Shown one piece after another: positions 1 to 64,000 of a DNA stretch of 64,000 nt (positions within the stretch are counted from its first letter, which is position 1; every line of letters begins with the position of its first letter). The notes beneath the pieces are model-generated. The model made no database searches and was not told where the DNA came from. It worked only from the letters and a program-made list of their open reading frames with translations. Made by a program: the position numbers and the translations under genes. Source of the stretch: a virus; the IMG/VR virus record IMGVR_UViG_3300045988_173816, positions 160,001 to 224,000 of that record, one strand, 5' to 3'.

Positions 1-111
1 TACCGAAAACATAAAGCAGATGAATTTACATCCCGCCAGAATAAATTGATTGCACAAAGTCGTTCCTTTATTTGGATATATTTAATATTCGTAGTAAGTG
101 GTACTTGGTAA
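1..111 (+). CDS. 3' end of an upstream ORF (partial, unknown function)
   Basis: Frame 1 is open from the window edge to TAA at 109-111. Hydrophobic C-terminus (..FIWIYLIFVVSGTW). No start codon in the window. Confidence 0.3.
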   Translation, partial: YRKHKADEFTSRQNKLIAQSRSFIWIYLIFVVSGTW

Positions 112-225
112 GACGTACTGCCCTTTACTACGAATGGTTTATTACGACTCGCACAGGTTGGCTCTAAATCATTTGGTTTAGGGCTTTACTTTCGCTTTGG
201 AAAGATAGAAAGAAGTAGGTTAGAA

Positions 226-2019
226 ATGAACTACGCACAAATTGAAACTTTAGCAAAATATTTAAAAGTTGTAGAAAGCACAAAAGAAGTAGGAGACCTT
301 AAAAACACTCAGTTGTGTTTAACTTACGGTATCCTCGTAAATCCTTTGGAGCCGATTTCTAAGGAGACAGCAGATGCTTTGATTAAACTTTACGGGGTTG
401 ATTTAAGAAACTCTAATGCTACTTTTTATGAGAGCTTCGAAGTTCGTAAAGGTTTAAGTTGGGAAGAAGTGGTATTTGACCGTCTTTGTCATTATGCAAT
501 GACTTACGGTGGGTTGAAAGAGTTTTTTGGTACGGACTTCATTCCTAATTCCGAGGAAAAAGCCTTTCAAACTGCCTTGAATACACATTTAACAACGATT
601 AAAATTAAATCTTACATGGAAGTTCGAGAAGATTTAGGAGTCTTTCTAAATCAACCTTTGGCTTTACCTACAAGTGATATTTCAATCTTGGCAGACTTAG
701 TTGAGCATTATGGTGTAGATATTACTGAGAAAGCTAATAAAGAGCTTCAAATTGAGTTCGGGTATCGCTATAAAGTCGCACCTAAAAACCCAGAGTTGTT
801 AGTTCGTTTGTTGGTTCGTATCTTACTTGGTACAACCGACTATTACAAGAACGCTATGACTTTCAGTCATTTACGCTTTGAAGTGTCACATTTAAGCCAA
901 GACAAGAAAGACTTGATTGTTTCTCTAGTTAAAAACTATGCTTCAAAATATGGTCTTCAACCATTAGCAGACCATTTTCGACCAAACAAGCAGTTGTGGT
1001 TGACCTTGCGCAAACTAGGTCTTCAAAGAGAAGTAAACGCTATGAAGCGCTTGTCTGAGGTTTCTCGTAAAGACCACACCTTTAAAACTCTAATTACTGA
1101 GTTTCCAAAAGATTTGAGCGGTATCACTAATTACCAGTTAATTCGTTACTACAACTATTTAAGTGAATTGCTTGTGTTGGTTGAGGGTGATTACCAAGTT
1201 TATCGTATTCGTAACGGTAAAACTTATGTAAAAGCTCTTAAACACACTCCGATTAGTGGCTTAGAGTACACGTTGGCTAATTTGTACTTGGAGCGTATTG
1301 GAGAAGAGTTCAAGTCTCGCTTTGCAGAAAAAGAGTTGAAATTCTATCAACCAGAAGAGCATATTTCGATTGCACTTCCAACAACTGCTAAGTCTTTCAT
1401 TGGTTCTTACCCTATGTATACTCGTATTGAAGTTCCAGATAACTACCAAATCGGTATTTATTGGAATCAAGATGGTGACTTGGATTTACACGCACAAAGT
1501 GTAGACGGTCGCCACGTTGGTTACTATTCTGAGAACATCAGTGGTGTCACTTACACAGGTGACATGACTTGTCTAAACCGTCAAGGTTTAGCAGCTGAAG
1601 GGTTGTTAATTGAGGGTGTGCAAGGGTTAACCTTTAGTATGAATCCATATAGCCAACTAGGTTCAGATGCTTGTAAGATTTACCTTTCTAAATCTTTGGA
1701 CAAGAAAGCAACTTCTGTTGTAGAAGATGGTTCTCTTTTGTTCCAAGCAAGTATTCCAACAGATAAAGCGATGGTCTTTGCGACTAACGTTGAGGGTGCA
1801 GTAGTTTTAACAAACTTGTCAGTAGGTGGTCGAGTTCCAAATGAACAAGCAAGTGAGAAATTGACTTTAGCAGTCGAGCGTAAGTCACAAACTGCTCTGA
1901 ATTTGAAAGATTTCGCAGACTTTGTAGGTGCTGAATTTGTGGACTCTGTAGAGGAAGCAACACATGACTTCTCTCAACAAGGGGTATCCGTTGCTACTTT
2001 TACGGATTTGTTGGGTTAA
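226..2019 (+). CDS. hypothetical protein with a C-terminal TerD-like region (function tentative)
   Basis: 597-aa ORF with purine-rich RBS (AAGTAGGT) 7 nt upstream. C-terminal IGIYWNQDGDLDLHA...GVTYTGDMT resembles the TerD-family GLGWD / DLDxSA / GDN pattern. Confidence 0.8.
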   Translation: MNYAQIETLAKYLKVVESTKEVGDLKNTQLCLTYGILVNPLEPISKETADALIKLYGVDLRNSNATFYESFEVRKGLSWEEVVFDRLCHYAMTYGGLKEFFGTDFIPNSEEKAFQTALNTHLTTIKIKSYMEVREDLGVFLNQPLALPTSDISILADLVEHYGVDITEKANKELQIEFGYRYKVAPKNPELLVRLLVRILLGTTDYYKNAMTFSHLRFEVSHLSQDKKDLIVSLVKNYASKYGLQPLADHFRPNKQLWLTLRKLGLQREVNAMKRLSEVSRKDHTFKTLITEFPKDLSGITNYQLIRYYNYLSELLVLVEGDYQVYRIRNGKTYVKALKHTPISGLEYTLANLYLERIGEEFKSRFAEKELKFYQPEEHISIALPTTAKSFIGSYPMYTRIEVPDNYQIGIYWNQDGDLDLHAQSVDGRHVGYYSENISGVTYTGDMTCLNRQGLAAEGLLIEGVQGLTFSMNPYSQLGSDACKIYLSKSLDKKATSVVEDGSLLFQASIPTDKAMVFATNVEGAVVLTNLSVGGRVPNEQASEKLTLAVERKSQTALNLKDFADFVGAEFVDSVEEATHDFSQQGVSVATFTDLLG

Positions 2020-2055
2020 TTTAGAGTTACTAAACAGGTAAAGGTTGGTTAAAAT

Positions 2056-2328
2056 ATGCTTAAATATCATGAGTTCGATACTATCTTGAAACAGTTACAT
2101 GAACTTAAAATTTTAGGAGAGATTGAGTTTGTGTATCCAACCTCTGTGAAGGTTGCACCATTCAAAGATAGAGAAGATGGTACTTATGTAGGAATTTTGA
2201 AAGTAGATTGCAATAACAAACCTCGGTATAAGTTATTCAAAGTTGTCTTTAATTGGAGACCTTTGGAACGGAAATCGGACGTTCTCGCTTACATGTGTCG
2301 TTGTTTGATGGATTATGATTTAATGTAG
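2056..2328 (+). CDS. hypothetical small protein
   Basis: 90-aa ORF with AGGTTGGT RBS-like sequence upstream, in series with its neighbours. Confidence 0.65.
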   Translation: MLKYHEFDTILKQLHELKILGEIEFVYPTSVKVAPFKDREDGTYVGILKVDCNNKPRYKLFKVVFNWRPLERKSDVLAYMCRCLMDYDLM

Positions 2329-2339
2329 GGGTAAAAATT

Positions 2340-2771
2340 ATGAGTATTGTAAATGAGCTTTTCGCAGATAGTAAACCACGTTTAGAGAATTTCCAAAATA
2401 CTTATTTTGAAGAATTCTTCAAACGTTCTTCTATCTTGCAATGTTTAAAGCAGATGCGTAGAACAATTGCAGTTTCTAAGAATGGTGAACCTGTTGTTTT
2501 TCGTGATTCCTTTGTTGATTCTTTGGGAAGAGTGCAACATATTTTAGTGACATTTTATATAAATAGTAATAGTACCTACACTCTTGCTATTGACTTGATT
2601 TCAGAAGATTACTATGATTATGGTAAATACGATCGAAGTGGCACTAGAGAAGAAGGTTTCTACTTTACTTTTAGTGAAGTAACTAAGAACTTGCAAGTGC
2701 AGTTTGTAAACCGCGCTAATTGGTTTGATAGAAAAGAAATTCTTCGAGCTTTAGAAATTTTATTTAGTTAA
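2340..2771 (+). CDS. hypothetical protein
   Basis: 143-aa ORF starting 12 nt after the previous stop and followed by a strong terminator. Confidence 0.75.
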   Translation: MSIVNELFADSKPRLENFQNTYFEEFFKRSSILQCLKQMRRTIAVSKNGEPVVFRDSFVDSLGRVQHILVTFYINSNSTYTLAIDLISEDYYDYGKYDRSGTREEGFYFTFSEVTKNLQVQFVNRANWFDRKEILRALEILFS

Positions 2772-2780
2772 CAGTTAAAG

Positions 2781-2810
2781 GTATCCAGCTTCGGTTGGAT
2801 ACTTTTTGTT
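2781..2810 (+). terminator. intrinsic terminator
   Basis: GTATCCAGC-TTCG-GTTGGATAC stem-loop followed by TTTTTGTTT. Confidence 0.85.
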
Positions 2811-2815
2811 TCTAC

Positions 2816-2844
2816 TTGTAATAACTAACTTTTTATGATATACT
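2816..2844 (+). promoter_or_regulatory. sigma-A-type promoter (extended -10)
   Basis: TTGTAA, 17-nt spacer, TGaTATACT. Confidence 0.5.
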
Positions 2845-2873
2845 AAATTCATTAAAGGTTAAGAGGTTTTCAA

Positions 2874-3404
2874 ATGAAATTCAAAGATTTAGACGAACCA
2901 AACAAACTCCAAATTAAATTTCATTATCTATGTAGTTTGCTAGTTGATTTAGTACATAGTTCTGCTGATGATTCACCTTTACAAGTTATATACAACTTAA
3001 GAAAAGTGAAAAATTCTCACACGTTTGTAGAGTTAGATTACTGTGATCCAGACTTTAGGGATATAGTCAAAGTAAGACAAGGTAAGATTTATCAACATAT
3101 TCAGTTGAGACAAACTCCTACAAGTTGGGTGTTAGGTTTCTTTGGCAGCTCTAGTCAATATGAAGATGATTGGATTGAATTTAAGTTAGCAGATATAAAT
3201 GACACTGATGATTTCTATTCGATTGACTTGAATGAAGAACTAAGTTTGATTGCTTATGTTAATTTAGAAACTCCTCTATTCTTAGAATTGGTATCCTTAA
3301 CAGTTTCATTGGCTACAGCTTTGGGTTATTCTCAAAAGAAAATAACACAAGAATTAAACAGATTAACTGTGATTTATAACAATACAAATAAGTTGTGGGT
3401 TTAG
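2874..3404 (+). CDS. small acidic protein, paralogue family A (member 1)
   Basis: N-terminus MKFKDLDEPNKLQIKFHYLCSLLVDL and C-terminal LATALGYSQKKITQEL are shared in pattern with the ORFs at 3419, 4009 and 5140. Confidence 0.85.
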   Translation: MKFKDLDEPNKLQIKFHYLCSLLVDLVHSSADDSPLQVIYNLRKVKNSHTFVELDYCDPDFRDIVKVRQGKIYQHIQLRQTPTSWVLGFFGSSSQYEDDWIEFKLADINDTDDFYSIDLNEELSLIAYVNLETPLFLELVSLTVSLATALGYSQKKITQELNRLTVIYNNTNKLWV

Positions 3405-3418
3405 TTAGAAGGTATTAG

Positions 3419-3994
3419 ATGAGTTACACAGAGTTAAAAACAGAGGATAAAGTATTTCTATCTTTCGCTGCTTTCATGGACTTACTAAGTTTAGGTTTAA
3501 AAGAACCTCACCGATTTTCTGAGTTAAGAGATTTTCAATATGTCTCAACGTTCACCAATGGAGGTTTTGCAGGGGAACAAAATGGAGAATTTTATGATTT
3601 AATTCTATTTCGCTCCAATGGGTTTCCGAAATTGAAAGTTAGTTTATCTTTAGACAACTTTGAGTATTTAGATGTCAGTTTTTGGACTTATAAGCGTGGG
3701 GTATCCAGTGATGAAACTAACTTTTTACTTCCTTTAACTAAGTTAGGTTCTTACGGTGATTGGGATGAGAGCAAACTCCTTACTTATTTGAGAGCCTTTG
3801 AAACAGTTGTCTCTAAGGAATTAGAGTCTTCCTTTGGTATCGGAGTTGGTTTTGATAGTTTATTTGTAAAATTGGCTCACGCTTTAGGTTTTGATAGGGA
3901 CACAATAACACGTGAAGCTGCAACGATTGCTTATTATCTAGGTCAATACAACGAAAAGGTATTGAGGGGTTTAGGTAGTTTTAAAGCTGAATAG
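3419..3994 (+). CDS. small acidic protein, paralogue family A (member 2)
   Basis: MSYTELKTEDKVFLSFAAFMDLLSLG ... LAHALGFDRDTITREA. The family A pattern is present. Starts 15 nt after the previous stop. Confidence 0.85.
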   Translation: MSYTELKTEDKVFLSFAAFMDLLSLGLKEPHRFSELRDFQYVSTFTNGGFAGEQNGEFYDLILFRSNGFPKLKVSLSLDNFEYLDVSFWTYKRGVSSDETNFLLPLTKLGSYGDWDESKLLTYLRAFETVVSKELESSFGIGVGFDSLFVKLAHALGFDRDTITREAATIAYYLGQYNEKVLRGLGSFKAE

Positions 3995-4008
3995 GTTGAG
4001 GTAAAGAT

Positions 4009-4545
4009 ATGGTAAAATACAAAGATTTAAATGAAACAGAAAAGAAAGTAATCAAGTTTGCTTACTTTACAAAATTGTTGGTTATGTTGAGTCGCCTAAA
4101 TGAACGAGATATTCCTTTACATAGGTCTATTACTGCTTATGATAGAGGTTGGACACATTGGAGTGTTGAACGTGCTGATGAATACACACTATATCTTCGA
4201 CTTTACACTAAGAACTCTAATCTTTCTAAGTTTATTTGTCTTAAAGTTCAAGATAGAGAATTATTTGCAGAGTACAAAGCTAATAAACGTGGTTTATCCG
4301 AAAATGAGTCTTTTGTCTATAAAATTGCAGATGTTGTATTTAATGAATATGGGGATGTCGCCTTTGAAAGTACACTAAACTGGCACCTCTTAGCTTATGA
4401 GAGTATGGGTAACGTTCTCTTTGAAGACTTGGTAGATCAAGCATTAAAACTGGCTAAAGATATGAAAATTTCAACTAATGAAATTAACAAAGAACTAGAC
4501 TTCAAAACATATCTTTACGAGAAGTTAGGTTACTTTCGGAAGTAA
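4009..4545 (+). CDS. small acidic protein, paralogue family A (member 3)
   Basis: MVKYKDLNETEKKVIKFAYFTKLLVML ... LAKDMKISTNEINKEL. GAGGT RBS upstream. Confidence 0.85.
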   Translation: MVKYKDLNETEKKVIKFAYFTKLLVMLSRLNERDIPLHRSITAYDRGWTHWSVERADEYTLYLRLYTKNSNLSKFICLKVQDRELFAEYKANKRGLSENESFVYKIADVVFNEYGDVAFESTLNWHLLAYESMGNVLFEDLVDQALKLAKDMKISTNEINKELDFKTYLYEKLGYFRK

Positions 4546-4570
4546 GTATTGAGACAGAAAGAGGTAAAGC

Positions 4571-5128
4571 ATGAGTGATTCTAATTGGATGGGTATCCTC
4601 GGTGGATTTTGGTTGGCAAAGAATATATTAGATGAGGAGTCTCCCACGTCTAACTCAGTTTCAACAGTAAACAATTGTTCTAGTGATGGATTTGTTGAAA
4701 ATATTCCTTATATTCCAGAGAGTGAGGAGTCTCGTGCTCGACACTTTGTACATAGATATGCAACGGATGGTAAAACTGTTTTTACTCAAGATCAATTTTG
4801 TTTATTTATCCATCGATTAGGTGTTGTGTATTTTGTTGGTCAAGATGAAAATGGTCATAATATCTATGATATTCACCCTTGTAGAAAGTCACAGTTAGGG
4901 GAAATTTTAAATCATGGTGTATTTTGGGATGAACCTTTAACTGTGGGTTCTAGGAATAAGTTAGTAGATGAAGTTATTTATAGTTTATCTCGAAGAGGTT
5001 ATCCAATAAACACTTCTAGGTTTCGATTTTTATATAAATTTGATTTAATGGAGAAAGCTTTTCCGAACACTTTTAGATACTTGAGCACAGAAGAATCTTA
5101 CTATCATTGGCGTTCTTTAGGAAATTAG
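4571..5128 (+). CDS. hypothetical protein, paralogue family B (member 1)
   Basis: 185 aa with GAAAGAGGT RBS. LGVVYFVG..IHPC and LSRRGYPINTS...KAFPNTF align with YGVVIRSG..ILPC and LRDNGYNIKSS...KAYPDFI of the ORF at 5718-6146. Confidence 0.8.
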   Translation: MSDSNWMGILGGFWLAKNILDEESPTSNSVSTVNNCSSDGFVENIPYIPESEESRARHFVHRYATDGKTVFTQDQFCLFIHRLGVVYFVGQDENGHNIYDIHPCRKSQLGEILNHGVFWDEPLTVGSRNKLVDEVIYSLSRRGYPINTSRFRFLYKFDLMEKAFPNTFRYLSTEESYYHWRSLGN

Positions 5129-5139
5129 GGGATAAATAA

Positions 5140-5721
5140 GTGTTATATAAAGATTTAGATGAAAGAACAAAAGAGTTAGTTAAGTTCGCAGATTTCTTAA
5201 CACGTTTAGTTGTAATAGCAAAGTCGAATTACTTAGCTTTAATGCAAGCTTTCCCGGATAAACAGATTAAGAAGAACTGCTTTGTTTTCTCTTATGACAA
5301 GTTGGGTTACATCTTAACTTATTACAAACCATCAGGTGTATTAGGGTATCAACTTAAACTGTTCCGAACTACTGCAAAGACTGAGTTTAGAACAAACAGT
5401 AAAAACTATCAAAATACTGCTAACTTAACTGTGAATGTCAATTCTCGCATGAAAGGTAAGTCCTATGAGTTACAGTTTGCAGAGGGTGATGGTAATGGTG
5501 GTTGGCTCTTTGAAGAGTTAGACCCTATTACAGATTTATGTTGGTTGGGTGAGCTTTACAATGATTTAACTTGGTTCGGTAGAACTTATGATTCAGAAGA
5601 AGCTTTATTAGAGTTAATTCAGAAAAGTTATTATCCATTAGCTAAACAGTTAGGTTTTTCTCGAATTGAGTATAACGCAAGTTTGCGGGTCGTGGCTAAG
5701 AAATTGAGGTGTTTATCATGA
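5140..5721 (+). CDS. small protein, paralogue family A (member 4)
   Basis: GTG start. MLYKDLDERTKELVKFADFLTRLVVIA ... LAKQLGFSRIEYNASL. Confidence 0.8.
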   Translation: MLYKDLDERTKELVKFADFLTRLVVIAKSNYLALMQAFPDKQIKKNCFVFSYDKLGYILTYYKPSGVLGYQLKLFRTTAKTEFRTNSKNYQNTANLTVNVNSRMKGKSYELQFAEGDGNGGWLFEELDPITDLCWLGELYNDLTWFGRTYDSEEALLELIQKSYYPLAKQLGFSRIEYNASLRVVAKKLRCLS

Positions 5722-6146
5722 GTTTATCAGATTTAGTTATGTTAGGTGCTATTCGGAATCATTACAATGAAGATTTCTCAAAGTCTTCAAATTCAAGTTC
5801 TTTTGATTATTTGGGGGATTCTTCAAATAAAGGTATTTATATTGATAAGACATACTTTTTTGTTGAAGGTTATGGTGTAGTTATCCGAAGCGGAAGCACT
5901 TTTATGATTTTACCATGTTCGCGAGATAATTATACAACTATAGTAGATAATGCGGCTTGTTTCCATAAAAGTGATTCTGACTGTATTTATGGTGACCCTA
6001 AGTCGGATATTTTACTTTACCTTAGAGATAATGGGTATAATATAAAATCTTCGGATTTATTACGTTTAAGTATTCCTGCAATCTTTAGAAAAGCCTATCC
6101 AGACTTTATCGTTCACAACGGTTACGCAGAATATGTAGGGGAATAA
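5718..6146 (+). CDS. hypothetical protein, paralogue family B (member 2)
   Basis: The track ORF starts at GTG 5709. ATG 5718 is preferred because it lies 9 nt after GAGG. Overlaps the previous stop. Confidence 0.75.
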   Translation: MSLSDLVMLGAIRNHYNEDFSKSSNSSSFDYLGDSSNKGIYIDKTYFFVEGYGVVIRSGSTFMILPCSRDNYTTIVDNAACFHKSDSDCIYGDPKSDILLYLRDNGYNIKSSDLLRLSIPAIFRKAYPDFIVHNGYAEYVGE

Positions 6147-6151
6147 TAACA

Positions 6152-6180
6152 AACCAAAGCTACTTGCTTTGGTTTTCTTC
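6152..6180 (+). terminator. intrinsic terminator
   Basis: AACCAAAGC-TACTT-GCTTTGGTT followed by a T-rich tail. Confidence 0.8.
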
Positions 6181-6209
6181 TTGCATTTTTCTTGTAGCAG
6201 TGCTATAAT
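6181..6209 (+). promoter_or_regulatory. sigma-A-type promoter
   Basis: TTGCAT, 17 nt, TATAAT. Confidence 0.6.
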
Positions 6210-6265
6210 AAAGTCAATCTTACACATAAGTAAGTTAAATTAAGTGTAAACAAAGGATTTCTATT

Positions 6266-7219
6266 ATGAAAAAGATTAAATTACTCTCGGTATCCGCTTT
6301 ATCTATCCTAGCTCTTGGGTTTGGAACACAAGTAGCACACGCAAGTATTCAAACTGACACGATTGATGAGAAATGGGGCAAACCCACTTTGGTTTATGGT
6401 GGTAGCTTGACTGACTCTCAGGTTGAGGAAGTAAACAAGTCCTTTAATATTTCTGATGTTGCAAACGTTAAGCGCCAAGTTGTTTCTGATGCTGACTACG
6501 TTAAGTATATGAATGAACCAAACGCTAATGGTTTATCTTTGATTTCATCTACCTTGGTTGCCAAACAAGATAAAGGTAAAGGTATTACAGTCAAGATTGT
6601 AACCCCAGATAATATTACGCGTGTAACTGAGACACAATATCGCAACGCTGCGATTACGGCAGGTGCAACAGATTTGGCGATTGAAGTTTCTGCTCCAGTA
6701 AAAGTAACTGGTGAATCAGCTTTGGTTGGTGTTTCTAAAGCGTTGGAAGCGAATGGTCAAGAAATTGATGCCAAACGAACTGAGCTTGCAAATGAGGAGA
6801 TTTCAACAACCGCTCAAATTGCAGAAGCAAATAAAGATACCAAAGGTTTTGACAGTCAATTGTTAGATAATGCTTTAATTCAGATTAAGACTGAGTTAGC
6901 TAAAGAAAAACAAAACAAGGGTCAAGTTGCTGATGATAATAAAGTAGAGAAGATTGTTAAGAAAGCTCTTAAAGACAATAAACTTGATGATATTATCTCA
7001 GAGGATCAAGTGTCTCAGTTGGTTCAATTTGCCAAAGGGTATCAGTCTACATCTGCGGTTGACTCTAAAGAAGTATTGAATCAACTAGGTGATTTGAAAG
7101 ATGCTATTTCTGAGGGGGTAGGTAAGTTCTTGAAGTCTGCTGAAGAGCATGGTGTGTTTGAGAAAGCGGTTGATTGGGTTAAATCTTTGTGGGAATCTTT
7201 AGTTAGTGCTTTCCACTAA
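6266..7219 (+). CDS. secreted protein, possibly DUF1002-like
   Basis: Signal peptide MKKIKLLSVSALSILALGFGTQVAHA. The mature N-terminus ..EKWGKPTLVYGGSLTDSQVEEV resembles extracellular DUF1002 proteins of Firmicutes, recalled from memory and not searched. Confidence 0.8.
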   Translation: MKKIKLLSVSALSILALGFGTQVAHASIQTDTIDEKWGKPTLVYGGSLTDSQVEEVNKSFNISDVANVKRQVVSDADYVKYMNEPNANGLSLISSTLVAKQDKGKGITVKIVTPDNITRVTETQYRNAAITAGATDLAIEVSAPVKVTGESALVGVSKALEANGQEIDAKRTELANEEISTTAQIAEANKDTKGFDSQLLDNALIQIKTELAKEKQNKGQVADDNKVEKIVKKALKDNKLDDIISEDQVSQLVQFAKGYQSTSAVDSKEVLNQLGDLKDAISEGVGKFLKSAEEHGVFEKAVDWVKSLWESLVSAFH

Positions 7220-7242
7220 TTACAGTTTAAGGGTTTAAGTTT

Positions 7243-7377
7243 ATGAATTTCATAACTGTGTTATGTTTAGGTTTTCTCCTTGGTTTAATTCTAAAATTGG
7301 TTAAGAAAAGCTTTCGTTTTATATTTTTTGTTGTAGTGGTTTTTGCACTAGTTGCATACCTTTTACAAATCCTATAA
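7243..7377 (+). CDS. small hydrophobic membrane peptide (44 aa)
   Basis: Absent from the track because it is shorter than 60 aa. ATG 7243, sequence MNFITVLCLGFLLGLILKLVKKSFRFIFFVVVVFALVAYLLQIL, stop 7375-7377, then a terminator. Confidence 0.5.
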   Translation: MNFITVLCLGFLLGLILKLVKKSFRFIFFVVVVFALVAYLLQIL

Positions 7378-7384
7378 AATCAGT

Positions 7385-7413
7385 AAGTCAAGGGTATCCA
7401 CTCTTGACTTTTT
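7385..7413 (+). terminator. intrinsic terminator with GGTATCCACT loop
   Basis: AAGTCAAG / CTTGACTT 8-bp stem, 10-nt loop, T-run. Confidence 0.8.
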
Positions 7414-7432
7414 GTTTGGTTTGTGGTAAAAT
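7404..7432 (+). promoter_or_regulatory. sigma-A-type promoter whose -35 box lies in the terminator's 3' arm
   Basis: TTGACT (7404-7409), 17 nt, TGgTAAAAT. Confidence 0.6.
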
Positions 7433-7467
7433 ATACTTCATTGAATGAAGAAGTAGGAGGAAACTTT

Positions 7468-8640
7468 ATGCTTGAAACGGCACACTTTATGTACTTAGAT
7501 ACACCTTTGCTAGAATTGACTTATGAGGATGGAAAGTTAATTAAGTCAGTAGATTTAGGTGTTCGTACTAACATACCTCATGTAGATCAGATTTTAGAGT
7601 TACCTTTGCGTTCTTTAGGTTTGTACTTATTGAGTCGTAGACATTCATCAGGAAGACTGAACCGTTCTGAGTTATTTGGTGGTGAACGATTAACTCCATG
7701 TGAAGAGTTAAAAGTTTACGGTGGTGCAGATTTAGATGATAACTGCTACGTTCGTTTTGCTTGGTTTCCTTACACTTCTGATGATTTATTTGGTTTACCT
7801 AGCTCAACAAATCGAGGTAGTTCAAGTCCAAAAGGCAATCAACCTAAGTGGGAAACTGGTACTAAGTTCTATAAGAAAGATAACTTCCCTAACGAATGTT
7901 TGGCTGAGTATTTGGTTTCCTTGTTCTTAGAATCTTCTAATTGTCCAGTACCATTTATACCTTACAGACTCGAAACTAGAACTATTTGTAGCTCTCCAAA
8001 CTACAAACCTCGGTATCTCATGTTTCCATTTGCTCAAATGTTAATTTTTGAACTGTCATTTAATGAGTCTAAACTAAGAGTTGGTAAAGGTTCTCCTACA
8101 TTTAACTATTGGTATAAAAGAATATGGTCTCATTTGTCTGCTGAAGGTCGTGTAAACTATTTAATTGATTTGTTTGCAAAATATGGAGTTCCACAAGAAG
8201 AGAGTTTAGCTTATTTAACAACTATGGTTGAACTCGATACTTTGGTTTTCAATACCGACAGACATTTCAACAACTTTGGTTTAGTTTATGATTTAGAAGA
8301 ACAACACTACAAACCTATGTTTCTATTTGACCAAGGGTTTTCCTTGGCAGTAGGTGAGGGTATCTTCGGTTCCGTTCGAAAACTGACTGACCCTTATCGA
8401 ATTAAGATGCAACCATTTAGTACAACCTTGTCTAAAAATCGCAGAGCTTTACCTAACTTTAAATTTGAATTTGATGTTCTCAAGTTTATTTTGTTGCTAG
8501 ATGAAACGAACATATTAACAAAAGAAGAACTCAAAGAAACAACTCAGTTTCGCATTTTAAAACGCAGATTAGCTACGGAATATCAAACAGATGTTCATGG
8601 TAGAGATATATTAAAAACACTTATTAGTTGTGGTTATTGA
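7468..8640 (+). CDS. HipA-like serine/threonine kinase domain protein
   Basis: LVFNTDRHFNNFGLVYD matches the HipA catalytic loop (NxDxHxxNxx). ATG 7468 follows AGGAGG by 7 nt. The track start at 7423 would read through the promoter -10 box. Confidence 0.8.
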   Translation: MLETAHFMYLDTPLLELTYEDGKLIKSVDLGVRTNIPHVDQILELPLRSLGLYLLSRRHSSGRLNRSELFGGERLTPCEELKVYGGADLDDNCYVRFAWFPYTSDDLFGLPSSTNRGSSSPKGNQPKWETGTKFYKKDNFPNECLAEYLVSLFLESSNCPVPFIPYRLETRTICSSPNYKPRYLMFPFAQMLIFELSFNESKLRVGKGSPTFNYWYKRIWSHLSAEGRVNYLIDLFAKYGVPQEESLAYLTTMVELDTLVFNTDRHFNNFGLVYDLEEQHYKPMFLFDQGFSLAVGEGIFGSVRKLTDPYRIKMQPFSTTLSKNRRALPNFKFEFDVLKFILLLDETNILTKEELKETTQFRILKRRLATEYQTDVHGRDILKTLISCGY

Positions 8641-8702
8641 TTTAAACTAAGTAGTAACTAAAACTTATTATATTAGGTTTCTGCCACTAGTTGAAAAAAA
8701 AA

Positions 8703-8736
8703 ATGGAGTTAGACGAAAAATCTTGACTCCATTTTA
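8703..8736 (+). terminator. probable terminator (A-run / hairpin / T-run)
   Basis: ATGGAGT ... ACTCCAT stem with a 15-nt loop, flanked by A10 upstream and TTTT downstream. Confidence 0.5.
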
Positions 8737-8751
8737 AATTTATGTTAAACT
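8723..8751 (+). promoter_or_regulatory. sigma-A-type promoter (extended -10) for the adhesin gene
   Basis: TTGACT (inside the hairpin's 3' side), 17 nt, TGtTAAACT. Confidence 0.55.
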
Positions 8752-8868
8752 AAAATTTAGAAACAACTTGGTTTCTTATTTTTGTTAAGATTAAGTTTGT
8801 TTAGATGGTTTAGTAAAGTAAGATTTAAGTCTTACATATTTCAGTACAGAAAGGGAAGATATAAGTAC

Positions 8869-11800
8869 ATGAATAGAAGTGCAGAAACAAAAAGTTTTGG
8901 TTCAATTCGTAAGTACAAACAAGCCGGTACTTGTGGTGTTATTTTAGGTTTGGCAGCTTTAAGTTTAGCTTTCACAGGAGGTACTGTAAGTGCGGATGAA
9001 AGAGTAAATCCAAATCCAGCTACTAATGCACAGAGCTTACAAGAATCTCCAACTGTAGAATCTACAAAAGACCAAGGTAGTACAGGGAAATCAACAGGTT
9101 CTGTTGAAGTTACTGTGGGTCGAGATAAAGTTGAGTCCGCGGTATCTGCTGCTAAAGAAGCAGGTTTAACTGTTAAGGAAAAAGAAGTTGATGGTGGTTT
9201 AGTAGCTAACCCAGATGAGTTAGCTAAGAAAACAGCTGAGATTGAGTCTAGTTATGATAAACAAGCAAGCACTGTTGTAGATGAGTCTAAGAAGTATAAA
9301 GAGGAAGTAGCTAATCGTAAAGAAGAGATTAAAACGATTACTACTGAGAACAAGGAAAAACAAGACTCTTATGACAAAGCAAAAGCTCAGTATGATAAAG
9401 ACTTATCAGATGCTACTACAAAAAATGCTCAAATTGATAAGGAAAACCGAGAGAAGAATGAGCGTTTAAAAGCTGAAAAAGAGCGTGTAGCTAAAGAAAA
9501 TGAGCGTATCAAACAAGAAAATGCTTTAGCTAAAACTATGTATGAAAAAGCTTTAGCAGATAAAGCTAAGAAAGACGCTGATATTGATAAAGAAAATGCT
9601 GCTGCTAAGAAAAAATATGAGTCTGAATTAAATACGTGGACTATTGAAAAAGGTAAGTATGATGCAGATTTAACTAAGTATAACGAAGAGTTAGAAAAGT
9701 ATAAGAAAGCATTAGCTGAGGCAAAACGTAGGAACGAAGAGATTGCTAAGAAGAATCTTTCAGATAAGGAAGCTTATGCAAAAGCAGTAGAAGCTCGTAA
9801 GAAAGAAAACGAAGCTATTCTAAAAGCGAATAAAGAAGCTTTAGATGCTTATGAAAAAGCTTTAGCTGAGTTAAAACGTAAAAACGAGCAGGTTGATAAA
9901 GATAATGGTATCGCTACTTCGGAATATAACGATGCTATGCGTGATTATCAGAAAAGGTTTGCTCAGTATAAAGAAGACTTAGCTGAGTACAATCGTAAGT
10001 TAGCTGAGTATAATAAGCAAAATCTGAAGGCTCAAGGTGGTGGAGTTAAAATAGTAGGTGAGTTCGATGAGTCTAAACGAGGTTCATTGGATTATTACTC
10101 TAAATTAACCGCAGTTTTTGATGAAGATAAAACTCTTGAAGTTGTAAGTGGTGCTTTAGGTGCTAATGCTAATACTACTATGACTTTAGATACCAACCTA
10201 ACGAGAGATACTTCCTTTAGCAGTAGTGAAGACCCTAGCAAGTGGGGTGGTATGAATATCCGAGATATTCAACAAGGTTCAAAATTTACACTTCATAATG
10301 TAGGTAGAACTGCGACAGGTAAAATTATTTCTGCTACATTTACTTCACGTTCAACTCCAGTACCAGAACATAGAGTTAACGGAAATAAAGATGTGTACAC
10401 TAGCATGTGGGTTTGGTGGAATAAAGTAAGTGGGGGTAGTGTATCTGAGGTTGGTTTCTATCCTCGAAACTACTTGAATGTAGAGTGGGATATTTCGTTC
10501 TTCGATGAAACTACTAAAAAACCTTTAAACTTAGGTGTCATAAACATTTACTCAGATTTAGATTATGCTCAAGCGATTAGATATACTTATGGAGATAATA
10601 ACACGGGAGCTATTGTTAATCCATTAGGGTCTAAAGTTAAGGAAGTTACAACTCGTGGTTTAACTTATTGGGCAGGTGTTAAAACTGATGGAGTTCATGA
10701 TTCTGATGATTCAAGTCCTTTAAATCGGTGGAAGGCAGGGGATCCTTGGTATACTAACGTTGGCGATGTATCTGCAACACCAGAAGGCTCTCTTATTAGT
10801 GTAGGTAAAGGTACTACTCACCACTTAACTTATTTAGCTCGATATAATTGGAACTTAGTTCCTTATACAGAAGCTCAGTCTTTAGCTTATAAGAAGTATG
10901 TACAAGATAATGATAGAGCGGAAGGTAAAGCAATATCTACAGATAAAGACATTTTTGAAACGGGATATGCTTTTCAACTATGGGGAGGTAAATCCGTAAT
11001 TGATAAGATAGTACCTCCTATTGAGCCCGAACAACCAAATCCACCTAAGTTAACTCAAAAAGATAAAGAAACTCTTGAGAAACCAACACCTAAACCGTTG
11101 CTTCCTGATGTACCACCTACACCTGCAGATGGAGATGTTCCTCTTCCAAAAGAGCCACCTAAACCGGGTGAGTTTCTAAAGAAAAAACCAAATGAACCTA
11201 ATTATAAGGAAAAGGATAAAACTCCGATTGCACCTCCAGTTGCGAAACCCTTGGTACTTCCTCCTAAAGATGTACCAGATACACCTCATGTTCCTACCCC
11301 AAATGAACCTCCTAAACCAGAGTTAAGAACTGTTCCAAATGAAGTAACACCAAGAGAGGTTGAGGTTACTTATACACGTTTGAGAACTACCCCTACGGTT
11401 GAGAAGTTAGTTAAAAACTCAGGAGGTATAAATGTAAATAACTCATCTGTACCTAAACTTTCTGAGGTGGTTTGGGAGCTTGAAACTAAACCTCTCGCGG
11501 CAAATCGTAAAGAAACTACGATTTATGAATTAACCGATAATTTACCACAAGGGTATCATCTTGACTTAGCGAAAACTATTGCTCAAAACTCAGATTTTAC
11601 AGTGACTTATAATAAGGCTAAACATCAATTAAAAGGTGTATTGAAGTCTGAGGGGTTAGCTAAAGTTAACGCAGATTTAACTAAAGCATATACTGTTTCA
11701 GTTCTTAAGATTTATGGTACTGTAACAAATGATGCAGCTACTTATAAGAATAACTTCCGTTTGAATTTGAATAATGAGTTTGAGTCTTATTCAAATGTTG

Positions 11801-14073
11801 TTAAAGTAACTACACCAGGTGACCCACATCGTCCAGGCGATAGTGAGATTAAACCAGTTAAAGTGAACTATAACAAAGATGGTGTCAAAATCAACGATAA
11901 GCAAGTATTACCAGGTTCTATAAATTACTACCATGTACTTTTAGATTATGACCAATACATAGGTATTAAGAGTGGTAAAGATGCAATTCAAAAAGGATTT
12001 GGAGCTATTGAGGTTTACCCTAGTGAAGCCGTAGATTTAATGCCTAGTGAAATTCGTTATGTAGACTCTAACGGAAAAGAAGTGAAAGGTATTAGTGCTT
12101 ACCATTTCAATTCGGTATCTGAGGTTAAAGATGCTCGTATTCTTTCAATTTTGAATACAAGTAACATTAAACCTAAAGGTGCGTTCCAAGTCTTTATGGC
12201 AGATGATCCACAGTCTTACTTTGACAACTATGTTTCTAAGGGTATTTCAGTTACTGTAATTGACCCTATGAAGGTAAAAGAGTCTTTAGGTAAAACTGGA
12301 GGTTCTTATGAAAATAAAGCTTATCAAGTAGATTTTGGTAATGGTTATGAAGCTGATGTTGTGAAAAATAAGGTTCCATCACCTAAACCAACAAAACAGA
12401 ACTTGAATGAACAAGGTGAAGACATTAACAATAAACCAGTTCTTGCAGGTACTGTGAACTACTATACTGTAAAAGCTGACTATAGAGATTATAAAGGTAT
12501 TGAAGCAGATAAAGAAACTATTAAGCGTGGTTTCTATATTGTCGATGATTATCCAGAAGATAAAGTTACAATCAATGAGAAAGATGTTGTAGTGACTGAT
12601 TCTAAAGGGAATAAAGTCACAGGTTTAACTGCTCATATCTACAATTCGGTATCTGATGCTCCTAAAGGAGTTCAAGATGCTTTAGCAAAACAAGGGTTTA
12701 AACCTAAAGGGGTAATCCAAGTCTTTAGCGCAACTAACCCAGAAGAATATTACGCTAAGTATGTTCAAACAGGTGATGTTGTAACTATTAAAAACCCAAT
12801 GACTTTGAAGAAAGAGTTCTTAGGTAAGGTTGGAGAATATGAAAATACAGCTTATCAGTTAGACTTTGGTCTTGCTAAAGTGACTGAAACTGTTAAAAAC
12901 AATTTTGTTAAACCAACTCCTAAGAAAGCCAACTTCAATAAAGATGGTGTAAACATTGATGGTAAAGAAGTCTTAGCAGGTTCTATCAATTACTACCATG
13001 TAACTGCTGACTACTCATCTTATAAGGGTATCAAAGCTGATAAATCTCGTATTGCACAAGGTTTCTTTATTGCTGATGACTATCCAGAAGATGTGTTAGA
13101 GGTACTTTCTGAGGGTATTAAACTTGTTGACTCTAAAGGTCAAGAAGTTAAAGGTTTAAAATACGCTATTTACGAAAGTGTGGAGAAAGCACCAGAGGTG
13201 GTTCGTAACGCTTTAATTACTCGTGGTTTTAATCCTAAAGGAGCATTCCAAGTTTGGGAAGCTGAAAACCAAGAAGAGTATTATGCAAAATATGTTCAAA
13301 CTGGAGATAAGGTTATGATTATTAACCCTATGAAGGTTAAAGAACAGTTTGCTAAGACAGGTGGTAAGTATGAAAACACTGCGTATCAAATTGATTTTGG
13401 TGTAGCTGATGTGACTGTAACTGTTGTGAATAATATTCCTAAGTTAGAGACTAAGAAAGATGTTATTATCAAGATTGGTGATACAGATTCACAAGATGGT
13501 AAGACTTTAGTATTAGGACAAACTTTCTATTATTCATTTGCAGGGTCTCTTATTCCAGGTAATCGTGCAGATGACTTGTTTGAGTACAAATTTGTCGATG
13601 ATTACCAAGAAACTCATGATCGATTTGATGGTGTTTATAAAGTAATTGCAAAACGTGACTTTGTAACTATTGACGGTAAACACTTCAAAGCAGGTGATGA
13701 CTTAACTGCTTACTCTTGGTTGAAAGAGGATAAAGCTAAAGGTCAACTTGAAGTTGGTTTGAAAGAAGATTTCTTACGTTCTATTACGAAAGAATCTGAG
13801 TTCCAAGCTGATGTATTTGTTGAGATGACTCGTATTCAAGCAGGTGAAGTTGAAAATACTGAGTCTCATGTTGTTAATGGTGTAACAGTATCCTCAAATA
13901 CTGTTAAAACTCGCACAGAGTTACCACCAACTCCTACTACACCTACACCACAACAACCAGTATTACCAAATACAGGAGCAGAAACTACTTCTGCAGTGGC
14001 AGTGGCAGGGTATGGTTTGTTAGCTTTAGCATCACTATCGCTTTCTACAAGAAAACGTAAAGAAGAAGATTAG
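8869..14073 (+). CDS. antigen I/II-family (SspB/PrgB-like) LPXTG surface adhesin
   Basis: YSIRK-like signal (FGSIRKYKQAG..), Ala/Lys/Glu-rich coiled-coil A-region, lectin-like V region, Pro-rich P-region (PPKP/PTP repeats), four C-terminal Ig-like repeats, LPNTGAETT plus TM plus RKRKEED. The track start at 8782 is rejected because it runs through the promoter. Confidence 0.9.
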   Translation: MNRSAETKSFGSIRKYKQAGTCGVILGLAALSLAFTGGTVSADERVNPNPATNAQSLQESPTVESTKDQGSTGKSTGSVEVTVGRDKVESAVSAAKEAGLTVKEKEVDGGLVANPDELAKKTAEIESSYDKQASTVVDESKKYKEEVANRKEEIKTITTENKEKQDSYDKAKAQYDKDLSDATTKNAQIDKENREKNERLKAEKERVAKENERIKQENALAKTMYEKALADKAKKDADIDKENAAAKKKYESELNTWTIEKGKYDADLTKYNEELEKYKKALAEAKRRNEEIAKKNLSDKEAYAKAVEARKKENEAILKANKEALDAYEKALAELKRKNEQVDKDNGIATSEYNDAMRDYQKRFAQYKEDLAEYNRKLAEYNKQNLKAQGGGVKIVGEFDESKRGSLDYYSKLTAVFDEDKTLEVVSGALGANANTTMTLDTNLTRDTSFSSSEDPSKWGGMNIRDIQQGSKFTLHNVGRTATGKIISATFTSRSTPVPEHRVNGNKDVYTSMWVWWNKVSGGSVSEVGFYPRNYLNVEWDISFFDETTKKPLNLGVINIYSDLDYAQAIRYTYGDNNTGAIVNPLGSKVKEVTTRGLTYWAGVKTDGVHDSDDSSPLNRWKAGDPWYTNVGDVSATPEGSLISVGKGTTHHLTYLARYNWNLVPYTEAQSLAYKKYVQDNDRAEGKAISTDKDIFETGYAFQLWGGKSVIDKIVPPIEPEQPNPPKLTQKDKETLEKPTPKPLLPDVPPTPADGDVPLPKEPPKPGEFLKKKPNEPNYKEKDKTPIAPPVAKPLVLPPKDVPDTPHVPTPNEPPKPELRTVPNEVTPREVEVTYTRLRTTPTVEKLVKNSGGINVNNSSVPKLSEVVWELETKPLAANRKETTIYELTDNLPQGYHLDLAKTIAQNSDFTVTYNKAKHQLKGVLKSEGLAKVNADLTKAYTVSVLKIYGTVTNDAATYKNNFRLNLNNEFESYSNVVKVTTPGDPHRPGDSEIKPVKVNYNKDGVKINDKQVLPGSINYYHVLLDYDQYIGIKSGKDAIQKGFGAIEVYPSEAVDLMPSEIRYVDSNGKEVKGISAYHFNSVSEVKDARILSILNTSNIKPKGAFQVFMADDPQSYFDNYVSKGISVTVIDPMKVKESLGKTGGSYENKAYQVDFGNGYEADVVKNKVPSPKPTKQNLNEQGEDINNKPVLAGTVNYYTVKADYRDYKGIEADKETIKRGFYIVDDYPEDKVTINEKDVVVTDSKGNKVTGLTAHIYNSVSDAPKGVQDALAKQGFKPKGVIQVFSATNPEEYYAKYVQTGDVVTIKNPMTLKKEFLGKVGEYENTAYQLDFGLAKVTETVKNNFVKPTPKKANFNKDGVNIDGKEVLAGSINYYHVTADYSSYKGIKADKSRIAQGFFIADDYPEDVLEVLSEGIKLVDSKGQEVKGLKYAIYESVEKAPEVVRNALITRGFNPKGAFQVWEAENQEEYYAKYVQTGDKVMIINPMKVKEQFAKTGGKYENTAYQIDFGVADVTVTVVNNIPKLETKKDVIIKIGDTDSQDGKTLVLGQTFYYSFAGSLIPGNRADDLFEYKFVDDYQETHDRFDGVYKVIAKRDFVTIDGKHFKAGDDLTAYSWLKEDKAKGQLEVGLKEDFLRSITKESEFQADVFVEMTRIQAGEVENTESHVVNGVTVSSNTVKTRTELPPTPTTPTPQQPVLPNTGAETTSAVAVAGYGLLALASLSLSTRKRKEED
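11860..13450 (+). repeat. three tandem repeats of about 530 bp encoding AgI/II C-domain modules
   Basis: Repeated protein modules N(Y/F)NKDGV.I..K.VL(P/A)GS(I/V)NYY.V.ADY..YKGI.A...I..GF...DDYPE ... PKG..QV.....YYAKYVQTGD....NPM.(V/L)K... (G/V)G.YENTAYQ.DFG. Confidence 0.85.
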
Positions 14074-14077
14074 TAAA

Positions 14078-14107
14078 AGAGAGGTTACCCTCTCTTTTTA
14101 TTTTTTG
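14078..14107 (+). terminator. intrinsic terminator
   Basis: AGAGAGG-TTAC-CCTCTCT followed by TTTTTATTTTTT. Confidence 0.85.
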
Positions 14108-14127
14108 CTTAAACTTTAAATTTTAGC

Positions 14128-14156
14128 TTGCAAAGTTTTTAAACTTCTGTTATTAT
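14128..14156 (+). promoter_or_regulatory. promoter P1 of a triple tandem set
   Basis: TTGCAA, 17 nt, TATTAT. Confidence 0.45.
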
Positions 14157-14198
14157 AGTTGTTGTACTAATGAGTTAAGAAAAACTTTAGAAAACTAC

Positions 14199-14227
14199 TT
14201 GACTTTTGTAAACATTTTTGATATAAT
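14199..14227 (+). promoter_or_regulatory. promoter P2 (extended -10)
   Basis: TTGACT, 17 nt, TGaTATAAT. Confidence 0.6.
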
Positions 14228-14290
14228 ATAGTTATCAAGTTAAGAAATGTTTTGATTTCAAAGGTTTGAAAAAAAAATAAAAGAAAACAC

Positions 14291-14319
14291 TTGACAAAAC
14301 AAAATTAGTTTGATATAAT
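14291..14319 (+). promoter_or_regulatory. promoter P3 (extended -10)
   Basis: TTGACA, 17 nt, TGaTATAAT. 36 nt upstream of the ATG at 14355. Confidence 0.65.
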
Positions 14320-14354
14320 AGACTTATCAAAAATAAAGAAAGAGGTAATACCTA

Positions 14355-17024
14355 ATGAAAAAACAACTAATCGCAACCGCTGCAATCGCAGCAACTGGTC
14401 TTGTCGGAACAATCGGAACAGCTCACGCAGATACGGTAGAGCTTCCATTACCTACAACTGCTAAAACTGAACCAGCTTTGGTAGAGAAAGAAGCGCCTAA
14501 GAAAGTGGAAGTGAAAACTCCTACTAAGGAAGAAGTCGCTGAACTTGGTGCTACTGCTAAACAAACTCAAGAAGATGCAGATAAAGCAAAAGAAGTCTTG
14601 GATCAAGCCAACGAAAAATCTGACAAAGCAGAAAAGAAAGTTGCAGACTTGAAACAAGCTAAAGATGATGCTCAAAAGATTGCTGACAAAGCAACTCCTG
14701 AGGTTATCCAAGGTGCAGAGAAGAAAGTGGAAACTGCGAAAGCAAGCGTTCTTACCAAAGAACAAACGGTATCCTCTGCGCAACAAGAACAAGACGATGC
14801 AGACCGTAAGGTTGCTATCCAAGGTAAAACTGTTGGTACAAAACAAGCAGAAGTGACTCAAGCGCAAAATGGTGTTACTGATGCTAAAGCGGAAGTGAAA
14901 ACTGCTGAGGATGCTTTGAAAGGCGAAGGTCTTGCAGAAGCTAAAGAAGCGCAAGATAAAGCTATTAAAGAAGAAGCTACAAGCAAACAAGCCCAAGCAG
15001 ATGCACAGATTGCTCTTAATGCCGCTAAGAAGTTGGACGGTGAGCTTGCTGAACAACTAACCCAAGCAGAAGCAACTGTTAAAACGGCTACAAAAGATGT
15101 AGAAGCTAAAGAAGCAGAAGCTAAAGAAGCGAAAACTAACCTTGATAATGCTCTTGCTACTTACAACCAAGCGGTATCTACTCTTGACGCTCTTCAAGAT
15201 AGCTCTAAGAAACAAACGATTACTCTTTCTCCAGCTTTCATTCAAGCAGTGAAAGATAAAATGGAGTTCCTTCGTCAAATCCGTTCAGGTGTCGAAATGA
15301 CTGAGGAAGAACGTAACGCTAAGAGCGATGATATTTATGACCGTATCGTTGGTTCACAAGTAGAACACAAGAAACTGAACAAATACGTTCCAAGTAAAGC
15401 AGACCAAGCGGATAAAACTCGCTACGACATTAACAATCTCCCACAAGAGATTAAAGATGAGTTGAATTACTACGTGGTTGACCTTATTAACCAAATGCGC
15501 CGTCAACTTGGACTTCCAGATGTTGTTCTTTCAAAAACTTCTCTTGAATTTGCTGATAAGGTTGCTAAAGAGTATGTGAAAGCGAACTTCTCTAAAGCAA
15601 TGAAAGATGACTACCGTGCTAAAGGTGGTGTCGGACACTACGCTATCGGTATCAACAAGGTTGCCAAAGAATATGGCATGCCTACAACAGATGCAGAAGA
15701 AGAAAGCAAGGGTCAACAGTATTATGAAAATACTGTAACTACTTATGTTTACCATAACTTCGATGATGCTGATGGGGTTTACCGTAAGACTCTTGGTGAA
15801 ATGAAAGAGAAGTTGTACGAAGACCTTGTAATGCTCGTTTCAACTAAAGGTGATTACGGACACACAGAGGGTATCCTTCAATTTACTCACGCAAATGAAA
15901 CCATCTACTTTGGTGGTGTAGCGCAAAGCAAGACTGATGATTTCTATACTACTCACTTCTTGACTGCTATTCGTAATGAAGAAGTGAAGGACTCTAAATG
16001 GGATAAAACACCTATTGCAAACCCACTTAGTGATGAAGTGATTGAGCGCAAATTGAGTGAAGCTCGTCAAGCGCTTGCTGATGCTATGACTACTCGCGAC
16101 AATGCAAAAACTACTTATGAAGCAAAAGCGAAAGCAGAGTCAGATGCGAAACTTGCTCTTACAAACGCACAAGCAAACTTGACTGCCTTGAAGAAAGGTG
16201 AAAGTCCACTTGCAAATGCACAAAAGGCTTTTGATGAAGCAAAAGACCGTCATGATAAAGCAGTAGTAACACTTGCTAATGCTAATGCCCTCGTCAACAA
16301 CTTGACTGCTTCAAAAGCTACAAAAGAAGAAGCTCTTACAAATGCACAAGCAAAACTTAAAGACGCTGAGCAAGTTCTTAAAACTGCACAAGAAGCTCTT
16401 AAAGCAGAAGAAGATAAGATGAAAGAGCTTGAAGCGATTGCTACAAGCAAAGCCCAAGCGGTATCTACTGCTAAGAAAGCACTTCAAGCTGCACAAAAAG
16501 AAGTTAAACAAGCCGAAAAAGAACTTGCAAACCTTAAAGGTGCGCATACTCGCTTGGCAGAAGTAAAAGCAGAGCTTGAAAAAGCTGAAACCGAGCTTAA
16601 AGATGCGTATAAGGCACAAAACAAAGCTAAACTAGATTATGAAACTAAGAGCCTTGCAGCAGACCAAGCTAAGACTGCTTTTGAAACTGCCAAAGTTCAA
16701 TATGAAGAAGCAGAAGCAAAACGCTTGGCTGAACTTGCAGATGCTAAACGTAAAGAGCTTGAAAAAGTAGGTTACAAACCAGTTCCAGTAGTAGATGGTA
16801 AAGGGAATGTGGTTGATTACAAAGTTCCACAAGCACCTGTAACAGTAGCTAATGTTACTACACCTCAAAATACTTCTGTAAATGAAGTTAAAGAGGTTAA
16901 AGGGAAAGAAGTTGCTCAAAATAACTTGCCAGAAACAGGAACTAAACAAACCTCTTGGGGTATCCTTGGTTTCCTTGGACTTACACTTGGTTTGGTGGGT
17001 TTCAAAAATCGCAAAGAAAATTAA
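14355..17024 (+). CDS. PrgA/Sec10-like surface-exclusion protein (LPXTG)
   Basis: Signal peptide, then long Ala/Lys/Glu/Gln coiled coils flanking a CAP/SCP-like globular domain (..YVVDLINQMRRQLGLPDV..GHYAIG..). C-terminal LPETG plus TM plus KNRKEN. This is the architecture of pCF10 PrgA. Confidence 0.8.
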   Translation: MKKQLIATAAIAATGLVGTIGTAHADTVELPLPTTAKTEPALVEKEAPKKVEVKTPTKEEVAELGATAKQTQEDADKAKEVLDQANEKSDKAEKKVADLKQAKDDAQKIADKATPEVIQGAEKKVETAKASVLTKEQTVSSAQQEQDDADRKVAIQGKTVGTKQAEVTQAQNGVTDAKAEVKTAEDALKGEGLAEAKEAQDKAIKEEATSKQAQADAQIALNAAKKLDGELAEQLTQAEATVKTATKDVEAKEAEAKEAKTNLDNALATYNQAVSTLDALQDSSKKQTITLSPAFIQAVKDKMEFLRQIRSGVEMTEEERNAKSDDIYDRIVGSQVEHKKLNKYVPSKADQADKTRYDINNLPQEIKDELNYYVVDLINQMRRQLGLPDVVLSKTSLEFADKVAKEYVKANFSKAMKDDYRAKGGVGHYAIGINKVAKEYGMPTTDAEEESKGQQYYENTVTTYVYHNFDDADGVYRKTLGEMKEKLYEDLVMLVSTKGDYGHTEGILQFTHANETIYFGGVAQSKTDDFYTTHFLTAIRNEEVKDSKWDKTPIANPLSDEVIERKLSEARQALADAMTTRDNAKTTYEAKAKAESDAKLALTNAQANLTALKKGESPLANAQKAFDEAKDRHDKAVVTLANANALVNNLTASKATKEEALTNAQAKLKDAEQVLKTAQEALKAEEDKMKELEAIATSKAQAVSTAKKALQAAQKEVKQAEKELANLKGAHTRLAEVKAELEKAETELKDAYKAQNKAKLDYETKSLAADQAKTAFETAKVQYEEAEAKRLAELADAKRKELEKVGYKPVPVVDGKGNVVDYKVPQAPVTVANVTTPQNTSVNEVKEVKGKEVAQNNLPETGTKQTSWGILGFLGLTLGLVGFKNRKEN

Positions 17025-17086
17025 GACTTTAATTTGGAGTAATTATTTAGCACACTTATTTATTAGCAATCTTATACAAACATAGT

Positions 17087-17113
17087 AAACTATCTTTGAA
17101 AGGTAGTTTTACT
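17087..17113 (+). terminator. probable terminator
   Basis: AAACTATC-TTTGAAA-GGTAGTTT (one G-T pair) followed by TTACTTT. Confidence 0.45.
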
Positions 17114-17132
17114 TTATGTTAGTACAAAATAC

Positions 17133-17742
17133 ATGAAGCAGTAGAGCAGTAGAGAAGTGGGGAGTCACTGTAAAAGTTCTTCAAAGGTGGGGTAATACTG
17201 AGGTTCTTAAAGCTAGAAGAACGCCCATAAACCATAGATATTATACAGATGAATATATTTTAAATTACTAATGTTTAAGTCTTGATAAACCAACGTGTAA
17301 ACTTGTAGCCTATGCAGTGGTGTTCTCATGAGGTTAATGCTCTGAATTTCATCATTAGATTGAAATTATTCGTAGTTTTGTTAACCATAAAAGAGTTATT
17401 CTAGATGAAATATTTGAAGAGGTCGATAGTGGGTTGAATTATAACAGACATAAGTGGAATGAACTACGGCAAGTGGTTCTGAAAGATGATGAAGTAGATA
17501 AACTATATATCAATTATTAAGATCATGTTGTTCGATTTGGATTTGATGGCTTTGAGCTATTATATAACCAACATCAAACAGAAATTAGTGTGTTAAATTT
17601 AGTGTGTTAAATAATGAAACTACAAGCCTAGAGAAAGAGCTTGTAGAGGATTTAACGTCTATTGTTGATGAATTTTCTTGTCGTTTGGATGGTCTTCGTA
17701 AGTACAAGAAAGCCTTGAGAGAAGATAAGGAGGTTCTAACAA
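17133..17742 (+). pseudogene. tnpA: IS607 tnpA (MerR-HTH serine recombinase) pseudogene
   Basis: Fragments in different frames: AVEKWGVTVKVLQRWGNTEVLKARRTPINHRYYTDEYI (HTH), KLVAYAVV (in place of VVAYCRVS), EIFEEVDSGLNYNRHKWNEL, VVRFGFDGFELL, LVEDLTSIVDEFSCRL. Several stops and a perfect 14-bp tandem duplication (17585-17598 / 17599-17612). Confidence 0.75.
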
Positions 17743-18966
17743 ATGAAATTGACTCGCAAAGTAGTTCTTAAACCAAATAAGACTATGAAGCAAGTTTTAG
17801 ATTCTCTTTGTGACTACAGACGATATTGTTGGAACGAAGCACTTGAAGTGTGGAATACTTTGTATGAGCAACGTTTAATAGGTTTAACTGAGAAAGAGCG
17901 TTCTGCAATTCAAGAGTTAGTTAAATCAAAACAACCATTGACTGATGAGTTACAAGAGTTAAATGCTTTATACCCTTCACCCAGTTATTATACAGTTAGA
18001 AATATATTAACTTCTCAAAAAGAGGATTGGCAATACTTGTTATCTTCAAGAGTATTACAACTTGCAGTAAAGGATTTATCAGACTCTTGGTTTCGTTTCT
18101 ATGAGAACTCTAAGGAGTTTGGGAAACCTACTTATAAAAGTAGCAAAGCACCAAAGCAAGGTTTTAAAACAGACCGTAGTCGTATTATAAATGGTAAATT
18201 AGTTTTAGATAAACCTCAACCTTACAAAGAAACTTGGTACCCTATCTCGTTTAGAGGTGCTAATTTATCCGATGGTAAAATTACTTTGTGTTCTATAACC
18301 CGTGTAAATGGTAAGTATTATGCATCTTTAGTGGTTGAAATTGAACTTCTTAACTTGACTAAAACTGATAAAGTCAACGCAGTTGATTTAAACGTAGACC
18401 ATTTTGACACGTTAGATGGTCGTTTCAACCTACAATCTAAGCTTTTAAATAAACTCTATAATAGAGTTAAACATTACCAAAAAGTGTTAGCTCGTAAGCG
18501 TTTAGAAAATCCTGATTACAAAAACTCAAAAGGGTATCAAGCAACGAGAGTCAAGTTGCAAGCTACTTATGAGCGTATTCGGAATATTCAAGATGACTTA
18601 CTACATAAGTTTACAACTTCACTCTTTGTAAATTACGATACTGTAGTTCTTGAAGACTTAGATGTAAGGAAAATGCAAATGAAGAAACAAGCAAAGAATT
18701 TGCATCGTTCCTTATTTGGTCGTTTTCGTCAGTATATGGAGTATAAAGCTATTAAGTTTGATAAAAAGCTTATTATAGCTGATAGGTTCTATCCTTCAAC
18801 CCAACGTTGTTCTTCTTGTGGTTTTGTAAAAACTGGTGAAGATAAGATAACTCTTGAAGGGAATAAGAAACACGGTACAAAACATCATGAGTATGTTTGT
18901 TATGGGTGTGGATTTACTACGGATAGAGACTACAATGCGGTATTAAATTTGTTAGCTTTAGCTTAA
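17743..18966 (+). CDS. tnpB: TnpB (IS607/IS605 OrfB-type RuvC nuclease), apparently intact
   Basis: AAGGAGG RBS. RuvC motifs VDLNVD, VLEDLDVRKM and DRDYNAV are present. Zn finger CSSCG...CYGCG. Confidence 0.85.
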   Translation: MKLTRKVVLKPNKTMKQVLDSLCDYRRYCWNEALEVWNTLYEQRLIGLTEKERSAIQELVKSKQPLTDELQELNALYPSPSYYTVRNILTSQKEDWQYLLSSRVLQLAVKDLSDSWFRFYENSKEFGKPTYKSSKAPKQGFKTDRSRIINGKLVLDKPQPYKETWYPISFRGANLSDGKITLCSITRVNGKYYASLVVEIELLNLTKTDKVNAVDLNVDHFDTLDGRFNLQSKLLNKLYNRVKHYQKVLARKRLENPDYKNSKGYQATRVKLQATYERIRNIQDDLLHKFTTSLFVNYDTVVLEDLDVRKMQMKKQAKNLHRSLFGRFRQYMEYKAIKFDKKLIIADRFYPSTQRCSSCGFVKTGEDKITLEGNKKHGTKHHEYVCYGCGFTTDRDYNAVLNLLALA

Positions 18967-19205
18967 GATATAAAAGAAATTTGGAGGTTGGCTCAACCTC
19001 AAGGGTTATAGAACTAACTCTTTAGATGCGTTAAGAGGTTGTCTCTGTCGTTACCCACAAGTTGGATACGGGAATGCAACTGTTGACGGACGTGAGAAAA
19101 ACTTTAGAGGTAAAGTAATGTTAGATAAACTTATTTATGTCTAGCATTATCTAGGTTTTTCGGAGCAGAGTGAGGGGGAGTTTCTTCCTTTCGTTTTCTA
19201 TTTTA
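18967..19205 (+). ncRNA. putative TnpB omegaRNA / right-end region
   Basis: About 240 nt of non-coding, hairpin-rich sequence directly 3' of tnpB (e.g. GGAGGTTGGCTCAACCTC). Assigned by position only. Confidence 0.35.
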
Positions 19206-19320
19206 AGGCTCATATTTTGCCCTCTGTTCGCTTTTAAGTTAAAGATTGATAATTTATATCTCTTAAATTTAAACCTCAGTACAGAGCAAAGGAAAGCCAT
19301 TTAAACTATGTGGTAAAATT

Positions 19321-19794
19321 ATGCAGAATAAAACAAAAGTTAAATTTTACTTGTGGAAACCGATGCTTCAGTTTTTGATTGGTTTAGCTTTCTTTGGGTT
19401 CTCTTTTTGGGGTGCAAAGACTATTATTCAGGAGAATAAGGTTCGAGAATATCGCAGTATTGTTGAACAGTTTACGCCTTCTACGGTCGAAGAGGTTATA
19501 GCAAAAGTTGATAGAGGTGATACTTTTTATATCTTTGTAGGGGTATCCACTTGTCCAGATTGTCAGAAGTTTGCAAAACGTTTAGACGCTAATTTACACG
19601 ATACGGATATTGATACTAAAACCATTTATTATGTAGGTTTTGATTCTGTAAAGGATTTTAAAGGTTTTTCAGAAGAGAGTCTTGACAGATTAACCGAGGG
19701 TTCAGAAGGTGTACCTATTTTCCGAAAGGTTTATAAAGGTAAATTGCAAAAGCCTTTTGATGATTTAGACAGTTTGATTGGTTATATATATTAA
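19321..19794 (+). CDS. membrane-anchored thioredoxin-like protein
   Basis: N-terminal TM segment (LIGLAFFGFSFWGA) and a CxxC thioredoxin motif (VGVSTCPDCQKFAKRL). The true start may be the internal ATG at 19363, because a TGtGGTAAAAT -10-like box abuts 19321. Confidence 0.75.
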   Translation: MQNKTKVKFYLWKPMLQFLIGLAFFGFSFWGAKTIIQENKVREYRSIVEQFTPSTVEEVIAKVDRGDTFYIFVGVSTCPDCQKFAKRLDANLHDTDIDTKTIYYVGFDSVKDFKGFSEESLDRLTEGSEGVPIFRKVYKGKLQKPFDDLDSLIGYIY

Positions 19795-19809
19795 GTCAAT
19801 AAAGGTAAG

Positions 19810-19840
19810 TGAGAGGTTTTAAGGCTTCTCATTTATTTTT
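19810..19840 (+). terminator. probable intrinsic terminator
   Basis: TGAGAGG / CTTCTCA stem (one G-T pair), 8-nt loop, TTTATTTTT. Confidence 0.6.
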
Positions 19841-19938
19841 CTTTCATTTAGTAGGGGGTATGCTCCTAAAATTTGGGCATGCACTCTGATAAGTTATGAT
19901 TCAATAAAAGAAATTAAATTTAAGTGAGGTTAGAAAAC

Positions 19939-20592
19939 ATGGCTAACAAGAAACTATCAGCAACAGGTCAAATGGCACTTGCTTTACCAACTATGCACGG
20001 TCAAAACAACCTTGAACTCGGTATCACTTGGTCTCCGATTCCTCGTAGCTTTTTGGAGTCTGATGTATTAGTTCAGGGAACGGACGAAACTATTAAGAGC
20101 GTATTGGATAACGAAGATTACTTCCAATATCACTTTGTAAATGACAAGTTAGTTCTTGCTTCGATTGATTTTAGTCGAGCCATTCAAGCTTATGAGTATT
20201 TGACAGAAGATAAGAGCATGAGAGAGAAAGCTATTGCTCAACGTAAAAAGACTGCTGAAGCTTTCCGTAAGTTTTTAGAGAAGTTAGCAAAACAACCTTT
20301 GGGAACAAAGGTTGAGGTTGGTATTTACTGTACTAACTCTCTCCCACAAGCAACTAAATTGAGTGGTGAGAAGATTCCAGCTTTTGCAGTAGATTTCCAA
20401 GCACTTGCAAATTTATCTGTGAATATTTTAGGAATGAGCGATTACAACTTAGTTGTGGAATTAGGTGGTCGCAGACTTCCTTTGGCAGTAGAGCTTTTTG
20501 GTATCCCTAATAAGCAGCATTTTGCCGGAGCTGAGATGACACGAGACAACAACGCTTTGGTAGTGGTGATGTCTTTAGAACCCAAAAGTTAA
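19939..20592 (+). CDS. hypothetical protein
   Basis: ATG 19939 lies 8 nt after GTGAGGT (the track start at 19924 is a GTG upstream). No domain recognised. Confidence 0.8.
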   Translation: MANKKLSATGQMALALPTMHGQNNLELGITWSPIPRSFLESDVLVQGTDETIKSVLDNEDYFQYHFVNDKLVLASIDFSRAIQAYEYLTEDKSMREKAIAQRKKTAEAFRKFLEKLAKQPLGTKVEVGIYCTNSLPQATKLSGEKIPAFAVDFQALANLSVNILGMSDYNLVVELGGRRLPLAVELFGIPNKQHFAGAEMTRDNNALVVVMSLEPKS

Positions 20593-20606
20593 GTTGAGAG
20601 GTTTAT

Positions 20607-21503
20607 ATGTTTGAGGAAGAATTAGAACACTTCTCAGATACAGCTAATTTGAGTGAGGGCTTTGAAGAGGAGAGGGTATCTCAAATCCCCTCTCACTTCC
20701 CTCAGTCTCCTTTTATGGATAAGGTATTTGAGAGAGAGTTCAAACAAACAATGGCTTATATTAAGTCTATGAGTCCAACGGTTTTTGGGTTGCACCACTT
20801 GGAACTAACTCAAAGTCCGATAGGTTCTGAATTGCTTTCCTTTGTAAAAATTAAAGGACTTAGTTCGGAGAATTTGTTCAAAGAGTTAGAAGATTGTGAA
20901 TTTGTCTTTATTTCAACTAAGAAAGAGTTTAGTGAGAAAGGTCATTTAGCATATTCTAAATTGAATTTACAATCCATAAAAGCACCAAAAGGTTATCGCT
21001 TGGTTGCTTGTGCGAGTGCCATTCCTATTCCGAATGGGTACAAAAGCCCAGACCCTCAGATTGAATATGTAGGTCAAGATGAGATTATGGAAGGTGCAGT
21101 CCTACAGTATTTTTGGATTTCAGAAGAGTTTTTATATAGAGTAGAAACTGAGGTTGTAACGGTGTCTCTCAAAAGGGTATCTGACCACCTTGGGGGTCGC
21201 TCTGTTGTTTTAACGAACGGAATTGCTGTGTATTTGGTTGTCCAAGACCGTTCTCGAATGAGAAACACAGAGACAAAGAACATTTACTTTGTTGGAAACA
21301 CAGTTGAAGAGTGTAAAGAGCAGATTGTGTCTATGTACAATCGCTTAGTTGAATTTGGTCTAGCTTTTCCTAGTGATGAGTTCACTATTCAAAAAGAGAT
21401 TGGCGGTATTCTAACAACAGTCAACTTGGCTTACAAAGAGTTAGAACCTACGATGGATTTAGACCCAGTAGCGTTTGAGGTCTCGTTAGCAGAAGAAGGA
21501 TAA
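20607..21503 (+). CDS. hypothetical acidic protein
   Basis: 298 aa with GAGAGGT RBS. No domain recognised. Confidence 0.8.
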   Translation: MFEEELEHFSDTANLSEGFEEERVSQIPSHFPQSPFMDKVFEREFKQTMAYIKSMSPTVFGLHHLELTQSPIGSELLSFVKIKGLSSENLFKELEDCEFVFISTKKEFSEKGHLAYSKLNLQSIKAPKGYRLVACASAIPIPNGYKSPDPQIEYVGQDEIMEGAVLQYFWISEEFLYRVETEVVTVSLKRVSDHLGGRSVVLTNGIAVYLVVQDRSRMRNTETKNIYFVGNTVEECKEQIVSMYNRLVEFGLAFPSDEFTIQKEIGGILTTVNLAYKELEPTMDLDPVAFEVSLAEEG

Positions 21504-21508
21504 GAAAT

Positions 21509-21952
21509 ATGAGTAAAGAGTATTTAGCATTATTAGAGTTTCCGAGTGAGAAACCCACAGAATTGGTAGGTTATGCATTAGCAAGTTTTGATACAGAAGA
21601 GGGTATCCTCAGATTTCGTATGAAACAGTTAGCGCGAAACGTAGCTTTGAGTCAATATTCAGACGAAGCAGTTGTACGAGTTTTTGATGCAACTCCTTTG
21701 GCATTTAAAGTGTCCCCAGAGGTATTTACACGCTTTATCGGTGCTACACCAGATGCACTTGGAGATAAGATTTTCAGAGCTTTACATGTGGTTTTAAAAC
21801 AGTGTTATCAGTTGGGGTATGATTTAGATTTCGTTCGCTTAACCTCTGTTTTAGAAGAAAAAGTAAGTTATGATCAGTGGAAAATGATTTTACGTTTATT
21901 ATCTAAAGGTGACGGTACGTTTGAGAAGTGGGGTGTAGCTTATGGTTCATAG
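21509..21952 (+). CDS. hypothetical protein
   Basis: 147 aa, starting 6 nt after the previous stop. Confidence 0.8.
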   Translation: MSKEYLALLEFPSEKPTELVGYALASFDTEEGILRFRMKQLARNVALSQYSDEAVVRVFDATPLAFKVSPEVFTRFIGATPDALGDKIFRALHVVLKQCYQLGYDLDFVRLTSVLEEKVSYDQWKMILRLLSKGDGTFEKWGVAYGS

Positions 21953-23516
21953 AAAACCAGTTCGAGAAATTGAAAGTAAATTAACCGATGGTGGAGCTAA
22001 ATTATTAACTGAGTTTGAAAGTTTAGCTGACGTTGGTGTTGAAAGTCCTAAGCAAGTCGTTTGTATTCACTTTAAAGAGAAAGACCGCTATGGTTTTTAT
22101 ATGCAGAGTGGTAAGAAATTGAAGTCTTTTAGTGTACCTACTGCTTTTATTGATAAGAGTCGAGTCTTGTCGGAACAAGTTTTGAACCATATTAAAGAGA
22201 GTGGTCTCTACTTTGAAGAGGGTGAGAATAGTACAATTAAGGTACCAGTCCTAGCTCGTACAACAAGTACAGTCTTAAAGAATTTCCAAGGTTCCCAATA
22301 TCCAGTGGTATCCTCTTATGTTCGTTATTTTTCAGAGACATTTAGTGAAGAACAGAGAAAACTCTTGTCTCGTTGGTTCTTGCAAGAGAGTTTCTACGAG
22401 GAGGGACTTCAGAGGATTGAACTGGAGTTAAATACTGATACAGACTACTTTAGAGAGAAAGCTGCTAAACTCGCAACTCTCATGGGTGGTGGAACTTGGT
22501 TTTTTAAAGAGTTGAATTACTTTGAAACGGGCGCTAAGTGTACCCTTGGTCACGACATTAAATGGGAATTTGTGGCGGAGGAAGAAGCCACGGGAGAAGT
22601 GTTGAAATTCGGAGTGGATTGTGTACAGGATTTCTTCAATATTGAAGGTCAAGTACAGAACCAGTTGGTACGATTCCGTACTCGCTATTTCAATGAAATG
22701 TTGACCTATGCTTATTCTTATAGTCAGCAGTTAGGGTATCAGAAAAACTTTGGTCTGGCTTTACCTAGTTTTTGGCAAAGTTTAGTTGATGGTGGTTTTG
22801 CAAAACCGACTTCAAAAATTGAGTATTTGTTGAAGTTTGTAAGTGAGTTTAACCGCTTGAACATGCCTTTACCAGTTTCTCTTCGTTTACAGTTCTTAAA
22901 AGAGTTAGAGCAACAGAGAGCACACAATTTAAGATATAGGTTTATGGAAGATACCTTCGGTGCGGTATCCTTGTATAATATGTATTCTCTTTTAGGTGAT
23001 TTAGTTCCATTTATTAGTGAGAATGATAAAGATAAAGGTGCTTGGTCGTCTATTAAAGGTTCTATGGTGAGCGAACATGGTTTGTTACTTCCAGAGAAAG
23101 AGTTAGTTCTTAACTTTTTAGAGCATGGTTTCTTTGCTAGGGTTGATAATTTGTATGCAACTTTAGAGACCTATGGTGACTTAGTTCGTGGTGTACTGGC
23201 TAATTCTACTAGTGAGTTAGATTTTCAACGAACTTATAACAAACTATCTTGGTTTTCGAGTATTCAAAACCGAAGAAGTGGTGAAGAAGTTCCTCACTTA
23301 ATTGGAGGTATTGTACAACATAAATATAGCTCTCCTAGTGTCTTTGGTTTAGGTTCTGCTGGACTTATTGAGAAAGGTGGTAAGCTCGAAGTAGATTTTA
23401 GCAATATTGATAGGTTCTATGAAGGTGTTCTTAATTTGACGGTTAGTTTAGAAGACCTTATGTCTGTATATAACTTATTTGTTAAGAAATTAGAAGAACA
23501 ACGTGCTAAAAGTTAA
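21942..23516 (+). CDS. hypothetical protein
   Basis: 524 aa. Overlaps the previous ORF by 11 nt (translational coupling). Confidence 0.85.
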   Translation: MVHRKPVREIESKLTDGGAKLLTEFESLADVGVESPKQVVCIHFKEKDRYGFYMQSGKKLKSFSVPTAFIDKSRVLSEQVLNHIKESGLYFEEGENSTIKVPVLARTTSTVLKNFQGSQYPVVSSYVRYFSETFSEEQRKLLSRWFLQESFYEEGLQRIELELNTDTDYFREKAAKLATLMGGGTWFFKELNYFETGAKCTLGHDIKWEFVAEEEATGEVLKFGVDCVQDFFNIEGQVQNQLVRFRTRYFNEMLTYAYSYSQQLGYQKNFGLALPSFWQSLVDGGFAKPTSKIEYLLKFVSEFNRLNMPLPVSLRLQFLKELEQQRAHNLRYRFMEDTFGAVSLYNMYSLLGDLVPFISENDKDKGAWSSIKGSMVSEHGLLLPEKELVLNFLEHGFFARVDNLYATLETYGDLVRGVLANSTSELDFQRTYNKLSWFSSIQNRRSGEEVPHLIGGIVQHKYSSPSVFGLGSAGLIEKGGKLEVDFSNIDRFYEGVLNLTVSLEDLMSVYNLFVKKLEEQRAKS

Positions 23517-23536
23517 TTTTCTTTCTTGTCTAAGTC

Positions 23537-23565
23537 TTGCATTTTCCCTCTAAATATGATAAAAT
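23537..23565 (+). promoter_or_regulatory. sigma-A-type promoter (extended -10)
   Basis: TTGCAT, 17 nt, TGaTAAAAT. Confidence 0.55.
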
Positions 23566-23599
23566 TGAGAAAATGTAGTTTAGATAGGATTTTAAAAGT

Positions 23600-23974
23600 A
23601 TGTTAGTTCGTAGCCGACCTTTTAATGCAGGTTTGGAGTTTATCGTAGATTCTACCGTGTACACCTTAGCTCATAAGAGTCATAGTTTAATTCAGAAAAT
23701 GGATTTAGAAGACTTAGATAGCAATAGTCTTCTACGGTACAAACCTGTACAGGTATTTTCTGTTTTATATTTGAAAGGGGTATCTACTTCGGTTGCGGTA
23801 ACTGTTTATAGTGAGAGAGAGGGTTGCAAAAATGCAAACCCTTTGTCTGCTAAAACTTACCAAGTAGTGAGAGAACAGTGGTTGAGAAATAGCAAACTTC
23901 AAGGTTTCTCTCGTATGGAAACACCTACACCAGATGGTGTGATTGTACAAGAAATACTGGTGGTAGGTCTATGA
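23600..23974 (+). CDS. hypothetical protein
   Basis: 124 aa, downstream of the promoter. Overlaps the next start by 4 nt. Confidence 0.7.
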   Translation: MLVRSRPFNAGLEFIVDSTVYTLAHKSHSLIQKMDLEDLDSNSLLRYKPVQVFSVLYLKGVSTSVAVTVYSEREGCKNANPLSAKTYQVVREQWLRNSKLQGFSRMETPTPDGVIVQEILVVGL

Positions 23975-25197
23975 ACACAGTGGTAAAAACTAAGATAACA
24001 CCAAAAGACTTGTATGAGCGTTACTTACAGATGCGTAGTGCAGTTGAGGTTTTAAAGGTTATGTTGTATGACTACGGAATAACTTACTCTCCAACTGTTG
24101 TGCGTAAATTTGAATTGTCTCAGTATGTGGTGGCTCAATTAAAAGACTTAGGTTTTACAAACTATACAGATACGCGTAGTGCTGTGTCCTTGGTGTTAAA
24201 CCTCAATTATTTGGAGTATGTTCAGAAGGTTGTTAGTCCTAAACACCCATTTCAAGTAGGTTTAAATTTGGTAGTTTCTTACTTGCAGTATAAACAAGAG
24301 GTGGACTACTTAGAGAATTTGTATTCCTTTAATGATTTGAAAAATAGAGGGTTTCTTAAAGGGAAAGCTCAAACTCGTCAAGTTAAAGTTTCTGAGGGTA
24401 AACAAAAAGGAGAAGTACCCTTATGGTTGCCTAAGACTTTGAATGATGATATTTCTGTTCATGATGGATATACTGAAGTTGAAGAGTCTTTACACAATGT
24501 ATATTATCAATTTCTAACGAGGGTTGCTAAAGCACAAGGAGTATCCTTATTTACAGGTTGGACTTTTTTAAAAGGTGTTAAAAGAGCGCAAGAGTCTTCT
24601 TTACTGCCTTTAATTCTAAGAGGTTCAATTGAAGTTCAGAATGATAAAATACGCAAAGTTTTAGATTCTTTGTGGACAGATAAAGGTAAGTTTCCTTACT
24701 TTTTAGTTTATGATGATTTATTGAAAGCCCAAACTACGGTGTTAGAGAAGTATACAAAAGAAGAGCCTGACTTGATGGTTCGGAGTATTACTCCGTTTAA
24801 GGTTTCCTTTTCAAGTGGTGGTTTAAAGAATTACCCTTTGTACTACAACTACATTTGTTGGGACTATGATAATAACAAACCATTACCTTCTGCAAATTGT
24901 TTCAAAGGGTTAGGTGGAGAGTTCACACGGGTATCCTTTGTTGGCGCAACCCCTTATTACCTACGAAATGAAGATGGGAAACAAGAAATCTTTTACAAAA
25001 TGGTTAGTAAGTCTCAACTCCATAGTGGTAATGTTCACTTAGAGGAATATTTAAAAGAGTTTTCTCAGATGTTTGGTAGGTACTTTGGCGGGGAAGGTTT
25101 GTTAATTCCTTTAGCTCCAACTCGCACTAATTTAATTAAACAAAGTTTAGAACGATTAGAAAAGAAAGGGGTCTATTTAGTTGACTCGGATAGTTAG
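23971..25197 (+). CDS. hypothetical protein
   Basis: 408 aa. ATGA overlap with the previous ORF. GGTGGTAGG RBS. Confidence 0.85.
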   Translation: MNTVVKTKITPKDLYERYLQMRSAVEVLKVMLYDYGITYSPTVVRKFELSQYVVAQLKDLGFTNYTDTRSAVSLVLNLNYLEYVQKVVSPKHPFQVGLNLVVSYLQYKQEVDYLENLYSFNDLKNRGFLKGKAQTRQVKVSEGKQKGEVPLWLPKTLNDDISVHDGYTEVEESLHNVYYQFLTRVAKAQGVSLFTGWTFLKGVKRAQESSLLPLILRGSIEVQNDKIRKVLDSLWTDKGKFPYFLVYDDLLKAQTTVLEKYTKEEPDLMVRSITPFKVSFSSGGLKNYPLYYNYICWDYDNNKPLPSANCFKGLGGEFTRVSFVGATPYYLRNEDGKQEIFYKMVSKSQLHSGNVHLEEYLKEFSQMFGRYFGGEGLLIPLAPTRTNLIKQSLERLEKKGVYLVDSDS

Positions 25198-25645
25198 TTG
25201 TGGGAGAGGTTTGCAGTTAGCAGCTTCTACCTTTAAGCAGTTAGATTCAGATGATATTGAATTGATTCATTATCTAGGTTCTGACTTCAAGTTATTACCA
25301 GTTTACTTTAGTGTAGGGGGTTCTTACCCACTTGAAGTAGAGGGTATTCTACCTAGTCAATCAAGAATTGGTGCTAGGCTTGGAGATGTGTCTTACTGTG
25401 TAAAAAGTGTTATTTCCTCTAAATTTGGAGGACTTGATATTCAAAGTAGTATTTCCATAGTTGTACCAAGTACAGAGAGAGGTCGGTTAAGTTTAGATAC
25501 TTTGCATGAAGGTTTTGGTGGTTTATCTCTTCCTTTCCTAGAGTTGAAAATATCTGAGGACTTGCGTTCTATCTTTTCTGAGGTCGGAGATATAGAGGAC
25601 TTTTGGGGGACTTTGAATAGCATTCGAAAAGAGAATAGGTGGTAG
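25181..25645 (+). CDS. hypothetical protein
   Basis: 154 aa with TTG start 10 nt after AAAGGGG. Overlaps the previous ORF by 17 nt. Confidence 0.65.
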   Translation: MTRIVSCGRGLQLAASTFKQLDSDDIELIHYLGSDFKLLPVYFSVGGSYPLEVEGILPSQSRIGARLGDVSYCVKSVISSKFGGLDIQSSISIVVPSTERGRLSLDTLHEGFGGLSLPFLELKISEDLRSIFSEVGDIEDFWGTLNSIRKENRW

Positions 25646-25648
25646 AAA

Positions 25649-26962
25649 ATGCAAAACAAAATGGTTGTTTTGGCTTTGTTGGATAGCGCAAATCTTACAA
25701 ATACTGAGCATTCGTATAGCCCAAGTGGTTATGCTCTGGCTCTTGCGGTATCCAACATTTCTCGAAAATTTAAACAAAAGTCAGTACAAGCTGAGATTGA
25801 GAAACAGTTGAAGTCAGAAGAAGAGTTGACTTATACGATTATTCAAGGTTCTTCATTCCCTTTAGCTGTAAGTGATAATTTGTGGGAGTGCTTGAGCACT
25901 TTGCGAGTTGCACAAGATGATGACTTATCTGACTATGATTTGGAGTTGAATGACTCTGAGGGTGGAGTTATTTTCAGAGTTGAAGGTGTATTCACAGATA
26001 AACGAGGACTTCTTAAAGGGGTATCAAATTTCAAATCGGTCGCAGACCGATTGATTGATAAAGATTCTATTGATTTAACTGAAGACCAAGAAGAGTTTAT
26101 TGAAGATGTTAAGTCCAACATTAGATCGTTGGAAGAACTTGAATTAGCTCTCAATGAAGGTTCAAACGGTGGTTCTTTATCTCGTATTTCTGATGAGATG
26201 GAAGAGTTACTAAGTTCTCGAAAATATAACTCTGAATTTCGTAAGTCTTGGGAAGCTCTTCATAAACAACTTTTAGAAGGGAACTCTAAGAACTTTATTG
26301 GTAATGTACCATCTCATTTGTTGGTTGAGGTTGAGAGTCCTTTTGATGTTTATGAAGACTTTGATGAAAGTGTTGATTTAGAGGATGTTCGCACTATTTT
26401 GGAAGCTCAGTTGAGTGGACTTTTACCTTACCAATATGGTGTAGGTGGTTCTATGTACTTGCATTTGCAAGGGTCTGTATTACGAGAAAATGCTTATAAG
26501 CAGTTTGCAGATAAAGGGGTGCGTTATGATGAAGACCATATCAGCACTCTTCAATCTGAGTACAGTTTAAAACCTTATTTGACTTATGGTGAAGCAGTTT
26601 TCCTTTACCTTTTGTCTAAAGGTGGGGTTATAAAGTTACCAACAACAGAAATTGATAGTGTGTTTAAGTCTGTACTTAAGGTTGGTTTTGAGAGTCAACT
26701 TGATTTCTTAAATATTTGGTTCTATAAACCAGGTGGTACCTTTTCTAACTTTGCTGAGATTTATGCTAAAGCGAAACAGATTTCAGCACAAAGTTATGTG
26801 AAGTTTTGTGATAGTTATTTACCTTTTGTGCTTTACTTTGGTTTCTTGTATGTTTTGTACAGTGATAACTTGTTTAACTGTATTCAAGAAGGTTTACCTG
26901 ACTTCACAAGTGAGATTCCAAGACTTGAGTTTGCTAAGTTGATGCAGAAGATTGCAGATTAG
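25649..26962 (+). CDS. hypothetical acidic protein
   Basis: 437 aa with TAGGTGGT RBS. Confidence 0.85.
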   Translation: MQNKMVVLALLDSANLTNTEHSYSPSGYALALAVSNISRKFKQKSVQAEIEKQLKSEEELTYTIIQGSSFPLAVSDNLWECLSTLRVAQDDDLSDYDLELNDSEGGVIFRVEGVFTDKRGLLKGVSNFKSVADRLIDKDSIDLTEDQEEFIEDVKSNIRSLEELELALNEGSNGGSLSRISDEMEELLSSRKYNSEFRKSWEALHKQLLEGNSKNFIGNVPSHLLVEVESPFDVYEDFDESVDLEDVRTILEAQLSGLLPYQYGVGGSMYLHLQGSVLRENAYKQFADKGVRYDEDHISTLQSEYSLKPYLTYGEAVFLYLLSKGGVIKLPTTEIDSVFKSVLKVGFESQLDFLNIWFYKPGGTFSNFAEIYAKAKQISAQSYVKFCDSYLPFVLYFGFLYVLYSDNLFNCIQEGLPDFTSEIPRLEFAKLMQKIAD

Positions 26963-26980
26963 AATAGGTGGTTTAGACGA

Positions 26981-28243
26981 TTGGTATTTAAAATTGAACA
27001 AGAGCAGCTATTGTGGAAAGTTGGGGAGTTTCTAGCAGAGAGTGGAAAACCTTTAGGATTTTTAAACTCAGCAGGTTTTAATCCTAGTTTCTCGGTATCG
27101 GATACTCAATTGGGGATTTTGTTGGAGAAGATGCGAGCACAAGCTCTTCATGATTTACCGTTTGAGATTGGTTCTTCTAAAAAGTTTGAGGACTTGCGTT
27201 TTGCTTTATGGTTGCTTGCAAACACTTATTGTTATGTGGTCACTTCCCCACATAAGTCAAAAGAATTGCAAGGGTTTAACTTAGGTAAACAAGATGTTCG
27301 ATTTGGTTCTTTGGCTTTACCTTTGTTAGAGAGTGCAGTTGAAGTAACTGATAGACAAAAGACAAGTTTAAGTAAGATTTACAAGGAGTTCGGAGATACA
27401 CTTAATCAAGGGTTACTCGCTTTCCCTACAATTAGTATGTCTAAAGGTAAACTATCTTTCCCTAGAAAGAAAGTCTCTTTCGTAGAGGGTGAGTATATGG
27501 TACTACCGGTATCCGTAGTGAACGGTTATGTTTCTAAGCTCAAGGAAAAGTCAAAACAAGGTATTGTCACTATTGATGCACACCGTGTAGGAGGTTCTTT
27601 ACGAGAGTTTAATATGACTGCTGATACTTCAATAGCAGTTCAACTTTATACAGGGTCATTGATTTTGGAAGATTTTGAGACTGTAGGTTATTCTTTGTCT
27701 GCTACTTCGGTTTATCAAGAGAGTAAAGTAAAGATTATGAAAGGTCTTACACGCTTGTTACTAACATTTTATGACTTAGGAATTTCTGAGGATGACTATC
27801 CTCAAAGGCAACTCTCTTTGAGTCGTATTCGAAATATAACTTATTTGAATAAAGAGCAACAAGAGAAGAAAATTCGTCAGTTGAAACGCTATGCTCTCAT
27901 GTCCGAGGACGCTATGGTTCGTCAGATTAACCACTTAGCTAAAGATTGGACATTTGAAAGACAAACAGAGTTCTTGGTTGAGAGTTTAGCTCGATTAAAG
28001 CGTGTGTCTGATGTAGATACAAGTGTAAGCAAGTTTGAGATTAAGTCTCTAATTGAGTTTCAAATGCGCTTTAGTGAGTGTATCGAGTATTACTCTACTG
28101 CATACTTAAGAGTTATATATGATATGATTCAAGAAGAACCAGAGCGTTATAACTTTATCACAGGTCGTAGTACAGATTTATCTAACTTAGGTGGTGTGGT
28201 ATCCACAGAGTCGGTAGTGATTCCAGATACGCTTGAATTTTAA
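26981..28243 (+). CDS. hypothetical protein
   Basis: 420 aa with TTG start 9 nt after TAGGTGGT. Confidence 0.8.
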   Translation: MVFKIEQEQLLWKVGEFLAESGKPLGFLNSAGFNPSFSVSDTQLGILLEKMRAQALHDLPFEIGSSKKFEDLRFALWLLANTYCYVVTSPHKSKELQGFNLGKQDVRFGSLALPLLESAVEVTDRQKTSLSKIYKEFGDTLNQGLLAFPTISMSKGKLSFPRKKVSFVEGEYMVLPVSVVNGYVSKLKEKSKQGIVTIDAHRVGGSLREFNMTADTSIAVQLYTGSLILEDFETVGYSLSATSVYQESKVKIMKGLTRLLLTFYDLGISEDDYPQRQLSLSRIRNITYLNKEQQEKKIRQLKRYALMSEDAMVRQINHLAKDWTFERQTEFLVESLARLKRVSDVDTSVSKFEIKSLIEFQMRFSECIEYYSTAYLRVIYDMIQEEPERYNFITGRSTDLSNLGGVVSTESVVIPDTLEF

Positions 28244-28262
28244 CAGTTGAGGTATAAATTTC

Positions 28263-29246
28263 ATGGATAAAATTAAAGAATTGTGGAGTAAAAAGGGTAT
28301 TCGATACACTATTTTAGGTGTTCTTGCTCTTGTGTTATTACTGTTTGGAGTACGTGCATGTAACCAAGCTAAGAAGTCGAATACTGACACCTCAGAAAGT
28401 ACAGAGAAGGTAAGTCGTAGAGATAAGTCTGTTGCGTTAACTCCATTTGAGGAAGAACAAAAACGTTTGATTCGTAAATATGGTGAAGCTGGTGAAGGGT
28501 ATTATTGGTCAGAAGATGGTACTCGTATGGCTTTAGGGGATCAAAACCTTTCTGAGACTGAGGTTATTCGTACATTTTTACGTTCTCTTTCTACGTTAGA
28601 TTTTGCAACTGCTCAAAAATATGCGTATAAAGACCAAGTATTGAAGACTTTGAATGCTTATTATAATTCTGAGTCTGAGTTTACTTACTCTGAATCGTTT
28701 AAGAAAGCTATGTACCAACAATTTTTATTGAGTATGGAGATTGAGGGTATCGAAAGTCAAGCAACTTTTGCGGACGATAAGAGTAGTGTAACTGTTAAGA
28801 TTAAAGCTTTGGATTTGTCGAATAAAGACTTTTGGAAAGAAGATAAGGACGCTTTGATGAAAGGTATTTATTCTTATCGTAAAACAGAAGCGGACTCAAC
28901 TAAAGCTCGAAACTTCTTATATGAGTATGTAACAAATTACTGGAAGTCTGAGGTTGCACAGAAGAAAGCTATTACGATTAACTTGACCTTAACAAAAACT
29001 GGTGCAGGTGGTTGGCTTATTTCAAATGATATGGACTTAGATAACTACGCTAAGTATAGTGAGGGTGAGACTGTTATTAACAATATTCTAAAAGACTATG
29101 ATTTAGAGATTGCTAAACGCCCTAAAGCGTTTGAAGATTCTTCGTTTGACCCAAGTAGTGTGTTGAATAAAGATAGAAAGTTGAAGTCAACTACAACACC
29201 TTCAAGTTCAACTACAACTTCAAGTTCAACTGAAAGTGGTTCATAA
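28263..29246 (+). CDS. membrane-anchored or lipoprotein-like extracytoplasmic protein
   Basis: N-terminal TM ending ..LLFGVRAC (weak lipobox). Ser/Thr-rich C-terminal tail (TTTPSSSTTTSSSTESGS). Confidence 0.8.
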   Translation: MDKIKELWSKKGIRYTILGVLALVLLLFGVRACNQAKKSNTDTSESTEKVSRRDKSVALTPFEEEQKRLIRKYGEAGEGYYWSEDGTRMALGDQNLSETEVIRTFLRSLSTLDFATAQKYAYKDQVLKTLNAYYNSESEFTYSESFKKAMYQQFLLSMEIEGIESQATFADDKSSVTVKIKALDLSNKDFWKEDKDALMKGIYSYRKTEADSTKARNFLYEYVTNYWKSEVAQKKAITINLTLTKTGAGGWLISNDMDLDNYAKYSEGETVINNILKDYDLEIAKRPKAFEDSSFDPSSVLNKDRKLKSTTTPSSSTTTSSSTESGS

Positions 29247-29247
29247 G

Positions 29248-29841
29248 ATGAGTGTAGAAAAAGTACAAGCTTATGTAGACCGAAGTGTGAAGTCTAAGTA
29301 CCGCAAAGGGTATTTAGACTTACTTGGTTTAGTTCAAGATAACGATACAGTACAAGGGTTACATGCCTTAGGTTCTATTGACCGTGTGACTCAGTTAGTT
29401 GGTATTGGTACAAATAACAGAGCAGATAATTTTCCATTTGACACTAAGTATTTAAGTGTTGTCGAGAAGTTGGAACAACGTGCTCAACAAGACTTTAATA
29501 GAGATTATATGCATCGAATTGAAGAATTGGATAAGTTGCGTATTTCCGATGCGGTAACCCAAATTTCTCAGAGTTTGCAAGATTCCTCTATTGGTTCGAT
29601 TCAAGATTTAAAGGTTGAACTACAAAAGTCGGAAGATAGTGAGTTAAGAGAGTTATCTAAGGGTAGCTTTGAAATACCTAGTTTCGAAGAAGATGATTAT
29701 GATAGTGAAGAGGGATTTGCAAGTTCGAATGGACTAGCTGAAACTGATTTACTAAGTAAAGAAGATGATGACTTTAAAGTTTCAGATACTGAAACGGGTG
29801 AAAGTTTTTCCTTTTTGTCCTTGTTTCCAGATTTAGAATAG
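29248..29841 (+). CDS. hypothetical acidic protein
   Basis: ATG 29248 is preferred to the track start at 29236. D/E-rich C-terminus. Confidence 0.75.
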   Translation: MSVEKVQAYVDRSVKSKYRKGYLDLLGLVQDNDTVQGLHALGSIDRVTQLVGIGTNNRADNFPFDTKYLSVVEKLEQRAQQDFNRDYMHRIEELDKLRISDAVTQISQSLQDSSIGSIQDLKVELQKSEDSELRELSKGSFEIPSFEEDDYDSEEGFASSNGLAETDLLSKEDDDFKVSDTETGESFSFLSLFPDLE

Positions 29842-29857
29842 TTTAGGTGGTTAGCAA

Positions 29858-30805
29858 ATGATGTTTTATGAGCAGAACGACTTTAAAGTTGTATTAAGTC
29901 CAGATGCCTTGGATGGTTGTTCTGATTTGAGAAGTGCATGTAGAAGGGGGTTTGAGGTTTACTTTCAACGGCTGAATGAGTTACAAACTATTGAAAAGTA
30001 TTCCTTGAAACAACTACGTTTTGTAAAGTCAAGACAGAGAGAAAGTCAGTTTGGTATCTCTTTTAAAGGAGCTTTTCACTTTGCTCTTGCAGCAGATATT
30101 GAACAAGGTACTATGACAGTTAGTCCTTTCCTTTTATCAGATACTGTGTTAGAAGAGATTAAACGAGGTAATTATCTTTCTTTAGTACAATTATTTTTAA
30201 ATGCTTTTGCAGATAAGGTTTTGGCTTACCATAACTTAGAAGTATTAAATATAATTTTGGAGAAATATAAACCTGTAGGTAGTCCTTATACTGTTAGGTT
30301 TGTATTAAATAGTAAAGCGAAAGATAGGTTCTTGTCTCGTTTTGGTGAGAACTTAGTTGAGTGGTGTGTTTTAGATGAATACCCTCAAACGCTCCAGAAT
30401 GTCCTCCCTCGCGATTTAGATTCTCTAAAGGAATTTATACGCAAAAACTTTTACAAAGGATTTGACGCTCTCTCAGAAGCTCTCAGAGGGCAATCTACAC
30501 TTTGGTCTGAATATTTAGCAGGGAGACCTCCAACGGGTGTGACTTATAATCCTATGAGATTGATAAGTGCGTTGGCTTTAGAATTAGAGGAAACGGTTGA
30601 TAAACGTTGTCGTTTCTTATATTCAGAAAGTGAAAGTGGTGAGATTACACTTTACCAACGTGAAGGTGATGTTTATGTTGAGGTTCTTCGTTTTGATAAG
30701 GAAACAGGAGAACTCAGTATTCTTGATAAGAGTTACACTTTAGGTTTTGACTCTAGTGAGCAGAAGATGAAAAGAATGGAGGTGGTTGTAGATGAGTCAG
30801 CGTAA
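29858..30805 (+). CDS. hypothetical protein
   Basis: 315 aa with TAGGTGGT RBS. Confidence 0.8.
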   Translation: MMFYEQNDFKVVLSPDALDGCSDLRSACRRGFEVYFQRLNELQTIEKYSLKQLRFVKSRQRESQFGISFKGAFHFALAADIEQGTMTVSPFLLSDTVLEEIKRGNYLSLVQLFLNAFADKVLAYHNLEVLNIILEKYKPVGSPYTVRFVLNSKAKDRFLSRFGENLVEWCVLDEYPQTLQNVLPRDLDSLKEFIRKNFYKGFDALSEALRGQSTLWSEYLAGRPPTGVTYNPMRLISALALELEETVDKRCRFLYSESESGEITLYQREGDVYVEVLRFDKETGELSILDKSYTLGFDSSEQKMKRMEVVVDESA

Positions 30806-31802
30806 TTTTGGACAACATCGAGGTAATGATGAGGGTTGGAACAAAGTTCCTGATTGGGGTTCGCCACAACAACCTCAACATCCTCATTCGCCACAAAGAG
30901 TTAACTTCGGTTCTTCTGATTTTGGTTCTGAGTCAACAAGTTCATTGGAGGAAGAACAAGGGTTTAATCCTCCTGGTGGATTGGAGTCTCAAGCTCAACG
31001 AGGGGGTGGTTTTGGCTATGAGCAACCTCAACAACCTTACCCACATGAGTTTCAACAACAAGGCTTTAACCAAGGACAAAATGAGGGTTGGGGTTCACAA
31101 GGTTCTCAAGGGTTTGAACCTAACGGGTATAATCAAAACCCTCAAGGATATCCACAAAACCAGTTCGACTCCAACCACTATGATCAATATGGTCAGATGG
31201 ATAATAGCGCAAGCTCGCACCCAGTTAAGAAGAAATGGTCTCCTTGGTCTGTTATTTTAACGGTTGTTATCGTTGGAGTTTTGATTTTTGGAGTTATGGT
31301 TTTTATTGCAAGTAGAGCAAAACAAAATCCTTCAAGTGAGTTGAAGAGTAAAGTTACTCAAGTTGAGAAAGGTACTACGGATAAGAAATCTACGGTATCC
31401 GACAGCGACCGTATTTTCCCGGAAGGTTCTCAGAAGAAAGAGGAAAAGAAAGAAGAGAAAACTTCTAGTTCAACTTCTGTAGAAGAGAAACCAAACGAGA
31501 AAGTAGAGAACTCAGCTAGCAGTGACTTTAAATCAGCTAATATAATCGTACAAAACCTTGATGGTGCGAAGATTTCCTCTGAGGTTTTAGTTGCAAAAGG
31601 TGTAGTTAAGACTAAAAATTTAGTTGCTGATAATGGTTTAACTGCTTACTATATGCTTGATTTATCTGTAGGTTCAACTTCTTTGAAGGTTTTGGTAAAT
31701 TATGACTTAGCAAGTCAATTAAAAATGGGAGACACAGTAACAGTTCGCTACCATAAATTGATTGATGTAGATAAGGTCATTATTGAGTCTGTCACGAAAT
31801 AA
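30792..31802 (+). CDS. bitopic membrane protein with Q/N/G/P-rich N-terminal low-complexity region
   Basis: About 140 aa of QQPQHPHSPQ..GFNQGQNEGWGSQGSQGF..NPQGYPQNQ, then TM (WSVILTVVIVGVLIFGVMVFIA), then a 170-aa external domain. Confidence 0.85.
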   Translation: MSQRNFGQHRGNDEGWNKVPDWGSPQQPQHPHSPQRVNFGSSDFGSESTSSLEEEQGFNPPGGLESQAQRGGGFGYEQPQQPYPHEFQQQGFNQGQNEGWGSQGSQGFEPNGYNQNPQGYPQNQFDSNHYDQYGQMDNSASSHPVKKKWSPWSVILTVVIVGVLIFGVMVFIASRAKQNPSSELKSKVTQVEKGTTDKKSTVSDSDRIFPEGSQKKEEKKEEKTSSSTSVEEKPNEKVENSASSDFKSANIIVQNLDGAKISSEVLVAKGVVKTKNLVADNGLTAYYMLDLSVGSTSLKVLVNYDLASQLKMGDTVTVRYHKLIDVDKVIIESVTK

Positions 31803-31807
31803 GAAAA

Positions 31808-31843
31808 AAGTCAGGTGGGTATCTATTTCCTCTTGACTTTTTA
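31808..31843 (+). terminator. intrinsic terminator with GGTATC in the loop
   Basis: AAGTCAGG / CTTGACTT stem (one G-T pair), 16-nt loop, TTTTT. Confidence 0.7.
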
Positions 31844-31862
31844 ATTCAAGGTATGCTATAAT
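31833..31862 (+). promoter_or_regulatory. sigma-A-type promoter with its -35 box inside the terminator arm
   Basis: TTGACT, 18 nt, TGcTATAAT. Confidence 0.6.
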
Positions 31863-31902
31863 TACTTCATAATTTCCAAATAGAAGTGAGGTCTTTAAAC
31901 TT

Positions 31903-33129
31903 ATGGTAAGAATGTTAAATCTAGGGAATAGTCCTAAAATGCCTGAGAAAGAAAAGAGCACACAAACTTTATCTGATGCACTAAGTCAGGAGTCAAGTAA
32001 ACCTATTGCTCAATCTCCAAATGAACCAGTTCATACAGTTCCAAATATTGAGGTTCAACCTCAAGGGGAGCAAGAGGGTATAGTTGAACCACTTAGCAGA
32101 GTAGTGGATGAAAAAGTAGGGAAACCAGTAACTGTGACTCCTATTGAGAAACCTAAGTCAGACGGAAAACCAACTGTTAAACCTACTGCAACAGATGGTG
32201 ATGATAACGCCCCAAGAGCAGGTGGTATTTCTCTAGTAGGTATTATTCAGTCGAATATAAATACTGTTCGAGTATTTAAACGTGGTATTTATTATGATGC
32301 GACAAGTATTGCAGGTTATATTTTACGTAATGATGGTGTTGAAGAACTCGAAGTATTTGATGATGTTTTAGTTCCTCAAACTAAACCGAATATAGTTTAT
32401 CAACAGAATACTAGTCTTTTATCTACAGCTAAAGATTTAAAGTCTGTACCTAAAGTTCCGTTTGCGATTGGGGAAACTCGCTACTTTACAAAACCGGCTT
32501 TACTTGCTTTGAATGAGTCTTGTAAAGAGATTGGCTCTCGTATCGGTATCGGTGAAGCTCTTCCTGTTGTAGTAAGTCAGTTGATGGACTTGCACCCAGA
32601 ATTAACTGAGGAGGTGGCGACAGATATTGCAAAAGACTTCAAATTTGCAATTCAAGTTCGTGAAGCAAGAGGTGAGGGTATTCTTGTCCCAGAAAACCCA
32701 GAAGGTCTTTTTAGTCGTTTGTCCGTAGCTCTTGGTCTTGCTCTTTCACCAGAGACTTTGAAAGAAGAGGTTGCTCGACAATTATTGAAGAATAAATTAG
32801 TAACAGATAAAACTCCAGAAGAGTTATTACTAATGTTGAAAGACCGTCTGAACTTGGCTTTACCTCAAGGTTTGTTACTACCTGTGGATTTGTTTGAAGA
32901 GACATTTGAAGTTAAAGGTGCTCATAAAGCGGTTAAAGGTTCCAAAGTAAAACCTGAGTTTGAGCGTGTATTTGGTGTTTATAATGAGTACAACCAACCG
33001 AAGTCAAAACGCACACCAAGAGCGCAAACTCCTAAATCTGACAAAGAAACTAAAGGTTCAACCAAACTAGCGGTATCTTCACAAGTCAATTTGGCGAATT
33101 ACTTTGCACATTATACACAAGGGAAATAA
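31903..33129 (+). CDS. hypothetical protein
   Basis: 408 aa with GTGAGGT RBS. Lys/Pro-rich N- and C-terminal tails. No domain recognised. Confidence 0.8.
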   Translation: MVRMLNLGNSPKMPEKEKSTQTLSDALSQESSKPIAQSPNEPVHTVPNIEVQPQGEQEGIVEPLSRVVDEKVGKPVTVTPIEKPKSDGKPTVKPTATDGDDNAPRAGGISLVGIIQSNINTVRVFKRGIYYDATSIAGYILRNDGVEELEVFDDVLVPQTKPNIVYQQNTSLLSTAKDLKSVPKVPFAIGETRYFTKPALLALNESCKEIGSRIGIGEALPVVVSQLMDLHPELTEEVATDIAKDFKFAIQVREARGEGILVPENPEGLFSRLSVALGLALSPETLKEEVARQLLKNKLVTDKTPEELLLMLKDRLNLALPQGLLLPVDLFEETFEVKGAHKAVKGSKVKPEFERVFGVYNEYNQPKSKRTPRAQTPKSDKETKGSTKLAVSSQVNLANYFAHYTQGK

Positions 33130-33142
33130 TTTAAACTTAAGG

Positions 33143-33170
33143 AACGCACCAAAGAGGTGCGTTTTTGTCT
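33143..33170 (+). terminator. intrinsic terminator
   Basis: AACGCACC-AAAGA-GGTGCGTT followed by TTTTGT. Confidence 0.85.
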
Positions 33171-33202
33171 TGTTTAATTTTTAGCTTAAACCCTTATCAT
33201 TA

Positions 33203-33231
33203 TTGACTTTCTTATACATTTATGATATAAT
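33203..33231 (+). promoter_or_regulatory. sigma-A-type promoter (extended -10)
   Basis: TTGACT, 17 nt, TGaTATAAT. Confidence 0.65.
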
Positions 33232-33267
33232 AATTTAAAGTAAATAACAGAAAGTGAGGACTATTTT

Positions 33268-34389
33268 ATGGCAAAGAAACCTAAGAAGAAAAAAGCTGGA
33301 AATAAAAACTCCAAAATTGGTATTGTGTATACTCCATTTTCTATGATAAATCGAGTGAATGATTTATCTAAGTTAGAGGGGAAAGCAGAGCGTACACCGT
33401 TTGAGATGCAAACTCATGGTTTGATTACTGCTTTTGAATTTTTACATTTGTGGAAAGATGGCAAAATTGATGCTTCGTCATCTAGTCGTATTGGTTTGCA
33501 ACCGTATTTAGACCATTATGTAGGGGTGGCAGGGAGAATTACAGATGTTCGGAAGAGTAAAGAAGGGGTATCTCTCTTAATTTTAGACCCTTCATTAGTT
33601 GGTACGTTTGGAGTTCGAACCAAAGAAGAGGTGAAGACTTTAATTCAGGATTCTAAAGGGCAAACAAGTAAGAAGTTTCAAGAGTTTTCAACCCAATCTA
33701 TTTTTTCAAGTCATATTTGGTTATTTTTACCAGAAGTAGATGCTTCTTTATGTGATGACTTAGCTTTATATTTAGGTTCAGTGATTACATTTTACGCTAA
33801 GGTTGAGTTATATAAAGGTCGGGTTTCGACTTCGCACTTGAAGAAAGCTCCAAAATATGGTCTAGGTTCGATTATTTTGAATACTGGGTATATGCCTTAT
33901 ATGGTTCAGAAAATGAAAGAGGACAACTTTAAACCAGCTCGTAGTGGTCGTAGGATGCAGATGATGTTTGGTAATTTTAGAGTTGGTTCTACGAAAGATT
34001 TTGATTTACGTTATGCAGTTGGTTTGATTGAAGGTTCTAAGGTAGAACCTTATGTTGATTGGTATATGAAACTTCGAAAATTAAGCCAAAAAGGTCATTG
34101 GAATTGGATTTATAATTACATGATGGATAATGATCCAGAAGTAACAAAGGGTTTGACAAAATATACCAATTTTAAACCTTTAATGTTAAAGAATAAGGCT
34201 TCTTTACCAACTGGTATAGAAGCTCTTAAACGTAGGAAATATTTACGAGATGCTGCAATAGCAGAGGGTTCTATAGATATTTATAGCAAACCAACTGAGG
34301 ACTTTGATATGTTTTGTAATTTCTCAGATTGTGTGGAATATTTAGAAAAGCTAGGCATTAAAGACATTCCTACGGATGATTATATTTAA
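33268..34389 (+). CDS. hypothetical basic protein (possible OB-fold, tentative)
   Basis: 373 aa with Lys-rich N-terminus MAKKPKKKKAGNKNSK. The stretch VAGRITDVRKSKEGVSLLILDP looks OB-like by weak pattern only. Confidence 0.8.
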   Translation: MAKKPKKKKAGNKNSKIGIVYTPFSMINRVNDLSKLEGKAERTPFEMQTHGLITAFEFLHLWKDGKIDASSSSRIGLQPYLDHYVGVAGRITDVRKSKEGVSLLILDPSLVGTFGVRTKEEVKTLIQDSKGQTSKKFQEFSTQSIFSSHIWLFLPEVDASLCDDLALYLGSVITFYAKVELYKGRVSTSHLKKAPKYGLGSIILNTGYMPYMVQKMKEDNFKPARSGRRMQMMFGNFRVGSTKDFDLRYAVGLIEGSKVEPYVDWYMKLRKLSQKGHWNWIYNYMMDNDPEVTKGLTKYTNFKPLMLKNKASLPTGIEALKRRKYLRDAAIAEGSIDIYSKPTEDFDMFCNFSDCVEYLEKLGIKDIPTDDYI

Positions 34390-34400
34390 TTAAATTTGAG

Positions 34401-34429
34401 TGAGATACTTGACAAAGTATCTCATTTTT
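34401..34429 (+). terminator. intrinsic terminator
   Basis: TGAGATACT-TGACAA-AGTATCTCA followed by TTTTT. Confidence 0.8.
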
Positions 34430-34437
34430 GGTATAAT
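34409..34437 (+). promoter_or_regulatory. sigma-A-type promoter with its -35 box in the terminator loop
   Basis: TTGACA, 17 nt, TGgTATAAT. Confidence 0.65.
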
Positions 34438-34473
34438 TAAAACAGTTAATCGGAAATAATTGGAGGACTAAAA

Positions 34474-35184
34474 ATGCACAATATCGTTTATATGACTGAG
34501 AATCAAGAACGTAGCACTCAGTTAGAAGTAGAGAGTAACTTAGCGAGTTTGTTTAGAGAACGTGTTGAAACGAAAGGAAAACAAGTTCGTTCATTCTGTC
34601 GTAATATTGCCCTTTGGGGAACCCTTGCGGTATCTACATGGTTTTTAGCAGATATGGGGTTTAAAGTTTATCAACAGCAATTACTAGAGTCTACTTATAT
34701 GGTGAGATTTTTGGTTTCTGCGTTGAATTTACTAGTTTTCTTAGGTGGGTTTGCTATTTTTTATACTGTTCTTTATCATGTAAGTCGCACAGTTGTAGGG
34801 TATAGTTTGTTTAGCAAAGGGGAGTATTATGAGCGTAAGGACTCGACTTACTTACCTTTGTTTGATAAAATTGAGCGTGGGTACTATACCGATATGTATT
34901 TCCAGTCGAATGGTTACATTTCTAAGGTTTCTGTACCAAATCATTACGCACAACGTTTTGACTTAGGTGCAAGTGTACCGGTAGATGTAGCGATTTTAAT
35001 GTACAAACAATCAGGTAGAGTTCGTTTGGTAACAAATTGCGTTGGTTCACGTGCTAACAATGAACAAGAGTTTCAAGAAACTTTGTGGAGACATAATGGC
35101 AACTTAAAAGCTCCACAATCCATGTATCAACAAGCAGTATCAGGCTCGGTATCCTCTACTCAAAAACAAATTGGATGGAAATAA
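34474..35184 (+). CDS. membrane protein (2 TM)
   Basis: 236 aa with GGAGGA RBS. Two hydrophobic segments (WGTLAVSTWFLADMGF; ALNLLVFLGGFAIFYTVLY). Confidence 0.8.
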   Translation: MHNIVYMTENQERSTQLEVESNLASLFRERVETKGKQVRSFCRNIALWGTLAVSTWFLADMGFKVYQQQLLESTYMVRFLVSALNLLVFLGGFAIFYTVLYHVSRTVVGYSLFSKGEYYERKDSTYLPLFDKIERGYYTDMYFQSNGYISKVSVPNHYAQRFDLGASVPVDVAILMYKQSGRVRLVTNCVGSRANNEQEFQETLWRHNGNLKAPQSMYQQAVSGSVSSTQKQIGWK

Positions 35185-35193
35185 AATTTTATA

Positions 35194-35222
35194 TTGCATT
35201 TGCTAAACTTTTATGATAAAAT
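35194..35222 (+). promoter_or_regulatory. sigma-A-type promoter (extended -10) driving a short non-coding transcript
   Basis: TTGCAT, 17 nt, TGaTAAAAT. Confidence 0.55.
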
Positions 35223-35228
35223 ATTAGC

Positions 35229-35302
35229 GTACTCAAATGAGTACCTAATCGTCTAAACTGCGGGAGAATAGTGGGGTTTACCTACTATTTTCTTTTCTTT
35301 TG
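35229..35302 (+). ncRNA. candidate small RNA of about 70 nt, or a leader
   Basis: Starts just after the -10 box. Hairpin GTACTC-AAAT-GAGTAC (35229-35244), then a terminator-like hairpin AATAGTGG..CC(T)ACTATT plus TTCTTTTCTTTT (35265-35302). No ORF. Confidence 0.4.
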
Positions 35303-35330
35303 TTTAGATTACTTTATTTGCTCCAAAATC

Positions 35331-35359
35331 TTGCTATTTACCTTAATTTGTGATATAAT
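35331..35359 (+). promoter_or_regulatory. sigma-A-type promoter (extended -10)
   Basis: TTGCTA, 17 nt, TGaTATAAT. Confidence 0.6.
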
Positions 35360-35387
35360 AAAGAAAATTAGAAACGAGGATTTTCAA

Positions 35388-36005
35388 ATGGATTTATTAA
35401 ATGCACGTCCTTACCCAGTAGGTAAGCAAACAACTTTGTTTTACATTGATGAACATTACAAAGTTCAACCTTTTACATTAACAAAAGAAATGGTCGAAAG
35501 TGGTTCTGTAAAACTCCCTCGCTTACCTTATGACAAAGCAGACTATGAGCTATTTATCAAAGACGGACAAGTATTCACAGACCATTTTGATGGAGTTATT
35601 GTTACTTACACAGAAAAAGAGACTGGTGAGGTTCATGAACCTTTTGCTTGTGGTTTTCTATCTTGGGGGTTGAGAGACATTTTCCCTAAACTCGGCAAGA
35701 TTTTGAGAGACAAGATTAAGCAAGAAAATAAAGAGCGGTATCCTCTCATTCGTTTTGTAGATGCGAAGAATTCTGAGGTCTTGACTGAGTTCCCTTATGA
35801 GAACTACTACAAAGAGAATTTTGCTTTAAATGAAATGGGCAAATATATTGAAAAAGGTCACTCAGATATTTTAGTTCAAGCTTACGATAACGAAACAGAC
35901 GGGTGGATTTCATTTGAATTGAGACGTTTGAATTATTGGAAAGCTCTAGATGATACAAAAGCGCAAGTACAAGAAGAAGTACAACGTTGGAAAGAAGACT
36001 TGTAA
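35388..36005 (+). CDS. hypothetical protein
   Basis: ATG 35388 follows ACGAGGA. The track start at 35271 would run through a terminator and a promoter. Confidence 0.8.
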   Translation: MDLLNARPYPVGKQTTLFYIDEHYKVQPFTLTKEMVESGSVKLPRLPYDKADYELFIKDGQVFTDHFDGVIVTYTEKETGEVHEPFACGFLSWGLRDIFPKLGKILRDKIKQENKERYPLIRFVDAKNSEVLTEFPYENYYKENFALNEMGKYIEKGHSDILVQAYDNETDGWISFELRRLNYWKALDDTKAQVQEEVQRWKEDL

Positions 36006-36006
36006 A

Positions 36007-37323
36007 ATGGCAGAGAATTTTGCAACGAAATATAGGTCAAAAGATGTAGACCGCTATATTGGGAATGAATTGGCAGTTCAAAAGTTGCTAAATCGTTTCT
36101 CTTCAAAAGATGGTGAAGACTATCCAGCTTGTGTGATGATTTCAGGAGCAAGTGGGTGTGGGAAAACAACAATGGCTCGTATGTCTACGAAGTTGGTGTT
36201 GTGTGAAAATAAGCAACTTCGTAAGTGGAAGAACAGAGAGTACTTATTGCCTTGTAACCAATGTAAGATGTGTCAAGACTTAAATGAGTATATTGAGACG
36301 GCAGATGCTACTAAACTTTTCTCAGTAAAAGAATTAGACTCTTCTAAAACAGGGAATGTAGATGCAGTACGACAATTTGTAGAGTCTGCTTCTATGCCTA
36401 AACTCTTTGCAGGCTATTCTATTTTTATCTTTGACGAGTGTCATTTGATTTCTAAGATGGGTCAAGAAAGCATGTTGAAGTTTACTGAGGATGCTCCTCC
36501 TAAGTCTATCTTTTTCTTCTGTACAACAGACCCTCAAAAAATGTTAGAACCTTTGACAACTCGAATGGACTTGAAGATTGAGATTGAACTTCCAAGTGTC
36601 GCAGATAATGTGGAACTTATGAAATGGGTATCGACTGAGGAAGGTTTTGCTTTTGACAAACCAGCTTTAGAGTTAATTGCAGTTCGTTCAAATTGCGTCT
36701 TTCGTCAGTCATTGAAACAACTTGAGAATGTTTACCGTTCTTATGGTTCTGTACGTTATGATGATGTTGTTAAGGTTCTTGATGTAAATAAGCATAGAGG
36801 TTTATACTTTGACTTCTTAGATTTTCTAAGAACAAAGAACACGGTTCTTTATACAAAGACCGTACACACTGCTATGTTGGAAGTAGGGTTGAAGAATTTT
36901 GTTGAAGGTTTGAGAGAGTTTGTTAAACGGGGTCTTTACATTTCGTTAGGTCTTCATGTACTTGGTATAACAAAAGATGAGATTAAGTTATATAAAGACT
37001 TATTTGACAAGTTCAACAATGAAGAGATTTTGGCTTTGCTAGAGTTTTTGAATAACTTAGGTAGAGGTGATATAGAAACTCAACTGCTTTTATTGGGGTA
37101 TCGAGGTCTTTTAGCATCTCAACCTTCTCCTTCTTCTGTTTCTTCTGTAGGAGTTGAAGTCAATGAAATTAAAGGAAATGAGCGTGTGTTGGAAAGCAAA
37201 CAAATGTCTCAAAAGCATAAGGAAGATAAAGCAGCACACCATGAAAATACGGTTGTAAAAGCGCAGTTAGATTTAAAACCTATGTCTACTGATCAAATGG
37301 CAGATATGTTTGAAAGTTTATAA
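36007..37323 (+). CDS. DnaX-like (DNA polymerase III gamma/tau family) AAA+ clamp-loader ATPase
   Basis: N-terminus MAENFATKYRSKDVDRYIGN resembles DnaX (..YRKYRPQ.F..V.GQ). Walker A GASGCGKTT, Zn module CNQCKMCQDL, Walker B IFIFDECHLIS, sensor LTTRM. Confidence 0.8.
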   Translation: MAENFATKYRSKDVDRYIGNELAVQKLLNRFSSKDGEDYPACVMISGASGCGKTTMARMSTKLVLCENKQLRKWKNREYLLPCNQCKMCQDLNEYIETADATKLFSVKELDSSKTGNVDAVRQFVESASMPKLFAGYSIFIFDECHLISKMGQESMLKFTEDAPPKSIFFFCTTDPQKMLEPLTTRMDLKIEIELPSVADNVELMKWVSTEEGFAFDKPALELIAVRSNCVFRQSLKQLENVYRSYGSVRYDDVVKVLDVNKHRGLYFDFLDFLRTKNTVLYTKTVHTAMLEVGLKNFVEGLREFVKRGLYISLGLHVLGITKDEIKLYKDLFDKFNNEEILALLEFLNNLGRGDIETQLLLLGYRGLLASQPSPSSVSSVGVEVNEIKGNERVLESKQMSQKHKEDKAAHHENTVVKAQLDLKPMSTDQMADMFESL

Positions 37324-37349
37324 ACAATACAATAAAGTGAGGTACTTTT

Positions 37350-37616
37350 ATGTTAGAAAAAGTTTTAAAGCGCAGAGTTACGAAAGACTTTGCTGAGACG
37401 TATGAGGTTGTTCCTAGTCGGAACGGTTTTAGAGAATTTTATATTCTCTTTCCATGGGAAGAGCAAGACCCACTTATCGGTGATTACTTCACCTTAGTGA
37501 ACAAATTAGAGGAACAAAACATTTTATTTAGTGTCTACCCTATGCCTTCAGATAGACCTGAGGTCAAAGAACGCTTTTTGAAACATAGTCCGATTATTCG
37601 TGAGGTTATTTTATGA
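37350..37616 (+). CDS. 88-aa protein, paralogue family C (copy 1)
   Basis: MLEKVLKRRVTKDFAETYE... is collinear with the ORF at 38087-38353, at roughly 55-60% identity by eye. Confidence 0.8.
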   Translation: MLEKVLKRRVTKDFAETYEVVPSRNGFREFYILFPWEEQDPLIGDYFTLVNKLEEQNILFSVYPMPSDRPEVKERFLKHSPIIREVIL

Positions 37617-38050
37617 TAAATTTAGCAGAATTTCCTTCTTTGGGTTTAACTGATCTTGCAGTAAATGATTTAGCTTTGTTTTATGAGTTGGTTGATAATA
37701 AACTACTATTAAGAGTAAATCTATACTGGCTTTTGGAAATACAGGTTAAGAAATTAAATTCTGTTTATTTTCCTAATAAATTTAAGTCCTCTAAAGGTTC
37801 ACATAATGTTGTTGGTTCTATTTACTTGTTTAAGGATGTTGTACCTAACTTAGCAGAATTTATCCGTAGGTTAGATGTTGAGGAAAGTAACTTTCACGGT
37901 CGTTTGCAGGCTATACAAACTTTCAATTATGTCTCTGCAAGGTATTCTAGTGCATTAGAAGTGTTTCGAGCAGATTTACCCTTAGTTGAAGATTTATTCG
38001 AACTTTATTGGATTCTATCCAACCACCTAAGACAGTTAGGTTTTAGTTAA
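37613..38050 (+). CDS. hypothetical protein
   Basis: 145 aa. ATGA start/stop overlap with the upstream 88-aa gene. Confidence 0.75.
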   Translation: MINLAEFPSLGLTDLAVNDLALFYELVDNKLLLRVNLYWLLEIQVKKLNSVYFPNKFKSSKGSHNVVGSIYLFKDVVPNLAEFIRRLDVEESNFHGRLQAIQTFNYVSARYSSALEVFRADLPLVEDLFELYWILSNHLRQLGFS

Positions 38051-38086
38051 TTGAGTATTTACTAGAGTAGATGTGAGGGTGATTTT

Positions 38087-38353
38087 GTGTTAGAAAAAGT
38101 GTTGAAACGTAGAGTCACTAAGGACTTTGCTGAGACTTATGAGGCAGTCTCTTATAAAAAGGGGTATCGAGAGTTTTATATTGTCTACCCTATTGAGAAA
38201 GATGACCCTTTGTTGGTTGATTACTTTGACTTAGTGGATAGATTAGAAAAGAAACATATTATCTTTAGCGTTTATCCGATGCCTTCAGATAGACCAGAAA
38301 TTAAAGAACAGTTTTTAGCTAACAATCCAATAATCAAAGAAGTTATTTTATAA
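38087..38353 (+). CDS. 88-aa protein, paralogue family C (copy 2)
   Basis: GTG start after GTGAGGGTG. MLEKVLKRRVTKDFAETYE.. ..FSVYPMPSDRPEIKEQF. Confidence 0.8.
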   Translation: MLEKVLKRRVTKDFAETYEAVSYKKGYREFYIVYPIEKDDPLLVDYFDLVDRLEKKHIIFSVYPMPSDRPEIKEQFLANNPIIKEVIL

Positions 38354-38370
38354 AGAAAGCGAGAAAATAA

Positions 38371-38643
38371 ATGTCAAAAGAAGTTGTAGTATTTACAAAA
38401 CGCCCAGAAGATGGTGTTTGTCCTGGGTGTAAAATGTTGAAGCGTAAATTAGACGCAGAGGGTATCCCGTACAAGGAAATTCCTTACGACCCAAGCAATG
38501 AAGAACATGTTAGCATTGTTAAGGGTGCTAAATTTAGCGCACTTCCAGTAACTTTCCCAAATGGTTTGGAAGATCCTTCTTCTGCCTTTAGTGGATTCGC
38601 ACCTAATAAGGTAGCAGAAATCAAGCGTAGCTTGGCTTTATAA
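38371..38643 (+). CDS. NrdH/glutaredoxin-like redoxin
   Basis: VVVFTKRPEDGVCPGCKMLKRKLDAEGIPY: CxxC motif in a beta-alpha-beta glutaredoxin context. 90 aa. Confidence 0.7.
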   Translation: MSKEVVVFTKRPEDGVCPGCKMLKRKLDAEGIPYKEIPYDPSNEEHVSIVKGAKFSALPVTFPNGLEDPSSAFSGFAPNKVAEIKRSLAL

Positions 38644-38650
38644 CAAATGG

Positions 38651-38682
38651 CAAGAGGAGTTAGTATGCTTCTCTTGTTTTTT
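38651..38682 (+). terminator. intrinsic terminator
   Basis: CAAGAGGAG / CTTCTCTTG stem (one G-T pair), 8-nt loop, TTTTTT. Confidence 0.8.
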
Positions 38683-38694
38683 GTGAAGAAATGC

Positions 38695-38723
38695 TTGTCA
38701 AGTAAAACGATTTTTGGTAAAAT
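38695..38723 (+). promoter_or_regulatory. sigma-A-type promoter (extended -10)
   Basis: TTGTCA, 17 nt, TGgTAAAAT. Confidence 0.6.
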
Positions 38724-38754
38724 AAATAAAATGATGAGAAAGTAGGTACAAGTT

Positions 38755-39690
38755 TTGGGGAGAATTTCAGAGTTAGTCCTAAATACTCAGTTTAAGGGAA
38801 GAAGGTTTGCATTAGAGAGTATTGTCTTTCTGAATACGTTAGCTCTACTTCCTACAACTGCTTTTGCAAATACAGATTCATTAGGTGGGGTACCCGAAAC
38901 TTCCTCTTCGGTATCCGATGCAGTTGACACAACAAATACAATTACAAGAGAACAAGCCAATAACATTTTACAAAATGTTCGAGATGCAATTCCGGATGCT
39001 TCTAAAGATTCAGCTTTGGAGCATATTAACAAAGCAGTAAATACAAGCCGAGACTCAAGCTTTGATACAGCTATGCAGGCTTTGGCTCCAGTTGGTTATG
39101 GGTTGATGTTCTTAGCTAACTTCTTGTGGGGTTTGGCTACATTTGGTTATTTTTTCCAAACTTCGGTTGATGTTTTGTGTTTGGTATGGTCGGGTCCCCG
39201 CGAGTATTTCATGAACAAACCTCAGAGCCAAGATCAAGGGTTTAGTTTGAAAGGTTTCATTGGTTCTTTCTTCACTTTATCTTATGATGCTCGTCAAATT
39301 ATTGAGAGTGCAGGGTTAAGTACAGGTTCTCAACAAATGCAAGGTGCTGGTGGCATGGGTATGAATCGTGGTGGCATGGGAATGGGCGCTTCAATGGGTT
39401 CCCCTATGGGTGGCATGGGTTCTCCGATGGGGATGAATCGTGGTATGGGCATGGGTGGAATGAACCAAGGGATGCAGAATAAACCTATGGTTTCAACAGG
39501 TAACTTATTGAGTCGTTATGTGTCACTTCACATGAAAACTTTGGTTGCTTTAGGTGTTGCCTTTGTTATTTTTGGAACTTCGTTTGCAACTGAGTTCCAA
39601 GGTCAAGCGGTATCTTTGATTATTGCTTTGATTAAAGGTGCTTGGAATTTGATTTGGCAATTCTTCCAATTTATTTCAGGTAATAGCTAA
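38755..39690 (+). CDS. secreted or polytopic membrane protein with a Gly/Met-rich repeat region
   Basis: TTG start. Signal-like ..LALLPTTAFA. TM segments. GMGMNRGGMGMGASMGSPMGGMGSPMGMNRGMGMGGMNQGMQ low-complexity stretch. Confidence 0.7.
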   Translation: MGRISELVLNTQFKGRRFALESIVFLNTLALLPTTAFANTDSLGGVPETSSSVSDAVDTTNTITREQANNILQNVRDAIPDASKDSALEHINKAVNTSRDSSFDTAMQALAPVGYGLMFLANFLWGLATFGYFFQTSVDVLCLVWSGPREYFMNKPQSQDQGFSLKGFIGSFFTLSYDARQIIESAGLSTGSQQMQGAGGMGMNRGGMGMGASMGSPMGGMGSPMGMNRGMGMGGMNQGMQNKPMVSTGNLLSRYVSLHMKTLVALGVAFVIFGTSFATEFQGQAVSLIIALIKGAWNLIWQFFQFISGNS

Positions 39691-39701
39691 GAGGTAAAAT
39701 T

Positions 39702-39998
39702 ATGGCATTCTTAGACTTAAAAGTTTTCAATAACTTGAAGAATAAAGGTGATGCTAGGTATAGCAGTCACCACGTCCACTTAATGAAACGAAGACTTGAA
39801 GCTGATTTATTGGAGTTAGCAGAGAAGACTTTAAAAGGTCGTGTGACTCATTGTTGTGTTGAGGTTTCTGAGAGAGACTTACCTTTAATGTTAGAGGTTC
39901 TATCGAGTAGTAAGATTCAGTCTCGGTTGCAGTTTCAACAATTAGAAGTACCTACTCAGTTTTTAATTGGCTTTAGAAGTTTGGATGTTTTTAGTTAA
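39702..39998 (+). CDS. hypothetical protein
   Basis: 98 aa with AGAGGT RBS. Confidence 0.7.
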   Translation: MAFLDLKVFNNLKNKGDARYSSHHVHLMKRRLEADLLELAEKTLKGRVTHCCVEVSERDLPLMLEVLSSSKIQSRLQFQQLEVPTQFLIGFRSLDVFS

Positions 39999-40028
39999 GT
40001 TTAGTAGTTTAGATGATTGAGGTATTGT

Positions 40029-40511
40029 ATGGGTGCAAAAACTCGATTACCTTATGTTGAGGTGATTCGTGAAGTTAGTAAACAATTACACTTGAAGTAT
40101 GAAACAGTTGAAAACATTGTTTCCTACTATCGAGAAGTTTGCTTTGATTCAATTACCAAAGGGTATTCTTTCGATGTGTTTGAGGGTTTATTTCTAAAGG
40201 TAACAAGTCAAGATGAGCAAACTCGCAAGGTTTTACCTCAGACTTATTTGTTAAAACGTGTGAGTGAGTCTTTAGATTTATCGCTCACAGTTGTGCAGTC
40301 GGTACTACAAAAGTTCCAAGAGTTAACTTATCAAGAAGTTGCAAAAGGTTCAGCGGTATCCTACATCAACTTAGTTTCTTTTAACCCAAGAGCTACTAGG
40401 TCTTGGAATAAAGTGAAGGTTGGTTCAGCAGTTTTAACACTTAAGAAAGAGGTTGGAGTACAAGTTCGCTTGGTGTGTACTAAGGAATTTAAAGAATTGG
40501 TGGGTAAATAG
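40029..40511 (+). CDS. possible tandem HU/IHF-like DNA-binding protein (tentative)
   Basis: ATG 40029 follows GAGGT. Two halves (..YVEVIREVSKQLHLKYETVENIVSYYREV.. and ..LLKRVSESLDLSLTVVQSVLQKFQEL..KGSAV) resemble the HU N-terminal helix-turn-helix arm pattern. Confidence 0.7.
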   Translation: MGAKTRLPYVEVIREVSKQLHLKYETVENIVSYYREVCFDSITKGYSFDVFEGLFLKVTSQDEQTRKVLPQTYLLKRVSESLDLSLTVVQSVLQKFQELTYQEVAKGSAVSYINLVSFNPRATRSWNKVKVGSAVLTLKKEVGVQVRLVCTKEFKELVGK

Positions 40512-40514
40512 CCA

Positions 40515-40660
40515 ATGGAAGGTAAAACTCACAGATTAGGTGGTACGGTGTGTGCAATGGCGGGTTTCATAACCTTGAAGGACTCAGGTTACTTGATTCA
40601 GAGTGATTTGATTTCTCCAGCGTTACAGTTTCTAGTCATTTACACAGCGGGGATTTATGG
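40515..40660 (+). CDS. 5' exon of a split YdjM/DUF457-like membrane metal-hydrolase gene
   Basis: MEGKTHRLGGTVCAMAGF... is the typical family N-terminus (M.GKTH..GG). The unspliced frame stops at TAA 40662-40664. Confidence 0.7.
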
Positions 40661-41250
40661 GTAACGAACCTGTTACAATAAATTTATAAAAATGTATAAG
40701 AACATAGAAAAATTTATATAGAACAGAACGCCCTTCGTATCTAGTGATAGGTGCGAACTCAACGTTAAATGCTTTGAACTCCTAAAGCCTTGTAGCCTAA
40801 ACAGTAGATGGAAACGTCAAGCTGAGTGGAACGAAAGTAGAAAAAAGTACAAGGATAGCATAAGGTGAAATAAAAGCTAATCAGTGCTTAAGTGAATAAA
40901 ATAGTGACCCTTAAGAAACGTTAGTCCTACGTGCAGTAATAATGGATGTTTAGCAGGGAAAGTCCTACGGTCATAAGACTATGGAAGACCTCCAACGACT
41001 ATCTCCTAGAGGGAGAGTAAAACCGCAAGCTAATGGCGGAGGAAAAATGTTGCACCTAATTTTGATTAGGTGAAGATATAGTCTGCGCTCATGTGAAAGC
41101 ATGAGAGGTCTGCTGGTGACAGTAAGACTGCATCAAGGGTTGCGCCTTGGTGTGAACAAGAAAAATACAGATTTTTAGAAAACTTTTATATTTTTACTTT
41201 ACAAAATACCTTCAGTATGATAAACTTAATGTAAGAATTAAGTGAGGTGT
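40661..41250 (+). ncRNA. group I intron ribozyme core (5' part of the IStron)
   Basis: Matches to classical elements: P-like GCAGGGAAAG (40953-40962), R-like TCCAACGACTATCT (40991-41004), S-like AAGATATAGTCT (41073-41084). GACTAT/ATAGTC can pair as P7. Hairpins at 41002-41016, 41023-41039, 41053-41072 and 41088-41105. Confidence 0.65.
41198..41226 (+). promoter_or_regulatory. possible internal promoter for tnpA
   Basis: TTTACA, 17 nt, TGaTAAACT. Confidence 0.4.
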
Positions 41251-41254
41251 ACTT

Positions 41255-41881
41255 ATGGTATTGATGTCTATAGGAAAATTTGCGAAGGAGTTAGGTGTTA
41301 CGCCTGAACATGTTCGCACAATGCACAGAACAGGTGAGGTAATCCCTGCTCGTATTTCAGAAAAAGGAACTAGATATTACTCTGAGGATCAACTAAGAGA
41401 GTTGAAAAACACTCAGTTTTCTCAAAGAGAAGAAAAAGTAGTAGCTTATTGCAGAGTTTCTAATAAGTCACAAAAAGATGATTTGGAGAAACAAGTTGAG
41501 AACGTAAAAGCGTATATGTGCGCTAAAGGTTACTCATTTGAAGTTATTACAGATATTGGTTCCGGTATCAATTATAAAAATAAAGGTTTGCAAGAGTTGA
41601 TTTCTTTAATTGATTCAAACCAAGTTACTAAAATTGTTATTCTTTATAAGGATAGATTAGTACGATTTGGTTTTGAGTTGATTCAATTACTTTGTGAATT
41701 GCATGATGCTGAAATTGAAATCATTGACAATTCAAAGTATAGTAAAGATGAAGAATTAACTGAGGATTTAATTCAAATTGTTACACTATTTGCAAATAGA
41801 CTTTATGGTTCACGGTCTAAAAAGACTAAGACACTAATTGAGAGGGTTTCTGATGTTACGAGGAATGAAAATCGCACTTGA
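41255..41881 (+). CDS. tnpA: IS607-family serine recombinase transposase TnpA
   Basis: MerR-like HTH (IGKFAKELGVTPEHVRTMHRTGEV..GTRYY) plus resolvase catalytic motif VVAYCRVSNKSQKDDLEKQ. Confidence 0.9.
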   Translation: MVLMSIGKFAKELGVTPEHVRTMHRTGEVIPARISEKGTRYYSEDQLRELKNTQFSQREEKVVAYCRVSNKSQKDDLEKQVENVKAYMCAKGYSFEVITDIGSGINYKNKGLQELISLIDSNQVTKIVILYKDRLVRFGFELIQLLCELHDAEIEIIDNSKYSKDEELTEDLIQIVTLFANRLYGSRSKKTKTLIERVSDVTRNENRT

Positions 41882-43040
41882 TTTAACTGGTGAGCAAGAA
41901 CAACAGATGTGGAAGTCTGTAGGGGTTGCTCGTTGGTCATATAACTACGCTATAACTAGATGTAAAGAACAATATTTAAAACACTTAAAAAATCCTACTT
42001 TACCTAAAACATTAACCGCAGGTGAAATTTTAAAAGAGTTGACTGTATTGAAGAGGACAACCCATCCTTGGTTGAAAGAGGTTGGTTCTAATGTTGTCAA
42101 ACAAGCAGTTAAAGATTGGAACGATGCTCGTAATCGGTTCTTTAAGGGGTTAGGTAAGGCTCCAAACTATAAATCTAAGAACAACTCTAAACCTAGCTTT
42201 TATGTAAACTATGAGACTTTAAGAAGAGTAAGTGGTGGTTTTAGAGGTGAGAAGTTAGGTTTTATAAAAACCACCCAACCTCTACCTAAAATACCAAAAG
42301 GAACTCATTACAAAAACCCAAGAATTTCTTTTGATGGAAAATTTTGGTATTTGTCTGTTTCTTATGAAGTTCAAGAGGTTTCAGTAGAGTTGACAGATTT
42401 AGTTATAGGTGTAGATTTAGGGATAAACACTTTAGCAACATTATCTACAGGTGAATTTATTGGGAACATCAATAAAAGTCGCAGAGTAAAACAGTTGGAG
42501 AAACAATTACGACGGGAACAACGTCACCTTGCGCGTCAGTTGCAAGCCAACACCAAAGGGTATCTCACAACTGAAAACGGTGGTAGAAAGCCGATTTATA
42601 AGCGACCTTTAGAGTTATGTTCTAATATTCAAGAAACCAAACGTAAGATTAAATTGCTATACCGTAAATTATCATCCATTCGTTTGAATCATATTCACCA
42701 ACTAACTTCTTATCTTGTAAACCAATTACCAAAAGGCATTGTAATTGAAGATTTGAATGTTAGAGGGATGATGAAAAACAGACACTTAGCGAAACACATT
42801 CAAAATGCAATGTTCTACGAAATTCGTAGACAGTTAGAATATAAGTGTTTACAGTACGGTATCTATTTAGTTGTTGCAGATCGTTTTTATCCTAGTTCTA
42901 AAACGTGCAGTTATTGTGGTAATATTAAGTCTGATTTGAAATTAAAGGACAGAGTTTACAAATGTGGCTCTTGTGGTTTAAAGAAAGATAGAGACTTAAA
43001 TGCAGCGGAAAATTTAGCTTATTATTTCTATAGAGGTTAA
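41853..43040 (+). CDS. tnpB: TnpB RuvC-like RNA-guided nuclease (IS607 OrfB)
   Basis: Overlaps the tnpA 3' end. RuvC motifs IGVDLGIN, VIEDLNVRGM, DRDLNAAENL. Zn finger CSYCG..CGSCG. Start is ATG 41853 or 41865; the track gives 41838. Confidence 0.9.
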   Translation: MLRGMKIALDLTGEQEQQMWKSVGVARWSYNYAITRCKEQYLKHLKNPTLPKTLTAGEILKELTVLKRTTHPWLKEVGSNVVKQAVKDWNDARNRFFKGLGKAPNYKSKNNSKPSFYVNYETLRRVSGGFRGEKLGFIKTTQPLPKIPKGTHYKNPRISFDGKFWYLSVSYEVQEVSVELTDLVIGVDLGINTLATLSTGEFIGNINKSRRVKQLEKQLRREQRHLARQLQANTKGYLTTENGGRKPIYKRPLELCSNIQETKRKIKLLYRKLSSIRLNHIHQLTSYLVNQLPKGIVIEDLNVRGMMKNRHLAKHIQNAMFYEIRRQLEYKCLQYGIYLVVADRFYPSSKTCSYCGNIKSDLKLKDRVYKCGSCGLKKDRDLNAAENLAYYFYRG

Positions 43041-43258
43041 TACCTTATGTACCCATCGCTACTGGGGAATTTAAGCCTATTGAGTGTTATATCAAATGAT
43101 AGTAGACACATGAGCTTTGCTCATGTGTCGAGGTCAGACACGTTGATGTAGGAAGTGAAAAACGAAACGGATAAGTCTATAAGTTTAAAACTTATAGCAA
43201 CATGAGTTTTCACAAAGTAAAGATATAGGTGTAAAAATCTATATTTTTCGTAGCGGGG
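43041..43258 (+). ncRNA. putative omegaRNA scaffold / IStron 3' end
   Basis: About 220 nt non-coding with hairpins (e.g. GACACATGAGC-TTT-GCTCATGTGTC at about 43105-43129; TATAAGTTTAAAACTTATA). Ends ..GTAGCGGGG at the exon junction. Confidence 0.45.
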
Positions 43259-43832
43259 TATGTGGTCGGATAATGACCATCATTGGGAGTCGAGTCCTTT
43301 AAAAGACCCAGCTTCTTGGTTACAGAATAAGCTTTTGCACATAGCAAATAGTCCGTACAAGAGGTTGGATGAGCGATTAAGTAGCAAACAGAAGAAAAAC
43401 TCTGTTCTGTATAAAACTTTGAAATTCATGAGGTGTATCCATCGGTCGTGGCAAACACATAGCGAGTTCACACTTCTCATGATATTGTGGTTGATGTTCA
43501 GCCCAACTTTCTTAGGATTTACAGGTAGGTTTGACCCTCTGTTATGGTTACTAATAGTCACAGGGTTTGGACTTGGAGTGATTTCCCATTTAGTGTTAGA
43601 TATGTTGACTACGGAGGGAATACGTTTCGCTCTTGGTGTTTTCATCAAAATATTCTTTCCGAACATTCCTATGTTCACAACTATTCGCTTGGTTCCCGGT
43701 ATCTCAGCCTTTAAAACAGGTTCTGAGTGGGAAATGGCAATTAGAAAAGCCTTATCTATCATACAATATGGTATGTTAGTTTTGGTATTGTTGGACTTAG
43801 GTGGCATATCTGTGTTACATTATTTTAGTTGA
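43259..43832 (+). CDS. 3' exon of the split YdjM/DUF457-like membrane metal-hydrolase gene
   Basis: WSDNDHH (compare LLPDIDH), IHRSWQTHS (compare GHRGFTHS) and ISHLVLDMLTTEG (compare LSHILADMLTPAG) of E. coli YdjM, plus multiple TM segments. Confidence 0.75.
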
Positions 43833-43987
43833 GGGTGCATGTGCATACTTCAAACCGTTGTCTTATTGTTATTGGCAGTAGCAATAAGAGAGCAGAACGA
43901 AAATATTTCGTATTGTAGTAGGATAAACTAATAAAAATATAAGGTAAAGTTGCTCCAACAACTTTATACAAGATTTGAGGTTTATCT

Positions 43988-44893
43988 ATGAATATTTCAA
44001 AATTTGCAAGAGGTGGTTTAGCTACCTTATTAGCTTCTGCAACTTTATTGGGTGCAGGTTATGTTTCAGAGGTTAGTGGTATCACTAACTTCACACAAGC
44101 AACTGAGGTTCAAGCTTTAGGTGGTGCAGGTAACTTTGACTCTAATTCTGAGTCTATGGAGCGCTTGCAAGATAAAGTGTATAGCGAAGTTGCTGATAAC
44201 ACTTATCGTACAACTACGGGTGATGGTATTTCTGGTTCTAAGGTTTATAATCAGAAAGGTGAAGTCACAAGTACCTTCGATAAGTTAACTGAGGGTGACA
44301 AGAATAAAGTTATTCAAGACATCAACAGGGCAGTTAAGAAAGCAGCTGATAAAGATGCTGCTGCGATTGAGTCTGGTGATACAGTGCAAAATGCTGTAAC
44401 TGAAGGAACTGTAAATCGTTTTTGGAAAGACATGAAAGAAGTTCGTAGTTCTACCGCTGGTTATTTGATTTCAGTAGTTACTGCTGACGTTGCACCAGAC
44501 TGGGCAGGAGCTTCAAACTTCCTATCTCCATTCTACCCATTCTTTAACACTGCTATTGCGGTATTCTTGATTTTGGCTTCATTCTCATTCTTCTTCCACC
44601 TTGCAGTGGCAATCTTCTATTTTATGACTCCTTCATTCCAATACTTTGTTAAAGGTTCTGAGGGAACTAAAGGTGGTTTCCATGGTTATGTAGCTAGTAT
44701 TATTCCAAAACAAGCTGTTTTGGCTAATGATCAGGCTATGGATAAAGGTGGTAATCCTCTCCTTATTTACATTGGTAAAACATGGATTATGATGTTAGCG
44801 TATGCTTTAATTTTGGTCTTCTTTGCAACGAACTCTATGTTAGTTCTAGTCGGCCCGATTTCATCATTATTCACTTCATTGGTGGGGCTTTAA
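43988..44893 (+). CDS. T4SS-associated membrane protein (signal peptide plus C-terminal TM bundle)
   Basis: Signal ..LLASATLLGAGYV, a soluble domain of about 150 aa, then 4 hydrophobic segments. First gene of the transfer block. Confidence 0.8.
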   Translation: MNISKFARGGLATLLASATLLGAGYVSEVSGITNFTQATEVQALGGAGNFDSNSESMERLQDKVYSEVADNTYRTTTGDGISGSKVYNQKGEVTSTFDKLTEGDKNKVIQDINRAVKKAADKDAAAIESGDTVQNAVTEGTVNRFWKDMKEVRSSTAGYLISVVTADVAPDWAGASNFLSPFYPFFNTAIAVFLILASFSFFFHLAVAIFYFMTPSFQYFVKGSEGTKGGFHGYVASIIPKQAVLANDQAMDKGGNPLLIYIGKTWIMMLAYALILVFFATNSMLVLVGPISSLFTSLVGL

Positions 44894-44915
44894 TTTAAGA
44901 TAGAGAGGTTCTAGG

Positions 44916-45788
44916 ATGGCTCAGTTAAAATTCGTTAGAGTTTTACAAGTGCTATTGTTATCTTTCTTACTAACTTTTAGTGTTGGGGGTTTGTTAACTT
45001 CTGAACACGGACTTGTAGAGAGGGTTCAAGCTAGAGCGAAGTTTGACCCTACTACAGTTTCAGAGAATAGTTTACCTTTTGTCATTGTAGACAGTGAGTC
45101 AGGGGTATCCTCAGTTGTGGACAATATTAACAATGAGATTCGAGTTCAATTATCAGTTCGTTCTGATTTAGTTTCGGATGGTTGGAAGTTTGTTTATTAC
45201 AATGAGGGTAAAAAGAGAGTTTCTATTGATAGAAAGAACTTTTTAGAATACCCTATGAACACGAGACAAAAGATTATGAATATAGCATTAAGTAATTTGA
45301 AAGAGGAACGCTCAGGTGGCTTATCTGCTAGAGATCGTGCACGTCTTTACAAGTTTGTAGAGGATCAAGATAAGAACATTTCTAGTGTCTTGCAAGCAGT
45401 GAATACTGATGTAACGGCTGATATTAACGAAGCTAGAAATATTTTGAAATTCTTTACAACACCAGTAGGTACAGGTTTGGGTATTTTAACGATTCTAATT
45501 TGTGCGACTGTTGGTATTTCTATGGCGATGGATGTCTTTGCTATGATGACTCCTATGTTGATGTACCACTTTATGAAGAAGGGTGATAAACGCCCAATGT
45601 TAATTTCACCAGAAGCTTGGTACTCTTACAAGGATGGTTTATCTAAAGGTGCTCATTCAAATTATATGCTAACCTACCTTGCTAGGTCTATTCCTAAGTT
45701 AGTGGTAACAGGTGCATGTTTAGCCTACATTATGGTTGGTAATACAGTGGCTCTTGCGATTTTCTTTGCCAATCTATTTAACCGATGA
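44916..45788 (+). CDS. T4SS-associated membrane protein
   Basis: Signal or TM (VLQVLLLSFLLTFSVGGLL), soluble domain, C-terminal TMs. Same architecture as 43988-44893. Confidence 0.8.
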   Translation: MAQLKFVRVLQVLLLSFLLTFSVGGLLTSEHGLVERVQARAKFDPTTVSENSLPFVIVDSESGVSSVVDNINNEIRVQLSVRSDLVSDGWKFVYYNEGKKRVSIDRKNFLEYPMNTRQKIMNIALSNLKEERSGGLSARDRARLYKFVEDQDKNISSVLQAVNTDVTADINEARNILKFFTTPVGTGLGILTILICATVGISMAMDVFAMMTPMLMYHFMKKGDKRPMLISPEAWYSYKDGLSKGAHSNYMLTYLARSIPKLVVTGACLAYIMVGNTVALAIFFANLFNR

Positions 45789-45841
45789 GGTACCTAGGGT
45801 ATCTATCTGTTTTGTAGGTAGCTCACACGTAAGTAGAAGAG

Positions 45842-45879
45842 CCTTAGTGTTGATTTGAGGACACTAAGGTTTCTTTTTT
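45842..45879 (+). terminator. intrinsic terminator (possibly an attenuator within the transfer block)
   Basis: CCTTAGTGT / ACACTAAGG stem, 10-nt loop, TTTCTTTTTT. Confidence 0.75.
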
Positions 45880-45901
45880 AGAGAAAGGGTTTTTTTAATT
45901 C

Positions 45902-48900
45902 ATGTTTAAACCTAATAAGATTAAAGATATGAGTAAGTTTTCACGTTTGTGGGGTTCGTTGCGTGAAGATTCGATTTTGCTCTTTGGAGGAAAATCGTTA
46001 AATAAAGAAAAATCAACGAGTCCTTATATTCCGATGACTTTAGAGCAAGTTGCAATAGAAAATCGAAGAACTAAGGTGCGTAGAGGGTTTACTAGGTTTG
46101 TAGCTTTAGGTTCGGTATCCCTTTTATTGGGTTCTATTTCTTTGCAAGTAGGCAGTTCTGTTTTAGGATTAAAAGCAGATTATACGGTTGCTCACGCTGA
46201 TAATGCTCAAGGTAAGAAGAGTTCTGCTATGGAACGCTCTATTGACCAATTGAAGATTGCAGCAGGTGAAGCTGATGGTTCTTTATCGAGTGGTGCAAAA
46301 GCTTTGTCTCCTTCTGAGGTTAAGACCGTTGGGTTCTTTGTTTCTAACTGGTATTCTCCTTTTGTAACACAGGTTAAGACAAGCACAGGTGGTGTTGTTG
46401 GTGATTATCAATCAGATATTCAAAAACTGCTTACAACACATGCAGGTTTAGCTGAGGATCCAGCTGGTGAATTAGCGAAGATGGTTGCAGAAGTGGGAGC
46501 TAAGACAACTGAGAAGTTGTATTTGGCTAAGTCCGATGATGGTGGTCAAACGTGGACTGCTCTAAGTGAAGAAGCAACATATTATGAAGTATTATTGGGT
46601 TCAGTTGGTATTTTTCCAGAGTCTTTATTTACCACAGATGATGAGATCTCCTTGAAGAAGCGGTATCAGTATGATGAGAGCAAAGGCACAATCTTAGGGT
46701 TGGTTCGTGAAGCTTTAAAAGATGAGAAGTCCATTCAAAGACAATCTGTTGTTTATGAGTGGAACCCAAACCCAAGTAAAGAGCCGACAATTGCTCAAGC
46801 TACATTCTATACGAACTTTTCTTCGGTAGATAGTTCTAAATCTTGGGGTTCTACGGTATTGTCTTTAGACGGTCAAGACCCTTTGATTGCTAAGTGGTTT
46901 AAAGAACAACCATCAGATTTAACTGAACGTTTAAACGGTTATTTAAATGGTTTTATGGGTTCTGACGGTAAGTACACAAGTGTAGATAGTAGTTCAGGCT
47001 CCTTGAAAGGTTTTTATGATCGTTCTATTTATTCGGCTTCTATGTATGTGGATGGTTTCGGTAACTTAATTTCTGATACAGGTGCGAATAGCTTAGCTAG
47101 TTATGTCATTATGCCAGCTTCTCAAAACCCTATGATGTATGCTAGAAAGGTTACTGGAAATTCTTCATCTTCTGACTCTTCTAGTGATAAAGACAAGTCT
47201 AAGGATAAAGGGAAGGATAAAGAGACTTCTAACAGTAAAGAGAAATCTAAGACTTCTGAGACTGGTGTAGATGCTAAGATGTCTGCTATTTATAACGCTA
47301 AAGAGACTGGTGTAGGTCGTTCTATCGCTTCAAATAACTTGAACTCTGTTGCTTTGAATAAAGGTAAAGGGTATTTGAAAGTTGATGGAGAAAACGCTAC
47401 TCTTGGGGGTTCAGTAGATAAGAGCTTGACTTTTTACTCTGCTTTGACATCAGGTGAGAACTTAACTCATGATAGTGCAGATACAACAAAATTGATTTTC
47501 GGTATCTTCCCAGTTAACGTTTCTGACTTAGGTTCTGTGGTTGCAAGCTCATTGTATACACAGTGGTTGATTCGTAACGGTAACGAAAGTGAGACTTACA
47601 AAGGAGACGCAGGTAAGATTTTCGAGAATAAATCAGGGGGTTGGAACTATGGTGCTCCTTACTCTGAGATTCGTTCAGGTTCAGGTGATTTAGGGTTACC
47701 CCAAGGGAAACCTAAAGACTCTTACTATGTCTTTGGTGGAGGTGGTTCTGCCTTCGACTTATTAGCACATGCTAAAGGTGCTGATTCTTGGTCTGTATTC
47801 ACTTCTAAAGCTTTTTCAGATGATGTGTACAAGTGGAAGTCTAGTATGAGTGTCACTAAGCCAGTCATTGATGATATGATTACCTTCGATAGTGAGGGGT
47901 ATGGTTCAGGTAATTCTAAGTTTAAAAAACTTGGAGATAATGGTACTTTGCTTATAGGTAAAGCACAAGAGATTGAACTTCAATCTTCTCGCTTAGATGG
48001 CGGTGGGTATTGGAGAGGTCAAGGTTTAGCAGGTGGTTTGGTAGATACTGCAGGTGACGCTCCTAAAGACACTTCTGATAAGAAATACGCTGCGAATTTA
48101 TATGCTTCTACGGTGTTGGTTCGTGCAAACCCTTTGAATAAGGATATTCCTTACGTTATTAACTTAGATAATTCTTCTGTTATTGATGAAGATGCTTTGA
48201 AGTCTGCTTCTGATGGTGATGAGGAAGATTTAGACCATGTATTAAAGAATATGGCTTACTTTATGTTGAACCCAACTAAAGGTCGCGAGTATAAACAACG
48301 TTGGTCTAAGACCTTTATGAACCAAGCTTTATTGAGTTCATTAGAAGATATGATTGGTGCAAACACGGCTTCAAGTTATTCAGGTACAACTCGTTATTTG
48401 GAGTTGACAGGTTTTGCAACTATTCCAAGAATGAACGAGATTAAGTTTACAGACTACTTGTACTCTAAGTTTGCTTCTTGGGGTGTTACGATTTTAATTG
48501 TAGCTTCATTCTTGATGTTGATTTTCTTGTTTGTAGGTCAAATTCGAGTAGTACCGGCAGTTTTATCTATCTTAGCCTTTGGGTATCTGTTGTACAGCCC
48601 ACCTAAGATGATTGATGCTTCAACTCATTTGAGTAATCAGATTACTTCTTATTTCTTTAAGGATAAGTTCTTATTCTGGGTGATGGCGACACACCAAAAC
48701 TATTCAGATTCCGTAGCTCAGTTACAAAAAGCAGCAGAAGCTGGAAACTATGATAACTACACTGCTTTGCTAGTGAAACTACAAGGTGGTTGGGGTGGTT
48801 CTGAAAACGAAGGTGAAACTGATGTGTATGAGTGGCAACAAACCCTTGGTGCATCGGTTAAAGTTCGTTGGATGGCTCCTAAGAAGGATGGCTATATTCA

Positions 48901-49003
48901 ACAAGTGAAACGTGACTTGAAACAAGTAACCTCTGAGTCTGAGGACAAAGCGAACAAAGATAAAGAAGCAGATAAGTCTGCTGAGACTAAACAAGGAGAG
49001 TAG
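45902..49003 (+). CDS. giant (1033 aa) membrane-anchored T4SS protein
   Basis: N-terminal TM (about aa 65-85), an extracytoplasmic region of about 750 aa with an S/D/K-rich linker, C-terminal TM pair (WGVTILIVASFLMLIFLFVG..VPAVLSILAFGYLLY). Confidence 0.85.
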   Translation: MFKPNKIKDMSKFSRLWGSLREDSILLFGGKSLNKEKSTSPYIPMTLEQVAIENRRTKVRRGFTRFVALGSVSLLLGSISLQVGSSVLGLKADYTVAHADNAQGKKSSAMERSIDQLKIAAGEADGSLSSGAKALSPSEVKTVGFFVSNWYSPFVTQVKTSTGGVVGDYQSDIQKLLTTHAGLAEDPAGELAKMVAEVGAKTTEKLYLAKSDDGGQTWTALSEEATYYEVLLGSVGIFPESLFTTDDEISLKKRYQYDESKGTILGLVREALKDEKSIQRQSVVYEWNPNPSKEPTIAQATFYTNFSSVDSSKSWGSTVLSLDGQDPLIAKWFKEQPSDLTERLNGYLNGFMGSDGKYTSVDSSSGSLKGFYDRSIYSASMYVDGFGNLISDTGANSLASYVIMPASQNPMMYARKVTGNSSSSDSSSDKDKSKDKGKDKETSNSKEKSKTSETGVDAKMSAIYNAKETGVGRSIASNNLNSVALNKGKGYLKVDGENATLGGSVDKSLTFYSALTSGENLTHDSADTTKLIFGIFPVNVSDLGSVVASSLYTQWLIRNGNESETYKGDAGKIFENKSGGWNYGAPYSEIRSGSGDLGLPQGKPKDSYYVFGGGGSAFDLLAHAKGADSWSVFTSKAFSDDVYKWKSSMSVTKPVIDDMITFDSEGYGSGNSKFKKLGDNGTLLIGKAQEIELQSSRLDGGGYWRGQGLAGGLVDTAGDAPKDTSDKKYAANLYASTVLVRANPLNKDIPYVINLDNSSVIDEDALKSASDGDEEDLDHVLKNMAYFMLNPTKGREYKQRWSKTFMNQALLSSLEDMIGANTASSYSGTTRYLELTGFATIPRMNEIKFTDYLYSKFASWGVTILIVASFLMLIFLFVGQIRVVPAVLSILAFGYLLYSPPKMIDASTHLSNQITSYFFKDKFLFWVMATHQNYSDSVAQLQKAAEAGNYDNYTALLVKLQGGWGGSENEGETDVYEWQQTLGASVKVRWMAPKKDGYIQQVKRDLKQVTSESEDKANKDKEADKSAETKQGE

Positions 49004-49019
49004 AAAGGGGTTTAGCTAA

Positions 49020-51539
49020 ATGGAAACAACAAAGTTAAAACGATGGACTTTAGCAGGGGTATCATTAGTTACCCTTCTTTCTCCTAGTTTTTTATCAAGT
49101 GTAAGTGTCTTTGCACCTAGTATTGTTCATGCAGAGGAGGGTAAAGATAAAGAGAAAGATAAAGAGAAGGATAAGGATAAAGACAAAAAGTCTGATAAAG
49201 GTGAGAAGAGAAAAGACAATGCTCCGGGTGGTAAAAACTTAATTGACTCTCCTTTGACTTCTGCTTTGCTTGCAAATGGTCTTTCAAATGAGGATTATAC
49301 AGGGTTAGATACTAACTATCTTTACCGAGGGTATCCAGATATTGCAGACTATTCTCGAATTTACTACGGAAATATTATGGGTGATAATATTTCGACAAAT
49401 GGAGCCATTGTATTTAATATTGGCTCTTGGTCTGAGGGTCTTGCAACTATGTTCCCTAAGGTAGATAAGGTTAAAAACGTATCTACAAATGTTTCACCGT
49501 CTGATATTCGTTCTTCTATGCAAGATTATTTGAGTTTAGAGAAGTCTGAGAATGTAAGTCATCAAACTCTGTTACAAAGGTCTAAGTTAGGCTTTATAAA
49601 TGACCGTAAAGGTACATCTTCAACAGGCGCAGTTGACCAAAAGACTATGAAGCGTATATTCGCTCCTATTTCTTCAAATACGGTAGCAAAAGCTTCAACA
49701 CAAGATTTGAGCCAAGTTAAAGTAGGTGATGAAGTAGGGTTGAATGAAGATTACTTCATTCTTTCTAAGCGAAACTTCAACAACCATAAAGAGACTTTAC
49801 AAGACCAAATGGCTAAAGCTAATAAGTCCACAACAGGAACGGCAATACCACAAGAGGATGCGGTATCCTTATCTGCATTTGCTTTGTATACTGAGTCTCC
49901 GTTCTATTACCTCTCTTGGGGGTTGTATGATAATGGGTTGAGTACCAAAGCAGGTTCAAGTGGTGAGTTTAAGAAAATGTTGTTAGAGAAAAACGATGCT
50001 TTCTTTTACAATTACCAAATTGAAGCTGGAAAACCAGGTTATGGAGCTATGAAAGACTTCCTTGATTTTGGTTCTTTGTTCACAGTGATTATTCCTTATT
50101 TACGGGAGTCTAATAAGACTTTGTTACAATGGAGTGATACTTATGGAACTAAACCTTATGAGGGTTATGGAACTAAGCGTTCAGACTTAGATACGATTAC
50201 AGATAAAGAGTCTGAGGCTTATTATAAGACTTGGTTTAACTACTCGTCAGATAATGCGTATAGAACTTATACTGCTTGGGTTGACTACTTGTATGAGTTG
50301 GATATTGCAAGACCAGAGACTATTGAGTACGCAGGTCAGAAACAAACTGTTGTAGAGCCTATGAATCCGGCATCTTATACCATTCGTCCAATGGTTTTCT
50401 CTGAAAGTGAAATGTTGTATTATGGTTTGAAAGAATCTGATTTAACTCAAGTAGAGAAGAAAATTCAAGAGGTTTCAAAAGAGGTTCGTAATGATTGGTT
50501 AAACGTTATGAACTATTACACTCTTGATGATGTGGTTTTAAATACTGCGAGTTCTATGATTGCGACATTCGATTTCAACCGTATCTTCTCACAAAGTGGG
50601 TTTAACCAAAAACAAGTAGTATTTGAACCACAAGGGTTTGAGTTGAAGGCTTTTGGTTGGGATGCTTTCCTTCGTATGATTTTGCAAAATGCGACAGGTG
50701 AGAGTTTGGTTTATAACCAAACCTTGAAATCCGATATTTATGAGATTGTAGCTGAGAAAGACGGGTTTGTCACACTTTTTATGATGTGGTTTAACTCCTT
50801 CGTAGTTGTTTATTTGGTTCCAGCCTTGTTGATTTTAATATTGTGTTGCTTACCGATTGCTATGATGTTGTCTGTATTTGCTTCCTTCATTCGTCAAGAT
50901 AAGACTATGCTTAAAGCTTTTGCAACTGAGTGTATGATGCCTTTCCTAACGGTGTTGATTGTGAACATTATGTTAGCCTTTACGGTATCCATTCTTATGG
51001 GTGACGGTGGTTATCAGTTGGTTACAGGTAGCTTAGGTGAGAGTCAGTCTTTCAATTCTCCTAGGTCAACTATGGTTGTTCTAATATTTGTAACTACGGT
51101 TGCTTGTGGTATGTATTGGTACGCTGTGTTAAATTTATTTAAAGGTTTATATCGAAACGCTCGCGTTGTTGCAATTCCACTTAAAGCAGGGGTTCAAATG
51201 GCTGCAAGTATGGTTGTTGGTAACTTTGATAAGGCTAAAGCTATTTTAGACGGTTCTGCAAGTCAAGGTGGTGGTTCTACTTCTGGTCGATTTAGAGATA
51301 CAAATCCTACTGGTGGAAATAGAACAAGTGCTGATTATAGTAAGTCTAACTTAGGTGGTGCTAAGTTTAAACTTAAGAAGGTATTTAGGAGAAGAGGTCG
51401 CTCTATGGAACCTTCTGAAGCTTCTAAACGTGCAAATCGTGTAGCAGAAGAGACTTTAAATGATGTATTTAATAAGAAAGAGACAACGCAGTCTAAATTT
51501 GATGCGTTGGATAAAGAAATGAACAAATCCGAAGACTAG
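49020..51539 (+). CDS. polytopic T4SS channel protein (VirB6/PrgH-like by architecture)
   Basis: Signal peptide, KDKEK repeat, a large external domain of about 540 aa, then 5-6 TM segments (aa about 575-720) and a basic tail. Confidence 0.8.
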   Translation: METTKLKRWTLAGVSLVTLLSPSFLSSVSVFAPSIVHAEEGKDKEKDKEKDKDKDKKSDKGEKRKDNAPGGKNLIDSPLTSALLANGLSNEDYTGLDTNYLYRGYPDIADYSRIYYGNIMGDNISTNGAIVFNIGSWSEGLATMFPKVDKVKNVSTNVSPSDIRSSMQDYLSLEKSENVSHQTLLQRSKLGFINDRKGTSSTGAVDQKTMKRIFAPISSNTVAKASTQDLSQVKVGDEVGLNEDYFILSKRNFNNHKETLQDQMAKANKSTTGTAIPQEDAVSLSAFALYTESPFYYLSWGLYDNGLSTKAGSSGEFKKMLLEKNDAFFYNYQIEAGKPGYGAMKDFLDFGSLFTVIIPYLRESNKTLLQWSDTYGTKPYEGYGTKRSDLDTITDKESEAYYKTWFNYSSDNAYRTYTAWVDYLYELDIARPETIEYAGQKQTVVEPMNPASYTIRPMVFSESEMLYYGLKESDLTQVEKKIQEVSKEVRNDWLNVMNYYTLDDVVLNTASSMIATFDFNRIFSQSGFNQKQVVFEPQGFELKAFGWDAFLRMILQNATGESLVYNQTLKSDIYEIVAEKDGFVTLFMMWFNSFVVVYLVPALLILILCCLPIAMMLSVFASFIRQDKTMLKAFATECMMPFLTVLIVNIMLAFTVSILMGDGGYQLVTGSLGESQSFNSPRSTMVVLIFVTTVACGMYWYAVLNLFKGLYRNARVVAIPLKAGVQMAASMVVGNFDKAKAILDGSASQGGGSTSGRFRDTNPTGGNRTSADYSKSNLGGAKFKLKKVFRRRGRSMEPSEASKRANRVAEETLNDVFNKKETTQSKFDALDKEMNKSED

Positions 51540-51574
51540 TTTTCGGTCGTAGAGAGTTTTTATTTTCTGCGTAG

Positions 51575-51610
51575 GTGCAAAGTCTGGAAGAATTGGCTTT
51601 GTACTTTTTA
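51575..51610 (+). terminator. possible terminator or attenuator
   Basis: GTGCAAAG / CTTTGTAC stem (one G-T pair), 14-nt loop, TTTTT. Confidence 0.4.
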
Positions 51611-51633
51611 ACAAAATTGAAAGTTGGATAGCT

Positions 51634-53811
51634 ATGTTTATAGAGCCTATGTTGAGGTATATTCTACTTCCTTTCATCATATTGATAGCAAGTTTGTTAG
51701 TACCTTTGATTTTAAAGTTCTATCGAAAGCGAGCTAAGAAGAAGATTAAGCAGAGGAAGTCTGAGTTAAGGAATTTAAAACAAGATAGGGTATCCCTACA
51801 AAATCAAGTTAAGTCAAAAGATTTAACAGACTTTGAGAAAGAGGAAACTCAAAAAGAGTTAGCAAACACGTTAGAGGATGAAGCAAAAGCTCGATTTAAG
51901 TTGTTAACTCAAAGAGCATCTTTAGCGTTTGCGAACTTTGTAACATGGATAGCTCGCTTAGTTTCTATTCTGATGCTTACTTTTGGTTGGACATTTACGG
52001 TTGCTATGGTAGGTGCTTCAACTGCGGTTATTTATGTATCAGTTATGTCTACTGTGGATTGTAGTGCTGATGGTACTGTTAAACAACACAAACATAAAGA
52101 TGAGAATAACAAGTCTGAAAAAGGTGAGTATAAAGGTGGTGAGGGTGAACTACCTAAAGCAGAAGGTATTAAACCTCACGTTGAAGATTTCCGACAGATT
52201 ATCTATAAGAAATTTGGTATTGATGATATTGGAGGTTATCGACCCGGTGACCCACAAGACCATGGACAAGGTTTGGCTTTGGACGTTATGGTTCCTGATG
52301 GTTCTAAGTTAGGTGATGATGTTGCTCAGTTTGCTATTGATAATATGGAAGCAGCAGGTATTACCTACATTATTTGGAAACAACGCTTTTATAGGGGTGT
52401 TGATAACAAATATGGTGCAGCTAACACTTGGAACAAAATGGAAGATCGAGGTAGTAAGACTGAGAACCATTTTGACCATGTACATATTAGCTTTGGAGCT
52501 AGTAAAGGTAGTGGAGAGATTAAAGATGGAGGTAGTTCATCTAGTTCTTCAAGCTATTCTAAGAAGTCTGTGGATAGCTCCACTTATGGTTTTGGTGACT
52601 TAACCGATGAAGTTACAGGTTGGGCGAAGTCTTATAGTGGTTTCACTTTTATTGGGGACTCCCTAGGAGTTGGTGTTGAGCCTAAACTAAAAAGTTATTT
52701 CCCTAACTCAACCTTTGATAGTAAAGTTTCAAGAGCATTTGAACACTCAGACAGTACACTTAGCGGTATCGAAACTGCTAAAAAGTTAGAGTCTGAAAAG
52801 AAAGTCAAAGACATTGTAGTTATAGCATTAGGTACAAACCAAATGCCTACACCACTACTTATGGACTCTATGGTTGATGCTCTACCTAGTGCTAAGAAAA
52901 TTATTTGGGTGACTACGGCTTCACAAGGGGGTGGAGGTTCTTACAATACTGTCGAGCATGATAAGATTGCTGAAGTGATTAAGTCTTATGTAGGTAGTCG
53001 TTCAAATATGGCTTACCTAGACTGGAACCGATATGTTGAAGAGAAGTTTAATTGGTCAGAATTGACCTCAGATTCGGTTCACATGAATGATAAGGGGTAT
53101 GTCTTATACTCTAAGTTCCTTACTCGTGGTATTTATGATGTTGTTGAGGGTGGCTCAAGTGACTCTTCTGAGGATAGCTTACTTACAAAAGCTATTAAGA
53201 AGATTAAATGCAAACCGAAGCATCATCATCACGGTACTTCTACGAAGTCTAAACCTAGTGGTCTTTCTTCAACAGATGGTCAAGACAATCCACCAGCAGA
53301 TGCGTTTACTTCTTGGGCTTATCGTCCAGAAGATTTACCGGCAGGGTTGAAACCTTATATTCTTGACCCTAAAAATTACGGTATGGACTTTGGTTTACCA
53401 GGTAATGGATGGTTTCAGACTTCTAACCCTGAGTTAAATGGTCAGTGTGTCGCTTTGACTATTTCACTTGGTGATTGTGTTTGGGGTAGACCTCATGCGA
53501 ATGTTCAAGGTAATGGTATTGATCAAGCAAATGCTTGGGCGAGTATTTTTGGAAACTCTGTAACTACAACTCCAAGACGAGGTGCTATTTTCTCAAGTAA
53601 AGAACACCCTGTATATGGTCACACAGGTATTGTATGTACGGTGTTTAAAGATGGTTCAATTTTAACTTGTGAGCAAAACTTACCACTTGCAGGTTGGAAT
53701 TATCGTGGTGAGCAGTATGTTTGGTGTTTCCGTATGTATCGCGAAGAGCAGTGGAAGGCAGTTGGGATGACTTTTGCGTATGATGATACAAAAACACCGA
53801 TTTTAAAATAA
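51634..53811 (+). CDS. membrane-anchored three-domain cell-wall hydrolase (LAS-type metallopeptidase-like, SGNH esterase, CHAP)
   Basis: N-terminal TMs. GDPQDHGQGLALDV ... HFDHVHISF (H-x-D / HxH pattern of VanY/LAS peptidases). FIGDSLGVG ... DSVHMNDKGY (GDSL/SGNH blocks I and V). NGQCVALT ... YGHTGIVC (CHAP Cys/His). Confidence 0.85.
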   Translation: MFIEPMLRYILLPFIILIASLLVPLILKFYRKRAKKKIKQRKSELRNLKQDRVSLQNQVKSKDLTDFEKEETQKELANTLEDEAKARFKLLTQRASLAFANFVTWIARLVSILMLTFGWTFTVAMVGASTAVIYVSVMSTVDCSADGTVKQHKHKDENNKSEKGEYKGGEGELPKAEGIKPHVEDFRQIIYKKFGIDDIGGYRPGDPQDHGQGLALDVMVPDGSKLGDDVAQFAIDNMEAAGITYIIWKQRFYRGVDNKYGAANTWNKMEDRGSKTENHFDHVHISFGASKGSGEIKDGGSSSSSSSYSKKSVDSSTYGFGDLTDEVTGWAKSYSGFTFIGDSLGVGVEPKLKSYFPNSTFDSKVSRAFEHSDSTLSGIETAKKLESEKKVKDIVVIALGTNQMPTPLLMDSMVDALPSAKKIIWVTTASQGGGGSYNTVEHDKIAEVIKSYVGSRSNMAYLDWNRYVEEKFNWSELTSDSVHMNDKGYVLYSKFLTRGIYDVVEGGSSDSSEDSLLTKAIKKIKCKPKHHHHGTSTKSKPSGLSSTDGQDNPPADAFTSWAYRPEDLPAGLKPYILDPKNYGMDFGLPGNGWFQTSNPELNGQCVALTISLGDCVWGRPHANVQGNGIDQANAWASIFGNSVTTTPRRGAIFSSKEHPVYGHTGIVCTVFKDGSILTCEQNLPLAGWNYRGEQYVWCFRMYREEQWKAVGMTFAYDDTKTPILK

Positions 53812-53834
53812 TACAGAAAGTGGTTTAGATAGAT

Positions 53835-54392
53835 TTGAAAATGATGAAGTGGTTTATTTATATTTTAGTAAGTGTTAGTTTAGGTGGGTTAGTTGCTTTG
53901 GGTATCCTCTATTTCCGTGGTAGTTCTAATTCAGAAAGTGGGGAAACTTCTTCTACGGTTACTTCTTCTACTAAGCAAGAAGAAACTAAAGGTGTAGAAG
54001 ATAAGGTTCAGAGTAATTTGGAGGTAAATTTAGCAAGAGCACGTGGTTATTTGTCTGAAGGGTACCAAGTAGCAGAAACAAGTGGGATTAACGAACAAAG
54101 AGAGCAGTTAGAAAGTTTGTTTACAAATTTCAGAAACGGTAAAAGTGATACTCGTTTGAAAGAGGACTCCAGTGGTATCTCCTTACGCTACGCGATTGAA
54201 AAGCAAGGGTACAAGTTAAAAGGAGATAGTTTTGAAGTTTGGACAACTAAAGACTCTGATGTATATAATTTGTTGTTTATCTTGAACGAAGGTAAAAATG
54301 ATGATATGTATTTAGTCTTGTCTTATGAGAAGCAAGCAAATGTTTATCACATCTTGTATTTATATGGGGGTCGTCCAGATGTATTTGGTTAA
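53835..54392 (+). CDS. bitopic T4SS protein (VirB8/PrgL-like by architecture only)
   Basis: One N-terminal TM (WFIYILVSVSLGGLVALGILYF) plus an external domain of about 150 aa. The start is uncertain (TTG 53835 or ATG 53841). Confidence 0.7.
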   Translation: MKMMKWFIYILVSVSLGGLVALGILYFRGSSNSESGETSSTVTSSTKQEETKGVEDKVQSNLEVNLARARGYLSEGYQVAETSGINEQREQLESLFTNFRNGKSDTRLKEDSSGISLRYAIEKQGYKLKGDSFEVWTTKDSDVYNLLFILNEGKNDDMYLVLSYEKQANVYHILYLYGGRPDVFG

Positions 54393-54510
54393 AATACCTC
54401 TCAGAAGTCTCAAATTGCCCCAGATTCTATTTTAAATTGTAAGTGGTAAATTTCTACGTTATTAACTTAAACTTGAACAGAGAGCAAATTAGAGCTTTAA
54501 AATAAGATTG

Positions 54511-54545
54511 CCAAGTAAACGAAAAGTTTGCTTGGTTTTATTATT
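54511..54545 (+). terminator. intrinsic terminator
   Basis: CCAAGTAAAC-GAAAA-GTTTGCTTGG (one mismatch) followed by TTTTATTATTTT. Confidence 0.75.
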
Positions 54546-54560
54546 TTAGTAAATGGTTTC

Positions 54561-54589
54561 TTGCGTAAATTTAAAAAATGTTGTAAAAT
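54561..54589 (+). promoter_or_regulatory. sigma-A-type promoter
   Basis: TTGCGT, 17 nt, TAAAAT. Confidence 0.5.
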
Positions 54590-54629
54590 AAAACTAATAA
54601 TTAAATTTGAGATTTTAGGAAGTGAAACT

Positions 54630-54857
54630 ATGTTAAAAGATTCTCGAACAGGTTGGATTGCAGACCTTGTAGTAGGTAGTAAAGTGGGTGTTTCTCATAA
54701 AGGTAGTCTTTATGAGGGTACTGTTTCTTTAATTACTGCTTTAGGGGTGTTGTTGGTTCGATGTGAGAATAATTTAAAATTTAAGATTATGTCGGATGGT
54801 TACAGTTCCACTAAAGAATCGGAGATTTTACCGTATGAAGATTTGGAGAAAAGCTAA
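54630..54857 (+). CDS. small hypothetical protein (75 aa)
   Basis: ATG 54630 lies downstream of the promoter. The track start at 54528 would span the terminator and promoter. Confidence 0.65.
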   Translation: MLKDSRTGWIADLVVGSKVGVSHKGSLYEGTVSLITALGVLLVRCENNLKFKIMSDGYSSTKESEILPYEDLEKS

Positions 54858-55407
54858 AGTATTTGGTGGGGTGTTATTATCAGCTTCGATTATCGGAACA
54901 GGGGTATCCACTTATTTGTTGAAAACTTCTGAGGGTGAAAACCAAGTGATTTCTTTGAGTCGAGTTCAATCCGTACTAACGGGTGAAAAAAGTAAAGGTC
55001 AAATTCAGTATGAAAATGCTTGGTCTGAGCAGATAGAGTTGGAGTCTAAGGTAAAACCTTATGAAAACTATCTGATAAATTGGCTCTCTACTTATGTTGG
55101 TCGTAAAGGTTTTCAAGGTCAAAACACAGGAAGTTTAAAATTTGGTGATTTAGAGAACAAAGGTTCTTATACCAATATGGAGGATTTAGTTGCTTTATAT
55201 CCTAATTTGAGTGGTGTTATTGAAAGAGTTGATATTCAATATAGCTATGACTCAGTAAGTAAGCAGTTAGTTCAAAAGATTTCTTTGTATAAAAGGGGTG
55301 TAGAGGGGTATCGCCAAGCCACTGTCATTTATGACTCAGTGGGTTCTGTGGTTGATTATACACTAGGTAGTTTTGTAAAAGTAGGTGGTTCTAATGAAAA
55401 AGATTAA
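54835..55407 (+). CDS. bitopic membrane protein
   Basis: ATG 54835 (MKIWRKAKVFGGVLLSASIIGTG..), 10 nt after GGAG. Overlaps the previous ORF by 23 nt. Confidence 0.7.
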   Translation: MKIWRKAKVFGGVLLSASIIGTGVSTYLLKTSEGENQVISLSRVQSVLTGEKSKGQIQYENAWSEQIELESKVKPYENYLINWLSTYVGRKGFQGQNTGSLKFGDLENKGSYTNMEDLVALYPNLSGVIERVDIQYSYDSVSKQLVQKISLYKRGVEGYRQATVIYDSVGSVVDYTLGSFVKVGGSNEKD

Positions 55408-56032
55408 AGCGAAGGTGCTTTTGTGGTTTTTACACCTACTTGATTTAAGATTATCAAATAAAGCGAAAAGGATTTTAGGTTTTGGGTCTCTAATTATTGT
55501 ATTTCTTGGGTTTATATTTTTCGTAGTTTCAAACACTTTGCAGTCTCATAGTGAAGGTGAGAGATTAAAAAGGGAGAGTCGAGTTACTAAAGCAACTAAA
55601 GAGGTTGTTTCAGATTATGCAGAGGAAACATTTGCGACTAATCATTTGAGTTTAAGTGCTACTCAATGGGAGATTAAGGAGTCAAATTTCGATTATTCTT
55701 TAGCTAAGACTTATATGACTTATTTAGCTTCTGTGGAAGATAGTAAGAGTGCAGAAAGAGCTTATTCTGCTTTACCTTGGGTATCCTCAGAGGTGAGTGA
55801 GCCTTTATTACATTGGTCTAATGAAACACCAAGTACAGTAACTAGGTTATTGTCTTTAAGAACTTTATCGAGAGTTTACACTTTTAAAGAGTTTGATAAA
55901 TGGTTTGGTTTATTTGATGTCTCTTCTACAAACACAGTAGGTACTGAAGTGCGTTCGTTGGTTTCTGTTGAAATGGTCGTAAAAGGTGGGAAAGTGTCAT
56001 ATTGGAAGATTGAAGAAGGGGGATTCAGATAA
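55394..56032 (+). CDS. bitopic membrane protein (VirB8/TcpC-like by architecture only)
   Basis: ATG 55394 follows AGGTGG. One TM (ILGFGSLIIVFLGFIFFVV) plus an external domain of about 160 aa. Confidence 0.7.
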   Translation: MKKIKAKVLLWFLHLLDLRLSNKAKRILGFGSLIIVFLGFIFFVVSNTLQSHSEGERLKRESRVTKATKEVVSDYAEETFATNHLSLSATQWEIKESNFDYSLAKTYMTYLASVEDSKSAERAYSALPWVSSEVSEPLLHWSNETPSTVTRLLSLRTLSRVYTFKEFDKWFGLFDVSSTNTVGTEVRSLVSVEMVVKGGKVSYWKIEEGGFR

Positions 56033-57258
56033 TGTCTGATTCAAATTCAAATTCTAAAAGGAATTATTCGGATGGTTATTGGTTGGTAAAGCCTCAATTG
56101 GGGAAATTAACGGTAACAAACTTAGTAAACTTTGCAGAAGCAGAAGGGGCGTATGGAGTAGCTTCAAAGGGTATCCTCAGACTCGGTAAGTCTGCTATGT
56201 TCTTTGGAGTTTATATTGTTCTTTGTTTATTATTATCTTTGATTGTTAAGAATTGGTTTGTTAGTTTGTGTATTTGGGTTCTATTTTTCCCATTGCCTTT
56301 TAGACTGATTTCTCTTTTTGTTTTTGATGAGCGAAGAGTTCGTAAAGAGTTTAAATTGCGTGAAGAACTAAAATCTAAAACAGATACTTCTTTATACTCA
56401 ACTTTCTTTGGTATTTATGACATAGATAATAACTTTCCTTATGTAACCTATATGTTGGATGGAAGTTTGGGTATTTTCCTTCGTTGTGTGCGTAAGACGC
56501 AGGTAGGAAATATTCAAGAGAAAGCTTTTAATCACAGTCAAGGTTTGGCTGATTTTTATAATCGTTGTGCTCAGTTGGGAATTAAACCTGAGTTGATTGA
56601 TATTCAAGCTTCAAACTCTTATGATGAGCGTTTTGACGATTTGTACAATCACTTAAATGAGGTTTCTTCTCCTACGATGCAGAAGATTTTAGCTTCCATG
56701 TACCATCATTGGGAAGATAATGCCAATAATTCTCAGTTGACTTATGAGTATTTTTTGGTTCGTGGGGTGGGTGACCCAACTGTCTTTTGGGACAGAGTTA
56801 CAAACTTGATGTCAGCTCTTATGGGTGCCAGTTATAAACGTATTCAAGTATTGAACCAAGATCAAATTGCAACATTGATTAGTGATTTATACGGTTTAGA
56901 AGAATTTCCAATTACAGATGCGATGGATCAAGCAGTTAAAAAATCTGATGCTTCTAGTTTGCGTTTGCTTTGGGTAGGTGACGCACAAAACCGTAAGAAA
57001 CAAGTAAATCGTTCTATGTATGATAATAGACAACAAAAGGTTCAAACAACTGAGTCTAGGGCATCAGGTAAAACAAATAAACAAAAATCAGAGAAACAAA
57101 GTAGTTCTGAGGTATTAGATTTGTTTGCAGATTCACCTAGAGGTGTAGCTTCTGGAATGACTGGTTTGTTAGAACCTTCAAAAGAAGATAAGCAAAAGGT
57201 ATCTTCAAATCGCAGTGGTTCTTTAAACGGTTCAGATGAGTTAGATTTGTTTAGTTAA
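56032..57258 (+). CDS. T4SS inner-membrane protein
   Basis: ATAATG overlap with the previous stop. TM hairpin (FFGVYIVLCLLLSLIV..FVSLCIWVLFFPLPF) plus a cytoplasmic domain of about 300 aa. Confidence 0.8.
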   Translation: MSDSNSNSKRNYSDGYWLVKPQLGKLTVTNLVNFAEAEGAYGVASKGILRLGKSAMFFGVYIVLCLLLSLIVKNWFVSLCIWVLFFPLPFRLISLFVFDERRVRKEFKLREELKSKTDTSLYSTFFGIYDIDNNFPYVTYMLDGSLGIFLRCVRKTQVGNIQEKAFNHSQGLADFYNRCAQLGIKPELIDIQASNSYDERFDDLYNHLNEVSSPTMQKILASMYHHWEDNANNSQLTYEYFLVRGVGDPTVFWDRVTNLMSALMGASYKRIQVLNQDQIATLISDLYGLEEFPITDAMDQAVKKSDASSLRLLWVGDAQNRKKQVNRSMYDNRQQKVQTTESRASGKTNKQKSEKQSSSEVLDLFADSPRGVASGMTGLLEPSKEDKQKVSSNRSGSLNGSDELDLFS

Positions 57259-57273
57259 GATAGGTGGTTTTAG

Positions 57274-57924
57274 ATGATTGGTTTGATTTTTGGTTCAAGT
57301 AGTGAGAGTTTAGTAAAAACTTTAAATGAGTCTCATGGTTTGAAAGATATTGAGGGTTTTAATTCGATTGGTTCATTTTTAAGTGCTGCTAATCGAAAAG
57401 CTCTTCGTTGTGAACGGTTGGTGATTAACTGTGTAGCAGTAGGTTCCCCTCAAGAATTTCGAAATTTGCGTAATTATTTGTTGAATCATTTAAGGACAAC
57501 AGAAGTTGTTTTATTTGGTCGCTATTTTGAACCTATGGATTTAGAGGTTGTAGATTCCTTTTATGCTGAGTTTTCAGAACCTATTTATACAGATTACTTA
57601 TTACAAGCAGACGAACAAGCGAATGTAGACTTAGTAGCAAATACCTTATGTAAAGGTTCTTTAGATGATATCCGTTTGAATCATTCAAGTCGCAAAGGTA
57701 AGAAAGCAGTTGTTCGGTATGGTTCAGAACCTACAAGCTCTAAACAAAAGGTAGACATGGGGTTCACTCCACCTAAACCGATAACTGCAAATGGTGGAGT
57801 AGTTAAAACTTTTAGTTTTGGTGGGCGATTCTTTGGAAAGAATAAGTTAACTAAAGCAGAACTCCAAAGGGTATCTTTACTAGAAAGGGAAGCTTCTGTA
57901 GTGTTGCAGTTGCTAAACGGTTGA
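57274..57924 (+). CDS. hypothetical protein
   Basis: 216 aa with TAGGTGGT RBS. Confidence 0.8.
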   Translation: MIGLIFGSSSESLVKTLNESHGLKDIEGFNSIGSFLSAANRKALRCERLVINCVAVGSPQEFRNLRNYLLNHLRTTEVVLFGRYFEPMDLEVVDSFYAEFSEPIYTDYLLQADEQANVDLVANTLCKGSLDDIRLNHSSRKGKKAVVRYGSEPTSSKQKVDMGFTPPKPITANGGVVKTFSFGGRFFGKNKLTKAELQRVSLLEREASVVLQLLNG

Positions 57925-57930
57925 TAAAGA

Positions 57931-59142
57931 GTGGATTATATTTTAACGACAAAACCTGTGAAATATTCAGGTTATGAAGTTGTTTCGAGCATTTCAGACA
58001 TAGGTCGTTTAACCATGAAGTCTGTATTGATTGTTGAGTCTTATACAGATAGGGATTTTGATTTTGCAGTATTTCTGTTAAATGCTTTAAGAGACACATC
58101 ATTAACTAAGTTGGCTTACATATCGGAGAACCCCAGTCGTATCCTTTTAGAGATTATGCGAACAGTTGGTGCTTTTGTAACTCAAGACAGTAGTTTAATT
58201 GATACAACTGAGCAATTTTCTGAGTTATTGGAATATTTGATGACGAATAAGGTTTCAACTTATTCTGAGGAGTTGGATGATTTAGCAGATAGTTTCACCA
58301 CACAAGATACTTATATTCGGGAGAAATTAGAGAGTGAGCCTAAGATTGTACAGCGTAAAATTTTGATGGCTCATGAGAAAGTAAGTGATGCCTTACAGAA
58401 CGTTGTTTTTTCTGAGGATTTGAATAGAGAGTTACAAAGTTTTTTACTAACGGCTTCAAGTAAGATTAAGGTTGGAGAAGAAGAGTTAGAAAAGAAAGAG
58501 AAAGAGTTAGACTCTGTTAGAAACTCTGGTTTTGGTGGGTTTGGTTCGATTAACGCTTATACTCAGTTTAGTTACACAGGTAACTCTAAAGTCTTGATTA
58601 TTAAAGAAGAGTCTCCAACTCGTTATCTCACTTCGTTTTTGGTTAGTTATATTGATTGGCTCACTAGAGTGCCAGAGTTGAATGCAAAGCTTTTAATTAT
58701 TGATAAGGATAGTGACTTTATTGATACTCGGTATAAGTCTTTGAAGAAGGCAGACTCTCAAACAATTGTAAGTAACTCTTCTACCTTGTATTTGGTTCCA
58801 GTCATTTATACAACAACACCTACTCAGAGTGTGATGAGTAATTTAATGTCACCAGTAACTGATTTATATGTCATTTTAGATAGAACCTACAAAAGAACTT
58901 TACCGGTATCTGGTCGTGGAATTTCTACCGTTTATAGTTTATCGAGCAGACGGCTGATGCGAGAGTTAGGTTTAAACTCTGAAGATGTAATTGTAAATGA
59001 TTTAGGGGAGCAGACTCAGTTGGGTGTATTAGCTCAGATTGAAGGTTACGCTATTGATGAGGGTTCTCGAATTTTGCAACAACAAAGTGCTTTTGAACCA
59101 ATTATGAAGCGTTTAACTGTTAAAGCAGGTTTTAACATTTAG
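57931..59142 (+). CDS. hypothetical protein
   Basis: 403 aa from GTG 57931, which has a poor RBS. An alternative ATG at 58015 follows TAGGTCG. Confidence 0.7.
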   Translation: MDYILTTKPVKYSGYEVVSSISDIGRLTMKSVLIVESYTDRDFDFAVFLLNALRDTSLTKLAYISENPSRILLEIMRTVGAFVTQDSSLIDTTEQFSELLEYLMTNKVSTYSEELDDLADSFTTQDTYIREKLESEPKIVQRKILMAHEKVSDALQNVVFSEDLNRELQSFLLTASSKIKVGEEELEKKEKELDSVRNSGFGGFGSINAYTQFSYTGNSKVLIIKEESPTRYLTSFLVSYIDWLTRVPELNAKLLIIDKDSDFIDTRYKSLKKADSQTIVSNSSTLYLVPVIYTTTPTQSVMSNLMSPVTDLYVILDRTYKRTLPVSGRGISTVYSLSSRRLMRELGLNSEDVIVNDLGEQTQLGVLAQIEGYAIDEGSRILQQQSAFEPIMKRLTVKAGFNI

Positions 59143-59156
59143 GTGAGGGTTAGGTT

Positions 59157-61337
59157 ATGTTTACAAAAAAAGATAAAAAGGTGACGAACCTTTCCCAAAG
59201 TTCGTTAGAAAGTCAGAAGACAAAAGAAAATCAAGAAAAACGTAAGGGTTTTCTTGATAAGTACATTGATTTGATTAAGATGTGGGACTCGGTCTACGAC
59301 GAGTACCGTTCTCGTTACAATCCAGAGCGAGCTTTAGCTTCAAATAGGCGCTTGTACATGGACTCTAACTTCACTTATAGTAAGACTCAAAATGTAACTG
59401 CTTATTATGTCATTGAGGAGTTACCTCCAGAGTTTGAGTTGGGGTATCGAGCTTCACTGCGTTCGATTGTACCAGAAGGTATTTCCATGAACTTCATTGA
59501 AGATAATGAGCCTTATGAAATTAACTGGGACGACCCTAAAGTAAAAACTCGTTTGTCGGTACTGGATGAAGTAAGTGTGAAGAACCAAGAAGAGTCTAGT
59601 AAGGGTTCTAGGTTTACTCAACATAAGTATGTAAAAACAGCTCAAAAAGATGAGCGTTTATCGATTTCTGTGGAATATGCTAATGATGCGACTTTGAGTG
59701 ACCAAGATAAGCGTTACTTATACAAGGTTCGTATTATGGTTATTATCACAGGTCGAAGAGGTCCAGAGTTTACAGATGTGTTGAAAGACTTTGAGCACAT
59801 GTGTGACCAACGAACTGGGTTTAGAGTTCGTAGGGTAACTGGCACTATTGCAGATACTATGGGGGATTTCTCACCTTTTAACTCAGAAATGTCTAAGGAG
59901 AGTAAACGTAAAATTCGCTCTACTTTCACTTCTGATGAGTTAAGAGCACAGTGGCACCCATTTGAGCAGGGTATCGTTGGTTTTGGTACGACTTACTTAG
60001 GTACAAATATTGAAACTCACTCTCCAGTTTTCCACCAATTTAAACGTGACGTTACAGATGCTGAGATTGTAATTGTAATTGGTATGTCTGGGTCTGGTAA
60101 GTCGTTTGAAATGAAGATGTTAGCTACACAGTTTGCAGCTAATGATAATATGATTATGACTATCAATGACTATGAAGGTGGAGAATACAAAGGTCTAGGT
60201 CAATTGCTTGCTGAAGATTTCCAAGTTGTTTCGTTGGATTTGGGAATGGGTTCAGGTCGTTACCTCGACCCAGTTCCGATTGTTCCAACTGGTGATGAAG
60301 AAATGGACAATACCTTGTTTACTCGTTCTCGTAAGAATATTATTGACTTGTTCAGAGCAGTAGCTGGTTTGGAAACCTTGAAGAAGTACGCTTGGATTCC
60401 TTTAATTATTGAGCGTGGGGTTGACTTGTTTTATAGTAACTATGGGGTATCGATTGACCCTCAAACGTGGCACGCGCTAGAGGGTTGCTCTATTTATACA
60501 GTATATGAGTATTTGAAAAAATATCGTCCGAATTTAGATGATGTTTTAAACTCTATTACTGAGGAAGATAAAAATATTTTAAGTGAAGAAGATATTAAAG
60601 AGTTGTACAAAGACGCTTTAAAAGACTTTCAAAAAGACTATCTTTATTTCTTGGAAACCTTTGGTTCTTATTTTGAAAAAAGTAAGAAGTTGAACAACTA
60701 CTTTAAATATCCGATTTACTTAAAGGATATTATTGATGCAAAATTAGTTATTTGTGACTATAACATGCGTGGGGTTCCAGAAAGTCAGTTGTCTGAATTG
60801 GATGCTATTCTTATTCCTATGAATGCAGCAACTGTAGCTTATTACCGTACTGTGTATCCTTTCTCACGTGGTCTTTACAATGTGAAGATTTGGGAGGAGT
60901 TGCAACGTTTCAGCTCTCTTCCAAATGCAGTAGAGATTTTGAAAACTCCAATCACAGGGGGTCGTAAAGCAGGTGATATTAACATTGTTGCTTCCAATGA
61001 TCCAGTTAAATTGGTTGAAAAAGATGAGTTCTCCTTGTTTGCTAACTACACATTAGCAATGGTTGGTAAGATTAAGTCCCCAGTTTATCAAGAGATTGTA
61101 TGCAAGGCTCTCGGTATCACTGATTTAGCTGATGAATTAGCCGAGATTGGTTCTGTTATCGAAGAGGATGAGGGTTTGACTGCGGGTTATGATGAGGTTC
61201 ATGCAGAACCTTATAAGAAAGCCTTTGTTTTGAAATTGAACTCTGGGGAATCTTCAGTTGTAAAAGCAGACTTACCTCGTGCTTTAAGTGATACTCCACT
61301 CTTCAAGACCGGTGTGATTGCGCAAGACAAACAGTAA
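59157..61337 (+). CDS. VirB4/PrgJ-like T4SS ATPase
   Basis: 726 aa. Walker A VIGMSGSGKSFEMK. Its size and its position next to the coupling protein are typical of Gram-positive VirB4 homologues. Confidence 0.8.
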   Translation: MFTKKDKKVTNLSQSSLESQKTKENQEKRKGFLDKYIDLIKMWDSVYDEYRSRYNPERALASNRRLYMDSNFTYSKTQNVTAYYVIEELPPEFELGYRASLRSIVPEGISMNFIEDNEPYEINWDDPKVKTRLSVLDEVSVKNQEESSKGSRFTQHKYVKTAQKDERLSISVEYANDATLSDQDKRYLYKVRIMVIITGRRGPEFTDVLKDFEHMCDQRTGFRVRRVTGTIADTMGDFSPFNSEMSKESKRKIRSTFTSDELRAQWHPFEQGIVGFGTTYLGTNIETHSPVFHQFKRDVTDAEIVIVIGMSGSGKSFEMKMLATQFAANDNMIMTINDYEGGEYKGLGQLLAEDFQVVSLDLGMGSGRYLDPVPIVPTGDEEMDNTLFTRSRKNIIDLFRAVAGLETLKKYAWIPLIIERGVDLFYSNYGVSIDPQTWHALEGCSIYTVYEYLKKYRPNLDDVLNSITEEDKNILSEEDIKELYKDALKDFQKDYLYFLETFGSYFEKSKKLNNYFKYPIYLKDIIDAKLVICDYNMRGVPESQLSELDAILIPMNAATVAYYRTVYPFSRGLYNVKIWEELQRFSSLPNAVEILKTPITGGRKAGDINIVASNDPVKLVEKDEFSLFANYTLAMVGKIKSPVYQEIVCKALGITDLADELAEIGSVIEEDEGLTAGYDEVHAEPYKKAFVLKLNSGESSVVKADLPRALSDTPLFKTGVIAQDKQ

Positions 61338-61358
61338 GATAGTTTAGGTGATTTGAAC

Positions 61359-61532
61359 ATGATATTATTAAGTTTAGTGCTTTTTCTAGGAGGTATCCTT
61401 TGGGGAGTTTCAAACTCTATAACCTCTGAGAAGTTAAAAGAAGAGGTTAAGAAGAGTCGTTTCCTCGTAATTGGGGTAGGTGTGGTCTATGTTTTAGTAG
61501 TCCTTGCAACAACGTTAGAAGGGAAACACTAA
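61359..61532 (+). CDS. small 2-TM membrane protein (57 aa)
   Basis: Not in the track. TAGGTGA RBS. MILLSLVLFLGGILWGV...FLVIGVGVVYVLVVLATTLEGKH. TAATG overlap with the next gene. Confidence 0.6.
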   Translation: MILLSLVLFLGGILWGVSNSITSEKLKEEVKKSRFLVIGVGVVYVLVVLATTLEGKH

Positions 61533-64000
61533 TGGATTGGCGAAATTCAAATGATGATTTAACGAGACAATCAGATGCTCGAAGGGAGCGAGAAAATCAA
61601 CCTTTTGAAAATGGGATTAGAGATAGAGACTCAGGGGGTTTCGGCGGTATGCGCCAAGGTCCAGGTGGCGACCCTTTAGCTCGTATGAGAGGTGCGCAAC
61701 CTGACCCTTTTGCAAATCGAGTAGGTGGAGGTTTACCTCCTAGACAACCGTTTGGACAACCTCAAGGGTATCCACAACAAAACCAACCCCCTCAACATTT
61801 GAGTCAACATGAAGATTGGATGGATAAAACTTTTAAAGTAGTTACAGGTTTGTGGAAACATTTAACTTCTTATGTGTGGCCTGTCTTGTCTGAGTCTGAT
61901 GATATGTTCAGAAGTGACTACAAACTAAGAAAAGGGTTAACTGCTGCTCTCTTCTATTATGGTGCAGTAGGTGGGTTCTCTTTCTTGTTTGGTTTGTTTA
62001 CGAAGTTTGCAACTGCACCAGTTATTTTCGTATCTCTTGTAGGCGGTGGAGCGAGTGGTGGTATTTTCTTGTATAAGAACTCTCAGAATAAGGAGTGGGG
62101 GTTGATTGATGACTCTCCAAAGGAAGAGACTTACCCTCAAGCACCTCAACCGTCAGAGTTTGGCGCTCCAAGGGGTTTTATGGATGATGGTTTTGGTTCT
62201 CCAAATTCTAATCCTATGGGTGATTTTGGACAACCTCCAAGAAGAGAAATTCCAAATGAATTTAGAAACTTTGGTTCAAGTGGTGGTTGGGATGATGAAG
62301 AGGAAGAACCTCCATTTCCCAAAAGACAAGGTTTTGAACCTATGATGAAACCAAATCCTACTCCATTTGATGATTTGGAAGAAGATGATTTAGAAACTCC
62401 TTCCAAGGGTATCCCCTTAAAAGGCGCAAGCGCTAAGGATATTTGGGGGAGCATAGACGATTCTGAAGATGATTTAGAAGATGAAACAGAAGAGACAGAG
62501 GGTAATTCAAATAGTTCCAGAGAAGAATTAGAGAATCCTAAAGTTGAAGAAGTTTCCGAAAGTGCATTTAGTGCAGATTTAGCAGGTGGTATCGTTGAAC
62601 CAGAGTTAGTTTCCCGTAGACTTCTTGTAGATAAGTATTTATCTCTTTTAGACGGTTCTAGCTTAAAACCTGATTGGTCTCGTGAGGTTCCAGAAGATAG
62701 TGTAGAGTTTAAACAATTAGAAACATTCCTTCGAGACGCCCAAACAGGTGGAGTTAAAGGTTTGTCTGAGATGGATTGGGTTAATGTGAAGTCTATTACA
62801 GAGCGAGTGTCTGTATTTGAGATTATTACTGATCGTCCAGAGAAATTAAAAGGTAAAGAAACTCTCTTTGCAAAAGAGATTACAGAGTTGCTGAAAGACC
62901 AAATGAAGGGTTATTTTGGAGATAATGTAACCACTACTGCAGTTGGTAAAGGTAGTCGTATTGCAATTACTATCTTTAAGCAAACAGGTACTTCCTTTAT
63001 GTTGAGAGATTTGATTGAGTCGAGTAAAGATTTCTTCTTAGACACGAAAAATGAACTTCCAGTTGTATTCGGAGCTGATGAATATGGAGAACCGATTCTT
63101 CTTGATTTAGCAAAACACACAGGTACAATTATTGCAGGGATGGCTCGAACAGGGAAGTCTGTTCTTGCTACGGGTATCGTTAATCAAATGATGGCTTTAA
63201 ACTCTCCTCGTAAGGTTCAAGTCGTAGCTGGTGATATGAAAAACAAAGACTCTGACTGGTATCAGATTACCTTACCTCACTTGCGTAAGTTTGCAACAGG
63301 TACAAAAGCGATTATGGACTTGCTTGATTGGGTTGTATCTGAGGAAGCCCCAAGAAGAAAGAGATTGATTGGTGACCAGTTGAAAATTCAAAACTACAAT
63401 GCGAATTGTTCGGATGAGTCTGAGCAGTTGCCTTACTTATTTGTAGTGTTGGATGAAATTATTTCTTTTGCTGAGAAGTTAGACAAAGATGAAAAAGCAG
63501 TGTATAAAGCTTATTTGAGTGAAATTTTAACTGCTTTCCCTAATGTCGGTATCTTCTTAATTTTCGTACCTCATCAACTACACAATGATTACTTCCCTAA
63601 AACGGCTTCTCGTATGGTGGGGAATAGATTTGCAGTTAAGGCAGGTCAACCAATTCAGAAAACGATTTGGGAAGACTCTTATCGTCAAATTGACTTCCCA
63701 ACCACCAACACAGGTGACTTTGCTTACACTCTCGCTGGGTCTGATGAGCCTAAGTTCGGTCACGCTCCTTTGATTATGAGCATGAGTGGTGGTAAAGAGC
63801 GTTTAGATAAGTTGTATGAAACTCAGCGTAAAATGTGGACGAAGTTATACCCAGAAGAAGCAGCTACATCTGCTTATGTCACTCGTTTGAAAAATGAGCA
63901 GGCAAGTGCAACGTTAGGTAAGCTCGGTATTCCAGTTTCGGACACGGATTTCGCAGAAGAAGACTCTTTACGTTTTCCTAAGTCTAATACAAGTAATGTA
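61532..64000 (+). CDS. FtsK/SpoIIIE-family (TcpA-like) type IV coupling protein, 3'-truncated by the window edge
   Basis: Frame open from ATG 61532 to the window end, which is why it is absent from the track. Low-complexity G/P/Q N-terminus, TM pair (ALFYYGAVGGFSFLFGLF..VIFVSLVGGGASGGIFL), Walker A IIAGMARTGKSV, Walker B YLFVVLDE. Confidence 0.85.
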   Translation, partial: MDWRNSNDDLTRQSDARRERENQPFENGIRDRDSGGFGGMRQGPGGDPLARMRGAQPDPFANRVGGGLPPRQPFGQPQGYPQQNQPPQHLSQHEDWMDKTFKVVTGLWKHLTSYVWPVLSESDDMFRSDYKLRKGLTAALFYYGAVGGFSFLFGLFTKFATAPVIFVSLVGGGASGGIFLYKNSQNKEWGLIDDSPKEETYPQAPQPSEFGAPRGFMDDGFGSPNSNPMGDFGQPPRREIPNEFRNFGSSGGWDDEEEEPPFPKRQGFEPMMKPNPTPFDDLEEDDLETPSKGIPLKGASAKDIWGSIDDSEDDLEDETEETEGNSNSSREELENPKVEEVSESAFSADLAGGIVEPELVSRRLLVDKYLSLLDGSSLKPDWSREVPEDSVEFKQLETFLRDAQTGGVKGLSEMDWVNVKSITERVSVFEIITDRPEKLKGKETLFAKEITELLKDQMKGYFGDNVTTTAVGKGSRIAITIFKQTGTSFMLRDLIESSKDFFLDTKNELPVVFGADEYGEPILLDLAKHTGTIIAGMARTGKSVLATGIVNQMMALNSPRKVQVVAGDMKNKDSDWYQITLPHLRKFATGTKAIMDLLDWVVSEEAPRRKRLIGDQLKIQNYNANCSDESEQLPYLFVVLDEIISFAEKLDKDEKAVYKAYLSEILTAFPNVGIFLIFVPHQLHNDYFPKTASRMVGNRFAVKAGQPIQKTIWEDSYRQIDFPTTNTGDFAYTLAGSDEPKFGHAPLIMSMSGGKERLDKLYETQRKMWTKLYPEEAATSAYVTRLKNEQASATLGKLGIPVSDTDFAEEDSLRFPKSNTSNV

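Follow-up and report, generated by a model that had tools for sequence, protein, structure and literature searches.

A dense, strand-specific GGTATC array in a giant conjugative-plasmid-like element of the pXO16 superfamily: candidate priming sites

Among described systems, the "architecture-imparting" skewed oligomers KOPS and SRS resemble the array reported here in being short, G-rich, strongly strand-polar, over-represented and frame-independent, and the element that carries the array likewise encodes an FtsK-family ATPase. The array is, however, 10–20 times denser, evenly spaced and element-specific, it runs in one direction round the circle and not in two arms converging on dif, and the gamma recognition domain was not detected. 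The sites of T7 gp4 (5'-(G/T)(G/T)GTC-3'; PMC12839067) and of bacterial DnaG (CTA/TTA, CTG) are read on the lagging-strand template by a zinc-binding domain, which sets the template trinucleotide and acts in trans on the catalytic domain, and the H33A mutation of the T7 primase shifts recognition from GTC to GTA or GTG (PMC2978363). The core GG(G)TA of the array words is laid out like a T7 site, a run of G being followed by T and by a 3' base whose copying is dispensable, and the likeness extends to the GTA used by H33A and to the T7-like replisome of the element. By contrast, known primase sites comprise 3–5 nt, are frequent by chance and form no genome-wide polar array, whereas the candidate word has 6–9 or more nt and selection has arranged it evenly on one strand; the element also carries its primase domains on separate polypeptides, unlike T7 gp4 and DnaG. 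Chi sites of RecBCD and AddAB (5–8 nt) are over-represented, follow the direction of replication and are recognised in single-stranded form, but Chi is a host word found genome-wide, while the array word is absent from the other replicons tested, changes between related elements and reaches a polarity of 30:1 to 130:1, far above that typical of Chi. The DUS of Neisseria and USS of Pasteurellaceae occur about once per kb, are selected, show positional turnover and lie partly in terminator hairpins; they are present in both orientations, often as inverted pairs, whereas the array word is almost never inverted and one array terminator (2777..2806) even avoids the reverse copy.

The window, that is, the whole stretch of 64,000 nucleotides analysed here, is part of a giant, conjugative-plasmid-like element of ~230–280 kb, which has all genes on one strand and was found in many metagenomes, the source being human-associated. 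The element is a distant relative of the conjugative plasmid pXO16 of Bacillus thuringiensis sv. israelensis and belongs to a pXO16 superfamily. Both have all genes on one strand, a transfer block of VirB4-like, FtsK-like and hydrolase genes, SpoVG, an SNF2 helicase, ParM, large LPXTG-type surface adhesins and a dense one-strand word array, and both encode a DnaB-like helicase, a stand-alone CHC2 zinc-finger protein, a stand-alone Toprim_2 protein, a family-A polymerase (PolA) and a ligase. They differ in protein sequence (21–40% identity), in size (350 kb for pXO16), in the word itself (WGGGGTAK in pXO16, SGGTATC here) and in the host, which for the element is human-associated and possibly an oral member of the Bacillota. 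The 403-aa protein encoded directly upstream of the VirB4-like gene has orthologues in family loci (e.g. L035:8764-9975, L002:8762-9967) that share ~21–29% identity with the pXO16 protein at 344874-346112. Plasmid pXO16 is reported to transfer single-stranded DNA, and the plasmids it mobilises need an intact and correctly oriented single-strand origin (PMC6199540).

Coordinates of the array and of the genes and insertions in the window
Feature	Position	Strand	Remarks
GGTATC array, consensus (G/C)GGTATC(C/T)	328..63553	+	98 exact copies
GGTATC starts, part 1	328, 761, 1120, 1983, 2780, 3290, 3700, 3836, 4592, 5345, 6289, 7038, 7393, 8012, 8359, 9141, 9907, 11552, 12114, 12648, 13027, 14768, 15173, 15648, 15870	+	
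GGTATC starts, part 2	16460, 16959, 18533, 19542, 20020, 20500, 20675, 21176, 21602, 22307, 22735, 22964, 23779, 24930, 25747, 26020, 27094, 27508, 28198, 28746, 30053, 31394, 31818, 32545, 33072	+	
GGTATC starts, part 3	33567, 34629, 35148, 35737, 36627, 37097, 38163, 38461, 38910, 39609, 40355, 41564, 42559, 42858, 43698, 44078, 45104, 45798, 46114, 46662, 47501, 48582, 49058, 49330, 49862	+	
GGTATC starts, part 4	50984, 51789, 52765, 53901, 54174, 54903, 55307, 55780, 56170, 57198, 57870, 58905, 59443, 59970, 60446, 61113, 61392, 61767, 62408, 62588, 63173, 63258, 63548	+	
Reverse-orientation copy (GATACC on +)	6836..6841	-	
Reverse-orientation copy	10189..10194	-	
Reverse-orientation copy	22950..22955	-	14 bases upstream of forward site 22964
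Terminator-like hairpin	2777..2806	+	GGTATCC in 5' arm
Antigen I/II-family LPXTG adhesin	8782..14073	+	GGTATC density below average
Solo TnpB (IS605-family OrfB)	17743..18966	+	no adjacent recombinase
Clamp-loader-like AAA+ ATPase (DNA_pol3_delta2)	35950..37323	+	36% identity to pXO16 AAA ATPase 327133-328428
IS607-type insertion (MerR-serine recombinase + TnpB)	41255..43040	+	co-oriented with array
CHAP/GDSL cell-wall hydrolase, transfer locus	51634..53811	+	
403-aa protein, directly upstream of VirB4-like gene	57931..59142	+	position corresponds to pXO16 344874-346112
VirB4-like/DUF87 ATPase	59157..61337	+	33% identity to pXO16 homologue
FtsK/SpoIIIE-family ATPase, coupling-protein-like	61532..64000 (to window end)	+	

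An exact count gave 98 copies of GGTATC on the + strand, about one per 650 bases, which agrees with the at least 98 of the initial annotation; 94 of its coordinates were exact, while four were off by 10 (true starts 761, 1120, 33567 and 61767). It had found the reverse complement GATACC only twice, having missed the copy at 6836, and its estimate of 45–50 for the control word GGTATT was too low (59 counted). The flanks are biased toward (G/C)GGTATC(C/T), as had been proposed, with G 47, C 37, T 11 and A 3 at the preceding position and C 39 and T 27 at the following one. C is indeed the rarest base of the window (14.8%), and the GC skew is ~ +0.19 throughout. No hexamer in the window is more exceptional than GGTATC. 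Markov models of orders 0–3 predict 8–25 copies, and for the 87 copies within genes synonymous-codon shuffling yielded 18.5 ± 3.9 (maximum 31 in 500 shuffles; z ~17) and codon permutation 11.6 ± 3.2. None of the 18 one-mismatch neighbours is clearly enriched in the window. Since the count on the - strand (3) is not significantly below its null expectation (5.4 ± 2.1), the asymmetry reflects enrichment on the + strand rather than avoidance on the other.

The word lies inside ORFs at 94 of the 98 sites, which are evenly spread, and genic copies use all three reading frames (43/28/16). Codon choice is bent toward making it: ATC accounts for 12.7% of isoleucine codons overall and 44% after GGT, and TCC for 6% of serine codons overall and 36% after GTA, in agreement with the initial claim that otherwise disfavoured C-ending codons are recruited. 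The spacing is far more even than expected (CV 0.51, compared with 0.98 ± 0.10 for random placement; equally even in 0 of 20,000 simulations), with gaps from 85 to 1741 bp. Two of the three longest gaps involve the adhesin gene, one being intragenic (9907-11552) and the other (13027-14768) extending into a downstream ORF of 889 aa (14355-17024), and the solo TnpB gene falls in another of the longest (16959-18533). This gene and the IS607-type insertion had both been annotated as IS607 insertions of lower word density, which is correct for the second one as to type; the four sites within the two are still far above background, and copies of the IS607-type insertion elsewhere carry its three sites at the same offsets. 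Four intergenic sites had been placed in terminator-type hairpins, and two of them (2780 and 7393) do fall within the 5' arm of terminator-like hairpins, while the hairpins at 31818 and 45798 are weaker and hold the word in their loop or stem region. In the hairpin at 2777..2806 the 3' arm GGATACT pairs by G.U wobble, so that no reverse word arises. The codon-aware null, the codon context, the even spacing and the conservation with turnover in relatives together indicate selection on the nucleic acid and not on the protein, and uphold the view of a polar signal on one strand.

Relatives were found with the VirB4-like/DUF87 ATPase as anchor. In pXO16 the word WGGGGTAK occurs 657 times on one strand and 5 times on the other round the whole circle, where neither GC skew nor gene orientation switches; its spacing has a CV of 0.71, with a largest gap of 2071 over 349.6 kb. 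Other branches carry GGGGTAT (L060/L061), CAGGGGTAG (L126) and GGGTATC (L074-L077), all sharing the core GG(G)TA; neither this variation among branches nor membership of the pXO16 superfamily was part of the initial annotation. In contigs of the window family the word is one-stranded in every sampled part, and in 22 relatives its spacing CV is 0.42–0.74. Between orthologous regions sites turn over while density is kept, and shared positions amount to 2–4 times the neutral expectation. By contrast, GGGGTA counts by strand are 6 and 1 in 45 kb of pBtic235, from the same B. thuringiensis strain as pXO16, and the word is not enriched in L003, L114 and L115 outside a shared IS. The array is thus element-specific, and the word reader is probably encoded by the element, because the other replicons tested lack the word. 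A 215-kb relative from B. velezensis has no exceptional word in the 135 kb sampled. A prior description of such a one-strand array was not found in the literature accessible to search, in line with the earlier statement that no described system matches.

By analogy with KOPS/SRS or the TraB-clt logic of Streptomyces, the word could orient or load a DNA translocase, either the FtsK/SpoIIIE-type coupling protein or the neighbouring SNF2-type helicase, and thereby keep export or segregation one-way or let the transfer machine engage anywhere without a classical oriT. Indeed, a block of VirB4-like, FtsK-like, unknown protein, SpoVG and SNF2 helicase genes is conserved in all checkable word-bearing branches (L126 excluded), the word shares a G-rich, polar character with KOPS and SRS, and pXO16 mobilises oriT-less plasmids and chromosomal DNA with no identified relaxase or oriT (PMC9673590, PMC6199540). 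Such a role nevertheless seems unlikely. The KOPS-like variant proposed initially is weakened by the failure to detect a gamma domain in full-length homologues of the FtsK-type protein, which ends shortly past its motor domain, and by the lack of two arms converging on a dif-like site. Furthermore, KOPS-type words are much sparser and not known as evenly spaced, the single-stranded DNA that pXO16 reportedly moves is polar already, and in the B. velezensis relative an FtsK-type gene occurs without the word. One-strand nicks are known from phages T5 and tf, and the absolute polarity of the word would also suit dispersed nick or entry sites, at which an element nuclease, e.g. the ParB_N-HNH protein beside the ligase, nicks the + strand, so that strand displacement could start from the 3' ends and export from the 5' ends. 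Both this protein and the ligase are conserved across pXO16, L060, L061 and the window family, and pXO16 has no known relaxase or oriT. We consider nicking less probable again, because a single site would suffice, the even spacing of 0.5 kb stays unexplained, hundreds of nicks would endanger a circle of 250–350 kb, and the ParB-HNH protein is present in the word-less B. velezensis relative.

As all genes are co-directional, the word is on the non-template strand and GGUAUC is carried by nearly every mRNA. It might act in transcription, recruiting or reloading an elongation or anti-termination factor as ops does, or label the transcripts of the element as targets of an RNA-binding protein, the conserved SpoVG being one candidate. 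The E. coli ops element is GCGGTAGC, which the core resembles; GCGGTATC occurs 14 times in the window (13 had been reported), and ~45% of pXO16 sites read GGGGTAG. Word polarity matches gene orientation throughout, and SpoVG, conserved beside the FtsK-type gene in pXO16, the window family and L074-L077 (L126 being outside this check), was not found in the 135 kb sampled of the word-less B. velezensis plasmid. However, the sites are spread evenly through ORFs instead of clustering in operon leaders, and no paralogue of NusG, RfaH or LoaP is among the 455 features annotated for pXO16 (CDS of the PLSDB gene table, from which pseudogenes and RNA genes are missing); both weaken the ops-like role suggested initially. 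Word density is also normal across a 4.4-kb ORF-free stretch of pXO16. Since word polarity is wholly confounded with gene orientation and GC skew, a role at the transcription or RNA level is not separable, yet it appears improbable. The least probable reading, which we regard as very unlikely, is a Chi-like protective word that switches a host or element helicase-nuclease from degradation to repair at breaks in the plasmid or wherever a linear or rolling-circle tail is exposed. In favour are the shortness and over-representation of the word, its orientation along the presumed direction of the fork, the genome-wide coverage that it, like Chi, would need, and the helicases (UvrD-like and others) and several nucleases encoded by the element. 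The absence of the word from the other replicons tested and its variation among related elements argue against the Chi of a host enzyme. Moreover, AGCGG, which is Chi in B. subtilis, has only a mild strand skew in pXO16 (83:51), and an AddAB- or RecBCD-like pair is not annotated there.

The reading we favour, with a probability of roughly 0.35–0.4, is that the array provides priming sites on the lagging-strand template or the transferred strand. Of the roles proposed initially it is the best supported, owing to the T7-like replisome with a DnaG-type zinc-finger protein: a profile of the CHC2 protein finds matches in 2au3 and 1d0q, zinc-binding domains of DnaG. The absolute polarity round the circle, with no switch in skew or gene orientation, fits one permanently discontinuous strand. 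Even spacing with bounded gaps in the window, pXO16 and the 22 relatives is of a coverage type, and selection at the DNA level, element specificity, word drift, and the reported single-stranded transfer of pXO16 with the single-strand-origin requirement of its mobilised plasmids (PMC6199540) point the same way. By contrast, the word of L126 (9–11 nt) is long for a primase site, and a T7-like replisome alone does not require an array, because DnaB-like, CHC2, Toprim and PolA genes also occur in the B. velezensis relative, which shows no exceptional word in the 135 kb sampled. A priming array would be without precedent, since known primases use much shorter sites and the T7 genome carries its own sites neither polarly nor evenly (161 and 159 by strand, CV 0.92).

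Under the priming model, the word-bearing strand would be the one that is always copied discontinuously, as the lagging-strand template of a plasmid that replicates unidirectionally with all genes one way, and the same strand would probably enter the recipient as single-stranded DNA in conjugation, the words serving as cis-acting priming signals. The candidate reader is the element's own replisome: the DnaB-like helicase would travel 5'→3' along the + strand, and the split DnaG/T7-type primase, consisting of the CHC2 and Toprim_2 proteins, would read the word once it is single-stranded. The core 5'-GG(G)TA-3' may template a pppACC primer start, its 3' A being an uncopied "cryptic" base as in the T7 site 5'-GGGTC-3', and the PolA-type polymerase would extend the primer. 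Because a 6–9 nt site is too rare by chance, selection has placed the word every ~0.5–0.65 kb, with gaps of at most ~2 kb, on one strand only. Across the branches of the superfamily, the word would then drift together with its reader.

An exact count over the 64-kb window finds GGTATC 98 times on the + strand and its reverse complement GATACC three times (6836, 10189 and 22950). The initial annotation had listed the same number of forward copies, 94 of them at exact positions and four off by ten (true values 761, 1120, 33567 and 61767), and had claimed two reverse copies, of which those at 10189 and 22950 are real, while a third lies at 6836. The + strand is composed of 31.7% A, 31.8% T, 21.7% G and 14.8% C, with a GC skew of about +0.19 in each 2-kb bin, and carries all credible ORFs. 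Although it contains the rarest base, GGTATC ranks seventh among hexamers by frequency and is the most exceptional of them (z = 21.8, order-2 Markov model), with 8-25 copies expected under Markov orders 0-3. In the window hexamer counts none of its 18 one-mismatch neighbours is clearly enriched, which argues for selection on an exact word. Position -1 is G or C at 84 of the 98 sites and +1 is C or T at 66; the extended 7-mers count (copies on + : copies on -) CGGTATC 37:0, GGGTATC 47:0 and GGTATCC 39:0. Past these two positions the flanks of the 98 sites are flat, and GGTATC is therefore not a piece of a longer repeat; a longer hidden repeat or a mobile-element footprint is ruled out. The BciVI site GTATCC was also rejected as the underlying word: it occurs 45:3 in the window, 39 times as GGTATCC, and relatives favour T or A at +1. 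The next unrelated exceptional hexamer, CTGAGG (z = 10.7; also as TCTGAGG), has 44 sites where about 10 are expected, and 11 on the other strand (e.g. 1055, 7110, 25578, 46314); since its frame is nearly always xCT-GAG-Gxx, its excess probably reflects codon-pair context and not another signal.

The enrichment is not a product of coding. When synonymous codons were shuffled per gene, with the protein and the gene's own codon usage kept, 500 shuffles gave 18.5 +/- 3.9 copies of GGTATC (maximum 31) compared with 87 observed within genes, and whole-codon permutation gave 11.6 +/- 3.2. The codon-aware shuffle, which the initial annotation had proposed as a check, thus does not reproduce the + strand count. 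Since the + strand lies far above this null while the reverse word is seen three times against 5.4 +/- 2.1 expected, the strand asymmetry is an approximately fivefold enrichment on one strand, not avoidance on the other; avoidance in one orientation, of the Type III restriction kind, was rejected as the main cause, the - strand being not below expectation either in the window or in the distantly related plasmid pXO16. All three reading frames are used (43/28/16), as had been noted from the sequence alone together with the recruitment of ATC and TCC codons: ATC makes up 12.7% of isoleucine codons overall but 44% (32/72) directly after GGT, and TCC 6% of serine codons overall but 36% (25/70) after GTA. 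Synonymous choice is visibly bent toward making the word, and both shuffles and the codon-context counts rule out codon usage or amino-acid composition as its cause. With 94 of the 98 sites within ORFs and just four intergenic, a promoter role is likewise ruled out. A terminator-like hairpin at 2777-2806 has GGTATCC in its 5' arm, and creates no reverse copy because its 3' arm, GGATACT, pairs by G.U wobble.

The sites are also spaced evenly. Gaps average 652 nt, with a minimum of 85, a maximum of 1741 and a CV of 0.51, whereas random placement yields a CV of 0.98 +/- 0.10, with largest gaps averaging 3335 and smallest gaps averaging 7, and not one of 20000 simulations reached the observed evenness. 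The longest word-free stretches, three in number (9907-11552, 13027-14768 and 16959-18533), lie in or beside the adhesin gene, the 889-aa ORF downstream of it and the solo TnpB; the DNA that holds them appears to be the window's most recent acquisitions.

Pfam recognises a limited set of the window's proteins and no family for most of the remainder; the helicase and primase-like genes listed with them are located on loci of the window family, the close metagenomic relatives found through the VirB4-like ATPase, and none lies within the window itself.

Features of the window, and replication genes on window-family loci
Feature	Location	Coordinates	Strand	Basis
DUF1002	window	6266-7219	+	Pfam
LPXTG antigen I/II adhesin	window	8782-14073	+	Pfam
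Solo TnpB	window	17743-18966	+	Pfam
Clamp-loader-like AAA+ ATPase	window	35950-37323	+	Pfam
HU-like protein	window	40017-40511	+	Pfam
IS607-type unit	window	41255-43040	+	Pfam
CHAP/GDSL hydrolase	window	51634-53811	+	Pfam
VirB4-like/DUF87 ATPase	window	59157-61337	+	Pfam
FtsK/SpoIIIE ATPase	window	from 61532	+	Pfam
DnaB_C helicase	window family, L062	13903-15504		
CHC2 protein	window family, L062	17854-18480		
Toprim_2 protein	window family, L116	about 2550-3380		

A megablast search against plasmids and phages returned no near-identical record, the GTDB genome scan contained no match to the VirB4-like protein, an exact look-up of one window protein found none, and a PolA-alignment profile scan of IMG/VR returned unrelated phages alone. 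Homologues of the VirB4-like protein at 82-96% identity are nevertheless present on many metagenome contigs of 230-300 kb and on 22 IMG/VR contigs of up to 278 kb, and in one contig of 232 kb the family's gene order is circularly permuted. The closest sequenced plasmid by this protein is pXO16 of Bacillus thuringiensis sv. israelensis (350 kb; 33% identity over 94% of the protein). Downstream of the VirB4-like gene both share the order FtsK-like protein, unknown protein, SpoVG, SNF2 helicase and replication module, and tblastn at 21-40% identity connects PolA, the DnaB-like helicase, the CHC2 zinc-finger protein with its RuvC-like neighbour, Toprim_2, ligase, ParB-HNH, a UvrD-like helicase, ParM, an AAA+ ATPase and a 412-aa transfer protein; the replication set proper (PolA, DnaB-like helicase, CHC2, Toprim, ligase, ParM) is present in window-family loci at 22-40%. 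The element also shares with pXO16 that all genes are co-directional and that a transfer block of VirB4-like, FtsK-like and cell-wall hydrolase genes keeps a conserved order. From the shared gene order and the many shared proteins, the window can be placed in a pXO16-like superfamily, its own family being known from metagenome contigs alone. These contigs are filed as viral in IMG/VR, yet transfer and replication genes are what is seen, with no virion genes among those examined. At 2874-5721 the window has a row of ORFs of about 180 aa, weakly alike (24% identity, E = 1e-5), which recalls the paralogue arrays described for pXO16. Membership among the Inocles, giant oral Streptococcus elements of about 32% or 24% GC with two replichores, between which ORF orientation and GC skew switch at the origin and terminus (PMC12340149), is not supported, since the window family differs in GC content (36-39%) and shows one polarity in every region sampled.

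Throughout the window family the word keeps its strand. Two relatives have 39:0 (L001) and 53:2 (L002) copies per 22 kb; over 22 IMG/VR loci the count is 734:18 in 457 kb with CVs of 0.42-0.74, and in the 10 kb to the right of these loci 367:14, while the 10 kb on the window's left flank have it on + only. Distant parts of the contigs, sampled through IS copies located there (28-49 kb in a contig of 251 kb, 148-169 kb in one of 245 kb and 164-185 kb in one of 232 kb), show the same polarity, 26-40 versus 0-4. As far as sampled, the family is one-stranded all round. When orthologous regions are aligned, the rate at which site positions are shared exceeds the expectation from neutral decay 2-4 times, yet roughly half of the sites lie elsewhere in relatives of equal density; this combination of conservation and turnover amounts to stabilising selection on coverage.

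In remoter relatives the word drifts. Four samples whose VirB4-like proteins are 51-58% identical carry GGGTATC at 31:0, 46:0, 49:1 and 34:0 per 22 kb. In pXO16 the word is W-GGGGTA-K, with GGGGTA at 657:5 over the complete 349,600-bp circle, 12-27 copies per 10 kb throughout, a gap CV of 0.71 (random 1.00 +/- 0.04) and a largest gap of 2071; GC skew is positive all round and 455 of 455 annotated features lie on +. As the reverse word is expected only 5-11 times there and seen five times, it is not actively avoided on the pXO16 - strand. Two relatives of pXO16, found via the zinc-finger protein (55-67% identity), have GGGGTAT at 37:0 and 31:0. A longer word, t(C/A)AGGGGTA(G/T)tt, characterises the 76-kb contig L126 (IMGVR_UViG_3300045988_186543), which encodes a pXO16-type transfer protein and has AGGGGTAG at 41:0 in 21 kb; this contig came to light solely through a shared distant TnpB. 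All branch words have the core GG(G)TA in common. The polar word noticed by the initial annotation is confirmed and extends to the whole superfamily, and its general reading, a polar one-strand signal under selection at the DNA level, is supported. By contrast, no exceptional word was found in 135 kb of the word-less B. velezensis plasmid NZ_CP076292.1 (215 kb; VirB4-like protein 23% identical), a relative more remote again, which has VirB4-like, SNF2, DnaB-like, CHC2, Toprim, PolA and ParB-HNH genes and a few minus-strand genes.

Two ORF-free stretches of pXO16 (NZ_CP013277.1) stand apart. At 220,200-220,650, within 1.7 kb free of ORFs, there are about 20 tandem 21-bp iterons (L058:20200-20650); the stretch has no copy of the word, lies within one of the longest intervals between words (220189-222009) and is a candidate replication origin or centromere (~220.3 kb). 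The other, 4.4 kb at 162,886-167,324 (L057:12886-17324), is packed with 40-60 nt direct and inverted repeats, has no Rfam match and carries GGGGTA at normal density (eight copies). Three further IMG/VR contigs (L121, L123 and L125; 129-213 kb) have 31-33% GC and a very strong GC skew of 0.30-0.35; a mild polar word, TAGTGGT(G), occurs at about 22:1 per 21 kb in L123 and L125 and is missing from L121, and the three may form a separate family of giant elements.

Among the replicons compared the word is specific to the element, an alternative that had been posed against a host-wide word. On pBtic235, from the same B. thuringiensis strain as pXO16, 45 kb of co-directional genes contain GGGGTA at 6:1. 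The IS607-type element recurs, with 84% identity or more, in three other places, namely L003, which is binned with a Gemella MAG, and the giant IMG/VR contigs L114 and L115 (234-244 kb, 33-34% GC), all of which have merely 1-3 GGTATC in about 19 kb outside the IS; a host-wide word is not supported. The IS copies themselves keep two or three GGTATC at fixed offsets (-274, +721 and +1020 from the TnpB start), TnpB relatives of 42-53% identity have none, and 13 of 13 copies in window-family contigs point the same way as the array. These observations suggest an origin of the IS lineage inside window-family elements, and shared hosts for the replicons carrying it. Gemella as host of the window family is no more than a hint, because the L003 contig itself resembles mobile DNA. 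Since the word belongs to the element and not to the other replicons compared, the protein that reads it is most likely an element-encoded one.

An adequate explanation must cover an exact word of 6-9 nt, near-absolute one-strandedness round the circle, coverage-type spacing with a limit near 2 kb, DNA-level selection, element specificity and slow drift round a fixed core, while the opposite strand need not lack the word. The leading hypothesis is that the array is a priming signal, to which we give a probability of a little over one in three (roughly 0.37). The word would then mark the strand whose copying is always discontinuous: if forks run with the genes, the + strand, which is the G-rich coding strand, would be the lagging-strand template and the DnaB-type helicase would move 5'->3' along it, and an incoming single strand of 250-350 kb would need repeated priming in the recipient as well. 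Single-stranded DNA transfer has been reported for pXO16, which lacks a recognisable relaxase and oriT, and small plasmids are mobilised by it only with an intact and correctly oriented single-strand origin (PMC6199540, PMC9673590). Both pXO16 and the window family have a T7-like replication set of family-A polymerase, DnaB-like helicase, stand-alone DnaG-type zinc-finger protein and stand-alone Toprim_2, and a profile of the CHC2 zinc finger matches 2au3 and 1d0q, both zinc-binding domains of primases. Which template trinucleotide a DnaG or T7 primase uses is determined by its zinc-binding domain, which can also serve the catalytic domain in trans; the T7 mutant H33A uses GTA or GTG (PMC2978363), and T7 sites read 5'-(G/T)(G/T)GTC-3' (PMC12839067); the core 5'-GGGTA-3' is laid out exactly like a T7 site and would template pppACCC. 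Just ahead of the third zinc ligand, at a position that may or may not correspond to the one governing T7 specificity, the pXO16 branch has H and the window family N. The gene that always follows CHC2 (L062:18480-19412; pXO16 34318-35193) encodes a RuvC/RNase H-like motif pattern (GLDxSKxSTG ... E ... QDQLD) without a Pfam or PDB sequence match.

Against priming, the link between primase and word is drawn by analogy with known primases, and the B. velezensis plasmid, though it lacks the word, encodes these replisome proteins too, so that their presence or absence fails as a discriminator. T7 has no polar or even array of its own sites (161 vs 159, CV 0.92). Although the zinc-binding and Toprim proteins, encoded together with a DnaB-type helicase, resemble the DnaG/T7 arrangement, sites of such primases are 3-5 nt long and not selected genome-wide, whereas here the word spans 6-9 nt or more and is about fivefold over a codon-aware null, and the 9-11 nt word of L126 is long for a primase; as a primase site the word would be atypical. 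An elaboration of priming, about as probable, is that giant one-directional conjugative plasmids own a private code, in which a split primase needs a 6-9 nt word written about every 0.5 kb on the discontinuously copied strand, with the word co-evolving with its zinc-finger reader along the series GGGGTAK, GGGGTAT, GGGTATC and SGGTATC. Such a code could be in use both at the fork and after single-stranded entry into the recipient, and complementary-strand synthesis would then be self-specific and host-independent.

The other readings borrow from systems that the array resembles in part. KOPS and SRS are likewise strand-polar, over-represented and frame-independent, and an orienting word for the FtsK-type ATPase would look much the same; KOPS and SRS, though, form two opposed arms converging on the terminus or dif, whereas pXO16 has one polarity round its 349.6-kb circle and all sampled window-family regions agree. 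Their reader, FtsK/SpoIIIE, has a C-terminal gamma (winged-helix) domain, while for the element's ATPase Pfam (E<0.01) gives the motor domain alone and a PDB sequence search only the FtsK motor and a TcpA-type coupling protein. Together with the single-stranded transfer reported for pXO16, this has weakened the orienting role, which we consider unlikely. If the conserved ParB-HNH protein cut at the words, using them as nick or entry sites scattered along the element, the missing oriT would be accounted for; T5 and tf have localized one-strand nick sites, here the ParB_N-HNH candidate nuclease is known from sequence, and the even spacing would be left unexplained, making this quite unlikely. 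DNA uptake sequences occur in both orientations, often as inverted pairs, which does not fit 98:3 in the window and 734:18 in its 22 relatives.

A signal at the RNA level draws on the complete confounding of word polarity with gene orientation: the search for a minus-strand gene, which would separate transcription from replication, yielded just one spurious low-complexity ORF. The ops element of RfaH occurs once, within a long operon's 5' leader, whereas the sites here are evenly spaced within ORFs, outside operon leaders; no NusG paralogue is annotated among the 455 pXO16 features (PLSDB gene table, which lists CDS but neither pseudogenes nor RNA genes), and in the window family the comparison covers the part of the element seen, with proteins mostly lacking a Pfam match. 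The normal density kept in the 4.4-kb ORF-free stretch of pXO16 also speaks against an ops-like or RNA-level role, which keeps a low probability. A Chi-like role is remote: Chi is read by the host's RecBCD/AddAB and is common to host replicons, in conflict with the element specificity of GGGGTA and GGTATC. A lead for the reader itself, whatever the role, is SpoVG, which belongs to a family of sequence-specific nucleic-acid-binding proteins. Its place next to the FtsK-type gene is conserved in those word-bearing branches for which the FtsK region was sampled (L126 not among them) and was not detected in the part of NZ_CP076292.1 examined, a single contrast with a word-less plasmid that makes it a candidate.

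Reviews covering pXO16 in detail make no mention of the array, nor does the Inocle paper mention any such word (PMC12340149), and full-text searching for the words and the concept, outside the primary pXO16 papers (PubMed 25770691, 29488309), turned up no description of it. The array belongs to a known kind, the polar over-represented words, and is set apart by its ownership by a mobile element, an order-of-magnitude higher density, even spacing and drift between related elements. Few genome-wide cis-signals are known in bacteria; KOPS, SRS and Chi belong to them and, to our knowledge, all are read by host machines; a word that is private, denser and even and that drifts between related elements points instead to a co-evolving reader encoded by the element. 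If this is true, then whatever the reader, it would be the first reported genome-wide cis-array of such density encoded and read by a plasmid itself. The word may serve as a practical signature by which contigs of such elements are recognised, binned and oriented, and it also flags DNA that passed through them, as with the IS lineage that takes it into other replicons. It would offer a handle on how pXO16 moves 350 kb quickly with no known relaxase or oriT and mobilises oriT-less DNA, and would bear on the replication and spread of widespread, uncharacterised elements of about 250 kb in human-associated microbiomes.

Follow-up and report, generated by a model that had tools for sequence, protein, structure and literature searches.

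A probably active group B IStron within a YdjM-like gene on a pXO16-like plasmid of a human oral bacterium

Introduction

What separates the two halves of a YdjM-like gene in the window (the whole 64,000-nt stretch of DNA analysed here), and could those halves still yield a single product? The first-pass annotation had proposed that the gene is split by an IS607-type IStron, consisting of a group I intron, tnpA, tnpB and an omegaRNA, and each of these components is upheld by the present analysis. We consider it highly probable that positions 40662–43256 are a complete, intact and probably active group B (IS607-family) IStron, inserted in sense orientation within this gene, which encodes a YdjM-like membrane hydrolase. 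The interrupted gene lies on a ~284-kb pXO16-like plasmid of a human oral bacterium.

Results and discussion

Element boundaries and insertion site

The exact DNA ends of the IStron, and its part-by-part homology to characterised IStrons, were established in this analysis. The element measures 2595 bp (40662–43256; plus strand, as are all features described below), starting with TAACGAAC and ending with TTTTTCGTAGCGG, without a target-site duplication. Its parts follow one another on one strand, with the ribozyme at 40662–41159, tnpA at 41255–41881, tnpB at 41853–43040 and a structured tail at 43041–43256, so that tnpA and tnpB occupy the 3′ peripheral loop of the intron. The left end abuts a TGGG target/TAM motif (40658–40661, read from the sequence), the final GG of which is the IS607 core dinucleotide, and this GG is found at both junctions (40660–40661 and 43255–43256). 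The insertion point, after TGGG, corresponds to codon 49/50 of the YdjM-like gene.

The ends are fixed by the empty alleles, by an independent IStron copy in a Gemella genome and by the rules of the family (TGGG before the element, T first, CGG last). Occupied junctions read TATGGG/TAACG...GTAGCGG/GGTATG versus TATGGG/GGTATG at the empty site, and the empty-site DNA of two contigs (L002 and L004) equals window position 40661 joined to 43257. The Gemella copy has both ends in common with the present element in a different sequence context. Group B insertion sites are known to end in GG (TGGG, AGGG or GAGG), with elements that start with U and end with CGG (PMC4227781), and in the CboIStron TGGG serves as both TAM and target (bioRxiv 10.1101/2023.11.20.567912). 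The element described here likewise has TGGG before it, T/U as its first base, a CGG end and no target-site duplication. TGGG also precedes the left end of the Gemella, C. botulinum, Selenomonas and phage c-st copies, while the right terminus ...TTTTTCGTAGCGG is kept in five elements, with similarity ending exactly after CGG. No second IStron copy was found in the 64,000-nt window, and all contigs with the exact TnpA carry the IStron at the same site.

Transposition genes and guide RNA

A long AU-rich inverted-repeat (IR) stem closes the IS loop, its 5′ arm (41160–41200) pairing with 43214–43249 through the nested repeats I3 (41160–41177 with 43232–43249; 18 nt, 94%) and I9 (41187–41200 with 43214–43227; 14 nt, 93%). 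An AU-rich 'IR stem' of 15–34 bp around the ORF region is a described property of group B IStrons (PMC4227781), and these arms agree with that description. Between them, tnpA (41255–41881) encodes an IS607-type serine recombinase of 208 aa with Pfam MerR_1 (HTH) and Resolvase domains and Ser69 as the catalytic residue; identity to CboTnpA_S is 63%, and the equivalent of catalytic S67 is conserved. The predicted RNA-guided nuclease encoded by tnpB (41853–43040) has 395 aa from the ATG at 41853 (or begins at an alternative start, 41865), and the same 395-aa gene was also called on the metagenome contigs. Its Pfam domains are HTH_OrfB_IS605, OrfB_IS605 and Cas12f1-like TNB, it contains the RuvC motifs GVDLG, IEDL and DRDLN as well as both CxxC pairs, and the D/E/D residues align with those of CboTnpB, to which it is 55% identical (54% to the SrISt1 TnpB). 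The catalytic motifs of TnpA and TnpB are intact, and homology suggests that both proteins would be active.

The 216-nt tail (43041–43256), of which the terminal G43256 is the predicted 3′ splice site, comprises a putative omegaRNA (reRNA) scaffold and the right end of the element, as indicated by a RAGATH-18 match, a closing helix and the predicted fold. The covariance-model search of the tail suggested by the first-pass annotation identified a RAGATH-18 core (RF03064) at 43076–43154, scoring 61.3 bits where the gathering score is 44.9; IS607 TnpBs use RAGATH-18 as their guide-RNA scaffold (PMC11061315). A closing/pseudoknot helix, CGCUAC/GUAGCG, pairs 43057–43062 with 43250–43255, and is replaced by CGAUAC/GUAUCG in C. 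botulinum and c-st, a compensatory change. The same helix is included in the MFE fold of the tail (z = −5.0), and the inverted repeats place the 3′ IR arm (43214–43249) inside the omegaRNA region. By its position, and by analogy with the CboIStron, the predicted guide coincides with the beginning of exon 2, GGTATGTGGTCGGATAATGA (43257–43276), which on an empty allele adjoins TGGG directly.

Distribution across plasmid lineages

Two occupied plasmid lineages were sampled, and between them the IStron is 99.7% identical and located at the same site, with flanks that are 84–91% identical (Fisher p = 5e-105 for IStron versus flank divergence); over 1.5 kb on each side the lineages diverge by 9–15%. 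A 53-nt tract downstream of the IStron is common to the occupied lineages and absent in 19 of the 19 empty alleles examined. This sharing is asymmetric: on the guide/target side it extends for at least 53 nt, on the TAM side for fewer than 18. At the divergence of the flanks, 53 identical nt in a row would occur by chance with a probability of ~0.005. The near-identical IStron and the shared downstream tract fit recombination-based homing. The empty alleles sampled (19 contigs, seven haplotypes) all have an altered TAM or one or more mismatches to the guide, a pattern to be expected if an allele that matches perfectly is converted as soon as it meets the IStron.

The near-identity could instead have arisen because TnpA inserted the element independently at the same TGGG, or because a repeat was collapsed during assembly, an explanation that we consider unlikely although it deserves weighing. 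TGGG is preferred by IS607 TnpA, metagenome assemblers can collapse repeats, and the occupied lineages number only two. However, TnpA insertion would not bring with it 53 nt of flanking exon, a tract that differs in all 19 empty alleles. In E. coli, the sites used by TnpA numbered in the hundreds (bioRxiv 10.1101/2023.11.20.567912), which makes the reuse of a single site improbable. L034, L036 and L037, which come from separate assemblies, depart consistently from the window sequence: L034 and L036 have the same eight differences in common (L036 has one more), and L037 has five over the part covered.

The group I ribozyme

The leader of the element (40662–41254; 593 nt) is without a long ORF, and Rfam Intron_gpI, homology to IStrons and a covariation scan together place a predicted group I ribozyme, P1–P9.2, at 40659–41159. 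The Rfam Intron_gpI search (RF00028) proposed by the first-pass annotation gave a mixed outcome, in that 40869–41105 was matched end to end (E 1.4e-8 in local search) with 41.7 bits, below the gathering score of 50. This sub-threshold score is attributable to the model's treatment of P3–P5, as its alignment of this intron skips P4–P5 and misplaces the 5′ strand of P3; a sister IStron in L048 is missed by the model altogether. Compared directly with described group B IStrons, the leader shows 74.7–76.5% nucleotide identity over 78–85% of its 593 nt (E 1e-84 to 2e-96), and similarity to the introns of SrISt1, the CboIStron and the phage c-st IStron runs from base 1–2 to ~505.

The predicted fold has 107 pairs in 20 helices. 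At its 5′ side are P1 (40659–62/40730–33, including U40662·G40730), P1a (40670–74/40722–26), P2 (40734–43/40748–57), P3 (40760–66/41046–52), P4 (40770–76/40949–55), P5 (40780–82/40944–46) and the P5 extension helices (40788–94/40848–54, 40807–10/40815–18, 40858–61/40931–34, 40863–65/40926–28 and 40877–81/40920–24). These are followed by P6 (40957–58/40990–91 and 40963–65/40983–85), P7 (40997–41002/41078–83), P7.1 (41003–06/41012–15), P7.2 (41023–26/41036–39), P8 (41053–60/41065–72), P9 (41088–93/41100–05), P9.1 (41107–11/41125–29 and 41113–15/41120–22) and P9.2 (41132–38/41145–51). The helices were found by covariation scan and then counted on the same seven sequences that gave the fold; on these, 92.2% of cells were paired versus 38–44% when slid, 56 pairs had changed on both sides versus 7–14 when slid, a result matched by 0 of 500 shuffles, and P3 was 100% paired with four compensatory pairs. 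In addition, P4 is fully Watson–Crick in two phage relatives, and relatives show no variation in P7 or in the J6/7 and J8/7 joining regions. The predicted P1–P9.2 group I fold is backed by this covariation and includes an IA2-like core, namely P3–P8 with a P3/P7 pseudoknot, a P4–P6 domain, P7.1/P7.2 and an extended P9.

The motifs that had been noticed earlier are all present (GCAGGGAAAG at 40953, TCCAACGACTATCT at 40991–41004 and AAGATATAGTCT at 41073–41084), as are the hairpins at 41002–41016, 41023–41039, 41053–41072 and 41088–41105. P7, P7.1, P7.2, P8 and P9 had been recognised correctly. The P-like label had not, with P3, P4 and P5 lying far upstream at 40760–40955; GCAGGGAAAG was rejected as the P element (5′ strand of P4), since it forms the 3′ strand of P4 and continues into P6. 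Of the two P1 pairings suggested, AUUUAU/AUAAAU finds no support in relatives, while GGGU/GCCC is conserved there together with U40662·G40730, its GCCC strand lying at 40730–40733 and not, as first placed, at 40728–40731. The exon stops one base before this U, and the last intron base is G43256; by inspection, the 3′ exon offered no convincing partner for a P10. A 5′ exon ending in G instead of U is atypical among group I introns. Group B IStrons are described with a G at the end of the 5′ exon and with the U as part of the intron (PMC4227781).

These features bear on whether the element is simply an ordinary IS607 insertion that has knocked out the gene, in which case the gene halves would make up a recent pseudogene, and the ~590-nt leader would be the relic of an intron, decayed or non-catalytic. 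Such a reading, which we regard as very improbable, draws on the Rfam score below gathering score, on the genomic TnpBs most similar to this one (Clostridium, 48% identity) belonging to intron-less IS607 elements, and on the Gemella copy having lost the ribozyme core, so that the core can evidently be lost. Against it, all helices from P1 to P9.2 are present and pair, with P7, J6/7 and J8/7 unchanged across relatives, and of the two differences that separate the introns of the plasmid lineages, one turns a G·U into a G–C pair, in P6. Moreover, the exons are both open and join in frame precisely where homologues demand, and the leader is 75% identical throughout to an intron with experimentally shown splicing.

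The host gene and its spliced product

Exon 1 of the YdjM-like (PF04307) gene (40515–40661; codons 1–49, ending ...ATT TAT GGG) and exon 2 (43257–43832; codons 50–240 and stop) were delimited from the ORF list, the first by collinearity with uninterrupted genes and the second by gapless alignment of the joined 240-aa product to 240-aa homologues. Exon 1 is 97–98% identical to the first 147 nt of uninterrupted 240-aa genes (L001–L006). The coordinates and motifs reported earlier for the two ORFs hold, with 49 aa and a TAA at 40662 in ORF 40515–40664, and 190 aa including WSDNDHH, IHRSWQTHS and ISHLVLDMLTTEG in ORF 43260–43832.

An HMM search of the product spliced in silico, also proposed earlier, matched PF04307 above the cut-off (42.1 bits versus 29) across residues 1–201 of the 240-aa product, spanning the junction, and this score exceeds that of the 239-aa version (38.8 bits). 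Homologues of the product numbered 117, with PF04307 in 116, and IYGGMW occurs in 14 of the 14 that were aligned, including those at 95–97% identity. Since all 14 homologues and the empty-site DNA read IYGGMW and TATGGG/GGTATG, respectively, the correct predicted junction is G40661/G43257, giving 240 aa. The join suggested in the first-pass annotation is incompatible with these uninterrupted homologues, but one 3 nt away fits perfectly. Splicing after U40658 and G43256, to give a 239-aa product (IYGMW) with one glycine fewer, does yield an existing ORF, keeps the reading frame and would give the 5′ splice site its canonical U again, but has hardly any credibility, given that 14/14 aligned homologues have two glycines, empty-site DNA joins 40661 to 43257 and the 5′ exon ends at G40661, the spliced junctions of BcISt1 and the CboIStron equal the DNA donor joint with a G-terminal 5′ exon (PMC4227781), and its AUUUAU/AUAAAU P1 is without counterpart in relatives.

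Relationship to known IStrons

Four known IStrons share the layout of this element. For example, SrISt1 of Selenomonas ruminantium pSRC1 (NC_017078.1) has the same order of intron, IS607 tnpA, tnpB and structured tail (PMC4227781) and a similar length (2583 bp versus 2595 bp here), and both elements follow TGGG, end in CGG and reside on a large plasmid. Its intron is 76.5% identical over 505 nt and its TnpB 54% identical, with ~25% nucleotide divergence; it occupies another host gene in another host (a rumen Negativicute), and its P1 junction pair is U–A where U·G is found here. Similarly, the CboIStron of C. botulinum BKT015925 p1 (NC_015417.1) has an identical architecture (bioRxiv 10.1101/2023.11.20.567912), with TGGG before the left end (measured as TAM/target in the CboIStron), a GG core and a right end of ...TTTTTCGTA(G/T)CGG in both elements. 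Identity to the CboIStron is 74.7% for the intron, 63% for TnpA and 55% for TnpB, and the omegaRNA closing helix is the same, with a compensatory change. The CboIStron tail is ~221 nt versus 216 nt here, and its host gene encodes a Rha/antirepressor on a phage-like plasmid. The CboIStron splices, excises, integrates and homes by experiment.

BcISt1 of the Bacillus cereus group, the founding group B IStron, resembles this element in its G-ending 5′ exon with the U in the intron (PMC4227781), in a U·G pair followed by an internal loop and in a long AU-rich IR stem enclosing the ORFs. By its published description, BcISt1 also has an IA2-like intron with P7.1/P7.2 and an extended P9, as found here; its tnpA, however, is a pseudogene or truncated, and is intact here. 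Intron-less IS607 elements whose guide RNA is of the RAGATH-18 type (PMC11061315), such as the Clostridium manihotivorum copies L008–L020, have the same tnpA–tnpB–RAGATH-18 module, with TnpB 47–48% identical, but are without the 5′ ribozyme, so that their insertion in a gene would not be repaired at the RNA level. The element is a clear new entrant to an already described family, the group B IStrons, and not a new kind of system.

Proposed mechanism and implications

From homology to BcISt1 and the CboIStron, we infer splicing, TnpB cleavage and TnpA transposition. The IStron would be transcribed as part of the host mRNA, and the 5′ ribozyme would pair exon GGG and its own U40662 with GCCC (40730–40733) as P1, while the AU-rich stem (41160–41200 with 43214–43249) would carry the distant 3′ end to the ribozyme core. 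Two transesterifications would then join G40661 to G43257, restoring the 240-aa frame (..AGIYGGMWSDNDHH..) with a predicted spliced RNA junction of ...ATTTATGGG/GGTATGTGG.... Splicing of the CboIStron is scarless, with a product identical to the DNA donor joint (bioRxiv 10.1101/2023.11.20.567912).

On an alternative path, the same 3′ 216 nt would fold locally into the omegaRNA scaffold, and helix 43057–43062/43250–43255 of that fold would sequester bases beside the 3′ splice site. Splicing would exclude guide formation and vice versa. In the CboIStron, omegaRNA structure represses splicing and homing is TnpB-dependent (bioRxiv 10.1101/2023.11.20.567912). TnpB is predicted to bind the scaffold and, guided by the adjoining exon bases, to cut empty TGGG+GGTATGTGG... 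alleles, the predicted target on the empty allele being TGGG-GGTATGTGGTCGGATA. Repair of the cut allele from an occupied copy would reinstall the IStron (homing), while TnpA may shift it between GG sites as a double-stranded circle. With its spread between lineages, an apparent asymmetric co-conversion tract and no perfectly matching empty allele among the 19 contigs sampled, the locus may represent a natural footprint of RNA-guided homing, a reading that we put forward tentatively and to which we give not quite an even chance.

Element boundaries and the interrupted gene

The two open reading frames (ORFs), the motifs and the hairpins described in the first-pass annotation were all recovered where it had placed them. 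An exon-like ORF at 40515-40664 (+ strand) closes with a TAA at 40662, T40662 being the first base of the inserted element, and an ORF carrying the C-terminal YdjM signatures lies at 43260-43832 (+ strand). Between them are a 593-nt leader without a long ORF, tnpA (41255-41881; MerR helix-turn-helix and resolvase domains), tnpB (41853-43040; HTH_OrfB_IS605, OrfB_IS605 and Cas12f1-like TNB domains) and a 216-nt tail after tnpB. The assignment of this element as an intact group B (IS607) IStron, another member of an already described kind, is well supported. A promoter and terminator scan of the locus gave counts at or below chance.

Searching with the joined host product returned 117 homologues, the closest of which were uninterrupted 240-aa proteins with 95% and 85-87% identity. 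The contigs that encode the 95% homologue show synteny with the window, with the same 311-, 98-, 160-, 301-, 290- and ~1034-aa neighbours. In two contigs carrying the uninterrupted allele (L002 and L004), the empty site reads ...GATTTATGGG|GGTATGTGGTC..., which is window position 40661 joined exactly to 43257, and the limits of the IStron are therefore 40662-43256 (2595 bp). The element starts with TAACGAAC and ends with GTAGCGG, without a target duplication. The first-pass annotation had proposed a join giving a 239-aa product that reads ..AGIYGMW.., where every aligned homologue has ..AGIYGGMW... The predicted junction is thus to be corrected by one codon, to G40661 joined to G43257, for a product of 240 aa; the YdjM-family profile (PF04307) scored this product at 42.1 bits versus 38.8 for the 239-aa form.

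Both ends are shared with an independent copy from an uncultured Gemella (TnpB 86% identical), which lies in an unrelated context (..TTTGTGGG|TAACAAAAC.. and ..GTAGCGG|AAGAAT..). The right-end terminus TATATTT(T/A)TCGTA(G/T)CGG is kept in the window, Gemella, Clostridium botulinum, Selenomonas and phage c-st elements, and similarity among these five ends exactly after CGG. Group B IStrons insert after TGGG, AGGG or GAGG and end in CGG, with a 5' exon that ends in G and a U that belongs to the intron (PMC4227781). The window element conforms to these rules and also matches the TGGG target/TAM and GG core of CboIStron, the element of C. botulinum BKT015925 p1 (bioRxiv 10.1101/2023.11.20.567912).

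The group I ribozyme

The proposed group I intron was matched end to end by the Rfam model at 40869-41105 (41.7 bits, E 1.4e-8 in a local E-value search), but this score is below the curated 50 bits, and at gathering thresholds no group I intron was found in the locus. By megablast the locus had no match among phages and plasmids, and relatives surfaced only in the sensitive blastn mode. With the leader as query, this mode recovered SrISt1 of Selenomonas ruminantium pSRC1 (76.5% over bases 1-505), CboIStron (74.7%), the phage c-st IStron (75.6%) and a second C. botulinum plasmid, while ~100 Staphylococcus and Enterococcus phage introns matched the core. In all four IStron records, the intron match splits a host gene, and genes for an IS607 transposase and a TnpB come after it.

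To derive the fold, all column pairs of an alignment of seven intron sequences were scanned for conserved, covarying stacks, and the resulting model is a canonical group I fold. P1 pairs GGGU with GCCC (with a U40662.G40730 pair) and is followed by an internal loop, and P2 is a hairpin with a GUGA loop. P3 (40760-66/41046-52) is joined by an AAA J3/4 to P4 (40770-76/40949-55), in which Watson-Crick pairs replace two U.U mismatches in two phage relatives. P5 (40780-82/40944-46) bears a large multi-helix extension, P7 (GACUAU/AUAGUC) is invariant, and P6, P7.1, P7.2, P8, P9, P9.1 and P9.2 were all found. Measured on the same sequences from which the fold was derived, standard pairs occupy 92.2% of 690 cells versus 38-44% after a shift of the partners by 1-3 columns, pair changes on both sides number 56 versus 7-14 in the slid controls, and none of 500 shuffles equalled the observed pairing values.

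The Rfam alignment omits P4-P5 and sets the 5' strand of P3 at ~40931, and its sub-threshold score is explained by this omission and misplacement. The covariation fold bears out the earlier R, S, P7, P7.1, P7.2, P8 and P9 calls. The 'P-like' element GCAGGGAAAG, however, actually represents the 3' strand of P4 and its continuation into P6, and the candidate P1 pairing AUUUAU/AUAAAU is unconserved in relatives. Two folds drawn by hand were discarded, one with P3 at 40917-22/41046-51 and P4 at 40925-28/40956-59 and the other an Rfam-like version with P3 at 40931-36/41050-55 and without P4-P5, as the pairings of both fail in the C. botulinum and phage relatives. Intron covariation could not draw on the nearest TnpB relatives from reference genomes, namely intron-less Clostridium elements and the Gemella copy, which lacks the ribozyme core. 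A search for a P10 pairing of an internal guide with GGUAUG found none that was convincing, and the 3' exons of the relatives are mutually unrelated.

The 3' end, guide RNA and encoded proteins

The omegaRNA that had been placed in the tail is supported by a match to RAGATH-18 at 43076-43154 (61.3 bits versus a gathering score of 44.9), the only gathering-threshold Rfam match in the locus; RAGATH-18 is the guide-RNA scaffold of IS607 TnpBs (PMC11061315). A mir-2009 match inside tnpB (42225-42307, - strand; local E 4.5e-4) reached 30.5 bits, where the gathering score is 90, and was taken as a chance hairpin. The tail has a local fold z of -5.0 and contains the RAGATH-18 core and a closing helix, CGCUAC at 43057-62 with GUAGCG at 43250-55, directly before the terminal G43256. 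The C. botulinum and c-st elements have CGAUAC/GUAUCG here, a compensatory change. This helix corresponds to the CboIStron pseudoknot, the 3' half of which overlaps determinants of the 3' splice site. Nested inverted repeats (41160-77/43232-49, 94%; 41187-41200/43214-27, 93%) are predicted to form a long AU-rich stem enclosing the ORFs, as in group B IStrons.

TnpA is 63% identical to that of CboIStron and conserves the residue equivalent to the catalytic Ser67. TnpB, with 55% identity to CboIStron and 54% to SrISt1, has the RuvC motifs GVDLG, IEDL and DRDLN and both CxxC pairs. The TnpBs of intron-less Clostridium IS607 elements are further off (47-48% identity), a distance in keeping with the IStron having been inherited as a unit. 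At the occupied site, the four bases preceding the predicted guide are GCGG, not TGGG, which by analogy with the CboIStron data would spare this site from self-cleavage.

Related and neighbouring elements

The closest genomic relative of the IStron is the Gemella copy (CALIWM010000383.1, 3362-5389; ~86% nucleotide identity), which has a tmRNA gene and a tRNA gene ~2 kb upstream. It has lost the stretch equivalent to window 40779-41351, and with it the core of the ribozyme and the 5' portion of tnpA, and retains the first ~117 nt, tnpB and the guide-RNA tail.

A second site in the YdjM-like gene is occupied by a different IStron in L048 (3469-5763) and also in L047 and L049-L051, contigs of up to 280 kb from the same plasmid family as the window. 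In L048 its junctions are ...GGACTTGGGG|TAAACTAATAG and ...CGACTGACGG|TTATTTCCCAT, the joining of which restores GLGVISH, and the first site is empty, with the sequence TGGT. This IStron comprises a related group I intron with visible R and S boxes, a 58-aa ORF and a 413-aa TnpB, without tnpA. The 58-aa ORF has only a weak NikA-like Pfam match and may be the Arc-like ribbon-helix-helix ORF that IStrons are reported to carry. Rfam, its model RF00028 included, gave no match at all at E ≤ 0.01 on this sister element (3300-6200 searched).

In Staphylococcus phage SapYZU04 (OP432864.1, 66660-68011), a tail lysin gene is followed, past ..TATGGGG, first by TAACAATAAGTTACAAT.., next by a related group I intron and then by a gene annotated as 'transposase', whose N-terminus is TnpB-like. 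The arrangement resembles that of an IStron, here unannotated and within a structural or lysis gene of the phage.

The window also holds a second, unrelated TnpB element between two genes (17100-19150). Its tnpB (17743-18966; 29% identical to the IStron TnpB) is preceded by a short ORF that by eye resembles a tnpA C-terminal remnant (17604-17771) and followed on its 3' side by a Transposase-1 RNA (19029-19086; Rfam, 75.6 bits) unrelated to the IStron. No group I match was found upstream of this tnpB.

Population evidence and a possible homing footprint

The IStron occupies the same site in three contigs of other assemblies. It differs from the window copy at 8-9 of 2595 nt in L034 and L036 (99.7% identical) and at 5 positions in L037, where coverage is limited to the last 2281 nt. 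The flanks of L034 and L036 are only 84-85% identical to the window upstream and 90-91% downstream (L037, downstream flank only, 89.5%), a contrast between IStron and flank with a Fisher p of 5e-105. Contigs with an empty site are nearer to the window on the upstream side (93-95%) and about as near downstream (90-93%). The flanks of the occupied lineages first differ at 18 nt on the upstream side and at 53 nt on the downstream side. Both occupied lineages have this 53-nt downstream tract in common, whereas all 19 empty alleles examined (seven haplotypes) differ in it, the probability of an identical run of this length at the flank divergence being ~0.005. In these sequence comparisons, the near-identity of the IStron, the diverged flanks and the shared tract favour spread by homologous recombination, with a short tract co-converted on the side of the predicted TnpB cut, over vertical descent or repeated insertion by TnpA. 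This candidate homing footprint is the sole part of the analysis that goes beyond cataloguing.

All empty alleles have either TGGT for TGGG or one or more mismatches within guide positions 1-20 (natural variants are TGGT and mismatches at positions 3, 10, 12, 15 and 18). As a homing signal this is not significant alone, since ~88% of independent haplotypes are expected to carry at least one mismatch in 20 nt at ~10% divergence. Two differences between the lineages lie in the intron, one of which (U40991 to C) turns a P6 G.U into G-C, and three adjacent changes at 43116-18 lie within a hairpin loop.

By homology with CboIStron and with BcISt1, the founding member from the Bacillus cereus group, the IStron would be co-transcribed with its host gene. 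Splicing of G40661 to G43257 should then restore the 240-aa protein, with a predicted RNA junction of ATTTATGGG|GGTATGTGG. Unspliced RNA would fold as omegaRNA, bind TnpB and guide cleavage of empty TGGG-GGTATGTGG... alleles, resulting in homing, the predicted TnpB target being TGGG-GGTATGTGGTCGGATAATGA. TnpA would move the IStron between GG sites, leaving a predicted donor joint of TATGGGGGTATG. The splicing, cleavage, homing and transposition activities expected of this copy are all drawn from its characterised relatives.

The plasmid setting

A 284,100-bp contig from a human oral metagenome (ERZ989696) matches the window with 100% identity. All but two of the window's ORFs of at least 120 aa are on the + strand, and most are orphans without a Pfam or PHROG match. 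PHROG and Pfam scans of neighbouring genes returned mostly nothing on whether the window derives from a phage or a plasmid. Recognisable products include an antigen I/II LPXTG adhesin (8782-14073; 1763 aa), a CHAP/GDSL hydrolase (51634-53811), a clamp-loader-like ATPase (35950-37323) and a 726-aa ATPase (59157-61337). The last provides the best clue to this question, being 33% identical (tblastn) to a protein of pXO16, a 349.6-kb conjugative plasmid of B. thuringiensis (PMC6199540). More distant YdjM-like homologues also occur on B. cereus-group contigs of 111-325 kb. On these two lines of similarity, the window probably belongs to a giant plasmid of an oral Firmicute that is pXO16-like and uncharacterised. 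The adhesin is followed in tandem by an 889-aa Ala/Lys/Glu-rich protein, this pair of large surface proteins spanning 8782-17024. By eye, the C-terminus of the second protein (LPETG, hydrophobic stretch, basic tail) resembles a sortase anchor, and the two are plausibly mating-aggregation factors of the plasmid.

Implications

IStrons combining a ribozyme, a serine transposase and an RNA-guided nuclease have been dissected recently, with few members examined closely. The window supplies a complete and, by analogy, apparently active copy in a new setting, a conserved membrane-hydrolase gene on a human oral giant plasmid, together with a fresh set of TnpB, guide RNA and TAM for genome-editing work. 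RF00028 under-detects this family of IStron introns, and surveys relying on it will therefore undercount IStrons. Matched empty and occupied alleles are obtainable from many metagenomes, and the locus offers a natural test of the homing model, until now shown only in E. coli.
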